NCBI RefSeq assembly: GCF_963853765.1
Contig: NC_088854.1
Coordinates: 23,312,001 to 23,376,000 of the forward strand
Length of the DNA: 64,000 bases
Reading direction: 5' to 3'
DNA from: Magallana gigas
Lineage: Eukaryota
This document shows positions 1-64,000 of the stretch, piece after piece. A program made the translations under genes and the position numbers. How positions within the stretch are numbered: position 1 is the first letter of the stretch; each line of letters begins with the position of its first letter. The notes below the pieces were generated by a model that was not told where the DNA came from, did no database searches, and was given only the letters and a program-made list of their open reading frames with translations.

Positions 1-2645
1 GGTCTGTTCCTTCCTTGTCACACTTTGTGATCAAATGCTTCATGACTTTCACTGCAGATTCTGCTTTTCCGTTAGCTCTTTGGTGATTTGGTGATGATGT
101 TACATGCTTTATTCTCCATTCAGTGGTAAATTTATGGAGTTCACTGGAAGTAAACTGGGGTCCACCATCTGTGACAATAATTTTGGGAATTCCAAAGTGA
201 GAGAATTGCTTCTTCAGAGTTTTGATAAGTTTTACTGAGGTTGTTGTCGGCATTAAGGCAATGTCAATATAGTTGCTATAATAGTCAATGCTGACCAGGT
301 AAGTATGATTCTTTATTTGGAAGAAATCTAATCCTATTTTCTCCCAGGGCTTGGTTGCATCATCAGGTTGGGTGAGTGGAGTTTTCGTTGGTCTAGGTTT
401 CATCTCCTGACATGCATAACAATTGTCGGCTATTTGTCTAATCTCACTCTGCATGTTTGGCCAGAAAATGGTTCCTCTTGCTCCGGGAATCATGGAGTCG
501 TATCCCAGATGAGCTGAGTGAAGTCGATGCTTGATATCGCGGCGTAGTGATTTTGGTATCACTATTGCTTCGCCTTTGACCACAATGCCGGTATAAACAC
601 TTAAAGTTTCGCACAAATCAAAGAAATGTCTGACTGAGTCTTTTATCAGGTTCTTTTTTTCAGGCCATCCCTGTGTGATGTATGTAATCAGGCACTGTAA
701 TTCAGAATCTTCTTCTGTTGCTTTGCGGATCTCTTCAAGACGCAAGTCTGAGATGTCAGGATCCATGCATATGCTCATGATCTTCGGGCGTTCATCAGAT
801 ACTTCTACAGTCGCTCGGCTTAGCGCATCTGCTATCACAAGGTCTTCGCCTTTATCAAACTTGAACGTTATATCATATCTATTTAGTTTCATCATAATAC
901 CCTGCAGTCGACGAGGAGCAGCTGATAGAGGTTTTCTGAGAATCGCTTCTAGGGGTTTGTGATCATTTTCAATGATGACTTTTCTGCCATAAGTATACTG
1001 ATCAAATCTTTCGAGTCCAAATAAGATAGATAGTGCCTCCTTTTCAATCTGAGCCCATTTTCGTTGCGCTGAGGTAAGTGATCGAGATGCATACTCGATA
1101 GGTTTTCCGTTTTGCAGGAGGACAGCTCCAAGACCATCTTTGCTGCTATCTGTCTGTAAGGTCAATTCCAGATCAGGATTAAAGTACACAATAACAGGAG
1201 TACCCGTAAGTTGCTTCTTGACGTCAGTAAATGCTTTCTCACACTTCTTAGTCCAGGCCCATGGAGCGTTTTTGCGTGTGAGAGTTCTGAGTGGTTCGAG
1301 AGTTGTAGATAGGCTAAGCAGGAATTTGGCCATGTACTGAACAACACCACAAAATCTTTTCACACCAGAAATGTCTGTTGGGCTTGGCATGTCAATAATA
1401 GCCTTGATTTTTCCATCATTTGCTTTCACCCCTTCACTAGTAATCTTGTGTCCATGGAATATGATCTCTTTCAGTCCAATCACCTTCTTATCATCATTCA
1501 GGATGATCTTCGCTTGCTTGCATCTAGAGTACAATAGTTTCAAATTTTCAGTGTTGTCATGTTCAGCCTCCGAAATAGTATCTCCACATCCAGTAACAAT
1601 GATGTCATCAGCTATTGTGAGCACACCTTCAATGTCACCAAAAGCTTCGGTAAGTTTTCTCTGGAAGATTTCCAAATGGGAGTCTTGACCATCTGTATCG
1701 ACCAAACGGAGTGATCATTGTCGTCAACAAGCTTGATCGATCATCCAGTTTCACATGCCAGTATACTTCTTTGATGTCCAATTTGCTAAACAGCTTGGCT
1801 TTCTGATGCTTGGGTAGTATGTCATCAAGAGTTGGTAATTTATAGTGTTCACGCAATAATGCTGAATTTAAAGCTTGTGGATCAATACAAATTCTCAGTT
1901 TTCCATTTGCTTTGTGGACCACAGCCATCTGACTGACCCATCTCGTCGGTGTAGTTACTGGAACAAGGATCCCTCTGTCTACTAATTTGTCTAGTTCTGA
2001 TTTGTCTCTGTCCTTGATAGCAAGTGGAAGTTTTCGGCAAGGGAGAGTTTTCGGCTGAACTTCGTTGTCTACCACGAGTGTAGCTTCACCAAGGTCACCT
2101 AGGTCTGATGTGGTATCCACCATCGATATGAACTTTTAGTCGTTCACGGTAATAAGGTTCATCTTCTGTATCACCTGAAGTCCTAATAAACTCTGCAGTT
2201 TATTGCTTACAACGGCAAATGTTACATTCATCACTTCATTCGATTTCGGATTGGTAACTGGTAGGTCAACTTCACCTAGAGTTTTCAAAGGTGTTGAGTC
2301 ATAGACACGAAGAGTAGATGAGGACGGGCGCACTTGTTCCTTACGAACATACTTCTTCTGAATTGTGTTTGTTTGTGCACCGCTGTCCAACTGAAATCGA
2401 ATGCTGCAGTTGTTCGCATTCATGACAGCTGTCAATGTGGTTTTATTGGCATGCACAGCGTTGAGCCACAATTCGTCTTCATCTGTTGTGTCACTATAGG
2501 ATTCATTTTCAACTAGGTTGATACTTTGACATTTCACGCTAAAGTGGTTCTCTTTGTGACATTTGTTGCACGTTTTCCCCAATGCTGGACATGATTCCTT
2601 TCTCATAGCATGTTTCTTTCCACAGAACTTACACATTTTCACTTG
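1..2645 (-). mobile_element. Ty3/Gypsy LTR retrotransposon gag-pol remnant (gag knuckles, protease, RT, RNase H, integrase); 5'-truncated and running off the left edge
   Basis: Minus-strand motifs in Gypsy order: CKFCGKKH..C and CNKCHKENHFSVKC knuckles (~2530-2640), FQLDSGA protease (~2380-2400), RT LREHYKLPTLDD..KLDIKEVYWH..PFGRYRWSRLPFG and TIADDIIVTG (~1600), RNase H TDSSKDGLG..EKEALS..DHKPLE..ADALSR (820-1150), integrase HSAHLG..C..C, VTDGGPQF, NGKAESAVK (50-520). Lesions: in-frame TAA at 2136-2138 and a frameshifting deletion at ~1673. Motifs checked between 1 and 1672 are all in one frame. Confidence 0.95.
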
Positions 2646-2845
2646 AGCAAACAAGACAGGACACGGCATTATCTGCATAACATAGATTTATCTAGAACTA
2701 CACACATGCGCACTTGACACAAATACAAGTATGGTAACACGTACACAACATAATTCGATATACATGTATTACAATTAATCAACAGAGCGTGAAACTAAAT
2801 AACTAACACTTAGTATTCCGAATATAGACCTTGATAAAAACTCAC

Positions 2846-3533
2846 TGTCGATGTAAAAACTGCTGTAAGTTTGACTTTTATACATGTCGGCCATACTTGA
2901 TTTTTATATCCTGCTGTTGTTAAACCGGTTTAGATAGTTCGAATCTCTGCCATCAAATTCAATGAAAGCCACTGATTTATCCTGAACGTTCAGCTCAAGT
3001 TTGACCTTTATTAAAAGAAAGGATCATGATAATCTAAAAGAATTGAAAAAAAGAAGTGATGTATTTTCTCAAAGGACATAATGAATAATAAAATTCATAC
3101 GTATGTAATTCTACAAAGATGACATTGATTTTTGTGTTAACTGGTTTTGCATTGCCAATCAATGAATATATCGACTTTATTAAAAAATTCTAGCTAATTA
3201 GCTAGAAACCAGATCGCTATAATAACTAATTAAGTTAATATGTACGTAATATCATCTGTTTTGGAACCTTTTGGAAATTATCTTGTTGATATTCAAGAAA
3301 TTGAGGTACCTTATTGATATTTAGGCAGTCCCGGTGATCAATACTAGTATAGGGACTCTGTAACACCTTTGTAGTTGATTTATATGTTTCAAATCTGGCT
3401 TGCGGCGGCAGACAACCATTACTGATCGAACATGGGCAGTTTCCGGATACGATATCACAACTGTTGTGCATGGTTTTCCAAGCTTCTAAGACTTTTTCCC
3501 CATTTCCGCTAGGTGCATGGAAAAGTAGCGCCT
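2846..3533 (-). pseudogene. Pseudogene copy (exons 2 and 3) of the ~230-aa secreted family
   Basis: Exon 3310..~3533 (K*ALLFHAPSGNGEKVLEAWKT..CLNINK) has TGG>TAG at the conserved Trp. Exon 2846..3005 (VKLELNVQDKSVAFIEFDGRDSNYLNRF..) has TAA at 2904-2906 and is 160 nt versus 161 nt in the paralogues. Exons 1, 4 and 5 were not found; the Gypsy remnant lies immediately downstream. Confidence 0.85.
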
Positions 3534-4984
3534 ATTTTTCTAAATAAATTTCAAAGTTATTTAAAAATTACATTTTAATATTCTATTTTAACAACATAAA
3601 AGATAAAGTAAACTAGCACAATAAAATGTTTATTTCACACTCCCGATCCGGGGGAGAGAGAGTATACTGTTAAATCCTAATTATCGTGTTCGTCTATCTG
3701 TACGAAACAATTTTTTGTCGTAGTTTTCTCAGGAACTACTGTTTGCGGATGCTTTACATTTTAACACGCTCTTCTTCAGCATGCCATTTTGTCTGATTTT
3801 ATTTATACAGATCTGATGTAAAGAGCTAAAGCCACGAAGGGTGCCTAATATCCAAATTTAACAATATTACCAGGAAACAATCTCAAAACAATGAACATCA
3901 CAAAAATATAAGCCTCGGTTTGGTTTGGTTCCTATCAATGGTGTAGGGCGCATGGAAAGAGCCTGTGTTTAACGTTGGATTACAAACGCTTTATGACGTC
4001 ATATTAAAAACAATGGCATTAGCTTTTCATGAATAAATTCAAACTACTGAAATTATTTAAAATCAGTGCACAATTATAATGTAAAATTCAATCAACCCAA
4101 ACACCAGAGAAAAACATTTACATTCACATACATTTCATGGATCATTTGAGCTTCAATATGTTTTTTTAAATTTCTTGCTGAAAGTAAATATGATTATAGT
4201 AATCCGTCATCTTATTTTATTTTTAAGTCAGTAAACAAGTGTTTAAACGTTCAAATCAATTTAAACCTTATACTCCAAAAGCTGGTAAGTACAATGTACA
4301 TCAGATAATGCACGGAGCCTTTTTTCTAGCGATCGGGGGGAGTGGGTATACAAGAAAAATTTTACGTGAATCGCTTGGAGTTTCAGGCAAAGCGTGTACA
4401 CAACATGAGCAAAGCGTGTATCGTGTTAAACGGTTTTTTTTTTCATGCGGTTCCTCCTTAAGCATTTACATGGACAGTAAGAACAAATAGAATTTGCGTA
4501 GAAAGTCGTTCATATTTTTCATACCGGTATAAGATTCAAATACACAATATTAATCAAGATTTTATATACAGTTATATACATTTTATATACAGTTTGAAGA
4601 TATGACTTCTATAGACATAATTCTAAACAAAGTTGTGGTAATATTTTACGTTTTTCTTACGTTAATAGCATATGACAAGCATCCCCATAGCTCGTACATG
4701 TATTTTCCTTATATAACTGAAATTATTTTGTTGTGAACAATCAGAAAACATATCACTTGGATATTTCATAAGACCCGATTTAGCTTAACCAGTCACTCAA
4801 GCTCTGTTGATTTTTTTTTTGGGGGGGGGGGGGTGCTGGATTGTGAAGTGTTTCATTGTTGTCATCAGCAGTCATTAGAAGTAACTTTAAATAAGTTTGA
4901 ATATTAATTTTGATGAATTATACAATTTAAATGTCAGTGTTTTTCCTAGAACATTTTTTATGCATGGGGGGAGTTTTTCAGAGT

Positions 4985-5205
4985 TAAAAGCGCCCCAGCT
5001 GGCGCAAAATCACTGCGCATTTAAATAATATAACCATGCTCTATTATTGTTTTTTTTTGTCAGAGGAAGTTTGTCAGAGTTAGTGTGCGGTGCAGCGTAA
5101 AAGCGCCCCAGCTGGCGCAAAATCACTGCGCATTTAAATAATATAACCATGCTCTATTGTTGTTGTTTTTTGTCAGAGGAAGTTTGTCAGAGTTAGTGTG
5201 CGGTG
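4985..5205. repeat. Near-perfect ~108-bp direct duplication, period 113
   Basis: 4985..5092 and 5098..5205 both read TAAAAGCGCCCCAGCTGGCGCAAAATCACTGCGC...GTTAGTGTGCGGTG and differ only in a T/G-rich tract. Confidence 0.9.
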
Positions 5206-5902
5206 TCAATACATTTACATCAAACTTCATTCAACTTATTTTGGACAGTGGATATTTCCTGTTTAAATCGGGGTTTATATAAAGGTTTCTGTGATATCTT
5301 GACACCAGTCCCCTTCCCTTTACATACATGTATGTACATAGTCAATCATTTTTATAGGCATAGTATATACGATGTTTTTATTCATGTGACAACGCCTCCG
5401 TGTATTACCTTTATTCTCAAATTTCCAATATCCTTGTGACAAATAAACAGCTCACGCATATCGAAACCAAGCTAACACCATCGAGCGAACATTGTGCTAT
5501 TTTTAGATCTTGGAAAATCCACAACATTCGATAATGGCGGAGATGTCGAAGAAGGTACATTATATTGAAACAAGAAGTAAACAAGCCTTTATTTATGCAT
5601 TTATTACCAATTAATAAACTCAGTTTTAATATATCTCAATTGTCCTTTCACCATGTTAACCGTTACCACATGAGCCCCCCTTGCTGAGATCGATGTCGAA
5701 GTTGACGACGCTCTATGCGGGTGCAAGCTTGAGCGGAGAAACAACAACTGCATATCTACTCTGTTAAGATGTAAAATAAACGGCAAAAAATGAAACACTA
5801 TAGAATAAAACCTACATCTCCATGAAATTGAACATACTTAAGAATTCCAATTATTGGAACGAATTTAAATATCTTTCGTAGACATGCCGTTATACAAATC
5901 TG

Positions 5903-8490
5903 GGGCCCGTTTCATAAAGCTGTCATAAGATTTATCATAAGACATGTCTTAAGATTGTCATAAGATTTGACTTGTGCTTATCATAAGATATGTCATAGCT
6001 GTTTCACAACGCTGTCATAACTTTAACTTATCAAGATAATTATTATAGAAGCGATTGCATAAAATTCAATGAGTAAATTGTAAAGTAACGAATTAATTTA
6101 CGAAATCTGCAGTATAAATATATATTTAATAGCATTTGATTACTGGATACTTTATAATGTACCGTATGTTTTTGTACTTTCTTTTGATAAGAACAATAAA
6201 GACAAATCAGTGAAGAAAATAGTGTTCTTTTATTGATTGATGATTAATAAGGAGGCTGAATGTTTGAAAGATAAATCTATAAAAATGTAAAATGATAATT
6301 TTGAAACCATACAATCGTAATTTTTTTCTACAGTAATTCAAAATCGTAATCTACTGACCATTTGGCCTCCTAAATACCTGTATACAAATGCATGTCTCGC
6401 ATTAAAATAATGAAATATCTTTAAATTACTATTACTATATCATTACCAGTATCTAAAACAACAGAAACAATTTAAAAATGTTAATACAATTTGAATGAAC
6501 ACAATATTCGGAGGAAAGATGGCAATTACTTAGTTCTCAGAATCGAGTTTGAATTAGTCCGTCATTGTTTACTCTTTGGAATATAACATTGTCTGGTGGT
6601 TGAAAAACTATATAATTGTTTATGTTTCGGGGTAGATGGACGTTGTTTTTTATGCAAATGTTATGTAGCACCACACAAGCAGTCACGATTCCACAAGGTC
6701 TCTCGGGCCGGAATAGTAGGGTCCCTCCGGAGCGATCGATGCATGGGAACCTCATTTTAAGGACACCAAACGCTCGCTCAATTGGAGAACTGGTTTTAGC
6801 GTGGGCATCATTGTATGCCTCCTCATGGGGGTTGCTTGGGTTCAAGACGGGTGTTAGTAAGTGATTCTTTAACGGGTACGCACTGTTACCAACTAGACAA
6901 CCTCTGTTAATGTTGCCATTCTCAAACATTTGACACAAAACAGAATTTGAGAACACATATGCGTCATGAGATGATTAAGGCCACTTTGCTACCAAATTCA
7001 AAAATTTCAAATTGGAATTGCAAACTGCAATCACATTTATTGAATGAACGTTTTTTCTGCTAACAAACAAATACTCATGAGTTGAAGGTGCCTGAATGGG
7101 AATATGTGTCCCGTTTATTGTCCCTATCACATTTGGGAAATTACATATATGAGCGAAGTCCAGTATAGTATTGTTTATACAATACTGTCAGTAAATGGAA
7201 ATTTAATGTAGACAAGACTTAAGGCAACTAGAGTAGATGTAACAGCGTAAACAATTCTGGACACACTTGCTTTACTCAAACCATGAAGATCTGCATATAT
7301 ACAGCTTGAAAACTTCCACTTTCATAAAAGCGAAGCGCAACCATATTGCATGAAAATGCAATGATGTTGGAAGGGCATGTCATTTTTGGTTGGGTGCTCT
7401 AAACGATCATTACATGGAAACATACATCCGTGGATTAGAAACTCTGAACCAGACTGAAGAGTGTTATGGAAACTTATTGGTACCTGTAGTCTTGAGAAAA
7501 CTACCATCAAAAATCAGACAGAACTTGGCTAGAACCCATGGAGGAGATGACTGGACACTTGGTGATCTGAGGAAAGCCATTGGACATGAGCTGTCAATTC
7601 TTGAAGCTGGATCGAACACTGATGAAGATTGGTATTACAACGACTCAACATGTCAGAGACGGCAACTTTTATGCAAAGGCATTTAAGGGAAAGCCGACTA
7701 ACAATAGAAGACAGCAATTCTTTCAACACAAACCAAACTTTGAAACCAGAGATGCACACGAGTATCAAAACAAATCCTGTGTATTTTGTGATAATATTAA
7801 AAATGTAATATCATCAATATATTCATTATTGATATGATATTTTTGAAATATGTAAGGACAGAAATCAAACGGCTTCCATACATTCTGAAAAGGTCATTGT
7901 GATTTATGGTAGAATTAGATTGGCAATCATTTTTGGATTCATTCAACTCTGGAGTTCATGACAATATCAGTTTAAGTGATGTTCAGAAGTTCAATTACTT
8001 GAAATCACTGCTCCTGGGTGATGCTTTATCAGTGGTAGAAGGATTAGCGCTTATCAATGCCAATTATATAAAGGCCATTGATCTACTGAAAGAGAGGTAT
8101 GGACAGCCACACAAAATTACTCGAATTTATATGCAAGCATTATTGGACCTACCTGAACCAACTGATGCTTTACACATGCAGATTGAGGGAATTCTATGGC
8201 TCATTACATAAGTCAAAGATAACATGTTGTGGCAAACGGGACTTCTCTAAGATGTTAAAATCGTCCATATGATCTAACGGGTTGATTCCTGAATACACCC
8301 TCACGCCTATTTCTATCAAAACATGTTTAAAATTGACTTAAGAGAAGTATCTGGGTGTCTTAAGATTTTGAACAATTTTAAGATTATCATAAGTTACGAC
8401 ACATTTGTGAAACAGCTATGATAAAAACTTATGACACATTTTGGTCTTAAGACAGATATTTGTCATACGATAGCTTTGTGAAACGGGCCC
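5903..8490 (-). mobile_element. PIF/Harbinger DNA transposon with a decayed HARBI1-type transposase
   Basis: TIR GGGCCCGTTTCA(T/C)AAAGCT at 5903 and inverted ending at 8490, with subterminal CATAAG/CTTAAG repeats. Minus-strand transposase ~8310 to 6537: NPLDHMDD..RLPQHVIFDLC, FPNVIGTINGTHIPIQAP, AKWP*SSHDAY (TAA 6975-6977), LVGNSAYPL, IERAFGVLKMRF, ACVVLHNICI. Two catalytic Asp positions read Asn. No clean TSD. Confidence 0.9.
7416..8200 (+). mobile_element. BEL/Pao retrotransposon gag (DUF1759-like) fragment inserted in the Harbinger transposase
   Basis: METYIRGLETLNQTEECYGNLLVPVVLRKLP..WTLGDLRKAI..EAG (7414-7610), CVFCD knuckle start (~7780), and WQSFLDSF..LSDVQKFNYLKSLL..KERYGQ..YMQALLDLP (7915-8165). 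TCATTACAT occurs at both junctions (7407-7415, 8201-8209). Confidence 0.88.
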
Positions 8491-11400
8491 AGTGAATGTT
8501 AATTCATTCATTTCTTTTTTAAAAAACGTATAGACAAATCAATACACGTTGTTCGAGTTATCGCCATTTTTGTAAACAGTGACCATGGCGACACGGTGAT
8601 AAGTGTTATATTATGATGGATTTATGCAGTTATCATAGAACAAAGAGATACTTTAAGAGTTTACACGTTATCAAATTACCTTCTTATTTTAAGAATCATC
8701 GTATTGATAAGTTGACTTTGGCCTTTTAATACAAAATCAACGGTCATAGGCGAGCTATACCTGCAATATTAAGACGACGTACCTGCATACGCTTAGTATA
8801 AAAACGAGTGTTTTTCGTTTTCAGTTAAAACTAACGAAAGGAAAATTTATCAAACAAAATAAAATTAATATTTTTGCATTTCAAAACATTTATGTAATCA
8901 GACAAGCAATGTAGCGACATTATTTTAAATATATCTGAGGGGTATTCCCCGTGATTCTACTGTTCCGATGAGTGTGAAGCTGATAGTAAAGTTGGATTTA
9001 AGATGTGGACACACCTCTTGAACAAAATAAAAGTATGCAGGTTTTTTTTCTATTCTCTTCTAAATGAAATATATTTAATTTTGTTCGACGGGTGTGGCCA
9101 TCTTTATTTGGAATAAATGTTATAAAATTGATAGTGTTTAGCGAAAAACGCTAAAGCGCGCGTGTTTAAACGTCTACAGTACAGGTATGTCGTCACAGCA
9201 GAATTTTTTTAAGTACATATCCGGAATACGGATGTTGTCATATCACCAAGCCTAAGTAAAAATTCCTGTACAAAAAATTTCCGAACATTTTCTTAGGAAT
9301 GACCGTCAACAAAGTAGTAAAGACGACTAAATAGAAAATATATTTGTTTGGAAACACAGTGGGCTGATGTCCAGAGTTTTAATGTGCATATTATCGAATA
9401 TTTAAGTTACGTTATTCAATCTTTCAAATGTCATTGGTTATCCTTAATGAGACCATGAAGACGCTTATTTTCATATTTTATTCTATGCATAGCAATGTCA
9501 TGAGATTATTAAAAATTGTTTAAAACCTTGATGAATAAATTATAGAATTAAATCGGGATATATTACTATTTGTATAATTAAGATACTTACTTGAAAATTA
9601 ATACCGAGTTTAAACTCTATTTTGTCAGATTATAATGAATATTGAAATTTTTAGGTTGACGTGGAAATGGCCTCGTATGATTCCTCGTAAGACTCATTAA
9701 ACAGACTTCACCCTATGCAAAATTAGAGGTTAAACAAATTAACTGTAATTGGATATAAAAGGGATAATTAGCATACCTTTAAATTCACACATGTCAGCTT
9801 TAACATGAATTGTCCTTTTTCTCATTAAAACATCTCTGCTAAATCGATTCTACAAGTTATAAATTAATTGAAATTTGAATCATATTAACAGCAACACTTC
9901 CAATATAAGTGAATATGAGTGTGAGGAAAGTGTGAATGAAAGGATACTTATTCAAAAAACTGTATTCATTTTATTTAATATTTTTCTTGAAGAGTGAAAT
10001 AAAAAAAAAACATCTATATTTATTTAATAGTATGTATGTTAATAGTATGCTAATAGTAATGGAAAAAAGTTTACCTGCCAAAGGGTTCCTCGTTTACAAA
10101 TGTAAAAAAAAAAGTTCAAATTTGCTGAGAGGGCATTTGGAGTGTAAAATTACCTAATCTACCAAACAGAACTAAAGACAAATTAAGCATTTATTTTATT
10201 TGCCCTCAATAAAACCATTAGATAACTATTAGAATGATAGCAAACACATAAAGGTGTTAAATCTTTCAAAAATGCAAGAAAGACGAAAAATAATAAAGAT
10301 CTAAGGAAAATAGTAGACAAAACGAACATCAGACTGCGTTTATCATTGATCTGGCAGAACTGCACTACGATGGAACAGATTCTTTCGTCAATTCCAAAAA
10401 TATCTTGAAGAGGACAACTCTTTTTGCACAAGTTTATTTCCATCGGACATTTTTTTCAAAAAAATTAAAAAGAATTTATTTCAATTAGCAATGCAAAAAT
10501 GCAAGTAAATCTCAAGTAGAGAGCAGAATATAATTGTTATCAAAACACAATTCAAGGCTTTTGTTCTTTATTTAATCATGAAAGTTGGACAATACATCGG
10601 ACACACCTTGATTTGGCAACAAAAACTTAAAACACATTTAAAGCTAAAGCTTTACAAATTTCAAAATGTAAGTACAAAGCATGACTTAATAGTTTATATA
10701 CATGTAATTAATATAACATTGATATTATTAGTAAAATAATCAGATACTGTTATTATCAAATTCAATTACGATAATTGGAAGCATTTATTGTTTCAATAAG
10801 AGGGGAAATACAATTTTTAATAAGAGGTGAGCTAGAGCAGATAAAAATAAATAAAATTTAGGGACCTATCAGTAGATAGCCCGAACTGAAAAAGTTTACA
10901 TATATATATTTCATAAAAATGATATATGTGATAGTTTAATGTTTTATCAGCTCATCTTGAAATGACAATGTATTTTTATATTTAAAAAGAACATTTCACT
11001 TCGTACCTTATGTACTTCTTATAGTGTTGGGGTCAGTGGGTAGAGGACAGCTTTCATATCTATATACATATCATCTTCTTATTGAAAGAAATTTAAAAAA
11101 TGATTTGAATTACATGTCTTTTAATTATTAAATGTTATCAAATAAATTAAAATCATGTGTAATTGACAATTTGATCAAATTGGTAAAAATAAATTAGCAT
11201 GAACAAATAGCAACTTTATAAATAGGCCATAATAATGACCAACCACTGATGGCATATTCTATTTCTGATTAGTATACCACTGACACACAAGAGGCTTTGA
11301 GCAAGATAACACTTGTTTTATTGATCAAAATTTTTACCTCTGTATACTTCATCTTAATAATAATTACCTTAATATATGCATTAATCCATGAATAGACCTT

Positions 11401-11564
11401 CCATGAACCATGACATGAGATCGAAACCATAATAAAACAGTATAAACTATGAGATTATAATAACTATCTAAGACTCTAATTATCAAGCTAAAAATGGTAG
11501 AATACCTTTCTTGTTCATCTGTAGTCCTGAATGTTCAAGTAATCCATCTATTGAGAACATTTAA

Positions 11565-11931
11565 GGTAAGGTTTGCGGCTTGCATTTTTTAGAGGTTATA
11601 CCAAAGTTACATACCATTTTGTTCACTATACTAAAGTCTTTTTTCTCATGAAATTCAAATGAATTTTGCCCGTCTCGTTTTATAACTACAAAAGGTCAAA
11701 GTTCATGATTTCATATTTTCATTTTGATGAAATGTAAACAATTTCGTGAAAATATGTACATTTTATATGTGACTATTACGGGGGTTATTTATGCTTAAAA
11801 TGTTCGAAAATAATATCACTATTAATATCACGATTCACTTTTATTAATTTCTGATGAACTATCTAAAAATAGAATAAAATGCAACAAAAGTCTTAATTTT
11901 GGACTACTATTATGTAACCGCAAACCTTACC
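11565..11931. mobile_element. 367-bp MITE with TTAA target duplication (Kolobok-type ends)
   Basis: TTAA|GGTAAGGTTTGCGG (11565-11578) ... CCGCAAACCTTACC (11918-11931)|TTAA: perfect 14-bp TIR. Confidence 0.85.
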
Positions 11932-14751
11932 TTAAAGTAAATAAAACTTCGAAGACTAATTGCTGGTCTGTTATTAATATTTCAATTTTTCTAAAATCAA
12001 TGTTACATTCTGTCAGAACAATTTCTTTCGTTGTTGATTGAACGCATTACAAGAAACTTCAAATTAGATCAAACTAAACCTGCTATCAAGAGTAACGTTT
12101 CCTTTAAATAATTTTGAAAAAATTCAATTTAAGAGGACTCGATAATTGTGGCCGTTTTTAGACTGTTTTGATCTCCTTTTAAAGAAAAGATCCGTATAAA
12201 AATATAGAAAATTGACAAAATCTAAAAAATATATAGATATCGTGTTTAATAAATTATAGTTTATAGTTTTCTATATCAAATCTTAAAATTTTTGGTAGAT
12301 TTAATGATTAGATTGTTGACCCTCCAGCCTTTTTAAGAATATTATTAATAATCCTGCTTCAATTTCCAAAAAATTCACATTCAGTATAAACCTTAAAGTG
12401 TACAGACCTCATAGTTATGTTTAAGAATACAATCAGTATATAATTATCTTAACCATTGTTTTTCTTAAATTTTCTCTGGTCGATAAACATATGTTAAATG
12501 TTTTAAATTTGAACTTTATATTCCTATAAAAGTAATACTATTTTACACCACACTCAGCAAGTATTCTTTCAATCATTTGAGTTGCTCTTATGAAAATGTA
12601 GATGATAACCATATAAGGAAACACGTACTATTACTTCACCTCGCCGTCTATGAGATTAATAAAGCCGATAAATAATCCCATCAGTAACAAATCTAATAAG
12701 TTTTCTTTTTTCCCAAGGACTATCAAGTGAGACATTTATTTACAAATTGATGATCTACGTAATTCCTTGTCAAAGAGACCCTACATCTCTTACAATTTTT
12801 AAGGTATTCAATGTATAAAGAAGGGATATTGAACAATTTTAAATCATTTTAAAATAGTTAAATATTTATTGCTAGATAACTATAAAAGTGAAATGAAACA
12901 AATTTACATGACAGACTACATGCAAGAAGCCGGTCATTTTGCACCTTAAATTTTTTTAAAGAGTTATCTCCCCTTGATGGAAAAAGAAAAAAAATTAATT
13001 TTGTCAAAATATCTGCGGTAAATGATTCATTTTATTTCATATTTTGATAAAAAGTTTATGCATGTATTAACCAAGAGAGTTTTACGAATTATAAGTTACT
13101 TTTTACAATATCTTAATAAAACATAAGTTGCCCATAGACTTCAATGCAAAATTAAAGGTGTAGTTAGTTTGACCATAATTAAATTTTGAAAATTCCTTTG
13201 GTGGAGTATTTTTATTTGATAACACCTTCAAAATGATACATGTTGTATCATGATTAAGAAAATCAGACCATTCATTTATTAGGTACAAAATGTGGTCATT
13301 ATACATTGAATACCTTAACAATAAAAAATTTCATTCTCACCTTCCAAATACGCTTTTAAAATCTCTTTTTACAATTTTATTCACGTTTACTGTTTTGTTT
13401 CTATTTGATTTTGAACGTTTTCTCTTCTTTTATCGGCAAAGTAGAGGTTTAAACAATTCTAGATGTTAACTTTTTCTATGCTCTGGACTTCGCAAAGTGA
13501 TGTAAGTTTAAAGGGCAACTACTCAAATATTTACAAGTAATTATTATAATCAATAACTACTAATGAACGAATACGAAACATGGTTTATATAGAAGATAAT
13601 ATGAAAAGTCGTGATAAGTAGGCAAATTTCCCTAAGTAATTTCTCACTAATATTTGAATACAATTATCATTGATACTAAGAATTGATCTTTTAGATAGGG
13701 GTGCCATGCAGATGCGCGTGAAATATCTCTAAATATTTTTTCTTTAGGGAGGGGGGGTGGGCAAATAGTGTAAAAAAAAAACTGTTTACTCTTGCAAATA
13801 AAGAATAGCAACCAAAACTTTTCACACAATTTTCTTAATAGCTAAATAGTCATTTGAAAAATGGATGCCTTTTGGATGCACAATAAGGTTTCGGAAATAA
13901 GATTTTCATTCAGGGGTCTATGAAATGCTAAAAGAATTACGTTTATTCTTTTTTAAAAACGGTTCTCAAAGTTCCTTTTACCAATTTAACAATAAACTTA
14001 TCTCTTAAAACATGAATAAGGTTGTCTTGAAAATTCGAAATAACTTTTTGGAAACTCAATTTTTAATTTGGAAGTCAAATAGTAAGCATGAATACAATAT
14101 GTAAGGGTGTCTTCATCCAGGGATCAATTACATGCGTAAAATTGACATTTTTACACAAACGCTAGGTACCATAACTCCTCTTAGATTTTACACAGCAGTT
14201 AAACTATTGAAAGATCATGCCTGGTTTAAAGGACTCAGGGTCTTTTCTTACAATTTTACAATAGTAGAATCATCTTTTTATTGGTATTGTTCTCTGTATG
14301 TGCTATATTTCTCGAGAAAAGTGTTAACTTAAACTCGGTTAGAGTTTACGTCAACCGTAAGTACGTACACGTAATTAGTCAAATGTACAGTAAACCTTAT
14401 CATTAATTGTGATCTGTTTTCAAACACTTCCATATTTCCAAATCGTGCGATCTTGACCTTTCTGAATTATGTAGCTTACATGTTTGTACAAAAATATCTC
14501 TAACAAGATTGTCAAGTTGTTTTTCTTTCTAAGATATCCGAGATGTGTCATGTTTTAATGATTCAGATTACAATACCTCTATCACATTAAACATTAACAC
14601 TTATTGAATACTGTCCTTAAAGGATATTTGAAATATTATGTAATTCACGCGAAGAAGTATGTACTAGCATACATTATTGCAAGAAAGAACAAACTCTTGA
14701 TGTATAGCATGACAATTTTTTTTTATTAGTAGGATTGCAAAACTGTCACAA

Positions 14752-17700
14752 CTATCTTTGAATATAGATGTTGAGAACATCAGCTCTTCCAAACTCTAAA
14801 AAAGAAAACAATTTCAATGTAATATTTAAAATTGAAAAAAATTAAATTCCATGTAGGATATGTAAATACGTTCATTAAATTGACGTGCAAGTTCATATTT
14901 GGCAGACTAAAGAAATATTTTTCAGTAGATTTATTTCAAAAACGCTAGTTCCTGTCTGAATAAACATATTTCCTTACACATTCTGAACAAACAAATGATT
15001 TCAGCAAATTCCTCGGACATTTTTAATTAATTTTTTTTCATTATATTTCCTCCAGAAATTGTTTTTAACATCATTGCAAATCCCGTTAAGTGAAGTAATG
15101 AATGTCGATGGTTAACATATTTAATTAAACAATAACAATGCACTTAACTTTGTGGTCGATTTTAAATGGGAGTAAGTGTCAAGAGAAGCAAAAAAACATC
15201 AGAAGTAAATCGTCTGAAGAATTATAATAATAAGTATTTCCGTAGAATGGATTAGAAAATGAGGCCAATCAGTCCAAAACTAGCTCAAGTTATTTTGCAC
15301 TTTAAATTTTAAGTAAATGTATACTGTCAACATTTCTAAAGGCCCATTTTTAATCATCTTTATTGTAAAAAAAAGTATCAGCAGTTTTAAAATCATTGCC
15401 ACTATCGTCATATGTTGAGTTGTTCATGTCAACTTCATGAGATGTTTTTCTGATGTGTTTTTTCAAAACGACTCGATTCGCTAGGTTCTCTGCTTTTAAC
15501 TGCTTATCAAAAACATAAAACCAATTGAACCTCCAAGACCAGTAGCCGTGATCCATGTGGTTTACGATATGTTTTTTTATGTCTCATAATATTTCCTTTA
15601 TTTACTAATAATCTTTAAAAATTATGTCCAAACAGTAAAATTGCTACTCAAAGTTCATGGTATTTATCCCAGACTGCTAGAGTTTTTTAAAGACACCACA
15701 AAAATCATTCTGAGGCTTGTTTGGAAATTCGATACAATCAAAAGTCTTGAGGACCTACCATGAAGGTTTAAAGGTCACGTAAAGACAAGTCAATATGACC
15801 GCTAGATTACATGTAGGATCACTCGCTTTTCTGATAGACACCTAATAGCTCGCGAAACTGCACGGCACACTTTTGAAAAACATTCATTGCCTGTATGTTA
15901 TGGACGAAATAAACCCGCTAGTGAGACAGGTCCTCTGCATCAGAATTTAAAGGGAATCACCTTCCCAAAGGATTTTATTTAGTTGTGGCATCTCTCTCTA
16001 TGAAAAGCTGTTATTATAATGTAAAACGCACTAGGTTGAATGTTGTAATTGTTCGATCGTAGTGTTCGTTTATCTTTTTTGTCTTATAAAGCCCTTAAAT
16101 AAAGTTGAGGGTTTTTTTTAAAACTAAATAAATGCTTTTTAAATTCGCTTTTCTTCATACTTACTTGTCCTGGTCAAAATGATTAAATTTAGAAACAAAG
16201 TAATATAAACATTTGCCTCGGGTGTTAAAAATTTTGTATATGAGGGACTGTAGCATTCAGAAAATTTTAATTTTTTGCCACAAAGCCACAGTCTTTAAAA
16301 TGAGTGTACTTGTTGCAAAGATTTTGTAAATATATAAACTACTTAGTAAAAATCTCACTCTTGTTGTTCCATATTGTTGATTTCCCCTGCTTGGCGTACA
16401 AAAACTGAGGGTATGTCTTTTGCTTCTCCCACTGACATGGTTTGGAGCCAATGGAATCAGCTACAACTAACCACCCTTCGTCACCCGGACAGCCATGGTA
16501 TTTCTTGTTGATGAAGAAATGTCTTCCATGTCTAGTTTCTCTAGATTTGATATATTGATTGAACAAAATAAAATGATGACTTAATTCGTACACAACCCTT
16601 ACCAAAATATTGAACTTCTGGCAACACATTATGGCATTATTGCAGCAATATTGCAGCAACATTCTGGCAATACATTGCGGCAATGTTGCTGTTGCGACAA
16701 TACCTTTACGGTATTCACGTAAAACATGAGTTGGGGGGGTGTGATTCAAACAGTCTTTTATAGTGAAACATCGTAACCATGCATAACAGTTATATGCGAT
16801 TGAAGGGAATATCATTGGATTTTTAATTGAGACTTTCTAAGAATAAGACTTTAATTATAAAATATTTATTTGATTTCGTTTTTTCGACTTATTATTATTT
16901 TTTGGGAAAAATATACAAAAGCAGTTCATGCAATTTTAATTGACAGTTTTAGACTTGTGCTGAATGTGTTAAATCTTATAAGTTTAAATTCTGGTAAAGC
17001 TTTTGCAAGCTCAGTAAGCATAATCAATCAGAGAAAAAAGAAAAGTTTGTGGTAAACTTCTGGCAAATTTTGAGGTGTTATAATTTTAAATCATATCTAA
17101 ATAATTGACAATTTGTTAACCCCCCCTCCACTGCTTGGCTTCTCCTTAAATTAAAATGTTTATTATTGTTCGAAAAATTAAAATGAAATTTTTATTGTAT
17201 TACTTATGCATTTATTTTTTTTCAATTAAGTACGTGGTTTAATTTAAATGCATGTTTGCATTCTGATCAGAGAAGATTTGACACGAATTATTTCGAGCTG
17301 GAATGAAGCTTGTTATAATTAATGCAGAAATCAAATATGATGCCTAGCAGCATTGCCAGAATTATATATTATGTATAGATTAATTACTTCATGATTTTAA
17401 ATGATCAAATACATGTAGATGTTACCAGAAAATTATTTCTGGCAGTATGATACTGAGTATTGCCAGAATATTACCAGAAGTCGTTGCAGCTAGTGGCAAT
17501 ATTCTAGGTGCATGTTAATAGAATTTTTTTACAGAAATAACTCTAATAGTATTGCCAGAATGTTGCCAGAAGTTATTGCCGTTATCGGCAACACTCCAGT
17601 AGTATTGCCAAAATGTTACCAGAAGTTGTTGCAGCTAGCGGCAACATTTCACTAGTCTCAAAATCTGGTTTTTGGTAACAAAAATGTGTTGCTGCAATAT

Positions 17701-19858
17701 TGCCGCAATATTGCCGCAATAATTTTACTTTGGTAAGGGAATATAAAAATACATGACTGTAAATGAAATCTTATACAGACACTCCACAACTGGAAGTTTG
17801 TAGAGAAGTTTTGATTCTTACTTGTCAACTGAGAAAAAATTATAAGAACCACTTTTCTGCATGTCGGTCCAGCTTGTTTTTATAATCCTGTTGTTGTGAA
17901 ACCAATTTAAATAGTTTGAACCTCGACCGTCAAATTCAATGAAGGCCATGGTTTTACCCTGGGTGTTCAACTCAATCTTGACCTGTAAACTCAAATAATG
18001 AATTTCTCACAAGTTCCTGCTTCCAACATTTTTTACGTAATATCTCGATAATTATAAATACCTTTGCTACAAAACTACATCCATGCGTTCAATAGAATGA
18101 AAAAAAACAAAGTACTGAAGTACTGACGGGAGTTGATTTTATATCGATTATCATTTATTCAAAATCAACGATATGTGATTTTGCATGGCAAGACGTATCA
18201 GTAATCGAAATATTTCTGAGAAATGGTATGGATCCAGGCAAGGTTGAACTCTTGTCTTGTTCAACCAAACGCTCGGCTGTCTCCGTTCATATCCGACAAG
18301 CAAGAGAGACTCTGTTTTGTCGGATATTAACGGAGGCAGCCAAACGTCTGGTTGAACGAGACTACATCGAACTCTGGCGTAGGAATACATACGACTTTTA
18401 AAAAATCTAAACTGTTTGTACAATTTAAAATCTTACTATTTTCATGGTATTAATAAATAAGTTTTCTTGAAAAACAATGCTTCTGAATACATAGCATCGA
18501 ATTTACCGATTATTTTCAAGAACTAAGTGTTGTCAGCGGTATTGATTTGTGCTTAGGTCCAAACACTGTTTCACTTTCGCTTTGCCCGAGTAAGTGCATA
18601 GGAGAGTTGATTAAAATCAACTCCCAAAAAGTTTAGACTATCTTTTTTGAACCGCCACCTCTACCGTTTCAGGTTTCAAAAGCCAACCAAAAATAGAGAG
18701 TCCACGGGGATTTTGCAAACGACATGAAAGTACCCTGGATGATAACGTTAAGAAATTGTGCGAGGTGTCCCGAGTACTTTCGAATGGAGAAAAGATCTCA
18801 ACATTTCCAATTTTGAATTTCTGTACGATGTTTGTTTTCTTTCTTGTTAAATTCTCCGGGTAATTACAGATGATGTATAGATGAAGAAATCTTGGATAAG
18901 TGATAGAAGATTGTGACATATTTAGCAGCAATATATCGTTTAGTTTCATAATTTTAAGAACATTCTTTATATATCATATTATCTAGACATACAACTGTAT
19001 AACATTTTAAACTAGCAGTATGAATAAATAAAAGATGTTTTAAAATGGCCTCATGCATACATGTTGAAGATAAACCATTCATGGCTTTTAACTTTTTTTT
19101 CAAGAACGTCCTTGTGTGCATTTTTCGACATGATCAAGTTATGATTTAGTGCATTCATATAAAATGTAAGTCATGGTCAAAATTACATACAAAATAATAG
19201 TTGGTAAGAAATTATAATACTTAATTGTATTGACATGTCTTTGACTTTTTAAAATGCAATCGAATGCAATTTTAACAGTGTTTAGTTTTAAGAAACGACC
19301 GTCTGTTCAAATACGTAAAATCATAATGTTAATAATTTCATGATTAGTCGCAACTTTATTTTCCAGAAACTCTAAGATGCGACTTTACCTTCTTAATATT
19401 CAGACAACTCCAAAAGTCAATGTAGGGGCTCCTTAAAGTTTTCATAGTTGTTTTATATTTTTCCATTCTGGCGTTAGGCGGAAGACAGCCATTTTTCATC
19501 GAACACGGACATATTCCAGACATGATGTCACAATTATTGTGTTTGGTTTTCCATGATTTTAAAAACTGTTCTCCATTACCACTCGGTGCATGAAAAATTA
19601 GTTCCCAATCTCCTTGAGAAATAGTTATATTGAATTATATTCTGAATTAAAACCGAATGGGTTATTTCATAAAACACAAGAATATAAGCACTTATTTGTA
19701 TTTAAACAAATTACAAACGTCTTAGACTGATTTATATGAATATTATTGTAGTTGTAAAAAAATATAATACCTTTGCAAGGGGAATGTTTAGTGGATAATC
19801 CCGATCCCAGCATCACAAACAAAATACAAGTCATACAAAAAACAAAAGCCATTTTCAC
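14752..19858 (-). CDS. Uncharacterised predicted secreted protein, 5 exons, 232 aa (family copy 2)
   Basis: Exons 19771-19858 (MKMAFVFCMTCILFVMLGSGLSTKHSPCK, signal-like), 19389-19612 (GDWELIFHAPSGNG..WSCLNIKK), 17822-17982 (VKIELNTQG..FDGRGSNYLNWF..SWTDM), 16359-16540 (HGRHFFINKKYHGCPGDEGWLVV..YPQFLY), 14752-14795 (KFGRADVLNIYIQR*). All junctions GT-AG, phases 1,0,2,1; total 699 nt, frame closed. Confidence 0.88.
16596..17739. mobile_element. Probable non-autonomous DNA transposon with internal 11-12-bp TATTGCCAGAA/TATTGCAGCAA repeats, in intron 3 of copy 2
   Basis: CCCTTACCAAA (16596-16606) and TTTGGTAAGGG (17729-17739) are inverted; short degenerate repeat arrays at 16620-16690 and 17440-17720. 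No clear TSD. Confidence 0.55.
18109..18631 (-). mobile_element. Helentron-associated non-autonomous element (HINE-like), copy 1
   Basis: Near-identical reverse complement of 43482-44000. Subterminal IRs GGGAGTTGATTTTA (18128-18141) and TAAAATCAACTCCC (18612-18625), a local inverted repeat at one end, and an AGTAC-N4-GTACT stem-loop plus T run at the other. Confidence 0.72.
18640..18950 (-). repeat. Dispersed ~320-bp repeat family member
   Basis: Reverse complement shares GGAAATGTT(G/A)A(C/G)ATCTTTT, CAATTT..TTATCATCC and CAAAATC(C/T)CCGT(A/G)GACT with 30280-30600 and 63400-64000. Confidence 0.7.
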
Positions 19859-21076
19859 TGTGGTTTGTTTTTAAATCTAAAAATCAAAGTACATGAAAAT
19901 AGAATAAAGGTATAAGAATAAAATCTCAATAAAAATTATTGTTATGGAAAATGGTATAATTTAAAGAGCAATTTAAATGTCATACACATGCAAGTCATAC
20001 ACATGCAAGATTTTACAAGAAGTGAGAAGATTGATTTTTGTTTTTAGGTTTTTATTGCTGAGTTTAAATATTACGTTTCACGAATGCGATGCCGACATTA
20101 AAATGAAATCAAATCCCATCTGTTTTAATACGCACTATTAGAGGTAACCCCATTTTCTTATCAATGAAATGATAACATCAACATGTAAACGAAGTGGACG
20201 GATAATTTTACAATTTTATGTTGTTACGTTTAAAATATATAACGTTCTACAAAATTAAATTTAGAAATAGCAACAACTTATTGTCTGCATTATATTTATA
20301 AGACCTATAGACAGCCGGTTGAACACATCTTGTTACAAAAACTTTTTTTTTTAAATCATCGTATAAACTTTACATAGAATTTTTTTAAATAAACGCAAAT
20401 TTTTGCAAATAAGTACGAAATTTACTCAGAGTCATGGGTAAATTATCTGAGTTTTACGTCAAACTTCAATTATTGATCACGTGTTTTTGTGATAAACGCA
20501 AAAATGATTATATATTTAATTTTTTTGCATTTTAAAATTAATTATATTGGTTCCACTTTGACGCCATCTGTAAAAATATACAGATTTTACAGCGAGTGAA
20601 ATCTTATCAACTGATTTTTAAATTATAATATCAAAACAGGTATTATCAAGTGAATTGTTTTTAATTAGTGATATGTCTAGTCGGTAAAATGTTATGTCCC
20701 TTAACTCTTATAAAATATCTTAAATTGGCCAAAAAAATAATTCTAAAGTCTTTAAAACACTTCTGAACATAAATGTGTCATATTTCTTTCATATATTCAT
20801 AACTTTTTACATGTATTACGAAAGATCATTTTTTGAAAAATAAACCCATATGTCCGTTTGCCCTCAACTATATAACTGTTCAGAATAAATTCTACGCTTG
20901 CATACATGTATGTTTATTTACCATTGTTATTTTAAAGTATATACTTATTTTAATCATTTTCAGGCTAAATTATTTAATTATCTTGAATTATTATGTATTT
21001 AACATGATTTCCTAACACCAGAAACGTTAACGCCGCTAGCGATTCACTTCTATAATAATTATTTCACTTCTCTTAA

Positions 21077-22642
21077 AGGACATATCGCATGTTTCTAAAG
21101 TATACGACATTTTACATTTTTTGGCTTCCTTGTGTATCTAATAATTACTCCTAATAGTTTGTTAACGGTATAAAAGCGGTAATTAGCCATAATATCAATT
21201 TAAATTATAGCCCCGATCGTTTAAAAACTCGTTAATTAGATAGCGTGTCACGTGGTACAGTGACGTCACATGCGACCTTCTTCGAATTGTAAACAAATTG
21301 TAGGGTTAGCATTATCTTCTTTAAATTTTGACATTCATTCACCATGTAAGTTATTTTTTTTTACATGCTGACTAAATTAAAAGAATCTTATTATTCAGTC
21401 GTACATGTTTGAGCCACCAGTGCTGATAAAATACGATGATATAGCCGAAGAAGCGACGATGAAGTCGGCAATAACGATCAAATTTATCGACGTGTAAACA
21501 TTGTAAACACAACTTAGTAAGGATTGTAGCTCAAATAAATCTGATAAAGGTGTTTATTTATTAAAATCTACAACAGTCTTGGTTTTTGGCGTTCCTAACG
21601 ACTCAGAATGTTCATTATTGTAAAACTGTGGTGCACAAGAAGTTTGTTTCTTCGGCAGTAACTGATCACAACTTTCTAAGGTTGTTTACTCTATATTACA
21701 CTGGATTATAAAAGCAAGCAAGAACGTTTTCCTTAATTATTGTTTATTTCTGTAAGATCCCATCTCCGTATTTTTTTTATCCATGTACGTATAAATGTAT
21801 ATCAACAAACTTTGTCTATTTCTTGCGTAAACAATCAATATCGACAACTCGATCCATGACTTCTCCCACAAAAAATAAAACTCATAGAAATCTCACCTCC
21901 CGTACTAAAATTATGATTTCTGCAGAGGTGAACTACATGTATGAATGAAGAAATCATGTATACAAAACCAATGCATACATGAACGTATAGTTTAACAATA
22001 AGAAAAAGAAAACAGCTAATGAAGCGAGGCGGTATCCAAAATGGCGTCCCCTCTCGTTATTTTTCTCCGATGAACTTGCGTTTTGTACACAGGCCCCTTT
22101 GCATAAACTTTTATTTTTTTCTTTTTGAGAAATGAATAAGATTTATTTATGAAACTATAATTACAAAAATGTACCATATAATTAATAATATATGAATTGA
22201 ATGTTTATTTATAAATCCTCTCGTCGACAGATAGACCCCTATTTGTCGAAGGATTTCCGCATACTTTCGTAAGGGAAACTTAAACAAACAACAGTTCAAA
22301 TCCCCATTTTCGGTGGCTAAATCACCCGCAGGAGGCACAGAACACCATCATGTCCCGTTATCGACAATTTAATAGGTGATAATTAGTTTAATTGTCGTTT
22401 AAATCTAATCCAATTACTAAGATGGCTAACAGCACCTTCTCGCTCGAGGTCGCATATGACGTCACACATCATGGCGGGTAGATCGAGAGAGAAAATATGC
22501 ATATCGCGACATTTGAATTTCATCGCTTTCAAACTCACGAATTAGGCAGAATATTTTATGAAAACGTTAATAAACTTGATAATGAGTATAGAATGATTTT
22601 ATTTAAAAAATTCCAAAAATTGAAAAACATGCGATATGTCCT
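21077..22642. mobile_element. Kolobok-type DNA transposon, internally deleted derivative
   Basis: TTAA|AGGACATATCGCATGTTT ... AAACATGCGATATGTCCT|TTAA (18-bp TIR). GTGACGTCAC-type motifs near both ends. Weak decayed coding traces: LFKFP..RQI..RRED (THAP-like, minus, ~22190-22330) and QSYMFEPP (plus, ~21395). Confidence 0.8.
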
Positions 22643-25600
22643 TTAAGAATCGTTGATTAGTATTGTTTTGCTCATCGTTCGGTAAAAATTGGTTTTGTGA
22701 GTATCAATAAAAATTTCAAATATCGGGACAGCATAAGATTTTAATTCTTAAAATGTAATTTTATCTTAAGCAAATTTTTTTCCCAGTCCGTTGAATATCA
22801 AGCCTTAATAACATATTGTTTCGAAGTTGGAGGGACTGACATATCCAAGAAATTTGAAAACTAAAATTCGTAATTTATGGGCTTGGGGTAGCAAAGAGTT
22901 TCCCATACATCAAACATCTGTGCAGTACACATATTAAAAACGACTTACAAACACATTTTGTAAAATATTTGTCTAGATCTGTTTCAGTTTTTAAAAGTCT
23001 TATTTTGATACATTTACTTACCCAATTTTATTTTAGTTTACATCCCTTTTTGTTTCAAAAACCTATATATGTTCTAGAATTTATAAAAAATGCAATTTGT
23101 CCTTTTTGGATCTCGTTCATTTATTTATTTCACTTTGTCACACGTGTTAAGGGTATTAACTCACGGCTATGACGTGTTATCTTTTATATTATTTAACACA
23201 CATGACTTTAAATTGTAGAAATCAAATTCAAGTATGTAGCAGATTTTCATCATCACTTCCTGGTCTGATATGACTAATGCTACATTATGACACCCTGCTT
23301 CACAATTCTATAATGACTTAAAGCTGTATAGTCCAATTTAGAGCGTAAAAATTGTTTACATAAATTACCATGTATTTAAGATGTAAAACGTAAATCTGTA
23401 AACTGATCGAAATTGAAAGGAAAAAAAACTTTAATGACACATTAATTAGTGTAAAGTCAGTATCAGGGCAGTATAACTGCAAGTTCAAAATCAAATTCCA
23501 CCAAAACCCATGGCCAACATCTTCTTTTAATTTCTTGTCAAGATCTTTGTTTTTTGGAGTTTGGGGGGGGGTGTCTTTTGGAAATGTGTATATGTGTTTT
23601 GTGGTTGTCTAATATTTGATATATATCGTACATATTTATATCAATTCCAAATGATTTGCATTTATGAAGCAACCTTTTATGTTAATCAATTTCACAAAGA
23701 TATAGTATTATTGAAAACTATTGCCATTAGATACAGTCGCCGTGTTTATAATCAATCCGATTAAAACCATCCGATTTTTTCCTCACACTCGTCAGAGTCT
23801 GGCATGAATTGATAAAGAGGTAATCTTCACAGTATCTCTACATTTACATGCAATTCAAATATGACTCAATCAATGATAGGTATGCTTTTGTCTGTTTATG
23901 TTAAAACATGTATACCTATCACACTGAAGGTTGCATAGAAAACAAGCATAAATTCTTTTGTCTATCTCCTTTTGAAGAGTTCAAATATATATTCTTAAGC
24001 AGTGAAAGCACTCCCTTGATTGTTCAGAAGTAAATGTTGTATGAAGATGACCTTCTATCGATCACCTGTTAGATCCTGACGAGTGTAAGAAGAAAGGGGA
24101 TAATTTTAATCAGCTTGTGTTTATAATATAGCCTAATTATCATAAAAGGATTACAAAGACTAATACAATATAATAATGTCATGTACGAAATGTATGGACC
24201 AAGTCTTTGACGAACAAATTATTATACTTTTCGTAAAATTTAATTTTTTATGTTACATGTAAGTCATCCGAGTATACCTTAAGGAGGTTGGCACCTGAAA
24301 TAATAGTAATGTCGATCATCTGAAAACAACTTGGATATAAAGATTGGGACCTAAAATGTTCAGTTTCTCTATTTGTTATCCATGTCACATGCCTTTTTTT
24401 GGAAATATAAGGCCCAAAACAGAAATGATAAATTTCCTGAAATTTTTGCTAAAATTTGAAATGGAAATTGATAATTTGAAGAAATCGAACAAAAATTTAT
24501 AGTTTGAACTATTATTTAGTAATATTTTAATACAGTATGAAGTTGAACACATGTTGTGACTAAAAACGTAAAATCGAAGTCAAAGTTTATATTAAAATTC
24601 CTTGCTTTACTGGTGGCATCAAAGGCCAGTACATAATGAACACAACAACACATGTTACAAAATTTTGAAGTTATCAAATTATAACGCAAAAGACGAAATA
24701 TTTATAGTACAATGTAATGTCATCTTTCCAAAACTTTGCATATAAATAGACATGCATTTAATGTCTCATTAAAAAGTAAAACAAGTAGGGGTCACATCTC
24801 AGAAATTTGAGATATAGCATGAAATAAGCTAATTTTATACCAAAATTGGAGTTAATATTTTATTTACTTCTATGAAATATAAGCTAAATATGCCAAAATA
24901 CATCGATAGAAATCTCAAATTATTGTTTAAATATGATTTTAGAACGTCATGAATATATCATGATACACAAACTATCTAGAAGTTTAGTCTGCGTTGAAAA
25001 TTAGGAAGCTAAAGACACAGTACTCTATAACTAGTGAGTTATGAAAATTGTTCAATATCCTTCTTGAAAACCTTCTGCCACAGAATATAGACCCTTACAA
25101 AACTCTGTAAAATGTAATTTTTAAAAAACAATTTAATTCAATAAAATTATTTGGCATTGTAAAATATAAATAAACTACTAGAATTAATATGTGATGCAGA
25201 ATTTTCAGACTAGAGGTGACCCAAAATGGCTATCCTAAACCTAAGGAGCGAAACCTTTTAAAGCTGCATAAGTTTGGTAAATATAAAACAAGTAAATGGT
25301 CAAAAATTTAAAGAATGTTGTAGCTTAAATAACATAAAGAAATTTGGAGTTAATCTTCTTCTTTTAATTGTTACCGTTTTGTGTAACTGGTACAATAGAT
25401 CATCGGGATTAAAACGTATCATTTGCATGTATACATGTATCATTCCTAAAAACAAAATGTAACAATAAGATAACTTAAACTGAAATTCACCAAATTTTTT
25501 TTATGGAGCATCTGTCTTTTGCATTAGATATGTAGAAAAGTATGTAGGCTGTGAGTTTCTTAGAAAATTTGTTGACTGGTCACTATAGATACATGTATAT

Positions 25601-25669
25601 TTTACGAACTAAAAACAAGCTAGGATCCCACATTCATTTTTTAAGTTTCAATTATGAAGAAAAAACTTT

Positions 25670-25822
25670 NNNNNNNNNNNNNNNNNNNNNNNNNNNNNNN
25701 NNNNNNNNNNNNNNNNNNNNNNNNNNNNNNNNNNNNNNNNNNNNNNNNNNNNNNNNNNNNNNNNNNNNNNNNNNNNNNNNNNNNNNNNNNNNNNNNNNNN
25801 NNNNNNNNNNNNNNNNNNNNNN
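25670..25822. other. Assembly gap (153 N)
   Basis: Run of N. Confidence 1.
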
Positions 25823-25949
25823 TGGAAAAAACATTGTAAGTTTCACTTTTATCCAAATCGGTCCAACTTGAATTTAAGATTCTGCTGTTGTTAAACCAGT
25901 TTAAATAGTTTGAATCTCTTCCATCAAATTCAAGGAAAGCTACTGTGTC
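25823..25949 (-). repeat. 127-bp exact duplicate of part of exon 3 of copy 3 (28810-28936), abutting the gap
   Basis: Identical from TGGAAAAAACATTG to GCTACTGTGTC, then diverges; the splice acceptor is absent. Confidence 0.85.
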
Positions 25950-25988
25950 TATATCTTATCCGACCACTGTGAACTTTTTCTGGATTTA

Positions 25989-25990
<2 letters not shown>

Positions 25991-26038
<48 letters not shown>
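25991..26038. repeat. (TA)n microsatellite
   Basis: About 24 TA units. Confidence 0.98.
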
Positions 26039-26042
<4 letters not shown>

Positions 26043-28228
26043 TTTTTTCTCGCCAAAGTTTTGTTTTTTCTCGCCGAAGTTTTTTATGAATTCTATCAAG
26101 TGTCATAATATGTTATAACTTAAAATGTTACTGAATCATAAGAAAAGAATTTGATATTTGATTTTTTCTATTGAAAGTTGAGTATAGTATTTTTTATAAC
26201 AAGTTGGGTAAGTTTGGTCGACAAAGTACTTATAATAAAATGAACGTTGCATTGATATGACTTGTGAAAGGGTGTCTGTATCTACTCCCTGGGTCCGTAT
26301 CTTCGGAGTAACAGCCCCGCAGTCGACTGGCCTATTTTTGTAACGTCTAATTCAGTATGGGTAGGGTCATCCTCTGAGCTACATGTAACCGCGGCTGGAC
26401 CTTTGATGCGTTTTGACTTAGGTTTCCGCGACATTTCCTCATTTCAAAATTACAAAAATTATGGTTTAAATGAAATAAAAATACAAATAAATTAGAAGTC
26501 TACTTTCTGAATCATAAAGAGTTTAAACAATATGTTCTTATGTGTCAGAGCTTAATACTGAACTTCACTCCACAAAAATTGAAGACAACATACACATCAT
26601 CAAATAATATATCCTTAAAATCAATTAATATCTTATGTTACTTTAATTTTAACAGCTATATTAACTTTTGAATGGAAAGTTTTGGATTTTGTAAGAGCTT
26701 AATTTTTTTTAACTTACCACGCGAAGAAAGATTCTAAAAGAAAAGATGCGGAAGATTCTTATGAAAAAACTCGTATGATTTTACTATTCTCGGAATAAAG
26801 TGAATGGACCAGACTTTTCCGGGATTAACTGTAAATATATATTTACTGGGATATAGGTCATACATGCGGTGATAAAAGAAAGGAATTTGATTTTTTTAAT
26901 GTTTGTATTTACGTATCTAAGGAAATATTGGCCCGATATTTTTATTAATACGCTACTTGAATTGATTAAGTTGACCATGCTTTTTTTCACTTTCATGCAT
27001 CGATCAATTTGAAAAAACATATTAAATTCATTTTATAAATTTGTATTCAAATCTCTGCATCATTAATAGAAACTTCCCAATCTACAATGTTAATATTCAG
27101 TTTTTTGTAAGCTGGAAAAATGATTGTCAGTAAGGATCTCGGGTTGAGGTGGCATGGGACAGTGTTTTTTTTATACAATTCATTGTAGCCAAGTGATTTG
27201 TTTCTTCGGAACTCTGTAGCTAGAATTTACTTAGTTCCTATTCAGCACAAATACTTTTAATTACTACTTAAAAGGCCAATAACCAATTTCTGAGTGGTTT
27301 TTCTGAGATTTCGACTCTTTCATATTTGCCCATTTTTCATGTCTTTTCTGCTTTTTTGACCTCCCCAACCTAATTCCCTACAGAGAAAGGGCTGGCCTTT
27401 CGTGCTTTGAGCATGTTGCACTATCACATGTCAGAAACTTACCGATGTATAGTTTTCTTTGTACCATCCACCTACTTTTCGTGTTATTTTACCTCCCGTG
27501 TGTAACTTGCAATTTCACCGTGTAAAGTCAACACAACAGTCGTAAGTTTTGCATTTCACTTTAAGTACTTAACAGTAGGGCCCTACATATTGTGTACCAA
27601 TTTCAACAACAGACTTCCCTTTTAATAATAGTAATTATTATCATTTCATTAAATTTTAGCAACTCAATTTTACAAAAATATTGATTTTACAAAAATATAT
27701 ATCCGAAATTGTCCCTTGCTACCATAGTGCAAGTACTCGGATACTGACCCGCCAAGCTTGGCCAGAGTCTTTGGATTGGGATCGGCTTGGCTTGCCTTTA
27801 GCATATAATGTTGACCACATCATGTTATATTCTTTGCAACTGTTTGCCTGAAAACAGCGAGAGCTGCTGTTGAGAGCATGGCTGTTGCCACAGCTTCATT
27901 AGTGTTTTGACACTGTTTGAACTTTTTAGTTAGTTAAAGCTGCTCCGGCGGGAATGCTTTCTGCCTCTTAAACCTTGCATCTGGGGGATCGAGGGGGGCA
28001 GGGGGCATAATTGTAAAAGCTTAGACCGGGGCTGGACACATATTGAGTTGTAAATGCATTAGCATTGATCTACTTGTTGACACTCAAATTTGATAAATAA
28101 ATAAATACAGCATTTCTTGCAAATAAGTATGAAACTAGTCCCTTTCTGTTTTGCATGTGCATCATTTGAAACACGTATCTCATGATATAACTGACGATAT
28201 TTATTGATTATAAAAAAAGAAACAAGAC

Positions 28229-31200
28229 TCAATTTTGGATGTATACATTGAGAACATCTGCTTTTCCGTATTCTGAAAAAAGCAAGAAAAGTGAAAACAC
28301 TCAAAAATATTTTGAAAATCAAAATCAGCATTAAACACATTTTAGCTTTTGTTTAAGACGGATATGGGTCATATTTGTATACTTAAGACGTTACTGGAAA
28401 GACATTAATATACAAGTGTTGCACGACAGATGCTTTTTTAAGTATCGTACCCTTAGCGATCCACCTGGTGACTTTTCCATGTTGGCTGTACAAGAATTGG
28501 GGATACGTGGTGTGTTTATCCCATTCACAGAGATTAGTTTTTTCCTTTACAACTAACCATCCACTACGTACATGACAGACTCCATTATTTTTGTTGATGA
28601 AGAAGTTTCTCCCAAACATTGACTCTCTTAAAATAGAAAATTAATTAATAAAATCATGTTTACTTTTTATTTTTATTAGACGTTTTACAATTTTTATCGT
28701 ACTTTCCTTTTATTTCTATATGATAATAATAATATTTAAAGCACAAGAAACTTACTTAGCAACAGTAATGGTTCTGTAGATTACTTATGCAAAAATACTT
28801 ACGTGTCGATGGAAAAAACATTGTAAGTTTCACTTTTATCCAAATCGGTCCAACTTGAATTTAAGATTCTGCTGTTGTTAAACCAGTTTAAATAGTTTGA
28901 ATCTCTTCCATCAAATTCAAGGAAAGCTACTGTGTCCCCCTGAACGTTTAGTTCAAATTTGACCTGCAGAAAAGTGTTATATTTCTCAATAATTTCTACT
29001 TAGTGCTGATTAGCATTCTAAATGGAATTGTTATTGTTGACTTTAAAACCAGAGGAAAATAATCGTAAATGACCAACTAATTTGATGTTAGAATTGATTG
29101 ATAGCTCGTGTGTACATGTGCGTATGCCATATTATCAAATAATTTGTGTTGATGAATTGTGTTTTTAATGATTTCAAATTATCGGTCGATTATAATGTCT
29201 TTGTATCACAATGCTAACATATCAAAATTAACATTAGATTGATAGCTAAAATAACATAATCTAGGCAAATAAACATCTGTTTTAAAGCCTTGGGATATTT
29301 ACTTTGTTGATATTCAAGCAATCCCAGTAATCTATAAAGGGACTTCTTAAAGTTTTTGAAGGTGATTTGTAAGTTTCAATTCTGGCTTTAGGCGGCAGAC
29401 AGCCATCACTCATCGAACATGGACAGATTCCAGATACGATATCACAGTTGTTGTGTCTGGTTTTCCATGTATTTAAGACATCTTCGCCATTTCCACTTGG
29501 TGCATGAAAAATTAGCGCCCAATCATCTGAAACATTTTTTTTTCTAATTTTATTTCATATATCTTATATCACCTCAACAAATCTATACTTTTGAATCAAG
29601 ACGTACATTATGCAAAAAAAAAAAAATGCAAAATGTTTGCACCAGAGTAACTGCTTACACCTTTGGTATTTCAACACGTGTGAGATGATGTCCTTAAGCT
29701 AAAATTTAATTTTAACTGATAAGTTATTATTGTAAATTAATCTAAAAACCTACTTTCGTTTTAGATAAACAAGCCCGAAATAGCAAAAGTGAGAGTAAGG
29801 TGGTGGACACGCTTTTTCGGATTCGATTCAGCGGTAGTTTGCATCAAAATATATACATGTACTTGCAATAAAATAATATTGGAGGATTAAATTATTGAAG
29901 ATAAATTATTTAGATAATACATAGAAGTTAAGATTTGACAATTGTTGAACAAATAAAATGAGCCAATTCCTTTCTTGAATGCGCGATTTTAATTTTGATG
30001 CAAAGAACGATAAAACTTTCCAGAACGGGGTAACCAAGAACGCCGGTTGACTAATTAAAGTCATGGCAAAAAGTGCAGGACGAGTACATCATGCATCACG
30101 GGTAGATACTTTTGATCAAACATCTATGATTAATACAAAAAAGTTAATAAATAAGAATGGAATAACTTAATGCGATTTTAGTTGTGATGGAGAAAACTTT
30201 TCAGAACGAGTTGCCTCGGGTCTGTCCCAAGTTATTGCTTCCATCAATTTTTGATGATTTTTGATAAAAATTCACATACCTGTGAAAGAAATACAATTGA
30301 AATCGATGAAAGGGAATATATCCAAGATATCTTCATCGAACAATTATCCCTTTTCACACATAAAATTTCACAGGAACGATAACAATTTTCTTACGGAGAT
30401 TTATAATGGGAAATGTTGACATCTTTTCTCCATTCGGAATACATTCGGAATAGATCGCGCAATTTTTCAATATTATCATCCGGGCTTATTAATGGCTGAT
30501 GCAATGCAAAATCTCCGTAGACTTTCAATTTTAGGATGTGTTTTGAAACCTGAAGCGGTAGAGGGGGCGTTTCAAAAAAGATAATCTGGACATTTTTCAT
30601 ATTAGTAGATGAACGTAGTTTGAGCGCAAAGGTATTTATTATTATTGAAATATCAAGCAAAAAGTGGTGGAAGCAAAAACTCGGGACAGAGTTTAATTAA
30701 CTTCTTGACCGAAAGTGTAGGGCGAATAAATACCCTTTAACTTGCTTATTTTAATTCATACTTTTTCACACCATTATAGAACAATGAACAGATTTGTGAT
30801 GCATAAAAGTTCAAACGGGGAAGTTGAATAAAGGGAGAAGGTGACGCCCTCCCCGGTTCTTTTTAAATCTTTTATCTGAAATTCTTATTTGGAACAGTGA
30901 TAAAAATTTCAATGTAATTTGACCTAAACAACAAAATTAGAGACACGACGCACTTAATTTCTGATCACTGGTTTGAAATAAGTAATGGCGTATAGATCTT
31001 AATTATAGAATTTAAAAAAAGGTTTTTTCAATCCGGCAACAAAAATTAATTTAGACCATGTTCACATATATAACATCAATTTCAGTTTAGATTTTCACCC
31101 CTGTCCGCTCCTCTAAATATCCAGTCATGCAGTTAGTTGGCTTTTAAAGAATGGGTTAAAAAAATCGGACTCATTATATACAACAATGCACAAAAAATAT

Positions 31201-31785
31201 GGTTCAATTTATTAACATTTTCTGCGCTAAATTGCCCCAGAACTCATATAGTATTTAATAAATTAGCGCATTACAATCAATGTTCATTTTTACCCCGCTC
31301 CGAAAGAAAAAGGGTATACTGTTTACTTTTGTCAGTCTATAACAAATTTTCGTCGCAGTTTTCTGAACAACTACTGTTTGAAGATCTATACTCCAAATAC
31401 TTTGGTTCACTCTTTGATTTAGCATGTCTTTTATTGGGAATCATTTTTACAAACGTTATGTAAACGTCACTTTCCTGTTTATCCATGCACGTGTCAGAAA
31501 CAAATTTTCAAAAAAGGACGTATATTCACATCAGAGCGGCGGTATTTATAGTGAGCATTCATAAACATTCTTTTTGTTAAAATTGCCATTCGAAAAATAC
31601 CACCAAAAGTTTTCATTTTTAATACTTTGCGGACACCGATATATATGTATATTGAACAACATGTTTTTTGGATTTTTTTTTTTTCAAAATAAAAAATTAG
31701 TACCTTTGCAAGGTTTAGGTTCTGCAAATAAACCAAATCCTAACATCGCAATCCAGCAAACAGCCATACAGAATACAGGTGTCAT
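28229..31785 (-). CDS. Uncharacterised predicted secreted protein, 5 exons, 228 aa (family copy 3)
   Basis: Exons 31704-31785 (MTPVFCMAVCWIAMLGFGLFAEPKPCK), 29303-29526 (DDWALIFHAPSGNG..WDCLNINK), 28803-28963 (VKFELNVQG..FDGRDSNYLNWF..SWTDL), 28451-28626 (GRNFFINKNNGVCHVRSGWLVV..YPQFLY), 28229-28272 (EYGKADVLNVYIQN*). Same phases as copy 2; 687 nt, frame closed. Confidence 0.88.
30280..30600 (+). repeat. Dispersed ~320-bp repeat family member (intron 1 of copy 3)
   Basis: TTCTTACGGAGATTTATAATGGGAAATGTT is identical at ~30388 and ~63837; similarity continues to TTTTGAAACCTG/ATTGAAGCCTG. Confidence 0.75.
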
Positions 31786-34193
31786 AATATCAATTCTGGC
31801 TCAAAAATATTAAGTAGGTAAACAATATATGATCGACTTGATTAGAGATTAATTTGTTTTAAAACACAAAAGACTAAGGTTCAGAGTTTTAGTGTGTATT
31901 TTATCGAATTCTCAAGCTACGTCATGCGATCTTACATATGCCATTGGTTATCCTAAACGAAATCATTTATATGCTCATTTTCGGATCTTCTGTTATGCAA
32001 TGCAATTACATTGTAAGTTATTGTACCAATTATATATATATATATATATACCATGATTCATATTTTATTTTACTTTTTGTACACTTGAAATATTCAATGT
32101 ATTAAAAACATAGTGTCGATAAAATGCAAAACTCTGCCGAATTAATTTGTCAGTGTCGATGTGGTATTTTTGCTCCCGCTAAAGTTGTACATGTTGTTTT
32201 GTAAAAATCCATATAATTAAAGCATACGATAAACCATCTCTACCACTGTTGTTCTGTGTCTCGCCTAGCGGTGGGTTTTATACCTTTAAAAATTTAGTAT
32301 CACATGACGAATAATAATTTTCATAGAAGAATATATTTTCTAAGGTTATTTTGAAAATTCCTTAAGCTTTTCGACAAATTTCACAGAAATTATACGTATT
32401 CCTAAAGGATACCGGTATTAGTATTTCCTTCAGGAATTTTATTCCGGTAGTTCTCCAGTAGGAAATTAAAACGGCCAAAGGGAGGCTTCTACATAAATAA
32501 TGTAAGCGCTTTTATCTTTTTAGACTCATTACTAAAGGTTTCACTGTTTTGAAGAGTAATATATTGAACAAATAGCGGTAGTCAAATATAAAAGGGAAAT
32601 ACTGTGTACTTAAAAAATTTTGTCAGCCTAAACATGATTTAAAATCCATTGCATGTACTTGGGGGTTACAAATCTACATGAAATCTGCCGTCTTTTTTTT
32701 TTCTCATTAGAAAATTTATGCTATGTTGATTCTATTTGATATTATATTGATGACATATCTTAATACAGACTCTGACTTCATCTATCTTAGTTTAAAAAAT
32801 AGTGTACTTGCCAAAGGGTTTCTTTATTGACAATTGTAAAAAAAAAAAGTGATTTTTCAAATTTTTCTGAGAGGGCATATGGAGTGCGAGATTACTTTAT
32901 CAGAAATTGATCAAATACAACACAGAAGATTTTCTACATATTTAATGACAAGGAAGGATAGATTGTGAAAAAAAAATTTAGAAACAAACACTAGACTTCA
33001 TTTATCTTGAATTGTAGAGGAATTACACTACCATGAAGCAAATGTTTCAGTCAGTTCTACAGTGTGTCTAAAATTTAATGCAAATTATAATGGTAAATTT
33101 TTATACATTGAACCGTTGACTGCAAACGGCAGAAACCAACTGGAAGTGCTGCATCCATGAAAAGCAAAATACAGGTAAAGCAATCAATAACCCAAATTCA
33201 TATGGCAATCAAACACACTCTTTTAAAATATGTATGGTGTTGGTACAATCATTGTAAGACATACAGAGGAAGCCCAAAATAATATGCGAGTTTAAAGTCT
33301 AGAAAATGAGAGAGTTATATATCTTTTAGCAGTCCAACTTTTAGCAGAAATAAATCAATTTAGGAGACTACATAGTCAGAATAACCTATCAGATTTACGT
33401 TAAATGTTAAGTATGGTATGTTTGGCGTTTAACTATTAGAAAGAGAAAAAAATTCAAATATTCAACGTTTACTATTTTTTATGTAGGGTTCTTCATTTTA
33501 AGAAGACTTATGCAATCAGATATGTTTACGACCATTCATTCCTATAATTTCGCATACAGAATACGTTGATGAAATCATGAATGCTCTACCGTATAATTTT
33601 TTATGATATATGTAAGTACAAATATATGAATCATAATTTCAAGGATTAAAGGATTTTTTAAAACCGTTTTTTTTTTCAATCTGTATATCCACACAAAAGT
33701 TCAAATGTGTTTTATTAAAATTACCGTAAAACACGCTTATAACGCAGTGAAAGGGATGAGCGACATTTCTTCCTTATAAACGTAATGCCTTATACCCGTT
33801 AGCTTCACAATATGTTTAAAAACTACGGAAATAAAAAATACTTCCATATAAGCATTCGTTCATTTTAAGCGTGCTCCCTATAAGCATGTTTTACTGTAAT
33901 TATTTAGGCTACAAATATTTGAATAGGAACCAACAAACTCTCAAGAGAAGGTTCAGCGTTAATAATTAAATTACTAAAACATAAAGGCCTCAGAGCGCAA
34001 TTAAAACTCCTCAGAAATCCAATAACTAAATGGTGCATAAAAGAAATTTGAAATTAAAAATTGATCGTGAGAGAGTACACGAAGTTGAAGTCTGTATTTA
34101 TTCTCCGTTGTTTTTAATCGGTACAGATGTTTTCCAGTGATTGTTGTCAGATGTATCTGCTATTTTGACAATTTACATTCATTCTTCAGTAAG

Positions 34194-35359
34194 ATGAATC
34201 AACAATGTATTGCATACTTCATCCTTATAGTTGGAATATTCACTACAGGTAAATGTCAATTTATTAGCATTGTATGATATGTATTGATTTTACTTACATT
34301 CAGTACGTTTTTTTTTTACCTGGGCAGTTTTCCCTATCCATGTTGTCACTTTGAAATGCAAAGCTGGTTTTGAAAACATCGCAAAGTGGTGTTTTTCAAT
34401 TCATCTTGAGAGCAAATCTTTGTCCAAGTCACGTGAGATTTGCGAGAAGACTGGCGGCAACATGGTTCTACTTGATGAACATATGAAACTAAATTTGCTG
34501 CGGAAATATATTCAAGGTAAATTGGTAAATTAGTTTTACTCCATTGAGACTTTTCTTATTTCCCCGTTTTCATCCTGTAGTTTTATGCCTGTGTTGTTTT
34601 CAAGTTATTTATTACATGAAGCAAATGTATACTTTTGTCATAGACTGATATCTTGTTGCTTTTTTTTTTTTTTTTTACAGAAAAGAGACTTATTCATAAA
34701 CTATACGTGAAAAATAAGGAGGTATTTCAAAATTTCTTTGTTTTCAGTTGATTCGAAAAACTTCGAGTTAAATGTTTTAAATATATAAAAACTTAAGGAA
34801 ATATAGAATTATACGTTGTGTATTACATAAAATTCAATATAATATGGTTAATGCTTTTGTCTTTTATTTTTAAGGCATTGCTGAAATCATATCAAGAACT
34901 TCAGGATCTCTTGACATATCATAAAAAGTGTAAGTGTATGTAAAGGGAGCTGAGAAAGTATTTTGTAATCTTCTTAAATAATCATTGTTTTAAAAATAAT
35001 TTTGACCTTTTAGATTGCAAGTCGTACAAGAAAAACAAGCTTAAAAAACCAACAGAGGAATTTTATGTTCCAAACGCAAAGGTAGAAATTGTGTGCATAA
35101 TATTTTTACGTAACATAAAATGAAAAAGCAGATTTCAACGATACCAGAGGTCTGTCTTTAGTAAGATAGCTTTTAATGTAAAACAAATTTTAGTTTTTAA
35201 ACACTTTACTTCTTAATGATATTTTGTTCTTTGTGCTAACATGCATATTTCATAATATAGTCCCTCAGACTTATGTAAGGAAATCCGATTGTGTTTGTAT
35301 AGAATGCACTTGTTTATAAAGAATGCACTTCGGTTGCTTAAAGTCGAATTTATTAAATT

Positions 35360-35407
<48 letters not shown>

Positions 35408-36993
35408 AATAAATCATATTCATTCATTCATTATTAGTTACCCGTTTTCTTTGATGAAAATGAGCGTGCGCGATTGACAACCCCACCTGGCTATTTTATT
35501 GCCAACTCTTCAATACCCAGTGCTGGATACGGAGCATGGACAATGACTGGAGTCAAAAAGTATACAGTACTTGGGGAATATGAGGGAGAGGAACATAAGA
35601 AAGAAGGGAACCAGCCTTACTCCTGGGTTGTGCGTATCTATTTCTGTATACATTTTACTTCATTTTTCCCAATGAAAGATTATAAATGAATCATAAGCAG
35701 ACAGTTATGGTTCGTATACAAAGATGTAATAATAAGTACGTTACATTACGTAAAATGTACATTATTTTTAAGTTTTGTGATCTCTTGAACTCGCTAATGG
35801 CGTTTCCAAAGTTACTTTGATAAAAATATTAGCTAGTTAGTATAATTTTGTGTTGACATGATACCTTGAAGTTTTAAAATAATGTACTTATACAGCGATC
35901 GATATTGCTCATTTGATGCAGAGAGTTTAAGAACAGTTTCATAAAATGTTTTAATATTGTTTTGATTTTTTTAATTATTTCGGGATTTTTTTTAATTTTC
36001 AAGCTTTACTTTTCAAGAACATTAAATTCAGAATTTTTTAGCTTACTCAGTAACTTATTTAAATTCATTTTATTTTTCAAGTCCTAGACCACCAAGCTTG
36101 ATGCTGGTTATTTATGTGAAATGAATCAGTAGGAATAAAGAGAGGGATATGTCAACGATATTGTTCTTTGAAACATTTGATAAAACTATCTATATACATA
36201 GTTTTACAACTTAAATATAACCAATATCATAAACGAATACGTATTAATACAGTTTTCTACTGTTTTAGTCGAAATTTTGCTCCTTAATTAAATAATATGG
36301 TTTTGATCATGCTAACAATGTAACTTGTTTGATAATGTTACTTGTCGTTAACAAGTATTTTTTCATCTACAATGCATCTAATATACAAGATATATGAAGA
36401 TAAAGAAAGGAAAAAGAAACATTATATAGACGCATCTTCTCCCGCCAAAAGTAACTGGTTGCGGTATGTCAACTGTGCAAGGAATGTGCGCGAAGAAAAC
36501 GTGTTTTCATTTGGTTGTGACGGCCTAGTATTTTATATGACGACAAAAAACGTGGAGCCCAACACAGAGTTACTGACCTGGTATGGAGAAAATGATGGAC
36601 GTTTCTTGGGAATAAAGAGATTGCATCCAGGTTGTTATCTACATGTAATTAAAAAAAAATCAGACACATATATACATGCATAAACGCAATGTTTTTATTT
36701 ATTTAATCCATTTCTTCTATGTTTCAGCAAGCGAAATGAATCTGAAATCAGCTTCTCACATCCGTCTGAGTTATATGCCTAAAGATTCATTAAAAGATTA
36801 TCTTAAATATCATCAAAACTGGTTTTCAAATAAATATGATAAAAAGAGCAACAAAACATATCATGGAATTATAGACACTTATGAGGATGGGACGTGGACA
36901 ATGCAGCGGGAAGGAAATTACACGTATTATACTGGGGAACAGGGACTTCTAGTTCCATTTGTGTGTGAACATGAACCACTGGAAAAAGAATAA
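34194..36993 (+). CDS. Signal peptide + split C-type lectin-like domain with inserted PR/SET domain, copy A, 8 exons, 368 aa
   Basis: Exons 34194-34248 (MNQQCIAYFILIVGIFTT), 34328-34516 (VFPIHVVTLKCKAGFENIAKWCF..EICEKTGGNMVLLD..YIQ), 34681-34721, 34875-34929, 35014-35081 (YCKSYK..FYVPNAK), 35438-35629 (RARLTTPPG..SSIPSAGYGAW..LGEYEG..YSWV), 36390-36630 (YIDASSPAKSNWLRYVNCARN..VFYMT..ELLTWYG), 36728-36993 (..HIRL..NW..WTM..PFVCE). All GT-AG, phases 1,1,0,1,0,0,1; 1107 nt, frame closed. Confidence 0.92.
35361..35402. repeat. (CT)n microsatellite in intron 5 of copy A
   Basis: About 20 CT units with one interruption. Confidence 0.95.
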
Positions 36994-38801
36994 GATCAAA
37001 TATGTTATTTAAATTAGTGCAATGGTTTATGTAGATAAATACCTGTGTAAAGTATTAGATATACATACAATATAACTTAGATAAAAGGATTGTTATTCCT
37101 ATCTCAATCTGATTATTTTTATGGTGAAGGATATTACAAGGTACGTTCTCATGTGCCCCTCGTTAATATCTTGCGTGCTTAACTATTGATAATCATTTAC
37201 CCTCTGATGGCGGTCGTTTTATTTTCTTATGATACAAATCAGTCACTATTATATCAATATCTTGGGTACAAATAATCAATATCTTCTAGATTTTTCATTT
37301 ATGTAACGTTCTGAATGTTTATCTATTGAACGTGGTTCTAATTTCTAAAACTTTTACATTTTACCGACAGACTGACACTGAGACATGAAAAAAATATAAT
37401 TGCGAAAGTTGACAATTAAAAACAAAGTAAAAAAAAATATTTCGGCTGTGGCTCAAAGTATCGATTATAATCACTAAAATATTTAATGGGGGAGTCAATA
37501 AATAATGTCCAAATTTTAGTGAGTTAACCTCTAGAAAATCGTTAACCAAAATACTGTCAATCATACACGAAAGACTACAAGGTAACAATTTGGAATTTTA
37601 TCAGCCAAGAGGAGAAAAGAGCCTTAGTTCGCTGTAATGTTTATATATTTGCACTTTCGAAGGTGATATACAGTGAGTGAAGGGAAAGATCGATTTTAAC
37701 TACGGACTTCTGACATTCCTGTTCGTCTGGTAGGTACAATGTATGTCACTTTTTTTAGGGAGTGGTGTCATTTTTTGAATATGTGTTGCAAATTAATATA
37801 GAATGGCTAGTATTAGCAACAGATGCCAGAGAATTTTTCACATTGTTGTTGCAATATCTATTTGATGTGGCATTAACTTCTCAAAAGAAAAATGCAGATT
37901 GGGGTGTCAAAGGGAATATATTAAACGACAATTAAATAATATAGCTGAGAAGTGGATTTTATTTAGCTTTATATTTCATCGTTTGTGAACACACCCTCTT
38001 TTGTCATTGCGGCACAGTGATTTTAAACTAGTTCGGCATATATTTGATTAATTAGTGCTGATGAAGAAAATTATATCCGATTCCTCCTGTCAATAATACT
38101 GTCGCACATCAAATTTCACTTGCAATTCAAAAAAAAGTTCTGGAGATGAAAAAAGATGCGTTTTCAAACATTAATATAACCATTCAAATCAATATCAGTG
38201 GAGTCAACAAATAAATTTTTAGTAAGTCTAAAATCTAGTTACCTCGATAAAATCGTTAACTGAAATAAAAAGGGTTCGTATTTCTTTACTGGTTAACAAT
38301 TCTTTTGTGGTATTTTTAACGATCAGCCAAACATTGTTGTCAGCTGTCGAGTAATGTATTCAAGACTGGTGAGCACTATGTTATGTTTACGTTTGTTTAA
38401 TTTTCCTGTATAAAGCGTTTTTACGGATTAATTTCTTCTTGTTTGCTCTTTATGAGCACAAATAAACGGTATCTAGTGTTCGTCACATACTAAAACATTA
38501 TAAACAACATAAATGGAAAACTTAAAATAAAAAATATTTAGCTAACATCATTACCATGCTTCGAACCGTAAGAAATATGCATATTTCATGGCCAACAAAA
38601 AAATAGGTGGTTAAATTGTATTTTTTTTAGTATACATCGTTGTATTCAATTTATTTGTTCTTAAAAAGTGATTCAACGAAATAGACTTAAAAGTTAAAGT
38701 CTTTAGATATACAAATCCCAGTTTCAATGCAACTGTTTTACCGTTAAGAAATATCATTGTAAGAATCGGCTTTATTCTTTTATACAGGATCTTCAGATAA
38801 A

Positions 38802-40014
38802 ATGACACAGCAATCATCTGCATTATATATCTTTATAGTTACAATCGTCACCTCAGGTAAATATATTTTTTTTTCATTTTTTGAAATGTAATCAAACCAA
38901 AATGAATTAAGTTTGTTAATTACTTTTACAGTTTTCACGATCAATGTTGCCAATGTGAAATGCAAAGCCGGTTTTGAAAACGTCGGACAATGGTGTTTTT
39001 CATTTTATCTTGAGAGCAAATCCTTGTCAGACTCCATTGAGATTTGCACAAAAGCCGGTGGCAACATGGTTCTAATGGACGAATACAGGAAGATAGAGNN
39101 NNNNNNNNNNNNNNNNNNNNNNNNNNNNNNNNNNNNNNNNNNNNNNNNNNNNNNNNNNNNNNNNNNNNNNNNNNNNNNNNNNNNNNNNNNNNNNNNNNNN
39201 NNNNNNNNNNNNNNNNNNNNNNNNNNNNNNNNNNNNNNNNNNNAAATTCGTACTCAAAAAATTACTTATCTTATACGGTTTAGTTTTCATTTCGACTTTT
39301 AGATCGATCAGAATGTGATCCTTATACGTAAAAAAAGAAAGAAAATTAAATGCTTAATGTTACAGTGTGCACTAATACATGGACAAAGGGTTAGATATTA
39401 TGACGAATATCGAATACATGTATCGATAATATCCTTTTAAGATGAAGAATTGATTCCAGTAGGTCTAGTTAAAGTAAACTAAATGGTTACTAATTTTCTT
39501 TACACACTGTCGATGGTTAGATATTGAGATACTGATTTTTTTTTTCTCTTCTGTTTCATTTGTTCATTTTTTTAACTACAGCAACAAAATGCCTATTTAC
39601 TTATTTAAATTAATAAAAAACTTTATATGTTCAATTCTTAAATATTTTTCTCCATGATGTTTTTTTTTCCAAATGCTTACTAATGTATACTAATGAATTG
39701 TCACTTAATAATTTTTTGTAGAAAAAAGACTCATACATAAACTGACTGTGCAAAACAGAGAGGTAATTTGAATGTAACAGTATACTATTGTATATATATA
39801 TATATCACAAATCACAAATTATTTGCCCATTATTATGGTTGATAATATTCATAAGATTATGTATATGACTTTCCAAATTAATGTTTTTATATGCATTAAC
39901 TTTTACACGACTGGTTTTTTTTCTGTTAAATGAATTTCTAACTAATTTTAAAGGCATTGATAAAATCTTATCAGGAAATTCGTGAAGTAACAACATATCA
40001 GGAAAATTGTGAGT

Positions 40015-40091
<77 letters not shown>

Positions 40092-41845
40092 CACAGCTTT
40101 CAATTTTTGTCTCTTTTATGACTGTTAATATCACTTTGACCAAAAATATATAGTAACATATATTTAGATTGCAACACCTACAAGACAAATAGATTGTTAA
40201 AACCTGCAGAAGAATTTTACATCCCAAACGCCAAGGTAGAATTCATTCTATTTTTAAACAAATTACAGGTGGAAAAAAACTAAATTCGTAATTTCAAAGG
40301 TATAAAAAAATCATGACACATCAATTGTTTGATATGAAAAAAAGCATTGATACCAAGTTTGGTTGCTTAGAACTTGCTTAAATAGTTTGAAATAAAACAA
40401 TATTTTCTGAATGAAATTTGACCCCATTTGACATCACCATAGAAACACATAGAGAACACTTCTGTAAAGTTTGATAGAAAAAAATTTAAATTACAGCTTC
40501 CGATTAACTTTAATGGAAATGGACGTGCGAGATTGACAACTCCAAGTGGATTTTTCATTGCAAAGTCATCAATTCCTAGCGCCGGATACGGAGCATGGAC
40601 TAAGACTAAAGTCCGGAAGTATACAGTCTTAGGAGAATATGAGGGAGAGGAACATAAGATAGAAGGGAATAGTCCATATTCCTGGGTTGTATGTACATAT
40701 ATAAGTATTTATATTGTATGCATTTCGGGTCAGGTTTTGAATGCTTTAGAGATCTGATAATATTTCGGTTTATGTGGTTAATCGAGCCTTATAGGATTAT
40801 GAACATTTATTAACTTTATTATGTTATAGGTTTAAGATTAACAAAATATCGATATTAATTAATATTATTAAGATGCTTAAGCATTGGCTTAAACTGACAC
40901 GTTAACTTCATTTATCCATCTTTAACAAGGCATTAATAACATTATTTCTCTTTTTTAAATTTGTAAAGACTTGATACAGTTTAAATCGGTGCTTTGAGTT
41001 TTATTATGTTATTGATTGTTAATCCATTTTTCAAATGTGCAGATATATGAAGATAAGAAAAAGGAAAAGAGGCATTTTATAGATGCTTCCTCTCCCGCCA
41101 AAAGTAACTGGTTGCGGTATATCAACTGCGCAAGAAATATGTGGGAAGAAAACGTGTACTCCTTTGTATGTGATAACTTAGTATTTTACATGACAACAAA
41201 AGAGGTGGAACCCAACACAGAGTTACTGACATGGTATGGACGGAACGACGGATTGATGCTAGGGATTACAAAATTACATCCAGGTAGAATGTGTTTTCAT
41301 AAATATAAGTAGGCACAACTTCTCGTGGTTATAGAGTTCAAGGTTTCAAGGATACTTAATTTCGTGGCTAATGATCCTATCAATACACTATTGTTTCCGT
41401 TATAATTGCTCTTCAATGGACATTTATTTCGTGGGTTAACTAAGTAAAATCTACGCAAAAATATAATATTAAATGAAAACTGACGAAGCCACAGCATCTG
41501 TGACAATATATGCACAACGAAAACTTATTTAATCGATCACAAACACATGATATTATGTGTCATTTTTTTCTCATTTCAGCGAGTGAGTTGGACTTGAATT
41601 CAACATTTTATATTCGATTGAGTTATATGCCTCAGGATTTAAAAAAAAACGATCTCAAATACCACCAAAACTGGTTTTCAAATAAACACGATATAAAGGA
41701 CAATAAAATACAGTATGGCATTCTTGACTCATATCACGATGGAGCGTGGAAAATTCAGCGGGAAAATAATTATACGTATTATACAGGTGAAGACGGATTT
41801 TCAGTTCCATTTGTATGTGAACATCAACCACTTGATGTTAAGTAA
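38802..41845 (+). CDS. CTLD-PR/SET chimeric gene, copy B, 8 exons (end of exon 2 hidden in a gap)
   Basis: Exons 38802-38856, 38932-(gap at 39099), 39722-39762, 39954-40008, 40168-40235, 40497-40688, 41043-41283, 41580-41845. Every fully visible exon has the same length and phase as in copy A; no stops in visible exons. Confidence 0.88.
39099..39243. other. Assembly gap (145 N)
   Basis: Run of N. Confidence 1.
40019..40088. repeat. (TA)n microsatellite in intron 4 of copy B
   Basis: About 35 TA units. Confidence 0.98.
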
Positions 41846-43121
41846 TATCAAATCGTTTGTCTAAGCATAGTGTTTTGATATTTTAATAGAAATGTGAAAT
41901 GTCAAAAAGCTATTTATTTTATAGACGTAAAATGAAGTAAGTTTTACATATAATAATCTGTTTAGAAAACCAATAAAAATCTGATTTATGACCAATAATA
42001 CACTTGGCATAAAATATTTCATGAGAAATACCTCATGTGTTCTTTTGTCATTTATTTACATGTTTATGTATAGCATATCTACAACCCAAGTTTACGTATT
42101 CTTTGTAATATTTGGTTTTTCTATCAGTCAGTGACTAACCGACAGAAATACCGTAAACGTTTACATTTGGCAGAGTATTCAATTTGGTGCTTAGGCGAAA
42201 AGTGACATCCGTTATATCAAGTATATCTCCAAATGCATTGCATAAATATTATATGTTAGAGAATAGAAACAATAAAAACATGCTAATTCAAATTTACGCG
42301 AACTTGTTTGAAAGTCTTTTTCTGCCAAATATCGTACAGGCTAAATATAGTACGTTTACAGTATCAACTACTGGTATACCATTCACTTTTTGTTTTTAAA
42401 GCGTATTAGCTTTAAAAGAAATTTTACGATTGTGTGATTTTTAAGACGTCACAATGGTTCGTTGTTGGGATTTTATCAACGTGCTAGATATTACTACATG
42501 TTGTGCAACATTGATTGCATTCACAGTTGATTTAAGTTTTAAATACATTTCTTATTTCAACCTTTAGTCCATTTTTCGTTCTGGTTTGCAATTACCATGT
42601 TTAATATTTCATTTGAAATTTAAGAAAATTGATAATAAACGCTTAATCAAAATGTTCATCAAACAAAATGAATTGTTTCATCATATTTTAAAGGAAAAAT
42701 CAAAAGATTAGACGAGAATAATAAACTCTTTATATAATGATATTGTTGCTAATTAATAACATTTCAGAGAACCCCCCCCCCCTCCTCTATAATTCACAAA
42801 AATTGTTCTTAATACGTCAACTAGGTCAGTGATAAGCAAAAAGACATAAATGAATCACTTATTTTGGTTGGTTTTAAATACCGAAAAGGAGCAAATAACA
42901 ATGAAATTTAATTAAGGGTCTTGGACAGCAAGAACAAAATTGAATATTAATTTTCGTTAAATTGAGCTTCTGAGTACACGCACATATATAAACATTGGGT
43001 TATTAGTATTTCATAAATAAGTTGAAGAACCCGTGCTAGTTGGTCATGGTAGTTATCTGAAACAAAATCTACTTTTACAATCCAAATGAACCTAATTACA
43101 TGTAGAAATAGTTTTAGTTTC

Positions 43122-43123
<2 letters not shown>

Positions 43124-43152
<29 letters not shown>
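43124..43152. repeat. (CT)n microsatellite
   Basis: About 14 CT units. Confidence 0.95.
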
Positions 43153-43155
<3 letters not shown>

Positions 43156-43481
43156 CCATCAGAAATCTACATATTAACATGGATTAAATTGATTAGATTA
43201 TCATTCTGGTTGAAAAATGCGTCACAGAGATGAAACGTCAATTCTTCATCATTGAAAAGGTCTCTAAGACTTTCTCAGTCTGACATAATTGTGTGCATTC
43301 TGTCCTGTCCACGAGGATTTTACACACAGTGTAACTTTATTTTCCTAATTCACAGGAGTAAAACTCCGGCATAATTTTTCAATGTTTTGATTATCTAAAT
43401 AAACTTCTATAATTCATAAAGAGAATACTCTAAAATACTTAGCTAACAATTTTGATGAGTTCATGCGCGCATCTAGAAGGG

Positions 43482-44000
43482 CTTTTTGGGAGTTGATTTT
43501 AATCAACTCTCCTATGCACTTGCTCGGGCAAAGCGAAAGTAAAACAGTGTTTGGACCTAAGCACAATTCAATACCGCTGACAACACTTAGTTCTTGAAAA
43601 TAATCGATAAATTCGCTATGTATTCTGAAGCATTGTTTTTCAAGAAAACTTATTTATTAATACCATGAAAATAGTAAGATTTTAAATTGTACAAACAGTT
43701 TAGATTTTTTTTAAAGTCGTATGTATTCCTACGCCAGAGTTCGATGTAGTCTCGTTCAACCAGACGTTTGGCTGCCTCCGTTAATATCCGACAAAACAGA
43801 GTCTCTCTTGCTTGTCGGATATGAACGGAGACAGCCGAGCGTTTGGTTGAACAAGACAAGAGTTTAACCTTGCCTGGATCCATACCATTTCTCAGAAATA
43901 TTTCGATTACTGATACTTCTTGCCATGCAAAATCACATATCGTTGATTTTGAATAAATGATAATCGATAAAATCAACTCCCGTCAGTACGTCAGTACTTT
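43482..44000 (+). mobile_element. HINE-like element, copy 2
   Basis: TTTTT-GGGAGTTGATTTTA (43488-43501)-ATCAACTCTCC ... TAAAATCAACTCCC (43968-43981)-GTC-AGTACGTCAGTACT-TT. Inverted near-identical match to 18109-18631. Confidence 0.72.
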
Positions 44001-44533
44001 GATTTTAACTGCTGGTTCTCATATTGGGTTTCGTTCCATCAGCGCGAGCCCAATCGATTTCTTTTGGAAATAAAGAAAATACTTCAGTGGATATAAATAT
44101 GTCAAGCTAAGAGGTTGAAATGAAACATTAGTTATAAAAAAAAACAAAAAGAGTTATTGATCTCGCAACAAATGGGTTATGTGCATTTAAAAGAATTACG
44201 TCAAAAGCGTATTATGTGCGTTCTTTAACATTATATTAATAAAAATTAAATGTTTCTTAGACAACGGAGAAATAAATAATTCTTCAATGTATGATTATCA
44301 TTTTTGTTACCTTATGACTTCCATCAGTTATTGGCATTTCAATTAATCATCAATAACAATTTCGCAAACTATCGATTTTTTAAATGTTTCCTATATACAT
44401 TAAAATTCCCAAGCACTAATTATTTGCCACCATACAGACTGAAACTGTTAAAGCCTCCATAATATCAATAAATCAATGTTTGTTGGGTTTTTACATTACT
44501 TTTAATGTGAAAATATTTTGGTAAAGAGGCAAT

Positions 44534-47500
44534 ATGGGAACTTTCTCTGAAAATTTAATCTTCATTGCTGGTAATATAATGCTGTTGTAAATTTTTGTCA
44601 GTCAGAATTGTTGCTGGTTAAATGATGATGCACAGTTTTAGTTTGTTTCAGTTTTAGTCAACTTTATAAGAAATACACTTAGTGAAGATGAATTTATACG
44701 ACTTGGAATATGGTGCTTTTCTTTTCACCTGGAATATGAACCACGTCATACATCCGAGAAAATATGTTCAGAAAAAGGCGGTCAATTGATTATGTTGGAT
44801 TCAGATAAGAAAATAGCAGTTGTTAGGAAATATATAAAAGGTAATTTTATGTAAATACAAAATATGTTTATAGGTCGGTATATATATGATAAACACACAA
44901 AAAAGGAAACGAATTCAAATTTCAAAAATATTGTGAAATCAGTTTAAGAAAAGTGTGTTTTTTTAATTTTTGTTAAAGATATCAGCATGTCTACATTTCC
45001 CTTCCATCAAAAAAGCGCTATTCTCACTCTGTCAGACATCAACAGTCACAAATATTTCGTGCATTGACAAAACAGGTATCCTTTGTGTGAGAATTGTTTT
45101 TGAATTCCAATCAGTTTGAAATCAAAAGTTTTTGAAACTTGTGTGTGCAAAGAAATCTTACGAATTTTGATACAGTCTTGATGTGGTCATAAATAAGAAC
45201 ATTCTACAAGTCCTCGTTTTGGAATTTTGCCAAATCAGAAGATGGCCATATTAAACATGTACATCATCTTTCTCTCCAATAACTTGTATTTTGTATTATG
45301 GTGCACATCATGGTCAGTGACTTCAATGAGAGACATTTTATTTCATTTCCCAAGCACCATATGACGGTGCCTAAAACAGGTATATACCAAGACATTCGAT
45401 ATCAGAAAAAAACCATCGGTTTGAATATGAAACAAGTATTTTCATTATACTTTCATGTTAAATACTGAAATCTGATTGGTTTAGACCCAGTTGATAATCC
45501 TTTCTATTACCCTCAGCGTTAGCAATACACTTAGCAACGGGTAACACAACGAAATATTACATGTGCGTACATTATGCGCGTAGGTTTGCCGTAGAATTCG
45601 CGTCATTTCTATGTAAATACAATAAATTATCTCTTAAATTAAAACATTCACTATAATAAAATAAATAGTGCCTGTTTTGGAAGGTAACAGTTGAAATTGA
45701 CACCCCTCGATAAACATTGTCAACCTTCGCTTCGCGTCGGTTGACAATCGTTTTCTCGGGGTGTCAATTTCACTTGTTACCCTCCCAAATAGGCACTATT
45801 TATATGATACTGCATAGAGGATGTGAATGTCAAAGTAAGTTTACTGCTCAGTAAAAAAAACCCCTTTAACTTAATAACCAATCAAATTTAACCTTTGATC
45901 GAAAAGAAATTGCTTTTTATAATGACTTCTTTATCCATTACGTAGTACTTTACTCATGATGTTTCTTTTGATAGCTAGAGGATTCACATCAGAGCTGAAT
46001 CTACAAAAAAGACAGGTACAAACGCAATATCATCATTGTAGTTATGGTTTTCTGTTATGTTGATTTATTACTTATTCAAGACTACAGTTTATCTTGGGTT
46101 GATTTGTAGATTTTACTGAATTCATATCACAGAATTCAAGACACGGTTAACTATGGAGAAAGGTGTTAGTATATCTGATAATTTCTTTATCCCCCACCTC
46201 TGTCTAATAAAATAATTCAATCAAAGTGTTTTATCATTGGTAAACTAGATTAAGAGTGTACAATAATATATAAGGTAAAATTAATGCGTTGAATTTTATT
46301 TTTGCAGTTTGTCGTATGTACAAGAATTATAGAATGGCAAAACCAAGCAAAGTTACTTATATCCCAAACAAAAAGGTATTACTCTGTAAGAGTAAACATG
46401 ATAAAAATGTTGTTTTTTATTTATAGAATATGGAGAATACCTACTTTCATAAAATAAGCAGTATTGTTTTATAATTATATTGTATAACTAGAAATATGTC
46501 TTTACTTAACAATCATTCATAGCTCCGGGTAAATTTTCTTGAAAATCAACGAGCAAACTTGACAACGCCAACTGGTTTTGTCGTTGAACCTTCCTCTATT
46601 ACTGGTGCGGGATTGGGAGCCTGGGCAAAGAAAAGGGTCCGCATGTATACAGTTATAGGGGAATATGAAGGAGAAGAACATAGGAATGAAGAATTCATTT
46701 CACATTATCAATGGACCGTACGTGTCATTCAGAGGCTGGGTGGTCGTGGCCATTATAAGACAATATAAATCTCCTTAAAAAGAAGAGCTCTGTATAAAAA
46801 TATAGGAAAACATTCCAACTTTACAGTTAAAATTTAAGGATTTTTTATTCACGAAAAAAAAACAGTTTACAGCTTGAAAAATCATTCTTTTTTAATTTAA
46901 GGTAGATCTGTTGTTACTTTTGTTGAGCACCCAGCCTCCTAAAATAAAATTTAATCAGATATACTTAAACCATATACGAACCAATGATCAGTAGTATAAC
47001 TGATTGAAATAGCAAGTAAGTGTTGCAGGTCTTTCGAATTAGCTATTCATATTTTCAAATACTGCATTATTTTACGGTTTAGTTGAGACGGTTATCTTAT
47101 TTGTTAAGGCATTTGAGCTTCGAAAAATTTAAGAGAGGGTATGTAAAGAATAATGAATTACCAATCTTGGCCTGAAATTAAAATTGCATTTTGAAAGATT
47201 TTTCGTGCAAAGAAAAGTATCATTGTTGTTTTTAAACATTTAGATCCCTGAGATTGAGCAGGCCATGAGCTATTACATAGACGCAGCTTCTCCCGCCAAA
47301 AGTAACTGGCTCCGGTACGTCAACTGCGCCAGAAATGTGCATGAAGAAAATTTGAAGCCAATTATTTGTGACGGTTTAGTATTTTACATGACGTCAAAGG
47401 ACGTAGAACCAGACACAGAGCTGCTGGTTTGGTATGGTACAGAGTATGGAAAACATCTCGGAATCACGCGCATGCATCCTAGTAAGTATGGTCGGTTATT

Positions 47501-48124
47501 TTCAAATATCTCTTTTTTTTATAAGGATTTTAAGGTAGATTATGCCACACTCACAACTATAATCAGTTATGATTTGATGGTCATTATACATGTACGTATA
47601 TTCATTACGGCACTATACACTAAGGAGAAAAAAAAACTGCGTTCTTGGCTATATTTTGTAGAGGGTTTTTAATGCGACAATGATAAACAAAAATGCACTG
47701 TAGCCCATCTTTTACGTTTGGAAAGTAAAGTGTTCAACAATTTTTTCATGAATTTCTAATAGAATTATGTAATATGTGCTATGCCGTGTGCATGTATATC
47801 AAATGTTATTTGTAAATTTTATAATATTTCATAGGCGATGAATTAGATTTGAAGTCCACTTTCTATATCCGGGTATATTACTCACCTCAAGCTCCAGACT
47901 CGACGTTGTATTCCTTCAACAGTCATATTTCAAACAGACCGAACAGCTCGGAGACAAACAATGGAATGTTGAATAAAACATACTTTGGGATGCTGGATTC
48001 CTACCGTGGTGGAATGTGGAAATTGGTTCTTGAGAAAAATTATTCTTATTTTAGTGACGATGGGCTTCATTTTCCATTTATCTGCGAATATAACCAAAAC
48101 ATATGTCTCAATTCTCATAATTAG
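44534..48124 (+). CDS. CTLD-PR/SET chimeric gene, copy C, 8 exons, 370 aa
   Basis: Exons 44534-44570, 44652-44840 (..IWCFSF..KICSEKGGQLIMLD), 45975-46015, 46110-46164, 46308-46375, 46523-46717, 47244-47481, 47835-48124 (..FYIRV..WKL..FPFICE). Same phases as copy A; 1113 nt, frame closed. The start codon is less certain than in A, D and E. Confidence 0.88.
45661..45803. repeat. Long imperfect palindrome (~65-bp arms) in intron 2 of copy C, probably part of a non-autonomous element
   Basis: ATAAATAGTGCCT..GGTAAC..GAAATTGACACCCC..ATTGTCAACC / loop TTCGCTTCGCGTC / GGTTGACAAT..GGGGTGTCAATTTC..GTTACC..AGGCACTATTTAT. Confidence 0.85.
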
Positions 48125-48720
48125 GAAACATTATTATTGTACATAGTGTTTTGTTTTGAATTATTTATGATTGTAAAACATATATATCAATGTACCTAAT
48201 GTGAACAAATCTAGTATCAAATTTCTCCTCTCTCTTCTCTCTCTCTCGTAGTTTTCTTTGTTTCTTTTTTTCTTTATATTTGTGAAGATAGTAAATACAA
48301 ACTGGCAATAAAGAGGTTAATTTTATTTGGAATTATTTTTTGGCCATTTGAATACAGCGTCCTGGAAAAAGCGTTTACGCTATTATATCGAGGGTTTTTT
48401 CACATTTAACACTTCACCAAAGATGAGGACAAAAATGTGAAAAATGTCTAGCATTTAGAAGGCTACATGGTCAACAAATTAAACATTCGATCCGCCATTA
48501 ATTTTAATTTATGATTTGTTTCGCTTGAAACTATTAAGTAAGTTTTCTAAATTATTATTCATATCAGTAATTATCATTAAAATGATTGCAATGGTTGGTG
48601 ATTAAATAGAATCTTTAAAAATTGTCATTTATATTATTTTAGAGTCTAAAGATTTAAAATTCCTCTACAAAGATGGGATACTTGCTGGAAAACAAAATGA
48701 AGTAATAAAATTATTCTTTA

Positions 48721-49840
48721 CGGAAGCGTATTAGGGCCACTCTATGTACAGATTTTTTTTTTAAATTCCAACTTTAAAGTTGGAATTTCCAACTTTAATC
48801 TTGGAATTTCCAACTTTAATCTTGGAATTTCCAACTATAAAGTTAGAATTTCCAACTTCCAACTTTAATCTTGGAATTTCCAACTTAAATCTTGGAATTT
48901 CCAACTTTTATCTTGGAATTTCCAACTTTAAAGTTGATTTTTCCAACTTTAAATTTTGAATTCCAACTTAAATCCTGGAATTTCCAACTTTAATCTTGGA
49001 ATTTTCAACTTTAAAGTTGATTTTTCCAACTTTAAAGTTGGAAGTTCCAACTTTTATCTTGGAATTTCCAACTTTAATCTTGGAATTTCCAACTTTCATG
49101 TTGATTTTTCCAACTTTAAAGTTGCAAATTCCAACTCAAATCTTGGAATTTCCAACTTTAATCTTGGAATTTCCAACTTTAATCTTGGAATTTCCAACTT
49201 TAATCTTGGAATTCAATTCAACATATATATTCATTGTTCAAGATTATCATACTACCGTATATGTATGTGTTAACTGAAAATTATTTGTTGAAAATTGCAG
49301 AATAGATTATTTTTTATATATAATCACTTTCCTAAATGTTTTTCACTACTATGCTTCATAATGCTTAATCCTTTTAATTCTTTTATTTATTGAGGTTTTT
49401 TTTAAAATTTATTTTATATGTATATGATACAATCAAGCAACCTTTTATACACATATATATATATATTGATTATGACATAGTTATTGTTTTCATGGAATTC
49501 AAAAAATAAAATTGAAATTATAAAAATGACATGTTCTATTATTTCCAGTGAGTTCGAGTTGTTGTATTATTATATTGGGTTCTTCTTGAAAGCGAATGAG
49601 CTCCCCCATTCTTTTTATGAGCAAAGCCTAATTCACACTGAACAAAAAATCATAGTATATATCTATCTATCTATATATATAAATATAATAAAAATCAACT
49701 TTAAAGTTGATTTTTACAACTTTAAAGCTGGAAATTCCAAGATTAAAGTTGGAAAATTCAAGAATAAAGTTGGAAATTCCAACTTTTAAGTTGGAAGTTT
49801 ACAGAAAAAAAAAATACAAAGTGGCACTAATACGCTTCCG
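48721..49840. mobile_element. TA-flanked foldback-like non-autonomous DNA transposon with internal 21-bp tandem array
   Basis: TA|CGGAAGCGTATTAGGGCCACT ... AGTGGCACTAATACGCTTCCG|TA (21-bp TIR, 1 mismatch). About 20 units of TTGGAATTTCCAACTTTAATC at 48765-49215, and a shorter inverted array at 49690-49800. Confidence 0.88.
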
Positions 49841-51026
49841 TAATTCTTGCAATGCATCATTTGAAAATATTGAACACTTTTTAAAACTGCTACCGAAAGG
49901 TACCTAGATGTTCGATAACATGAATTGATTGTACAGAAAACAAAGACAGAACACAAAGGTGAAGTATGTACATTCTTTCTTTGTATAGAGTAAATATTTG
50001 AGTTTGAAGTGAACTAAGACACTTGCTCAGAGTAATAATTATCCTAATGTGTGAGTTCCGTGGCTGAGTAAACTCTACAATAATCGTTATTAAGACGTGT
50101 AAATATGATTTAAAAGTTTAAAGTAAATATATATTCAAAAGTTTTCTCTCGATACAATAAACAACCATACACGAAAGTGCTTTAGTAAAATCCTCTTTGA
50201 ATGTTTCTGTTTCTTTTGATTTTGGTGAATATTTTTAAGTCTACAAAAATAATTACAATAATTAGCAATACTTGTACTGGCACATACACTTTCAAAGGCT
50301 GACTGGTCCTGACTATTTTAGACCAGATTAATCTTCTTGAGACGAGCTTTGTACTAAGTTTCAAGGCCATGTTCAAATTTAAAATTAAAATATAGGGAAT
50401 TGTTCTATACCAAATAAAAGTTTATACCTTAAAAAATATATTTAAAAATATCTAAACTTATCTGATAAGTTGTTTGTCACCCAGTTTTCTTAAAACATCT
50501 CATTAACAAACTGATGGTTCAATTTGCATATTTATCTTCATTGCAACATGAAAGAAAGCCTACAAACATTTATTACACATGAATTGACTAGATTTCGTTT
50601 TCCTTCTATCTAAGTGTAAATTAAGCTTACTGCCCTCGAAATACCGATGCAATTGTGTGGTAAATGAAAGTAATCCCAGCGAATGTAGTAATTTACAAAA
50701 CCTGGTACAAAATTAACTGAGAGCGTTAATTTAAATTTGATAATGGAAAAGGACAAATAAGCTTTGAAAATCGAAACATAAATTGAGCTCTGTCACTCAC
50801 TGAAAATGTTTTGAATACTTAATCTGAGGCAAAATTTTAAAATTTGTAGATCAATATGAGTCTTTTTTTATTCTATTCCACATTTGCTACCAAAAACACA
50901 ATAGAGCCTTCTGGACACAAAGTAAATTATTTGCGAGGAAACATTTAAGAAGGAATCAATAGAGGGTAAAGGAATCAATTTACAAGACATACTGTAACAA
51001 CTGGTACCTAATGGACACCTTTCAAG

Positions 51027-53715
51027 ATGATCAACAAATTTTGTTTTTTCGTTTTCATTTTAGGTAAATATTATGATGGATAGAAAGCTTGTTTTAATGT
51101 TATTAAAATTGTCAACTGCATATAAGTGTATTTTATCTAATTTTACAGTTTTACCATTTTCTGTCAAAAGTGAAAAGTGCAAAGTAGGCTATGATAGTGC
51201 GGCAGAATGGTGTTTTATGCTTCAACTGCAAGGAAAATCTGCGCTCGGGGCAGCAGAGATTTGTAATAAAACTGGTGGCAGAATAGCCTTACTGGACAGC
51301 TATAAAAAGATAGAGATTCTTCGGACCTATATTAACGGTAAAGTATTAAATTCTTTAATGCTTATTTATTAGTTTGTTTGTTTGGGTTTTAGTTTTGTTT
51401 TGGGTGGGGTTTTTTTATTATTTTGTTTTTCATTTTCATTAGTTTTGAGGGCGGGTAGATTGTTTGTTTTTTATTGAATATAATAAGCTAACGATTTTTA
51501 CTAAGAGTTTTGAGTTATATTCGTGTAATAATTCAATGGACGTTTATACATCACTAGTGATTAAAGGGGAAATCCCTGAATTTAGTTTGACTTTGATTCA
51601 AGTATAAATTATATGTATAATGTTTAAGTTTTAAAAATTATAATTCATAAATGATATTTAGTGAAATTTATTAAAATGTACTCGTAAATTTTAATTCCTG
51701 ACAGTTTAATCAATGTGCTTTAACTCTTCAACGTAAATTTTTAACTCTTATCTCTGTATTTAGAGAAAAAAGAATTTTTACTGGCTTCGTCGATTAAAAC
51801 CCAGGAGGTACGTACTAAATCGTTTCTATGTGTAGCACGAGCGAGTATTAACATTGAGTAATTTGAATGATTTTTAAGATAACCCACTCCTGAATGTTGT
51901 TGAATCATGAATTTTTTGAGAAGTGTATCATTGAAATATTTAGACAAAACATAGTTAAAAAATACAAATAAAATGGGGGGGGGGGGGGGGGGGGTCAGTA
52001 TTCATCCCTCAGAATTATGGCCCGTTTAATTTGACCTTTTGCACTTAAAACGGAATGGAATTTCAGCCTGATTAGGATTAGTTGTCAGTATTTTTGATTA
52101 GGCAAACTTATTTCTTCAAATATCGTTTTCAATTATGCACAATGGTCACACTGAATAGATATATCATAAAATATATCATAAACTTTTTTGTGATCTTTTT
52201 GCAATATCTTTAATAGTTACAATTTGAATATCAAGAATTTTATAAGATATATACAGTTTGCCAAGATATGTATTCAGTATCATTTTGACATAATAAAACA
52301 TGGGGGTCAGTGATGTCAAATTTTAGGTATAGGGCTTCAAACGTAAAATTCTAGAAAAATTTCCTAAAAAAATTCAGATATTTAATATAAATTTGCGTGA
52401 TTTTATGCCAAACGTATATCACTCTCTCAAGATTTAATTTTGTACATGTCACACAGAACCTATAGAATATGTTACAAACCCATCAAATGTTTAAAATGTT
52501 GATAATGAATAAATTTATAAAGAAAGGAAAAGTATTTTGAACATCTATAAAATTGCTTATTTCTGTCATTTTTGTCTAAAAAACCTTCCACACGAAAAAA
52601 TAGTTCCCCAGAAAATGTGTTTGTTTCTTTCATTCAAATAGATTTTCTTTATGAATGCTATGTAATTATAAGCTATTAATCTTTCTGTGAATATTAAATA
52701 AATGAAATCATTTTCATTTTAAATATAATGATCATCTGCGTAATGAAATCAAAACGTGAGGAGTGAGATACCGTAATCAAAGTTTTTATCTATTTTTTCA
52801 GCAGGACTTAATGATGTCATACCGTAGAATAAGAGACATGAGTGATTATGCAGATAGATGTACGTATTTGTAATATTTGAAATCCCAACTTACATATACA
52901 AATGCTAGCATAATGTAATCCATCTAGCAATCTACCAATTCAAATGTATCATATTGTGAGTGTCACCCTGCATTTTTTTATTTATCTATTTGCAGATTGT
53001 AAGACTTACAAAAGGTTTAAGCTGTTCTGGTCAACAAGGAAGTTGTATATACCAAACAGGGAGGTTTGTAAGAATAAATCGTATCATTAAATGAACAATG
53101 CCTATTTGCATCTTGAGTTTTGATTTGTTACTTCTGTTGAATCATTGTTTATTAGTAGTAAATTCCTGTATAGCTTCCTATCCAATTTGATGCAAACGAA
53201 CGTGCAAATAGAACAACACCGGCTGGGTTCATCATTAAAACCTCGTCTATTCCTGGTGCGGGACTTGGGGCATGGACAACATCAAAAGTTCCCATGTTTA
53301 CAGTTCTGGGGGAGTATGAAGGAGAGGAGCACAAGCACGAGGGGGATACGTCGTACTCCTGGATTGTAAGTTGGCTGGGGCATTGACTCCTGGTTAGTGT
53401 GGATAATTTTCATCAAAATATAGTTGTCTTAGTTTTGTTTTTTGATTGCACGTTTGCATAACTGATTTTAGAAATTCAAACTGAAAAGTACACGTATGTG
53501 CATATGCACACGTAAGCACATTTACATCATTTTACAATTTGATATTAAAGTGTTGATCTTAGATATCTCTTTTTTTCTTTCAATTCCACTTTTTTTATCC
53601 TGAACGAAATGTAAGTTTTCACTTGAAGATATAACTAAATGATGATGGTTTTATATATGAACACCCACAATAGTACAGGAGCATCGCCGCTTTACCACTT
53701 CGTATTTATCATGAG

Positions 53716-53803
<88 letters not shown>

Positions 53804-54577
53804 CTAGTAGCTTCCTGCAGGAATGTCGTAATTTTAAAATGAAAGTTTGTATTTTGTGATATTCTATTTCGTAAGTATATGCTAATTGGTAATTTAAATT
53901 AACGTTGAGTATATGACGACCAGAATTCAGTGATTTATTGGTGTTATTTGTCTCATACTAAACAGGTATTTGAGGATGACGAAGAGGAACAAATGCACTT
54001 TATTGACGCGTCTTCTCTCGCCAAAAGTAACTGGCTACGTTACGTCAATTGTGCTAGAAATGTGCATGAAGAAAATGTAAAGCCAATAATATGTGATGGG
54101 TTAGTATTTTACATGGCGACCAAAGATGTCGGGCCCAACACAGAACTATTGACTTGGTATGGAGAAAACGATGGACGGTCGCTTGGAATCACTCGCAGAC
54201 ACCCAGGTACATGTATTATAGGACAATACGTTTATAGCTGTATATAACCTGAACAACAAAAGAAAACTCTTTTATTTAAGTTGACAGTTGCATTTCTAAG
54301 AAACGTAGATTTTTCCTCTTAAAAAATAAAATTTATGATCCCCCGCCTTCTTTTTCTCATTGTAGCTCGTGATTTGGAACTCCGATCAACCAATTATGTG
54401 CGAGTAAAATACAAAAATCCATGTAACCCGGATAATCACTTTGTCCTCTTCGATCCGTTTAACAAGAAAGGGCGGCATATTCAACGAGAGTATGACTACT
54501 CTTATTACACTGGTACAGCGGGACTTCTTCTACCGTTTGTGTGTGAACATAGCCCTGTAGATACCGGTATACACTGA
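51027..54577 (+). CDS. CTLD-PR/SET chimeric gene, copy D, 8 exons, 345 aa
   Basis: Exons 51027-51063 and 51149-51337 (MINKFCFFVFILVLPFSVKS-EKCKVGY..EWCF..EICNKTGG), 51764-51807, 52805-52859, 52996-53063, 53174-53365, 53966-54206, 54366-54577 (short CTLD C-half ending PFVCE). 1038 nt, frame closed. Confidence 0.9.
53719..53802. repeat. (TA)n microsatellite in intron 6 of copy D
   Basis: About 42 TA units. Confidence 0.98.
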
Positions 54578-55199
54578 TTAATGTAGCTCTGTATGCAATG
54601 TCTTGTATTTTGTGCCTTTGAATATCCAATTGAATGGTGTTGAATTAGAAATAAGTTACTAAAGAAAAATAGTCATCATCAAAAAAATCGACTTTAAATG
54701 ATGACGTCGCCGGGCGTCACGGAACACTGAGAAGTGATAACAGTATGCATTCAACTTGGGAAACACAGAATTGTACGATTATGCAAAAATTATGTCAACA
54801 GTTATTTTAAGACTGTTTTATATTACAAATAATCGAATTAATAACATGATATGCATTAGACGATTCCGGCTGCATTATGCATATGACCTTTTTCTAACCT
54901 TGACCTTAGAATAAATTAAATAACTATTAATTAGTTGTTGTGAGTGCTTGTTTTGGATTTTTTTTCACGATCATTAACATACAAATTATTCGCCGATCAT
55001 CAAATCAATACATTGTATGACGCCATACACAAAAACAAGCCAATCTTTGCAAAATTCAGCCAAATTAACCACTATCCGTGGTACATCTCCCATCAAATCT
55101 AGGCGGTCAATTTTGCATTAGTTGCAATGGTAATCAGTTAAACATACAACCATAAGTAAACTACAATTAATTGCATCAATACTCAACAACTTCAAAACA

Positions 55200-56240
55200 T
55201 TTGGCCATGACAAAGCTTATTGTTTCATATTTGAAAAAAAAATCTCTGTCGATGGATGACATGTATTGCAACAATGCATTCTTCAATGAAGTTACATTTA
55301 GTTCATATCCCAAATCAAACAAATGTATACAATCTGTGTACTTGAAATATCAAGATTCTTAACCACAAATGTAGCAAGAGCTGAACTTATTCTAGTTCTC
55401 CAATTTTCTCTATCTTTTTTCGAAAAACATAAAAACCAATTTCTACGTGGCAAGATGTGACCATTAATTAATTGTCGTTGGAAACAGGTTTGTTACGATA
55501 GACACAGTCAACTTCATGTACTTTTGTAGACCCCTCAGTGTATTATGAGGGTTGCCAATATCATTGCAACCACAATGTATTACTAAAAGTGTTGGGTGTC
55601 TTTTATTCTGCTTTAGCATTTCGTTGATTGTCTTTTGGTTGTTGACTGAGACCAAATCATACCCCTAATTCCATACCAAAATATTTTTTTGTTAGTCCCA
55701 AGTTGTCATTGGTTTTTTGTTACGCATATTTCTGAGCCCATTGAATTATAAATGATCACCCGATCATGATATACAATATGATGTTGAATAGCTGATGCAA
55801 GTTCTTTCGTTAAGTTAACAACATTTTTTTCTTTTAATGCAATGGGTACATGAGCCCCAGATGATGATACTATACTATAGAAATGTTCGGGGTTTTTGAT
55901 GTCAAACAAACAATCTGTACCTATATTGGTGCTAAATCCTGCTACCAAAGGCTCGACTGTATTCTAGTTAATGTTGACTGATCCGATATGGTACTTGCCC
56001 TTTCTAGATCAGATAAACAGATGGTTGGACCCCAGGATCTGGCAGACTTTTGGCTTGTTTTATAACTTCTACCTGAAGTCTCGGTAGATGCGACTGAGGA
56101 AGGACCGCTGGAGAATGATATCACAACGTTTGCCACCCGTGTAGACGCCCGGGAGACTACAACAGCTCCCCTTGTCGAAGGTCTGGCATAAGGGCTCTTG
56201 GACTTAGACGTCCTTTTGTTTGCTCTCAACACCTCATGAT
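55200..56240 (-). mobile_element. Decayed DIRS/Ngaro-like retroelement relic: gag 5' part joined to an SGNH-hydrolase ORF
   Basis: Gag-like MLRANKRTSKSKSPYARPSTR.. and SSSGAHVPIALKEK (56232-55830). SGNH blocks MIG*SFIIQWAQKYA (~55770), IFWYGIRGMIW, PTLLVIHCGCNDIG (~55570), WSHILPR, DCIHL (~55320), with several stops and frameshifts. No RT, RNase H or recombinase seen. Confidence 0.65.
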
Positions 56241-58221
56241 ATAAGAAGTTTGAGAAAGAATTACATGTAGTAGGCTACTTTGTAATTATACTATTTTGTT
56301 TACTAAATTAATAATGCTTAAATATACAACAAATAGTTATATTTTTATTCAATTTCATGTATTCATAATTTACCTCTTTAATCTTGGATGTTTTGGATAT
56401 TTTTTTTGGAGACGAATTCATACCACCTATCAACTTTGGGCTATTAAGTGGGAAAAGGAAGAAGCAACTGCCCGGTCATAAAGATGTAATAAATAAGAGT
56501 TATGGATCTTGCAACAATGACAGAACACACAATTGTGCTTCAGATAACCTTTGTTTATCCAGAGATGCTAAACCCTATTATTCGCACATTTGTGTTTAAA
56601 TGCAATGGGGTTTTTTTTGGTAGTTGGAATTGTATTTTAGACATCAAACAGTCCCAAATAAAGTAGAATATGAAAAAAATATGATCGGAACGTCAGATGA
56701 CGTTCGAGGTTTTTCCATACCCTAAACGAAGAGATGTACACGGTTTAAAAAAAAATGAAAGCTTCGAAAAACTTCATGTAACTTAAAATTCTCGAACAAT
56801 TGTGATCAAATAGCCAAGTGGTATATAGAGCCTTTTTGACCTAGTGAAAGGTACTAGAGACTGTTATATATTAGATGTAGATAGGGTATTTTAAATTGTT
56901 TGAACGTTGCTGGCTCTGTGTAGACAAAACCTGTTTTTAAAATTGGGTAACAAGAATACTTTTTCATCAAATGGAATAAAACTTCATATGTCAATAAAAA
57001 TGCATGTTTGTGCATAAATCATTCAATGTGTTAGTTTTAAAGGCTTTCGTGAAAAATAAATGAAAAACAGCGACATTGTCTACTTACGATCAACCCTCAT
57101 ACGTCAATTTGTTCTTCATTTTTTCGTTGGATTCTGGGAAATCAATCTAGAAATTATACGACAAATTAGATGACTTGTCAAATTAAAAATTTTTGATGAA
57201 AGAAGATTAACAAACAAATTTTTTTCTACGTAATTCTAACAGGGTTTTACCGATGAAAAATGTGTTTAGAAGGAGTTGTTGTCTTATTAATGTTACGATT
57301 TTTTAGGATAATATTTAATTCTTCGTTTTCTTGGGTTTCAGACTGGATTTTGGTTTACTGATGAGTTTTGAGTGAAAATTCCACCAGTAGAAATCCATTC
57401 TGAAATCCAAGAAAAAAAAAGAACAGAACGGGTTAGGATTTAATTAGCAAACTATCACTGCATTGTTTATTTATTCATCATAAGAAAAAAATATCTATTG
57501 ATGAGAGTCAGACTCCTTACTTTGGCTTCCGGATTTAAAGTATTTTGGTTTCAATACAGTTGAATTAATCAATGATTGAGATGGTTGACGGTTTGTTATT
57601 ATCAATTTTTCATTACCTAATCTACCGGTATTCAATTTGTATTATCTTTCGTACAAGAAATGAATTCAAATATTTAGAATGTACTTAGATACTAGATCAC
57701 ATGAGATAACTGTTATAAAATTCAATTATTTTTTATTTAATCTATGGGAATACAAACGTACACACATACACGTGTGTAAACAAATGATCGGTTCATACAT
57801 CGATGGAGTTACAGCGTTTGTAACTAAAGAACCCAATCAATACTCAGTACCTTATGAAGTATAATTTTTCAAGGTAACTGTTGTTGAATTTGATATTGTA
57901 ATAATTGTTGTTTGATTGTATCCCTAACCTTTATTTCAATAAAAATGGAATATTTCTCGCTAAAAACTGTTATTTGTAAATCGAAGCAGTCTTTGTTAAC
58001 AAATTTTATAACGCAGCTGTGTCCAAAGTTTATTGATTACCATAAAAGATTTCCTTAAAATTAAATCAATGTCTTTAGTGTGTTTCAATGTATTCACTCT
58101 TGTGTCTATACTAATACGTGTATTTGAAACAAGAGCAGTGTTTGACTGAAATTGATTTTCTTTACTATAAAGGATGTCAATCGACACTGTCCGAATGAGC
58201 AATCTTTTTTAAGGATCTGTT

Positions 58222-61200
58222 ATGAAGACCTTAAATTGTATACTTTTTTACTTTCTTATCAAAATAATAGGTAGGGCTTGGTTTTTGCAAATCCTATTTT
58301 ACGAGTCCTTCGAAAATTATGTTCATTCTTATGCATTGCTGTTTTAAACAGAAGGTAGAAGATGCAAGAAAGGTTTTGACAATATCGGGAACTGGTGTTT
58401 CTCTTTTCATCCGAATGGTGCATCTTTTGTAAAATCTAGTGAGATATGTGGCGAGATCGGAGGCGATTTGGTGGTATTAGATTCACTAGAGAAGGAAGCC
58501 ATGCTGACAGACTATATAGAAGGTTGGTCAAGCAACGAAGCATTTTGACGTAAAATAATTTATTCATTCTTATTTTCATTTTACTTAAAAATTACATAAT
58601 TTTTCTTATTTATTCATCATAATTCGTTACTTGTTAGACAGGTAAATATTTCAGTAAGAAGACTGGATGGTCAACAAATTAACCATCAGATCTGAACTTT
58701 TGAGATATGCTTTTTTTTTGCTGTAGATTTTTAGCTCAACGGGAAATTCGGGTTCACGGCTAGACAATCCGAATTTTCCGAGGAGCTACAAGTATGCAGC
58801 TATTTTTTGTTTACATACAAACTATTAATGATTTAGTAGGGAAAAAATCCATATTTCTTAAATTTAAAATATGGGTACTTTTCTGTATTATCAAGTATTT
58901 TTAATTGAGTTATTCTTCTAAAGGACATCGTTAAAGTCTAAAAATGGCCACGACCATCGAGTCCTCTTATTTATTTGTAAGATCTATATGCCCATATTTA
59001 TACTGCAAACATTGTTTGATTTGTAGCTAAAGGCTTCACATACAAGACGACAGTTTCTAATCGAGAGGTGCTGAATCAGTTTCGTTGGTGGTATTGAACT
59101 GTAATGAAAATGAATGTCAAATTATTTAAAAAACCATATGGTACATTATGTATTTTATTTTACTTCTTTCTCTTTTAATTTCAGGATTTGTTAAAATCTC
59201 ACCATAGATTAAAAGTTGCTGATAAACACGCTGAAAGATGTACGTACACAATAAAATGAATCGATTTCAGAAATCGATAACTCATGTCTCCATTCCCTGT
59301 ATTCGATTAAACAATGGTTGAGAAAAGTCTTGTTATAATTAGTTAAATGATATAAGAAATCATGTATTTTTACTTTTTAATTTCTTAGATTGTGACTTCT
59401 ATAAAAAGTTTAGATGGATTAAACCTACAAAAGAATTGTATATTCCCAATGCTGAGGTAATATTGTAAAAGAGTGAAGCTAATGTACTTTTTTTCAAAAT
59501 TCTATTTCATTTCTCAATGAAATTTCTCGTAGGGGTCTGGACTGGGTTTTACAAAAGAACTTACGACAAAGTCACATGGAATGATCTTTGACGAACAAAA
59601 TATATATAAAACCATTTATTTACAACTATTTTGATTTCCATTATTAAATTTTACAGCCAGAATAATAAAATAATGGTTAGTTTGGGATTAAATAGCATTT
59701 AAAAAAAGTTCTTTTGTAAAACGCAGCCCGAGTCGATTAACTAATGTCCTTTTATGTGAACTGTGTCTATAACGATTTGTCAACTCTGAATTGATAAACA
59801 ATACCTATCCAGAAAAATGGTGTACCCTATATGCAATATTATGTGTGTAAATGACTAAATTCAACAGCTAATACATTTTTCATTAATTATCAAAATATTT
59901 AAATCCAAGTGATATGCAAATCTCTGATATATGTCCAATTGATCTGCAAAACAACTTCGAATTCCTATCTTAAAAACTGAAGGAGGGGTTATCCGTACAC
60001 CAGGGGTAGCCCATTTGCAGTGCTCTGAGAAAAAATGACTAAGTTTAACATCTGGTATTTTTTTTTTCATAAATTATCAAAAATCAAAATCCAAGAAGCA
60101 TGCATGTTTCTGATATATGTCAAATTGATTTGCAAAACATCATGATCACCTTCCTATCTTGAAAATTGTCGGAGGAGTTATCCGTACAATACTGGAGTAA
60201 CCTATATGCAATATTCTGCAAGAAAATTTTCAAGTTTAACAGCTGGTATTTTTTCATAAATATATCAAAAATCATAATTCAAGTAATATACACATCTCTG
60301 ATATACATGTGTATGTACAATTGATCAGCAAAACAACAACTTCCTATCTTGAAAACTGTAGGAGGGGTTATCCGTACAATAGGGATGCCCTTTTAGCAGC
60401 CGCCCGCCCGCCATTTTTACCATTTCATTTATTTTCCTTTGGAAAGCCCGGTTAATAAAATTATTTTAACTGACCTTCATTGTTAAATATTTTCTTGAAA
60501 TGAATTTTACAACTCTGTTATCTTCAAACATAGATCCCAGTGGATTTCGATGAGCTACAGAGGGCCAATTTGACCACGCCCCCTGGTTTCTCGGTCAAGC
60601 TCTCATCTATTCCGGGAGCAGGCCTTGGGGCGTGGACTTCGACACACCTTCCCATCAACAATGTGTTAGGGGTGTATGATGGGGAGGAGTTCATAGACGA
60701 CGGGGAATATATGTATGGATGGATGGTAAGTATCTACATTGTATATGAGGGGCGGCTTGGTGCTGTCCATCTAATTCTTCCTCTCTTCACAAACCGCAGT
60801 GTCTTGTTCTAAACAGCTTTGAAACATAATTATTGACGAAGAGAAATGGTTTTTTTTTTCAAACATGACCTTCAGACTTATTCTAGTAATGGAAAGTTCC
60901 CCAAAAGAATATGTATGGGAAGCTCTTTCAGAATCTTCTTTTTAAGATTGATGCAATTTGATTGACTGTAGATACCATTTCAAACCTTGATCTCTTGATA
61001 ATATGTAGTTTCAAGTTTGTTCACAGCATAACAACCGGTCGACAAATAAAGCGCATTTTTTTTCAAATATTCTTCTCAGAAACTGTGATGTTACAATTAT
61101 TAATCAAGCATTGCCAGAATCGTATGGACTGAATTTCATTCAATAAAGGGTCACTTGAGGCGTTATTTATCCACATTTACATGCTAGGGAAAAATACAGG

Positions 61201-62036
61201 AAAAAATGTTACCCAAAGATAACCCCCGGTTTTTCAAAGGAATTTCCCAAAAATTAATTTATAAACTGTTACTCATTTGACCGATAATACCAATGCAGTG
61301 TATTCTGGGTTATACGTCTCTTCGTATCAAAACCCAGGAAACTTAGTACCTTGAAACTCACATTAAAAAATATTTTGTAGCTAGACAACGTTGATGGTGA
61401 ATTGGCAACCCATTTTGTGGACGCAGGTTCTCCCGCCAAAGGCAACTGGTTAAGATACGTCAACTGCGCCAGAAATGAGCAGGAAGAAAATATCAATGTC
61501 GTCTTTTGTGAAGATTTAGTCTTTTACATTACATCAAAAGACATTGCGCCAAATACTGAGTTGCTTATGTGGTACGGTACTTGGTATGGAAATCTTCTTG
61601 GAATCAAAAGGGTGCACCCAGGTTATTCATTTTGAAGAATTGGTAAAATGGTGTATAAGTCTTAATGTTTAGTGAAATTTTGCCGAATGTGCACTTAATT
61701 GATAAGATCAATCGTTTCTTTGATTAATAAACAGATGACGATTTGGACCTTGATGACGTAATCTACATCCGGGTCAGCAGCTTGAGAAAAACAAGAGACG
61801 GAGACTACTGTTTCCATGACAACACTACTGTGACGTACACAAACTGGATTCCTAAAAGGTTCAATAAAACTCGAGAGCGAGAGTACTGGCAACATGTTTA
61901 CGATCCCTTTGGCTTGTTACTCGCATATTACGACGGAAAATGGAAGTGGGTGTTCGAAAAGGATTACTCTTACTTCACTGGTGATACTGGTCTACTACTC
62001 CCATTTGTTTGTGAAGATAGGTCACATATTAATTGA
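58222..62036 (+). CDS. CTLD-PR/SET chimeric gene, copy E, 8 exons, 372 aa
   Basis: Exons 58222-58270 and 58352-58522 (MKTLNCILFYFLIKIIEG-RRCKKGFDNIGNWCF..EICGEIGGDLVVLDS), 59027-59067, 59185-59239, 59389-59456, 60534-60725, 61381-61621, 61735-62036 (YIRVSSLRKTRDGDYCFHDNTTVTYTNWIP..DGKWKW..LPFVCE). 1119 nt, frame closed. The C-half is the most canonical CTLD of the five. Confidence 0.92.
59790..60420. repeat. ~190-bp tandem array (3+ units) ending in CCGCCCGCCCGCC, in intron 5 of copy E; resembles satellite-carrying Helentron/HINE cores of bivalves
   Basis: CTATCTT(A/G)AAAA(C/T)TG..GGAGG(G/A)GTTATCCGTACA recurs with GGAGG at 59982, 60171 and 60361. Confidence 0.75.
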
Positions 62037-62598
62037 TTTTAACAACCTATGAAGTAGCTAAAATTATAATTGTGAATAGCATTTACATGTTACCATTCTG
62101 TTCTGTATAGATGACATGCAGAATTTAAAAATTCAGAAAATATTGTTGTTAGTACCTGTATCACATTTCTGTATAGAATTAAAGTTAACGTGGAAATTAT
62201 AGAAACGAAGAATAACAATTCAGTACCTGAATAAATATTGATACACACATTGCTGATGTTAGTATTTTGACTCAACATCCATTGAATTGCAGATCTTTGA
62301 AGATATAATAAACAAGGAATGCGTTATCATCTTGAACTTGTTATTTATTTAGTATCCAGGATTCTGTTTGTGGCAGTTTGTTTTGGATGGAAGTTTTTTT
62401 TTCTTGTAAGTGGTATTGGTACATTGAATGAGATTTTTATATCTATAGTCTTGATGTTTAGGACTACAGTAGGTGCGTGATGATGTGTTTTCGCGTTTTG
62501 TTGACGTCAACCTCTGGTTACGTCTTTAGACTTTTCAAATCGCATATGATAGATGTAAGGTAAGAAAATAATTATTTATTTACTGTTATAGGGAAATG

Positions 62599-62846
62599 CA
62601 TGCACGGATCTAGAGGAGTTAGGGTCCCAAATTTAAATTAATTTGAATTTTCCTTGTGAGGTGTCCGGAACCCCCCCCCCCCCCCCCCCCCCATCCAGCC
62701 CCCTTCAAATTTATTAAATTCACATTTACGTACATTTATATAAAAAAATAATAAATTCAACGTTATTGACAAAATCCTCGTACCCCCTGGCAAAAACAAA
62801 TAAACCTTGCCCCCTCCCCCTGAAAAAAAATTCTGGATCCGCACAG
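62599..62846. mobile_element. Short MITE-like element with C-rich core
   Basis: Imperfect TIR CATGCACGGATCTAG ... CTGGATCCGCACAG flanking a ~21-nt C run. Confidence 0.5.
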
Positions 62847-63399
62847 GAGATGTGTTATGTATTATATTTGATTGTAGGCTACACGAATAGACATGCCTTG
62901 AACACCCAGTCCAATTTGGGCTCACTGTCACTGTTTGAATGTAAGAGACGTTTCACAGTAAGTTGACTTTTCAGAAGAAATAACTTTCCACACAAAAATC
63001 AAGAAGGGAAAATATATATAACTGTTGCCATTTTTAACATACATGTAAAAAGAAAAGATGAAAAATGAAGAATAATTCATGTTTTCCATTCGTTTGTAAG
63101 GTGTTTTTAACATAGAACCAAGTAAAAACGTTAAAATGACGTTGCGATGAGTTTGTGGTTGCGCCGAGTCATTGGAAGTAGGCAACTTTGTTAGCTTACC
63201 ACGAATGAAAAAATAATATGTTATTAACTTCAAAATTTGTACATTAATAAATGACATACTGGTTATTTTCTGGTGAAATTTCAATGATTTTCTCGTATAT
63301 ATGACAAAAATTCATTTATAGTCTGTTCCATGTTAGATTATCATCATTTTCTGCTGAATTTTCACCAGAAAACACCGGCATAACGTGTTACCACTCAAA

Positions 63400-64000
63400 G
63401 AAGTACATGTACAATTGAAATCGATACAAGGGGACAAAATCCAAAACTTCTTCATAAACACTTCATCTATTTTTACCCTTAACAAATCTACATGAACGAA
63501 ATCAAATTTCTTACGGAGATTTATGATAATCGGGATCGACACCTCGCATATTTTTTCAACGTTATCATCCGGGGACTTTTTGTGTCGATTGCATGCAAAA
63601 TCCCCGTAGACTTTGATTAAAACCTAAGACCTTTCAAACCAGAAATCTGGACCTTTTTCATTCTGTGGTCTGTCCTAGGTAATTACTTCCCCCAACTTTT
63701 TGACTTTTAACGTAAATACACATACTTGTCAAAGAAGTAAAATTGAAATCGATATATAAGGTTGAGAATTCAAGATTTCTTCATTGAAAGTTTATCTATT
63801 TTTACCCGGTGAAATTAACATAAACAAAAACAAATTTCTTACGGAGATTTATAATGGGAAATGTTAACATCTTTTTTTCCGTTCGGAATTACTGGGAACG
63901 CATCGCACAATTTCTTAACGTTATCATCCGGGTGTTTTTATGTCTGCTGCAATTCAAAATCCCCGTAGACTCTCTATTTTTGGTTGTGTATTGAAGCCTG
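63400..64000 (+). repeat. Two tandem ~330-bp units of the dispersed repeat family; runs off the right edge
   Basis: AAATTTCTTACGGAGATTTAT at ~63505 and ~63833; CAAAATCCCCGTAGACT at ~63596 and ~63956. Confidence 0.75.

What the first reader, a model, noticed from the sequence alone, without database searches (positions are those of the whole stretch)
34516..36728. The SET insert is a phase-1/phase-1 symmetric exon cassette inside the lectin domain
Seen: exon 2 ends in phase 1 and exon 8 starts in phase 1 in every copy where visible (A 34516/36728, C 44840/47835, D 51337/54366, E 58522/61735). Splicing exon 2 straight to exon 8 would therefore give an in-frame, uninterrupted CTLD. Inference: exons 3-7 entered an intron of an ancestral lectin gene by exon shuffling, and skipping could still give lectin-only and lectin+SET isoforms from one locus. 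The phase-0 intron after YSW(V/I) matches my recollection of the PRDM9 SET intron, which needs checking.
Basis: partly seen in the sequence, partly recalled or inferred. Interest (0 to 1): 0.7.

Follow-up and report, generated by a model that had tools for sequence, protein, structure and literature searches.

The report
SET-domain exon cassette inside oyster lectin
In a Pacific-oyster gene family, five exons encoding a PRDM9-type methyltransferase domain sit as an in-frame block in the middle of a C-type-lectin-like domain, a clean case of exon shuffling, but there is no sign that the block is ever spliced out.

Summary
In copies A, C, D and E, exon 2 ends and exon 8 starts in phase 1 at exactly the stated coordinates. 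Copy B's exon 8 and three paralogues elsewhere in the genome agree. Exons 3-7 total exactly 597 nt in A, B, C and E.

RNA-derived contigs from four studies confirm every junction of copy A. An AlphaFold model folds the exon 2 and exon 8 parts into one C-type-lectin-like domain, with a PRDM9-like PR/SET domain nested between helix alpha2 and strand beta2.

The exon-shuffling origin is well supported:
- 25 of 28 cassette-free oyster lectin-domain genes have their best splice donor in phase 1 within a few codons of this site.
- The cassette keeps a phase-0 intron (YSWV|IY) that the same genome's PRDM9-like gene and two other PRDM genes share.

The isoform idea is not supported. No exon 2-exon 8 junction appeared in the contigs, and no lectin-only protein appeared in searches of billions of predicted proteins. 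No cassette-free close paralogue exists.

The family has about 16-17 loci in Magallana gigas and was found only in oysters. It carries automatic names such as "PRDM9/PRDM7-like". The scan's first readers flagged the same architecture on another piece of this genome.

The parts
34194..34248 (+). Copy A exon 1: start codon and hydrophobic N-terminal signal-like segment; ends in phase 1
   Evidence: exon 1-2 junction in RNA-like contigs
34328..34516 (+). Copy A exon 2: N-terminal half of the C-type-lectin-like domain (beta0, beta1, alpha1, alpha2); phase 1 at both ends
   Evidence: family profile A2 hits CTLD N-halves in the PDB; model
34681..36630 (+). Copy A cassette, exons 3-7 (34681-34721, 34875-34929, 35014-35081, 35438-35629, 36390-36630). 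597 nt, phase 1 in and phase 1 out. Encodes linker helix, pre-SET segment and PR/SET domain
   Evidence: Pfam PRDM2_PR 5e-23 on exon 7; PRDM9 SET structures; all junctions in contigs
35629..36390 (+). Copy A intron 6: phase-0 intron after YSWV, inside the PR/SET domain. Shared in position with the oyster PRDM9-like gene and two other PRDM genes
   Evidence: junction 35629->36390 in two runs
36728..36993 (+). Copy A exon 8: C-terminal half of the lectin-like domain (beta2 to beta5, ends FVCE...) plus stop; starts in phase 1
   Evidence: exon 7-8 junction in all four runs; model
39722..41283 (+). Copy B cassette, exons 3-7 (597 nt). Exon 8 is 41580-41845 and starts in phase 1. The exon 2 end is hidden in the N-run 39099-39243
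44840..47835 (+). Copy C: exon 2 ends at 44840 (phase 1). Cassette 45975-47481 (597 nt). Exon 8 starts at 47835 (phase 1)
   Evidence: exon order matches NCBI protein P0056
51337..54366 (+). Copy D: exon 2 ends at 51337 (phase 1). Exons 4-7 lie at 52805-54206; exon 3 was not located with confidence. Exon 8 starts at 54366 (phase 1)
   Evidence: spliced exon 4-8 protein of a D-type allele in run assemblies, P0059
58522..61735 (+). Copy E: exon 2 ends at 58522 (phase 1). Cassette 59027-61621 (597 nt). Exon 8 starts at 61735 (phase 1)

Best explanation
Exons 3-7 are a constitutively included, phase 1-1 symmetric block of 597 nt. The block encodes a linker helix, a pre-SET segment and a PRDM9-type PR/SET domain. 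It sits in what was the phase-1 intron between helix alpha2 and strand beta2 of a three-exon gene for a secreted C-type-lectin-like protein (signal exon, N-half exon, C-half exon).

The most likely history is a DNA-level copy of part of a PRDM9-like gene, introns included, landing in that intron in an ancestor of oysters. It could be spliced in without breaking the frame because its outer phases matched the host intron. The result is a nested-domain protein: the two lectin halves still fold together, and the SET domain loops out between alpha2 and beta2.

The gene then multiplied to about 16-17 loci in Magallana gigas. Both parts are under purifying selection.

Shown: the phases, the splicing of copy A, the homology of both parts, the host-type and donor-type introns, and the restriction of hits to oysters. 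Inferred: the direction and mechanism of the insertion, secretion, and enzymatic activity.
For: - Gene models and phases.
- Every junction of copy A appears in contigs of four RNA-like runs; single contigs carry exon 2-3-4-5-6.
- Exon 7 matches Pfam PRDM2_PR at 5e-23. Full-length relatives reach about 1e-27.
- The AF2 model (pLDDT 79, pTM 0.74) matches PRDM9 SET: Foldseek 3e-15 at 34% identity and Z 16.8 over model residues 106-268. It also matches whole CTLDs at Z 10-11.6, with 98-124 aligned residues spanning model residues about 27-365.
- The exon 2 profile hits CTLD N-halves in the PDB.
- Host intron: the best donor is in phase 1 in 25 of 28 cassette-free CTLD N-half exons. Fifteen lie one codon upstream and one lies at the identical position. 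L008 and L012 splice in frame to a C-half-plus-stop exon, and a SET-deleted family profile aligns to L008 across the junction.
- Donor introns: phase-0 AWQ|IYK in the PRDM9-like gene on contig C9, which is the nearest non-family SET in the genome (44% identity, 8e-17). The same site occurs in two other PRDM genes. The introns before SET exon 1 (phase 0) and after SET exon 2 (phase 1) of that gene have the same phases as the cassette's, 2 and 9 codons away.
- dN/dS for A versus B is 0.24 for the lectin halves and 0.15 for SET.
- The three tyrosines that align with PRDM9's catalytic ones are invariant in 13 family members.
- All hits come from Magallana, Crassostrea, Saccostrea and Ostrea.
Against: - No cassette-free orthologue or close paralogue was found, so the ancestral host gene is inferred, not seen.
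- The C-terminal lectin half is only weakly lectin-like by sequence: the best PDB hit has E 0.44, and Pfam Lectin_C stays below its cut-off. The single-CTLD claim therefore rests on a predicted structure made from a shallow 24-row alignment.
- Host-type introns are mostly one codon off rather than identical. Their donors were chosen by a consensus score, not by RNA.
- I could not resolve the 5' outer boundary of the cassette in the donor gene.
- Exons 3-4 have no detectable relative.
- The PRDM9-like gene's exon ends were read from sequence alone.
Confidence: 0.75

Rival explanations
1. The cassette is a regulated alternative block. Skipping exons 3-7 yields a plain secreted lectin from the same locus, alongside the lectin+SET form.
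For: The join is in frame in A, C, D and E. About ten residues would remain between alpha2 and beta2 according to the model's secondary structure. NCBI does predict other isoforms in this family: copy C without exon 6 (P0056), and forms that start at an internal Met of exon 2 (P0042, P0045).
Against: No 34516->36728 junction appeared in contigs of four runs from four studies, while contigs do run exon 2 to exon 3. No protein joining the halves appeared in the 27 hits of the exon 8 profile search or among proteins of 63-199 aa, which all start in read-through of intron 7. The SET part is under stronger constraint than the lectin part.
Confidence: 0.08
2. The SET domain entered by another route, such as insertion into an exon or an unequal fusion. 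Introns 2 and 7 arose or shifted later, so the 1-1 symmetry is a consequence of frame-keeping rather than a trace of intronic insertion.
For: Symmetry is needed for any viable product, with a prior of 1/3. The host-type introns are mostly one codon away, not identical. No ancestral host gene is in hand.
Against: A phase-1 intron at this site is the rule in cassette-free oyster CTLD genes (25 of 28). The cassette keeps PRDM-type internal introns, which excludes a cDNA origin and fits a genomic segment landing in an existing intron.
Confidence: 0.1
3. The order of events was the reverse. A PRDM9-derived SET gene separately captured a lectin N-half exon upstream and a lectin C-half exon downstream.
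For: None directly. It would give the same present-day structure.
Against: It needs two independent captures of complementary halves of one fold, in the right order and phases. The two halves pair in the model. They keep the cysteines expected of the CTLD disulfide that links alpha1 to beta5.
Confidence: 0.04
4. The arrangement is a gene-model artefact: a lectin gene and a SET gene wrongly joined.
For: Pfam alone sees only the SET domain in full-length proteins.
Against: Spliced contigs link exon 2 through exon 6, exon 6 to 7, and exon 7 to 8. The same structure is found in 8 genes examined. NCBI and assembled transcripts give the same protein.
Confidence: 0.02

Closest known systems
PRDM9 / PRDM7 PR/SET histone-lysine methyltransferase domain
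   Same: Best sequence and structure match: phmmer 1e-24 against PDB 4c1q, Foldseek 3e-15 at 34% identity, and Z 16.8 including the pre-SET segment. The motifs GxYEG, YSW, NW(L/M)RYVNCAR, FY and ELLxWYG are kept, with the three tyrosines invariant in the family. The phase-0 intron after the YSW motif is shared with the oyster PRDM9-like gene.
   Different: There is no C2H2 zinc-finger array, no KRAB and no SSXRD. The pre-SET zinc-knuckle cysteines are mostly gone. The domain is nested inside a lectin-like fold behind a signal-like N-terminus, so the protein is unlikely to be a chromatin-targeted PRDM. The automatic names 'PRDM9', 'PRDM7-like' and 'set-17-like' describe only the insert.
Long-form C-type lectin-like domain (CTLD), e.g. 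clam SPL-2, LLT1, mannose-receptor CRD-4
   Same: The N-half profile matches CTLDs. The modelled fold matches whole CTLDs. The N-terminal cysteine pair and the alpha1-beta5 cysteine pair are kept. The gene layout, with a phase-1 intron between alpha2 and beta2, matches other oyster CTLD genes.
   Different: It is interrupted by a 199-residue insert. The second core disulfide is missing, as are the EPN/QPD and WND calcium/sugar motifs. Pfam Lectin_C stays below its cut-off. 'Lectin' is therefore a statement about fold, not about sugar binding.
Exon shuffling of symmetric class 1-1 modules into phase-1 introns (Patthy's rule for animal extracellular proteins; from general knowledge)
   Same: A 1-1 symmetric block sits in a phase-1 intron of a gene for a secreted protein whose own domain exon is also 1-1.
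   Different: The shuffled module is a multi-exon piece of a nuclear enzyme gene, not a typical extracellular module. It landed inside a domain rather than between domains.
Nested (inserted) domains in proteins
   Same: One domain is continuous, and the other is split in sequence but whole in space.
   Different: I found no described case of a SET domain nested in a CTLD. Paper searches gave nothing. AlphaFold DB clusters gave only SET-part matches outside this genome.

Membership tests
PR/SET domain (PRDM-type SET) | Sequence match to the PR-domain profile above the curated cut-off | tested here: met
   PF21549 PRDM2_PR scores 81.5 bits on exon 7 alone (cut-off 27) and 84-97 bits on full-length relatives
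PR/SET domain (PRDM-type SET) | SET fold with the residues that line the PRDM9 active site (three tyrosines, NCAR and ELLxWYG motifs) | tested here: met
   Model versus PRDM9 structures; residue alignment to 4c1q and 6nm4; Y185, Y250 and Y266 invariant in alignment A3. Which residues are catalytic is taken from my general knowledge of PRDM9
PR/SET domain (PRDM-type SET) | Lysine methyltransferase activity | not testable with these tools
   Needs an enzyme assay
PRDM protein family (PR domain plus C2H2 zinc fingers) | C2H2 zinc-finger array after the PR domain | tested here: not met
   The protein ends with the lectin C-half. Pfam finds no zinc finger. The genome's PRDM9-like gene on contig C9 does have an array
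C-type lectin-like domain | Pfam Lectin_C at or above the gathering score | tested here: not met
   20.6-20.8 bits against a cut-off of 22.6, and only profile positions 3-59 of 107. Single exons give no hit
C-type lectin-like domain | CTLD fold formed by the two flanks together | tested here: met
   VIA-align Z 10-11.6 to many CTLDs, 98-124 aligned residues, model range about 27-365. The N-half profile matches PDB CTLDs at 3e-9. This is a predicted model only
C-type lectin-like domain | Conserved cysteines of the alpha1-beta5 disulfide and the long-form N-terminal pair | tested here: met
   C58 nearly invariant, C361 invariant, and the CxxGF...WCF pair is present. The second core pair is absent
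Calcium-dependent carbohydrate-recognition domain (true C-type lectin) | EPN/QPD and WND motifs of the sugar and calcium site | tested here: not met
   In the alignment to MRC2 the family has no QPD/EPN or WND equivalent. Copy D lacks most of the long-loop region
Exon-shuffled symmetric module | Equal intron phases on both sides of the block, in all members | tested here: met
   Phase 1/1 in A, C, D, E and in L002-L004. Cassette of 597 nt in A, B, C and E
Exon-shuffled symmetric module | Relatives of the host without the module have an intron of that phase at that site | tested here: met
   25 of 28 cassette-free CTLD N-half exons have their best donor in phase 1, at -2 to +13 nt (22 of them at -2, +1 or +7). 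L008 and L012 splice in frame. Donors were inferred from sequence
Exon-shuffled symmetric module | The module keeps introns of its donor gene family | tested here: met
   Phase-0 intron after the YSW motif in the PRDM9-like gene and two other PRDM genes of the same genome
Exon-shuffled symmetric module | An identifiable module-free orthologue of the host gene | tested here: not met
   None found in the genome, in 1.84 billion representative proteins or among short proteins
Alternatively spliced cassette | Transcripts that join exon 2 directly to exon 8 | tested here: inconclusive
   Absent from contigs of four runs and from protein collections. Contigs cannot exclude rare forms

The most novel reading that the evidence does not exclude
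Oysters have evolved a secreted (or secretory-pathway) lysine methyltransferase. A PRDM9-type SET domain with an intact active site is carried on a lectin-like scaffold behind a signal peptide. It would act on non-chromatin targets, such as microbial surfaces or extracellular histones, as part of the expanded oyster immune repertoire.
Probability: 0.12. Interest if true: 0.85.

Novelty: new variant of a known kind. Interest (0 to 1): 0.55.

Why it matters
Both sides of this exon-shuffling event can still be read in one genome. The host-type phase-1 intron is visible in many plain lectin-domain genes, and the donor-type internal intron is visible in the PRDM genes. The event placed a multi-exon piece of a nuclear chromatin enzyme inside an extracellular-type fold, not between domains, and the product was kept and multiplied only in oysters.

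It also corrects the public annotation. The genes named PRDM9, PRDM7-like or set-17-like in oyster genomes are not recombination-hotspot PRDM9 orthologues. They are lectin-like proteins with a nested SET domain. That matters for anyone counting PRDM9 genes across animals.

Whether a SET domain with a preserved active site works in the secretory pathway is an open and testable question.

Tried and rejected
- Pfam on single exons 2, 6 and 8 gave nothing.
- The exon 8 profile against PDB sequences gave only a non-significant CTLD hit (E 0.44).
- The 30 loose letters in front of exon 2 in one contig looked like an alternative 5' exon. They are a dispersed inverted-repeat element with 89 near-identical copies, so I rejected that reading.
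- I looked for the pre-SET exon of the PRDM9-like gene on contig C9 to fix the donor's 5' phase. No convincing exon turned up.
- KRAB and SSXRD profile searches of the genome found nothing, and the tool's own controls show that this blank is uninformative. I therefore call the C9 gene 'PRDM9-like', not an orthologue.
- The ESM Atlas feature search gave no usable hit.
- AlphaFold DB clusters gave only SET-part matches apart from one masked entry from this genome or a near copy.
- Paper searches for this architecture returned nothing relevant. One apparent hit concerned immunoglobulin 'I-set' domains.
- Copy D's exon 3 could not be placed with confidence.
- dN/dS is usable only for A versus B. 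Other pairs are saturated.
- Copy B's exon 2 end lies in a masked N-run and was left alone.
Full report
WHAT IS THERE. The right half of the window holds five tandem genes on the + strand: A 34194-36993, B 38802-41845, C about 44693-48124, D about 51145-54577 and E about 58360-62036. I rebuilt copy A exon by exon. It has eight GT-AG exons and a 369-codon open frame, and the introns have phases 1,1,0,1,0,0,1.

Copy B's exon 2 end lies in the masked N-run 39099-39243, and I left it alone. Exons 3-7 add up to exactly 597 nt in A, B, C and E, and the frame is open throughout. Three paralogues fetched from other chromosomes have the same two phases.

IS THE GENE MODEL REAL? Yes. I laid contigs of four RNA-like runs from four studies on 34000-37300. 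They carry every predicted junction. Single contigs run exon 2-3-4-5-6, two runs show 35629->36390, and all four show 36630->36728. Spliced junctions show that these contigs derive from RNA. Some contigs lie in intron 6, which points to unspliced RNA or DNA carry-over.

WHAT THE PARTS ENCODE.
- Exon 7 alone matches the Pfam PR domain at 5e-23.
- A near-identical allele of copy A from the protein collection (P0057) matches PRDM9 SET crystal-structure sequences at 1e-24. It keeps GxYEG, YSW, NW(L/M)RYVNCAR, FY and ELLxWYG.
- The three tyrosines that I know as PRDM9's catalytic ones are invariant across 13 family members.
- A profile of exon 2 from seven genes hits the N-terminal halves of solved C-type-lectin-like domains (MRC2 3e-9, CD69 3e-8).
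- Exon 8 is much weaker by sequence. Its best PDB hit is a mannose-receptor-2 CTLD at E 0.44, in the right register.
- Pfam Lectin_C stays just below its cut-off and covers only the first half.

An AlphaFold model built on a 24-row family alignment (pLDDT 79, pTM 0.74) settles the architecture as far as a prediction can. Residues 106-268 superpose on PRDM9 SET (Z 16.8). A long list of complete CTLDs, including a clam lectin, superposes with 98-124 aligned residues over model residues about 27-365 (Z 10-11.6). In the model, the exon 2 and exon 8 parts therefore make one CTLD, and the PR/SET domain loops out between alpha2 and beta2.

The sugar and calcium motifs (EPN/QPD, WND) and the second core disulfide are absent. 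'Lectin' here names a fold, not a shown activity.

HOST SIDE OF THE SHUFFLING CLAIM. The exon 2 profile finds 14 family exons in the genome (E 1e-17 or better). After a gap, it finds 38 ordinary CTLD exons (E about 1e-6 and weaker). I fetched 28 of these and scored every GT near the end of the alpha2 helix with a simple consensus donor matrix, whose weights come from general knowledge.

The top donor is in phase 1 in 25 of 28, against 38 of 91 for all GT candidates. Fifteen lie one codon upstream of the family's site, one lies at the identical position, and six lie two codons downstream.

Two of these genes (L008, L012) splice in frame from that donor to a single exon that carries the rest of the domain and the stop. 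That is the same layout as exon 2 / exon 8. A family profile with the SET part cut out aligns to L008 straight across the junction, although most of the score comes from the N-half.

A phase-1 intron between alpha2 and beta2 is thus the normal state of oyster CTLD genes.

DONOR SIDE. The nearest non-family PR/SET exon in the genome lies on contig C9 (44% identity, 8e-17). It belongs to a gene with a post-SET zinc finger and a C2H2 array downstream. Its SET domain is split by a phase-0 intron at AWQ|IYK, the same place as YSWV|IYE in the family. Two further PRDM genes have it too, at MWEV|IFE. It is therefore an old PR-domain intron, not a PRDM9 peculiarity.

In the C9 gene the introns before and after the two SET exons have phases 0 and 1, as in the cassette, but lie 2 and 9 codons away. 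I read these ends from sequence only. The model's residues 106-140 (exons 4-5) superpose on PRDM9's pre-SET segment. I could not find the matching upstream exon in the C9 gene, so the donor's 5' phase is open.

Retained introns rule out a cDNA origin for the insert.

ISOFORMS. The join of exon 2 to exon 8 is in frame, but I found no sign that it is used.
- There is no 34516->36728 junction in the four runs.
- An exon 8 profile search of 1.84 billion representative proteins returned only 27 hits. The hits above E about 1e-7 are all oyster family members or fragments, and the few weaker ones are unrelated proteins. Wherever sequence precedes the exon 8 part, it is SET or read-through of intron 7.
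- A search restricted to proteins of 63-199 aa found six, all starting in intron 7.

NCBI does predict other variants. One is copy C without exon 6, a 0-0 exon whose loss removes half the SET domain. Others start at an internal Met of exon 2. Contigs drop rare forms, so skipping is unsupported rather than excluded.

NO CASSETTE-FREE SISTER. Every exon 8-like match in the genome sits just downstream of a SET exon. The family has 5 loci here, about 10 in three clusters on C1 (one with stops), and 1 on C5. All database hits come from Magallana, Crassostrea, Saccostrea and Ostrea. AlphaFold DB clusters show only SET-part matches elsewhere. The event therefore predates the split of these oyster genera, and the ancestral host gene is not in hand.

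SELECTION AND LIKELY WORKING. Between A and B, dN/dS is 0.24 for the lectin halves and 0.15 for the SET exons, at dS about 0.9. Other pairs are saturated. The N-terminus is hydrophobic, and in several relatives it looks like a classical signal peptide (judged by eye, no predictor was run).

My reading is that the cassette is constitutive and that the product is a nested-domain protein entering the secretory pathway. What the SET domain does there is unknown. Its preserved active-site motifs argue against a dead domain.

VERDICT. The exon-shuffling interpretation is well supported from both sides, though the ancestor is missing and the symmetry alone is weak evidence. The PRDM intron match is confirmed within this genome. 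The isoform idea is unsupported.

The architecture appears undescribed in the searchable literature, although the genes are in public annotation under misleading PRDM names. Other first-stage notes of this scan flagged the same architecture here and on another piece of the genome. I used them as leads only.

Noticed in passing
window 46523-46717 (copy C exon 6): NCBI protein XP_065931769.1 ('PR domain zinc finger protein 1 isoform X2', P0056) is copy C with exon 6 left out. Exon 5 joins exon 7, both phase 0. This would remove the N-terminal half of the SET domain while keeping the frame.
   Followed up: partly
window 54366-54577 (copy D exon 8): Copy D's lectin C-half is about 30 residues shorter than the others. 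It lacks the long-loop region with the NW motif. A D-type spliced protein is present in run assemblies (P0059), so the short form is expressed.
   Followed up: partly
window 34328 (start of copy A exon 2), run X5: One contig carries 30 foreign letters directly in front of exon 2. The 30-mer occurs 89 times in the genome with at most 2 mismatches, often as inverted pairs about 800 nt apart. That pattern fits the ends of a small DNA transposon, so this is probably an assembly chimera rather than an alternative first exon.
   Followed up: yes
window 38934-39095 and proteins P0042, P0045: Public 305-aa 'isoform X2 / PRDM7' proteins of the copy B type start at an internal Met in exon 2. They lack the signal-like segment and the first part of the lectin N-half. 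This would give a non-secreted form with a broken lectin fold.
   Followed up: no
window 35600-36147 (copy A intron 6): Contigs of three of the four RNA-like runs lie inside intron 6. This could be intron retention, unspliced RNA or DNA carry-over.
   Followed up: no
window 36913, run X4: One contig lacks a single base in the coding part of exon 8, at low depth (3.7). It could be an error, an allele or a paralogue.
   Followed up: no
window 1635-2678 (-) and 6537-6956 (-): Transposon remnants: open frames with reverse-transcriptase and gag-aspartyl-protease matches, and a DDE_Tnp_4 (Harbinger-type) transposase fragment.
   Followed up: partly
window 35350-35402 and 40010-40060: A (CT)n microsatellite in copy A intron 5 and a (TA)n run just after copy B exon 4.
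   Followed up: no
G000:C9:42921000-42930999 (L001, - strand): A PRDM9-like gene with two PR/SET exons, a post-SET zinc finger and a C2H2 array about 5 kb downstream. KRAB and SSXRD were not detected, but that search was uninformative. This gene, not the window's genes, is the candidate true PRDM9 relative in this oyster.
   Followed up: partly
G000:C1:539717-539926: One family SET exon on C1 carries two stop codons (TGA, TAA), so it is probably a pseudogene copy.
   Followed up: no

Follow-up and report, generated by a model that had tools for sequence, protein, structure and literature searches.

A tandem array of oyster genes with a PRDM9-like PR/SET domain nested in a predicted C-type lectin-like domain

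PR/SET domains are known as chromatin enzymes of the nucleus, and C-type lectin-like domains (CTLDs) as recognition modules of the extracellular space. The closest described relatives of the SET part of the proteins considered here are PRDM9 and PRDM7 (structures 4C1Q, 4IJD and 6NM4), which have in common with the oyster insert the motifs GxG, YEG, NWxRYVNCAR, FY and ELLxWYG as well as three catalytic tyrosines, and the alignment extends into the stretch immediately preceding the SET domain. The oyster family differs from PRDM9/PRDM7, however, in that it is devoid of KRAB, SSXRD, the zinc-finger array and the cysteine pattern of the flanking zinc knuckles, has a linker with a single conserved cysteine, and carries its SET domain nested in another domain behind a signal-type N-terminus. 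A PRDM9-type SET without a DNA-binding array is likewise found in C. elegans SET-17 and in other PRDM9/7-like proteins lacking zinc fingers. SET-17-type proteins are nuclear or germline proteins that are not known to have a signal segment or a lectin-like domain. Some of the oyster family proteins are called 'set-17-like' in RefSeq. Export of a SET enzyme from its producer is exemplified by the secreted Legionella effector LegAS4 (8SWI; structural match with Z 9.5), but effectors of this type are bacterial, are sent by secretion systems into SAM-containing host cells and have no CTLD, and they serve as an analogy only. On the lectin side, the full fold of the SRCL CRD (2OX8), bivalve SPL-2 (6A7S), LLT1 (4QKG) and CD69 (1E87) is matched by both flanks of the insert together, with Z 10-15 over nearly whole chains; in contrast to these proteins, the predicted oyster CTLD is interrupted by about 200 residues in its alpha2-beta2 loop and has neither the inner disulfide nor the EPN/QPD and WND motifs.

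Here, we examined a window of 64,000 nucleotides of Magallana gigas DNA. Exon modelling revealed five paralogous genes in tandem, all on the + strand, between position 34194 (the ATG of copy 1) and position 62036 (the end of the copy 5 stop codon). In each protein of about 370 aa, a hydrophobic segment is followed by the first half of a CTLD, a helical linker, a PR/SET domain and the second half of the CTLD. A PR/SET domain is therefore nested inside a predicted CTLD behind a signal-type N-terminus, an arrangement that is conserved, now present in about 15 genes through duplication and shared by several oyster genera. We are almost certain that this nested architecture is real and expressed, and we consider it fairly probable that the array belongs to a gene family specific to oysters, all five copies being intact and transcribed.

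Gene structure and transcripts of the five copies

The genes extend over 34194-36993 (copy 1), 38802-41845 (copy 2), 44534-48124 (copy 3), 51073-54577 (copy 4) and 58222-62036 (copy 5), and the encoded proteins are 368, about 368, 370, 358 and 372 aa long, respectively. The frames are open, GT-AG is present at every readable splice site in all five copies and the intron phases are kept, which bears out the conservation of frames and phases described in the first-pass annotation. The inserted cassette (exons 3-7) is 597 nt long except in copy 4, where it measures 600 nt, and phase-1 introns lie on both sides of it in all five copies. The motifs quoted in the same annotation are present in general, with several exceptions: YTNW is literal in copy 5 only, copies 1 and 2 reading HQNW; copy 3 has lost its first CTLD cysteine, which is replaced; about 26 aa, comprising a loop and a tryptophan, are deleted from the C-half of copy 4; and the hydrophobic N-terminus is uneven, strong only in the first two copies, weak in copy 4 and of moderate strength in copies 3 and 5. 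By these losses the CTLD is eroded in copies 3 and 4.

In copy 1, exon 1 (34194..34248) contains the ATG and the hydrophobic N-terminus and ends in phase 1, and its joint with exon 2 is found in RNA-type contigs of runs X1, X3 and X5. Exon 2 (34328..34516), also ending in phase 1, encodes the CTLD N-half (beta0-beta1-alpha1-alpha2), whose profile matches solved CTLDs. Exons 3-5 (34681-34721, 34875-34929 and 35014-35081) encode the Lys-rich linker with one invariant Cys and a predicted long helix. The pre-SET stretch and the PR/SET domain are encoded by exons 6-7 (35438-35629 and 36390-36630; Pfam PRDM2_PR 1.5e-23, 4c1q E=1e-24), and the joint 35629/36390 is present in contigs. Exon 8 (36728..36993) starts in phase 1 and encodes the CTLD C-half (beta2-beta5), recognised by structural match, and the stop; the joint 36630/36728 occurs in all four runs. 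Overall, joints 1-2, 3-4, 4-5, 6-7 and 7-8 were recovered in RNA-type contigs from four studies, in which seven of the eight exons are joined as modelled. Since single contigs (X1 record 1 and X5 record 20) lead from exon 2 through exons 3-5 into exon 6, and a 1292-nt contig covers copy 2, the CTLD and SET exons do belong to one transcript, as had been proposed; the converse possibility, that SET exons are never spliced to the signal/CTLD exons, is contradicted by these spanning contigs for copies 1 and 2. One X5 contig carries a loose 5' end of 30 nt that looked like another first exon, one bypassing the signal segment; it was rejected as a repeat with 89 genomic copies, distributed genome-wide and often arranged as inverted pairs.

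Downstream of copy 1, a transcribed stretch (37452..37729, + strand) is spliced to copy 2 exon 1 (GT at 37730, AG at 38786-38787), as seen in X4 record 18 and its loose end; the stretch either belongs to copy 2 as a 5'UTR exon or stems from copy 1 read-through. For copy 2, exon 1 and as much of exon 2 as can be read (38802-38856 and 38932-39098) encode 74 aa identical to the RefSeq protein P0092 (368 aa). An assembly gap (39099..39243), which we left unfilled, begins 167 nt into this exon, of which the counterparts in copies 1 and 3 are 189 nt long; thus the gap conceals the last ~22 coding nt together with the donor site and the beginning of intron 2. Exons 3-8 (39722-39762, 39954-40008, 40168-40235, 40497-40688, 41043-41283 and 41580-41845) encode 286 aa, again identical to P0092, leaving 8 residues uncovered. 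Continuity of the frame across the gap is unreadable from the window alone and rests on P0092 and the public 1292-nt transcript contig, which encodes P0092, i.e., the copy 2 protein, whole and uninterrupted.

Copy 3 has eight exons (44534-44570, 44652-44840, 45975-46015, 46110-46164, 46308-46375, 46523-46717, 47244-47481 and 47835-48124), of which exons 7-8 are matched by the public fragment P0004. Copy 4, with its shortened C-half, has seven (51073-51337, 51764-51807, 52805-52859, 52996-53063, 53174-53365, 53966-54206 and 54366-54577); the first is equivalent to exon 1 plus exon 2 elsewhere in the array, and between the two parts lies a remnant of the former intron 1, 21 nt long, through which the frame continues. 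The eight exons of copy 5 (58222-58270, 58352-58522, 59027-59067, 59185-59239, 59389-59456, 60534-60725, 61381-61621 and 61735-62036) include the most canonical C-half (..TYTNW..). Direct transcript support among the window copies is limited to copies 1 and 2. A full-length paralogue on contig C1 is encoded by eight transcript contigs.

The split lectin-like domain and the PR/SET insert

Pfam searches with single flank exons gave nothing, and Lectin_C was matched by only four of 20 whole family proteins, all below threshold; detection of the CTLD thus needed profile and fold searches. A profile of the N-half matched 177 PDB CTLD sequences, with 5.9e-9 for CD69 (single-domain chains), and a profile of the C-half matched CTLDs only, weakly (E 1e-4 to 0.7). 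When AlphaFold models were compared with solved structures (VIA-align), whole CTLDs aligned over residues 27-369 of the first model (pLDDT 80) with Z 10-11.8, and in the second (pLDDT 82) CTLDs reached Z 14-15, with 125/129 and 136/138 residues aligned across both halves. In the models, therefore, the two flanks close into one CTLD, whose alpha2-beta2 loop accommodates the SET domain. Foldseek searches of PDB and AFDB returned SET matches only, because the CTLD is discontinuous, and among AFDB clusters outside this genome no match extended past the SET part.

Four cysteines (C30, C41, C58 and C361, numbered as in P0120) show no variation or at least 90% conservation and would form two disulfide pairs of the CTLD type, that of the N-terminal hairpin of the long form and alpha1-beta5. 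No conserved cysteines were found at the positions of the inner beta3-loop disulfide, and the EPN/QPD and WND motifs of calcium site 2 are absent, in the alignments of the family and of the window copies. Since these motifs and the inner disulfide are missing, the CTLD ligand cannot be guessed. The long-loop region varies between paralogues in both length and sequence.

The middle part was recognised much more readily. Pfam PRDM2_PR matched all 20 family members scanned at 1e-23 to 1e-30, and the window exons and these members scored 83-103 bits vs a cut-off of 27. Among solved structures, those of PRDM9 match best (4c1q with E=1e-24 by sequence, Foldseek TM 0.76, 6nm4 with Z 16.2). Pfam and PDB searches by sequence and by structure thus agree with the first-pass annotation that this is a PRDM9-like PR/SET domain, just as the N-half profile and the two models support its reading of the flanks as halves of one CTLD. 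The catalytic residues of human PRDM9 are Y276, Y341 and Y357 (PMC5519329). They align with Y185, Y250 and Y266 of P0120, which vary across the family in at most 10% of members or not at all and are kept in all five window copies. In the 20 family members scanned there was no Pfam match to zinc-finger families, the protein ending with the CTLD C-half, and KRAB and SSXRD gave no Pfam match in the members scanned, in which a signal-type segment, the CTLD half and the linker lie upstream.

Paralogues across the family are only about 30-40% identical, and dS is saturated for most pairs, so usable omega values for every part of the protein come from copies 1 and 2 only. Between these (dS 0.94), omega is 0.13-0.28 in every protein part. 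The value for the SET domain is among the lowest (0.15, vs 0.13-0.28 in the other domains), and it ranges from 0.09 to 0.23 in other copy pairs with estimable dS. Judged by these rates, the architecture is kept under purifying selection.

Topology, proposed mechanism and alternative readings

Hydrophobic N-termini occur in nearly all family members, in most of them 10-20 residues before the first CTLD cysteine, and most paralogues display a signal-peptide-like layout: a charged start, a hydrophobic core, small residues and then the CTLD. In copies 1 and 2, the hydrophobic segment is followed by lysines but preceded by no positive charge, so their membrane orientation is ambiguous. One Ostrea paralogue has a membrane-type C-terminal tail, no ER-retention motif was found at the C-termini of family proteins, and several N-x-S/T motifs are conserved in the family; the number of N-glycosylation motifs exceeds the shuffled expectation in the C1 subfamily only, not in the window copies, and is weak evidence. 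From the hydrophobic N-termini, the conserved cysteines of the CTLD disulfide type, the Ostrea tail and the N-x-S/T motifs, a secretory or ectodomain topology appears probable.

As to origin, a five-exon PR/SET cassette of a PRDM9-like gene could have entered a phase-1 intron of a CTLD gene, and the fused CTLD-SET gene would then have been duplicated in tandem. In line with such an origin, the oyster's canonical PRDM9 gene on contig C9 has its SET exon broken at the same point as the family (query position 65/66). The protein would enter the secretory pathway; there the CTLD, without the usual calcium/sugar motifs and with a long loop varying strongly between paralogues, may be a targeting module, and the SET domain, with its PRDM9 catalytic tyrosines, would methylate lysines on the bound target. 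This could take place in the ER/Golgi lumen or in vesicles, both possible sites of SAM supply, or else perhaps extracellularly. Through their variable CTLD loops, the roughly 15 paralogues might pick different targets, e.g., microbial or matrix proteins, for methylation by the SET domain. Judging from the conserved residues, we see the chances that the SET domain is catalytically active as evenly balanced, and a lectin-guided lysine methyltransferase operating outside the cytosol, in the secretory pathway, at the cell surface or in body fluids, is a tentative proposal that is possible but doubtful. No animal SET enzyme is known to us that works in the lumen or outside cells, and if the proposal is true this would be the first one to act on lumenal or extracellular substrates. 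A secreted and active protein would extend protein lysine methylation in animals to an extracellular or lumenal setting, and would be a natural fusion protein whose targeting domain surrounds an enzyme.

The protein could also be secretory with a SET domain that is no enzyme at all, being a peptide- or lysine-binding module or a spacer on the CTLD scaffold, e.g., in a protein of haemolymph, mucus or matrix. A SET-domain enzyme depends on SAM, which is scarce outside cells; moreover, strong variation between paralogues, of the kind seen in binding proteins, affects the CTLD loops and the linker. According to PMC9861158, the activity of many PR domains of PRDM proteins is low or below what can be measured. 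However, the catalytic tyrosines, GxG and NWLRYVN are invariant or nearly so despite the low identity of the paralogues, and the low omega of the SET domain fits a conserved active site; on balance we find this explanation rather unlikely. Somewhat less likely still is a cytosolic or nuclear protein, whose hydrophobic segment would be a reverse signal anchor or be missing in some isoforms, with the SET domain acting on histones or intracellular proteins and the CTLD as an interaction module. The charge distribution around the hydrophobic segment of copies 1 and 2 and their Lys-rich linker, which resembles a nuclear localisation signal, would suit such a protein, as would the long alternative N-termini in some public models of C1 paralogues. 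Yet the short N-terminus of the C1 paralogue is backed by transcript contigs, the sole apparent alternative 5' end (run X5) is the 89-copy repeat, most paralogues have a textbook signal-peptide layout, and both CTLD disulfide pairs keep their cysteines, which fits an oxidising compartment.

The symmetry of the cassette raises the question of a splicing switch, in which skipping of exons 3-7 restores a plain lectin-like protein and the SET form is one of two products. Skipping would indeed keep the frame in all five copies, the 597 or 600 nt lying between phase-1 introns, but the exon 2-exon 8 joint (34516/36728) is absent from the contigs of four runs, a weak argument since contigs drop rare variants, and the SET exons are under purifying selection; we judge such a switch improbable. 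As for an artefact, in which CTLD-like and SET exons come from separate genes or the copies are decaying pseudogenes, the CTLD lesions of copies 3 and 4 and the restriction of direct transcript support to two copies speak in its favour. It is nevertheless already contradicted for copies 1 and 2 by single contigs spanning CTLD and SET exons and by the whole copy 2 protein in one transcript contig, and with five frames open over seven or eight exons and omega well below 1 it is very improbable for the array.

Family distribution and annotation

About 14-15 such genes are present in this genome, which its protein matches identify as that of the Pacific oyster, Magallana (Crassostrea) gigas, and full-length relatives were found in oysters only (Magallana/Crassostrea, Saccostrea and Ostrea). 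No full-length relatives outside oysters emerged from profile searches, the last of which scored 8000 candidates only, and absence elsewhere is unproven; within the searches done, the family is confined to oysters, in agreement with the lineage-specific fusion first suggested. The first-pass annotation also knew of no described protein with this architecture. Literature searches by architecture, gene names, LOC/XP ids and SRA run numbers yielded no description of the nested CTLD-SET architecture and no tissue information on the family; the proteins themselves are, however, already in RefSeq and UniProt under the automatic names 'PRDM9', 'PRDM7-like', 'set-17-like' or 'uncharacterized', with the SET domain alone recognised. 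Automatic names of this kind (PRDM9, PRDM7, PRDM4, PRDM16, set-17) can mislead oyster meiosis or epigenetics studies that count 'PRDM9' genes. An oyster gonad study used the PRDM9 gene LOC105330008 (PMC12111275), which is located elsewhere, on contig C9.

Gene models and transcripts of the lectin-SET array

With a hand-built copy 1 protein as query, tblastn placed five collinear paralogues on the + strand of the window (34194-62036), and exon models were built for all five copies. Copies 1, 2, 3 and 5 have eight exons each; copy 4 has seven, as 21 nt are left of its former intron 1 and the reading frame runs on through them. Wherever the splice sites of copies 1-5 can be read, they are GT-AG. 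Exons 3-7, here called the cassette, are near-equal in length among the copies (41, 55, 68, 192 and 241 nt), the exceptions being exon 3 of copy 4 (44 nt) and two exons of copy 3 (195 and 238 nt in place of 192 and 241 nt). The cassette totals 597 nt (600 nt in copy 4) and is bounded by phase-1 introns on both sides. The products of copies 1-5 are 368, about 368, 370, 358 and 372 aa long, respectively, with no internal stops; copies 1 and 2 share 70% protein identity, and the remaining pairs 42-50%. The five-copy array reported in the first-pass annotation is right: five paralogues could be modelled, with open frames and with the phase-1 bounds of the cassette kept.

In copy 2, a run of N (39099-39243) starts 167 nt into exon 2. 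As the same exon measures 189 nt in copies 1 and 3, the run hides about 22 coding bases together with the donor site and the beginning of intron 2, and the window alone cannot prove that the gene is continuous. Two independent public records cover this region. Over 74 residues before the gap and 286 after it, copy 2 does not differ from the RefSeq protein P0092 (XP_065931767.1, Magallana gigas, 368 aa), of which 8 residues are left uncovered by readable copy 2 sequence. This exact protein is also encoded by a 1292-nt transcript contig (SRR11482951). We thus conclude that the flanks of the gap belong to one in-frame gene.

Transcription was assessed for copy 1. Fourteen runs, labelled probable RNA, contain 22-42% of the words sampled from 34100-37100, a range near the 37% that exons take up in this region. 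Contigs from four of the runs (four studies) were placed on 33500-38700, and the joints found in copy 1 were 34248/34328, 34721/34875, 34929/35014, 35629/36390 and 36630/36728. Two contigs (record 1 of run X1, 608 nt, and record 20 of run X5, 575 nt) cover the stretch from exon 2 to the end of exon 6, with the three mini-exons in between. The exon of the N-terminal half of the C-type lectin-like domain (CTLD) and a SET exon are therefore carried by a single RNA. No joint skipping the cassette of copy 1 was seen in contigs of the four runs. Some contigs from this region are intronic and may come from pre-mRNA or DNA.

Copy 1 transcripts reach about 37730. In an X4 contig, the region downstream of copy 1 is joined to exon 1 of copy 2 by a GT..AG splice (37729 to 38788). 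A UTR exon that is shared or overlapping, or else read-through from one tandem paralogue into the next, would account for 37452-37729 and this splice. The 30-nt 5' end of an X5 contig, joined at 34328, was rejected as an exon, being a dispersed repeat present at 89 places in the genome (e.g., L001-L008). It often occurs in inverted pairs spaced by about 800 bp and, judging from these features, looks like a terminal repeat of a small, MITE-like DNA transposon.

A PRDM9-type PR/SET domain between two CTLD halves

As had been claimed, the insert is a PR/SET domain of the PRDM9 type. It passes the Pfam thresholds for PRDM2_PR and SET, and PRDM9 structures are the closest solved ones by both sequence (E=1e-24) and fold (Foldseek TM 0.76, VIA-align Z 16.2). 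Baker et al. 2017 (PMC5519329) list Y276, Y341 and Y357 as catalytic residues of PRDM9. In a HMMER alignment these human residues correspond to tyrosines 82, 147 and 163 of the 6NM4 chain, and their counterparts in P0120, an allele of copy 1, are Y185, Y250 and Y266. Among 20 family members, each of the three is either invariant or reaches at least 90% conservation, and all five window copies have them. While the catalytic tyrosines are common to both, the lectin-SET proteins differ from PRDM9 in that Pfam returned no KRAB, SSXRD or zinc-finger matches in them.

The profile of the N-terminal half matches 177 distinct solved CTLD sequences, with single-domain chains down to 5.9e-9, and the alignments extend from the first cysteine through alpha2. 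The profile of the C-terminal half matches, weakly, CTLDs only. We next consider the fold: an AlphaFold2 model of P0120, built on a 20-sequence family alignment (pLDDT 80, pTM 0.74), was used in an all-against-representatives structural search, in which residues about 112-270 returned PRDM SET domains, whereas the range 27-369 returned whole CTLDs (Z 10-11.8, 97-118 aligned residues; 106 of 108 residues of LLT1). The model of P0019, a transcript-supported paralogue, reached pLDDT 82 and CTLD matches of Z 14-15, with 125 of 129 residues of SRCL and 136 of 138 of the bivalve lectin SPL-2 aligned. Since whole CTLDs align across both halves, the CTLD is complete and its alpha2-beta2 loop holds the SET domain. 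The fold matches SRCL, SPL-2 and LLT1 over nearly the whole chain, but is interrupted by the SET domain. The nested architecture, suggested in the first-pass annotation, is strongly supported; in both models the two halves close into one CTLD (Z 10-15). The family keeps the cysteines of the hairpin and of the alpha1-beta5 pair. Alignments of family members and window copies show neither the inner disulfide nor the EPN/QPD and WND motifs, and paralogues vary strongly in the length of the long-loop region.

In nearly all members the N-terminus carries a hydrophobic stretch that stops 10-20 residues ahead of the first CTLD cysteine; in many, the start is charged and small residues precede the CTLD. 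Several N-x-S/T positions are conserved, and P0034 (Ostrea edulis) has an additional C-terminal membrane-type segment. From these sequence features, the lectin-SET proteins are likely secreted. Copies 1 and 2 have no positive N-flank at the hydrophobic segment, and their orientation is thus less certain.

Distribution, origin and constraint

Searching the 564-Mb genome with half-domain profiles gave 14-15 loci: five on C2, the contig that bears the window, eight or nine on C1 (at 0.19-1.3 Mb) and one on C5. Beyond these, scores fall sharply to ordinary CTLD genes. Among 1.84 billion representative proteins there were 23 matches to the family profile, and all those with a named source come from oysters (Magallana gigas/angulata, Crassostrea virginica, Saccostrea cucullata/echinata, Ostrea edulis), in line with the suggestion of a lineage-specific family. 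No full-length relative was found there outside oysters; mussel, scallop and other animal proteins match the SET part only, covering 33-48% of the query. Our literature search found no paper describing the family, in agreement with the first-pass annotation, and the proteins are present in databases under automatic names ('PRDM9', 'PRDM7-like', 'set-17-like', 'PRDM4-like', 'PRDM16-like', 'uncharacterized'), with precomputed domain lists giving SET and PR only. Some gene models (Magallana P0104, P0107 and P0110) predict long, repeated Arg/Pro-rich N-terminal extensions; transcript contigs from the same subfamily do not support them.

The canonical PRDM9-like gene of the oyster (G000:C9:42926289-42926729, L009) is on a different chromosome from the array, and published oyster PRDM9 primers (LOC105330008, PMC12111275) match contig C9 exactly and not the lectin-SET loci. 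In the alignment, the SET exon of this PRDM9-like gene begins where lectin-SET exon 7 does (the exon 6/7 boundary). The shared exon boundary fits genomic exon shuffling as the source of the cassette, rather than retroposition. Between copies 1 and 2, dS is 0.94 and omega is 0.28 in the CTLD N-half, 0.13 in the linker, 0.15 in SET and 0.19 in the CTLD C-half, synonymous sites being saturated in the other pairs.

Other features of the window

A 21-bp minisatellite (about 21 copies, 81% matches; 48766-49213 and 49722-49796) lies between copies 3 and 4 and yields long spurious ORFs in several frames. Perfect microsatellites occupy intron 4 of copy 2, (AT)36 at 40018-40089, and the copy 4 intron between two SET exons, (TA)42 at 53719-53802; a (CT)n run at 35354-35405 in intron 5 of copy 1 lies where contig coverage breaks off. 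Two transposon remnants lie on the - strand, one with a retroelement aspartyl protease and reverse transcriptase (1635-2678) and one a Harbinger-type DDE_Tnp_4 transposase fragment (6537-6956). Three consecutive - strand ORFs between copies 4 and 5 (55464-56232) have no Pfam matches and may belong to a mobile element. One of them has a ..LLVIHCGCNDIG.. stretch, resembling the SGNH-hydrolase block I motif.

Follow-up and report, generated by a model that had tools for sequence, protein, structure and literature searches.

Five tandem forward-strand genes in the window, the stretch of 64,000 nucleotides of Pacific oyster (Magallana, or Crassostrea, gigas) DNA analysed here, each encode a PR/SET domain split over two exons, and all five retain the equivalents of the three PRDM9 tyrosines Y276, Y341 and Y357. 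Copies A to E, as these genes are called here, are intact and expressed, and belong to a gene family of oysters (Ostreidae) that is confined to them in the databases searched. In two independent AlphaFold models the SET domain is an insert in a single C-type lectin-like domain (CTLD) that is rebuilt from two halves. As all five copies keep the residues of lysine methylation, they may represent an unusual enzyme outside the nucleus.

Residues of the PRDM9 pocket and their conservation

A six-frame scan of the 64 kb placed the motifs on the forward strand, in two exons per copy, with GEYEG starting at 35573 (A), 40632 (B), 46658 (C) and 53309 (D), and the variant GVYDG at 60669 (E). RYVNCA or RYINCA starts at 36462 (A), 41115 (B), 47313 (C), 54038 (D) and 61453 (E), VFYM or VFYI at 36528 (A), 41181 (B), 47379 (C), 54104 (D) and 61519 (E), and LLxWYG at 36570 (A), 41223 (B), 47421 (C), 54146 (D) and 61561 (E). 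Outside the copies, neither RY[VI]NCA nor LLxWYG was found in any frame. The open-frame read-out contained no stops or frameshifts in the ten SET exons, and all junctions were AG/GT. A first-pass annotation had assigned these motifs and IPxAGxG to all five copies: for RY(V/I)NCA and LLxWYG the scan and read-out agreed, whereas IPxAGxG is present only in A, B, D and E, copy C carrying ITGAGLG, in which only the proline before AGxG is altered.

PRDM9 was the top PDB match for both SET exons (phmmer, E 4.5e-16 and 7.8e-05). The tyrosines of the copies align with chain positions 82, 147 and 163 of structure 4ijd, which we take to be PRDM9 Y276, Y341 and Y357, provided that the chain starts at residue 195; they also align to 6nm4 and 4c1q, and are invariant in 5/5 copies and 13 family proteins. 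The alignment to PRDM9 structures revealed no misalignment, so that the equivalence proposed for all five copies was borne out. Of the ~137 SET columns in the alignment of the 13 family proteins, 29 do not vary, and these include all three tyrosines and the NCA asparagine; the hypergeometric chance of the key sites falling among them is ~0.009 when three sites are counted and 0.002 with the fourth added. The cofactor motifs of SET domains, namely GxG, the asparagine of NH/NC and ELx(F/W)Y, are present, with A165, G168, N227, E259, L260, Y264 and G265 invariant (P0032 numbering). Over four subfamilies and four oyster genera, the three tyrosines, the NCA asparagine, the AGxG glycine and EL..YG do not vary.

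Family proteins P0153, P0180 and P0199 scored 97-103 bits against the Pfam PR model PF21549 (cut-off 27) and 32-37 bits against the SET model PF00856 (cut-off 22.4), and exon 7 by itself reached 81.5 bits with PF21549. In these three proteins Pfam found PR and SET models only, in keeping with the earlier statement that zinc fingers and a post-SET finger are absent. The Cys/His ligands of a pre-SET zinc knuckle were not found, exon 5 having a single conserved cysteine (C115 of P0153); the absence of both these pre-SET cysteines and the post-SET region speaks against activity.

Constraint on the protein is strongest in the SET insert, and the SET exons are under purifying selection. Between copies A and B, dN/dS was 0.15 for the SET exons (6 and 7), far from ~1, versus 0.25 for the lectin exons; only the A-B ratio is trustworthy, because synonymous sites are saturated for most pairs. 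In 10/10 copy pairs pN was lower in the SET exons than in the lectin exons. The codons for Y341, Y357 and N320 differ synonymously between copies, and the variants in copy A transcripts comprise three synonymous and no non-synonymous changes in the SET exons, against six and three in the remaining exons. All three tyrosines are kept in ~20 intact paralogues; every intact paralogue of contigs C1 and C5 has them, and so do the proteins of Crassostrea, Saccostrea and Ostrea.

The first-pass annotation had proposed that methyltransferase activity or S-adenosylmethionine (SAM) binding may be under selection. The purifying selection on the SET exons supports this proposal in part, as it need not act on catalysis or SAM binding. 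The tyrosines on which the proposal leaned are necessary for methylation and not diagnostic of it: Y341 and Y357 also remain in three of the four non-chimeric oyster PRDM paralogues (one has Y341F), and retention is therefore no proof of catalysis. Y357 has been described as the best conserved residue of PR domains in general (bioRxiv 10.64898/2026.09.07.749791), and partial PRDM9 orthologues without zinc fingers often lose these tyrosines (PMC5519329). The isolated PRDM9 PR domain (residues 195-385) is active alone (PMC4002121).

Gene models, nested fold and origin

The gene plan comprises eight exons, which encode a signal-peptide-like exon product, the first CTLD half, a helical linker, the PR/SET domain and the second CTLD half (Table 1). 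Eight-exon models that preserve the frame agree with the RefSeq proteins of copies A to D. Contigs that skip the introns, drawn from four studies, back seven splice joins of the model directly or by contig layout; they did not show the join between exons 2 and 3. Across introns of the GT..AG type, these contigs link exon 1 to 6, 6 to 7 and 7 to 8. For copy A, spliced contigs from the four studies define GT..AG joints from 34245/8 to 34325/8, 34721 to 34876, 34929 to 35014, 35629 to 36390 and 36627/30 to 36725/8; a single 608-nt contig spans exons 1 to 6, and the exon 7-8 splice is present in 4/4 transcript runs.

Table 1. Positions of the five lectin-nested PR/SET genes and their features in the window
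Feature	Position	Strand	Remarks
Copy A gene, 8 exons	34194..36993	+	RefSeq XP_034299457.1 / XP_065931768.1 'PRDM9-like'; P0180 maps exon by exon
Copy A, N-half of lectin domain	34328..34516	+	N-half profile matches PDB lectin domains
Copy A exon 6, SET part 1	35438..35629	+	IPSAGYG, GEYEG; Y276-equivalent codon 35579
Copy A exon 7, SET part 2	36390..36630	+	RYVNCA Asn 36471, VFYM Tyr 36534, LLTWYG Tyr 36582; phase 1 end; PF21549 5e-23
Copy A exon 8, second lectin-like half	36728..36993	+	ends ..PFVCE.. then stop
Copy B gene	38802..41845	+	RefSeq XP_065931767.1 'PRDM9'; exons 1-8 agree exactly with P0153 save for residues 75-81 (in gap)
Assembly gap	39099..39243		covers the donor site of copy B exon 2 and the exon's 3' end
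Copy B exon 6, SET part 1	40497..40688	+	IPSAGYG, GEYEG; Tyr codon 40638
Copy B exon 7, SET part 2	41043..41283	+	RYINCA Asn 41124, VFYM Tyr 41187, LLTWYG Tyr 41235
Copy B exon 8, second lectin half	41580..41845	+	exon mapping
Copy C gene	44534..48124	+	RefSeq XP_065931769.1 'PR domain zinc finger protein 1 isoform X2'
Copy C exon 6, SET part 1	46523..46717	+	ITGAGLG replaces IPxAGxG; GEYEG Tyr codon 46664
Copy C exon 7, SET part 2	47244..47481	+	RYVNCA Asn 47322, VFYM Tyr 47385, LLVWYG Tyr 47433
Copy D gene	51027..54577	+	RefSeq XP_065931770.1 'PRDM9'; P0199 maps exactly, eight exons
Copy D exon 6, SET part 1	53174..53365	+	IPGAGLG, GEYEG; Tyr codon 53315
Copy D exon 7, SET part 2	53966..54206	+	RYVNCA Asn 54047, VFYM Tyr 54110, LLTWYG Tyr 54158
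Copy E gene	58222..62036	+	exons 1, 2, 5, 6, 7, 8 located
Copy E exon 6, SET part 1	60534..60725	+	IPGAGLG, GVYDG; Tyr codon 60675
Copy E exon 7, SET part 2	61381..61621	+	RYVNCA Asn 61462, VFYI Tyr 61525, LLMWYG Tyr 61573

On its left the assembly gap starts exactly at a codon boundary within copy B exon 2, which encodes the first lectin half, and on its right it borders intron. Of the public protein XP_065931767.1, seven residues lack a counterpart in the window. The gap lies ~1.4 kb upstream of the copy B SET exons and cuts exon 2 but no SET exon, leaving the finding unaffected. Protein P0213 maps to copy C exons 1-5, 7 and 8 only, this RefSeq isoform omitting exon 6, and copy C also lacks the first lectin cysteine in the exon 2 alignment. 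The second lectin half of copy D is shortened by deletion of the ..TY.NW.. segment in the alignment. These peculiarities of copies C and D sit against the reading of the family that is favoured below.

A profile of the N-terminal half matched lectin domains in the PDB at E 4e-15 to 1e-7 (1e-7 to 3e-7 for single-domain matches), aligned to their residues ~2-58. The C-half profile gave weaker matches to solved domains (E 3e-05 to 2), of which 16/17 were C-type lectin proteins, and aligned to the W.DG..Y.NW and FVCE regions of lectin domains. In structural comparisons, the AlphaFold model of P0153 matched lectins with Z 12.1 (rmsd 2.1, 96/129 residues, model range 28-362). The best match to the P0032 model (pLDDT 79) was the SAM-bound PRDM9 structure 6nm4 (Z 20.3 over 150 residues, 33% identity), and lectins matched the same model at Z 11 (11.2; 126-128 residues, 126/131), spanning residues 31-368. 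In both models the lectin match thus covers the two halves and fits the CTLD fold of two helices and two sheets with paired N and C termini. The disulfide cysteines C29, C40, C57 and C360 (P0153 numbering) are invariant in nine proteins, and the inner pair is absent. The Pfam model Lectin_C (PF00059) gave only sub-threshold matches to the N-half (14-21 bits versus 22.6) and none to single exons; a score below the cut-off is to be expected of a split domain, and annotation therefore overlooks the lectin domain. None of the EPN/QPD and WND calcium/carbohydrate motifs appeared in the C-half alignment, so the domain is probably not a sugar-binding lectin.

A tree placed 21 chimera SET domains on one side of a branch with an SH-aLRT of 97, and paired the copy E SET domain with Saccostrea orthologues. 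A single origin is most likely, in which the SET-bearing exons of a PRDM9-like gene would have been inserted into a lectin gene at an intron of phase 1, given that the block of exons 3-7 has phase 1 at both its start and its end. RefSeq names the copies PRDM9, PRDM9-like or PRDM1. The name 'PRDM9' is misleading, since the copies are not orthologues of PRDM9 and a separate canonical PRDM9-like oyster gene lies on contig C9 and groups with Mytilus PRDM7_9. Copies B and D were considered as PRDM9 orthologues and rejected: they lack KRAB, SSXRD and a C2H2 array, and their proteins end in the lectin half. The RefSeq labels PRDM9, PRDM7, PRDM1 and PRDM16 could therefore bring these genes by mistake into work on the evolution of PRDM9 or on the meiosis genes of oysters.

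Export, function and competing explanations

The copy proteins are probably exported, judging from their sequences. A hydrophobic 10-mer (mean Kyte-Doolittle 2.6-3.4) lies within residues 5-18 in 5/5 copies, the signal peptide being judged by hydropathy only. Copies A and B have no positive charge ahead of this segment and have lysines behind it, and family members P0032 and P0168 have classic positively charged n-regions. RefSeq also predicts 305-residue isoforms that start within the first lectin half and have no signal segment. The four invariant lectin disulfide cysteines, which include the pair that would tie both halves together, fit an oxidising compartment. We know of no source of SAM that is established for animals in the lumen of the secretory pathway or extracellularly.

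On balance we lean towards an enzyme. Within the intact lectin-nested oyster family, the SET pocket would still bind SAM and a lysine side chain, and the domain would methylate a lysine of a non-histone protein. The lectin scaffold, having no sugar site, would help the protein to fold, stabilise it or target it, along the secretory pathway or extracellularly. That oysters make a family of secreted or lumenal lysine methyltransferases is a more tentative proposal and a possible one. In it, a catalytically competent PRDM9-type SET domain carried inside the lectin-like scaffold would methylate proteins other than histones, be it along the secretory pathway, in fluids or matrices outside the cell, or on or in other cells; if true, these would be the first animal SET-domain methyltransferases known to be secreted.

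The pocket could instead bind a lysine or methyl-lysine peptide, SAM/SAH or a related nucleoside without turnover, which would make the protein a secreted two-surface recognition receptor. To our knowledge, most PRDM PR domains have no demonstrated activity and yet keep much of the pocket, as the oyster paralogues with Y341 and Y357 do; an extracellular SAM supply is doubtful on general grounds, and the lectin context and tandem expansions resemble bivalve recognition-receptor families (PMC10140915). We nevertheless regard such a binding module as rather unlikely, for the entire catalytic and cofactor set is invariant over four subfamilies, beyond the fold core, and the nearest match in both sequence and structure is active PRDM9, not the inactive PRDMs. 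Still less probable is that the tyrosines and motifs merely hold the PR fold, the domain being an inert scaffold or spacer in the lectin. The general conservation of Y357, the retention of tyrosines in the control paralogues and the RefSeq-predicted copy C isoform that omits half of the SET domain would all suit an inert insert. However, the SET exons are more constrained than the supposedly 'functional' lectin exons, vertebrate PRDM9 relatives without zinc fingers lose these tyrosines under relaxed function (PMC5519329), and the persistence of an inert 145-residue insert in ~20 paralogues of four genera is unlikely.

We think it very unlikely that the proteins stay inside the cell, with the hydrophobic segment as an anchor for a cytosolic lectin-SET body, or with the short isoforms dominating, and with cytosolic SAM and intracellular, possibly chromatin, targets. 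The charge distribution of copies A and B and the 305-residue isoforms agree with intracellular retention; the n-regions of P0032 and P0168, the invariant disulfide cysteines and the exon 1-2 splice contained in copy A transcript contigs argue against it.

PRDM9 is known as a recombination-hotspot protein, and the animal SET-domain methyltransferases known to us are nuclear or cytosolic enzymes. In this family a PRDM9 catalytic module, together with its introns, appears to have moved inside a lectin fold of extracellular type, splitting it in the middle, with a signal-like sequence ahead of it, and then to have been duplicated to ~20 genes under purifying selection across oyster genera, a clean case of domain insertion via phase-compatible exon shuffling. 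If active, the proteins would represent lysine methylation outside the cytosol in animals, raising the questions of substrate, SAM source and role (immunity, shell matrix, adhesion or gamete biology). If inactive, they would be a clear natural example of a binding module made out of an enzyme pocket.

Comparison with known systems

The PR/SET domain of PRDM9 and PRDM7 is an animal histone H3K4/H3K36 methyltransferase. It is the best sequence match to the oyster copies in both SET exons and the best structural match, and Y276, Y341, Y357, the NCA asparagine, AGxG and ELLxWYG are all shared. The oyster insert extends at least as far as the mouse crystal construct 4c1q, which ends in ..LGIK and was solved with peptide and AdoHcy. 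Like primate PRDM7, the oyster copies have no zinc-finger array. Unlike PRDM9, they also lack KRAB, SSXRD, the pre-SET zinc-knuckle cysteines and the post-SET finger, their SET domain is embedded in another domain with a signal-like segment ahead, and they have family-specific invariant cysteines (C115 and C243 of P0153).

With CTLDs such as Saxidomus SPL-2, codakine, CD69 and the mannose receptor, the oyster halves match the first and last domain halves in profiles, and the models form one such fold (Z 10-12) that keeps the N-terminal hairpin cysteine pair and the pair joining helix 1 to the last strand. In the oyster domain, unlike in these, an insert of ~200 residues separates helix 2 from strand 2, and neither the EPN/QPD and WND motifs (alignment) nor the inner disulfide is present. 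Legionella LegAS4/RomA, an example of the secreted SET effectors of bacteria, leaves the producing cell, as the oyster proteins probably do; LegAS4 is among the structural matches (8swi, Z 11.9) and sets a precedent for SET enzymes working away from their producer's chromatin. In contrast to the oyster proteins, to which they are related by the SET fold only, the LegAS4/RomA proteins are bacterial, have no lectin scaffold, and are injected into host cells, where they act on host histones with host SAM. Phase 1-1 is the usual class of shuffled extracellular modules, and the oyster block of exons 3-7 shares it with exon-shuffled extracellular mosaics; unlike in those mosaics, the oyster module is a nuclear-type enzyme domain that sits inside, not beside, the recipient domain.

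PR/SET motifs and catalytic tyrosines

A six-frame motif scan of the window bore out the PR/SET motifs that the first-pass annotation had reported on the forward strand in five tandem genes (copies A–E), each encoding a PR/SET domain between two C-type lectin-like halves. Within the window, RY[VI]NCA and LLxWYG were restricted to these copies, and in every copy the motifs were divided between two open segments, each flanked by AG and GT and with no stops or frameshifts. LLxWYG is present in all five; GEYEG and VFYM occur in A–D, with GVYDG and VFYI in E, and RYVNCA occurs in A, C, D and E, with RYINCA in B. IPxAGxG, claimed for every copy, is kept only in A, B, D and E, as copy C reads ITGAGLG and has lost the proline.

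The proposed equivalence of three tyrosines to the catalytic residues of human PRDM9 was upheld. PRDM9 was the top phmmer match for both exons among all PDB sequences, and the tyrosines align with positions 82, 147 and 163 of the 4ijd chain, which are Y276, Y341 and Y357 provided that the chain begins at residue 195. These residues mediate PRDM9 methyltransferase activity (Wu et al. 2013, as cited by Baker et al. 2017, PMC5519329). Pfam found PR and SET models only, in agreement with the reported lack of zinc fingers, and no KRAB or SSXRD domain either; the pre-SET zinc knuckle and post-SET region of PRDM9 are also missing from the family.

Nine family proteins all share two further cysteines, C115 and C243 of the copy B protein (P0153); in a 13-protein alignment the C243 position was still invariant and the C115 position nearly so. 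C243 lies opposite a non-cysteine in PRDM9, in a comparison covering the exon-7 cysteine. The pair might form a family-specific disulfide between the SET sheet and the pre-SET helix.

Gene structure and the split lectin fold

Full-length proteins matching the window were retrieved by an exhaustive HMMER search with an exon-7 profile, and protein-to-window mapping gave eight exons per gene with an unbroken reading frame (see table). RefSeq labels these genes ‘PRDM9’, ‘PRDM9-like’ or ‘PR domain zinc finger protein 1’, because Pfam detects PR and SET only, Lectin_C falling below its cut-off. Exons 3–7 form a phase 1-1 block, exon 2 ending and exon 8 starting in phase 1. Four public runs, each from a separate study and presumed to be RNA, contain contigs that lack copy A introns, with the joins at GT..AG sites; one 608-nt contig spans exon 1 through exon 6, and in further contigs exon 7 is joined to exon 6 and to exon 8. 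As these contigs are intron-less, we take them to be spliced transcripts. A nested gene and a mis-joined model were both ruled out by the continuous frame, by the phase 1-1 block and by individual contigs that contain lectin and SET exons together. No plain-lectin isoform, spliced directly from exon 2 to exon 8, was seen in the four runs. The RefSeq isoform of copy C omits exon 6 in-frame, and would carry the second half of the SET domain only.

Exons 2 and 8 are two halves of one C-type lectin-like domain. Since Pfam gave no matches on the single lectin-half exons, PDB profile searches and fold comparison were used. The exon-2 profile matched multi-domain lectin receptors (E 4e-15) and single lectin domains (~1e-7; CD69, Endo180 CRD2), always on the first ~58 residues of the lectin domain. 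The exon-8 profile was weaker (E 3e-05 to 2); lectin-domain proteins made up 16 of its 17 matches, aligned at the W.DG..Y.NW and ..FVCE regions. Four cysteines at lectin disulfide positions are invariant, including the pair expected to bridge helix 1 in the first half and the last strand in the second; copy C is without one lectin cysteine, and the second lectin half of copy D is shortened. The alignment of the C-terminal half shows neither an EPN/QPD nor a WND sugar-site motif.

The best structural matches of the copy B AlphaFold model (pLDDT 68) were lectin domains (Z 12.1, rmsd 2.1 Å, 96/129 residues), the lectin match spanning residues 28–362 and PR domains matching residues about 106–284. 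The model of the most divergent family member (P0032; pLDDT 79, with about 90 for its SET portion) matched SAM-bound PRDM9 (6nm4) with Z 20.3 over 150 residues, and lectins with Z 11 over 126–128 residues, across a model span of 31–368. Because both models match lectins across both halves, they place the PR/SET domain nested inside one lectin fold. With the whole copy B model, all 50 Foldseek matches listed were SET-domain structures; the lectin fold in that model was recovered only by an aligner independent of Foldseek.

Copies A–E carry a strongly hydrophobic stretch within residues 5–18 (mean Kyte–Doolittle 2.6–3.4), and n-regions of the classic charged type are found in other members of the family. 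These N-terminal features and the conservation of the disulfide cysteines point to probable entry into the secretory pathway. RefSeq also holds 305-residue isoforms that lack the hydrophobic segment.

The N run in copy B begins directly after a full codon of exon 2 and its right flank is intron; seven residues of XP_065931767.1 are without counterpart in the window there. The gap lies ~1.4 kb upstream of the copy B SET exons, and the SET motifs are unaffected by it. Elsewhere in the window, a repeated minus-strand unit with conserved frames (e.g. ..FDGRDSNYLN.FNNSRI.. and ..HAPSGNGE.VL..WKT.HN.CDIVSG.CPCS..) had no Pfam matches, and may represent a further family of tandem genes or else a mobile element. 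An inverted 530-bp segment, one copy of which adjoins copy C upstream, is probably a young transposable element.

Features of the lectin–SET genes and their surroundings (window positions unless stated)
Feature	Position	Description
Copy A		XP_034299457.1, matches window
Copy B		XP_065931767.1, Magallana (Crassostrea) gigas, matches window
Copy C		XP_065931769.1, matches window
Copy D		XP_065931770.1, matches window
Exon 1		short hydrophobic N-terminus
Exon 2		first C-type lectin-like half
Exons 3–4		helical linker
Exon 5		pre-SET segment
Exons 6–7		PR/SET domain
Exon 8		second C-type lectin-like half
Copy A exon 8, variant	36913	one base missing in one run X4 contig (depth 3.7); frameshift allele or assembly error
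Copy B exon 2, gap	39099-39243	N run
Copy B C115, C243	about 40170, 41169	exons 5, 7
Copy C exon 6	46523-46717	omitted in XP_065931769.1
Simple repeats	40009-40140; 53650-53880	near-identical; copy B intron between exons 4 and 5, and copy D intron between SET exons
Inverted 530-bp segment	18103-18631; 43482-44006	97% identity
Tandem repeat block	48718-49221	between copies C and D; about 84-88% identity at several offsets
Inverted partner array	49690-49810	~0.5 kb downstream of the tandem repeat block
Repeated unit	2836-3532; 17814-19610; 25823-25949; 28793-29524	three or four copies; minus-strand ORFs
Second assembly gap	25670-25822	153 N; away from the SET finding in the lectin–SET genes
Pseudogene on contig C1	L005 about 8691-9365	G000 contig C1, about 539.7 kb

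Selection and family history

Selection was judged by pairwise Nei–Gojobori estimates, codon inspection and transcript variants. Synonymous sites are saturated in most paralogue pairs (pS 0.6–0.9, Nei–Gojobori), and the copies are therefore old. In the closest pair, A–B, dN/dS was 0.15 in the SET exons versus 0.25 for the lectin exons; every one of the ten pairs had its lower non-synonymous divergence in the SET exons (for A–D, 0.195 versus 0.380). Pocket amino acids are kept despite synonymous change: copy A has TAT as its Y341 codon where B, C and E have TAC, the Y357 codon is TAT in A–D and TAC in E, and the asparagine of RY[VI]NCA is encoded by AAT in D and AAC in the other four copies. 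Copy A transcript contigs carried three synonymous and no non-synonymous variants in the SET exons, and six and three, respectively, in the other exons.

About 11 further copies with the same exon set lie on contig C1 of the genome, and one on contig C5. The three tyrosines are present in every intact family copy of the genome; the sole decayed member seen, a C1 pseudogene, has stops inside the WYG of ELxWYG. In the 13-protein alignment, which covers four subfamilies, 29 of about 137 SET columns are invariant, among them the three tyrosines, the asparagine, the A and G of AGxG, and EL..YG.

The family is also represented in M. angulata, C. virginica, Saccostrea cucullata, S. echinata and Ostrea edulis. 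Two length-limited word-indexed searches returned family members from Magallana, Crassostrea and Saccostrea only, the best 150 exhaustive HMMER matches added Ostrea, and among the matches listed no family member came from any other taxon. In an unrooted SET-domain tree, a branch with SH-aLRT 97 has all 21 chimeric lectin–SET sequences to one side; copy E is grouped with some Saccostrea genes and the copy on C5 with others, pairings which argue for a single origin and for diversification before the oyster genera split. Decapod proteins as a sister group were not relied on, as that support was just 83 in an unrooted tree. The canonical oyster PRDM9-like gene, on contig C9, has no lectin halves and groups with Mytilus PRDM7_9; its intron between the SET exons appears to share its position with that of the lectin–SET genes, an approximate placement taken from tblastn segment ends and starts alone.

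Enzyme or binding module

The most likely reading, in which we have moderate confidence, is a SET protein on a lectin scaffold, resident in the secretory pathway or outside the cell, whose cofactor and lysine pocket still works. Its main rival is a binding-only pseudo-enzyme. Of four other PRDM paralogues in the oyster, three also keep Y341 and Y357 and one has Y341F, so the tyrosines are necessary rather than diagnostic; Y357 ranks as the best-conserved residue of PR domains generally (bioRxiv 10.64898/2026.09.07.749791). The suggestion in the first-pass annotation that activity or SAM binding may be under selection in an exported protein is partly supported: the SET exons and the residues of the pocket are shown to be under purifying selection, and catalysis, SAM binding and export are properties that we infer.

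No description of a lectin–SET chimera was found in the literature searched, and the oyster ‘Prdm9’ of PMC12111275 is LOC105330008, with no link found to copies A–E. In PRDM9 itself, the PR domain on its own is an active enzyme (PMC4002121). Tyrosine substitutions are confined to partial PRDM9 orthologues, and the affected mammalian genes are mostly without a zinc-finger array (Baker et al., PMC5519329); because such partial orthologues are where substitutions occur, the retention of the tyrosines in a finger-less oyster family is meaningful.
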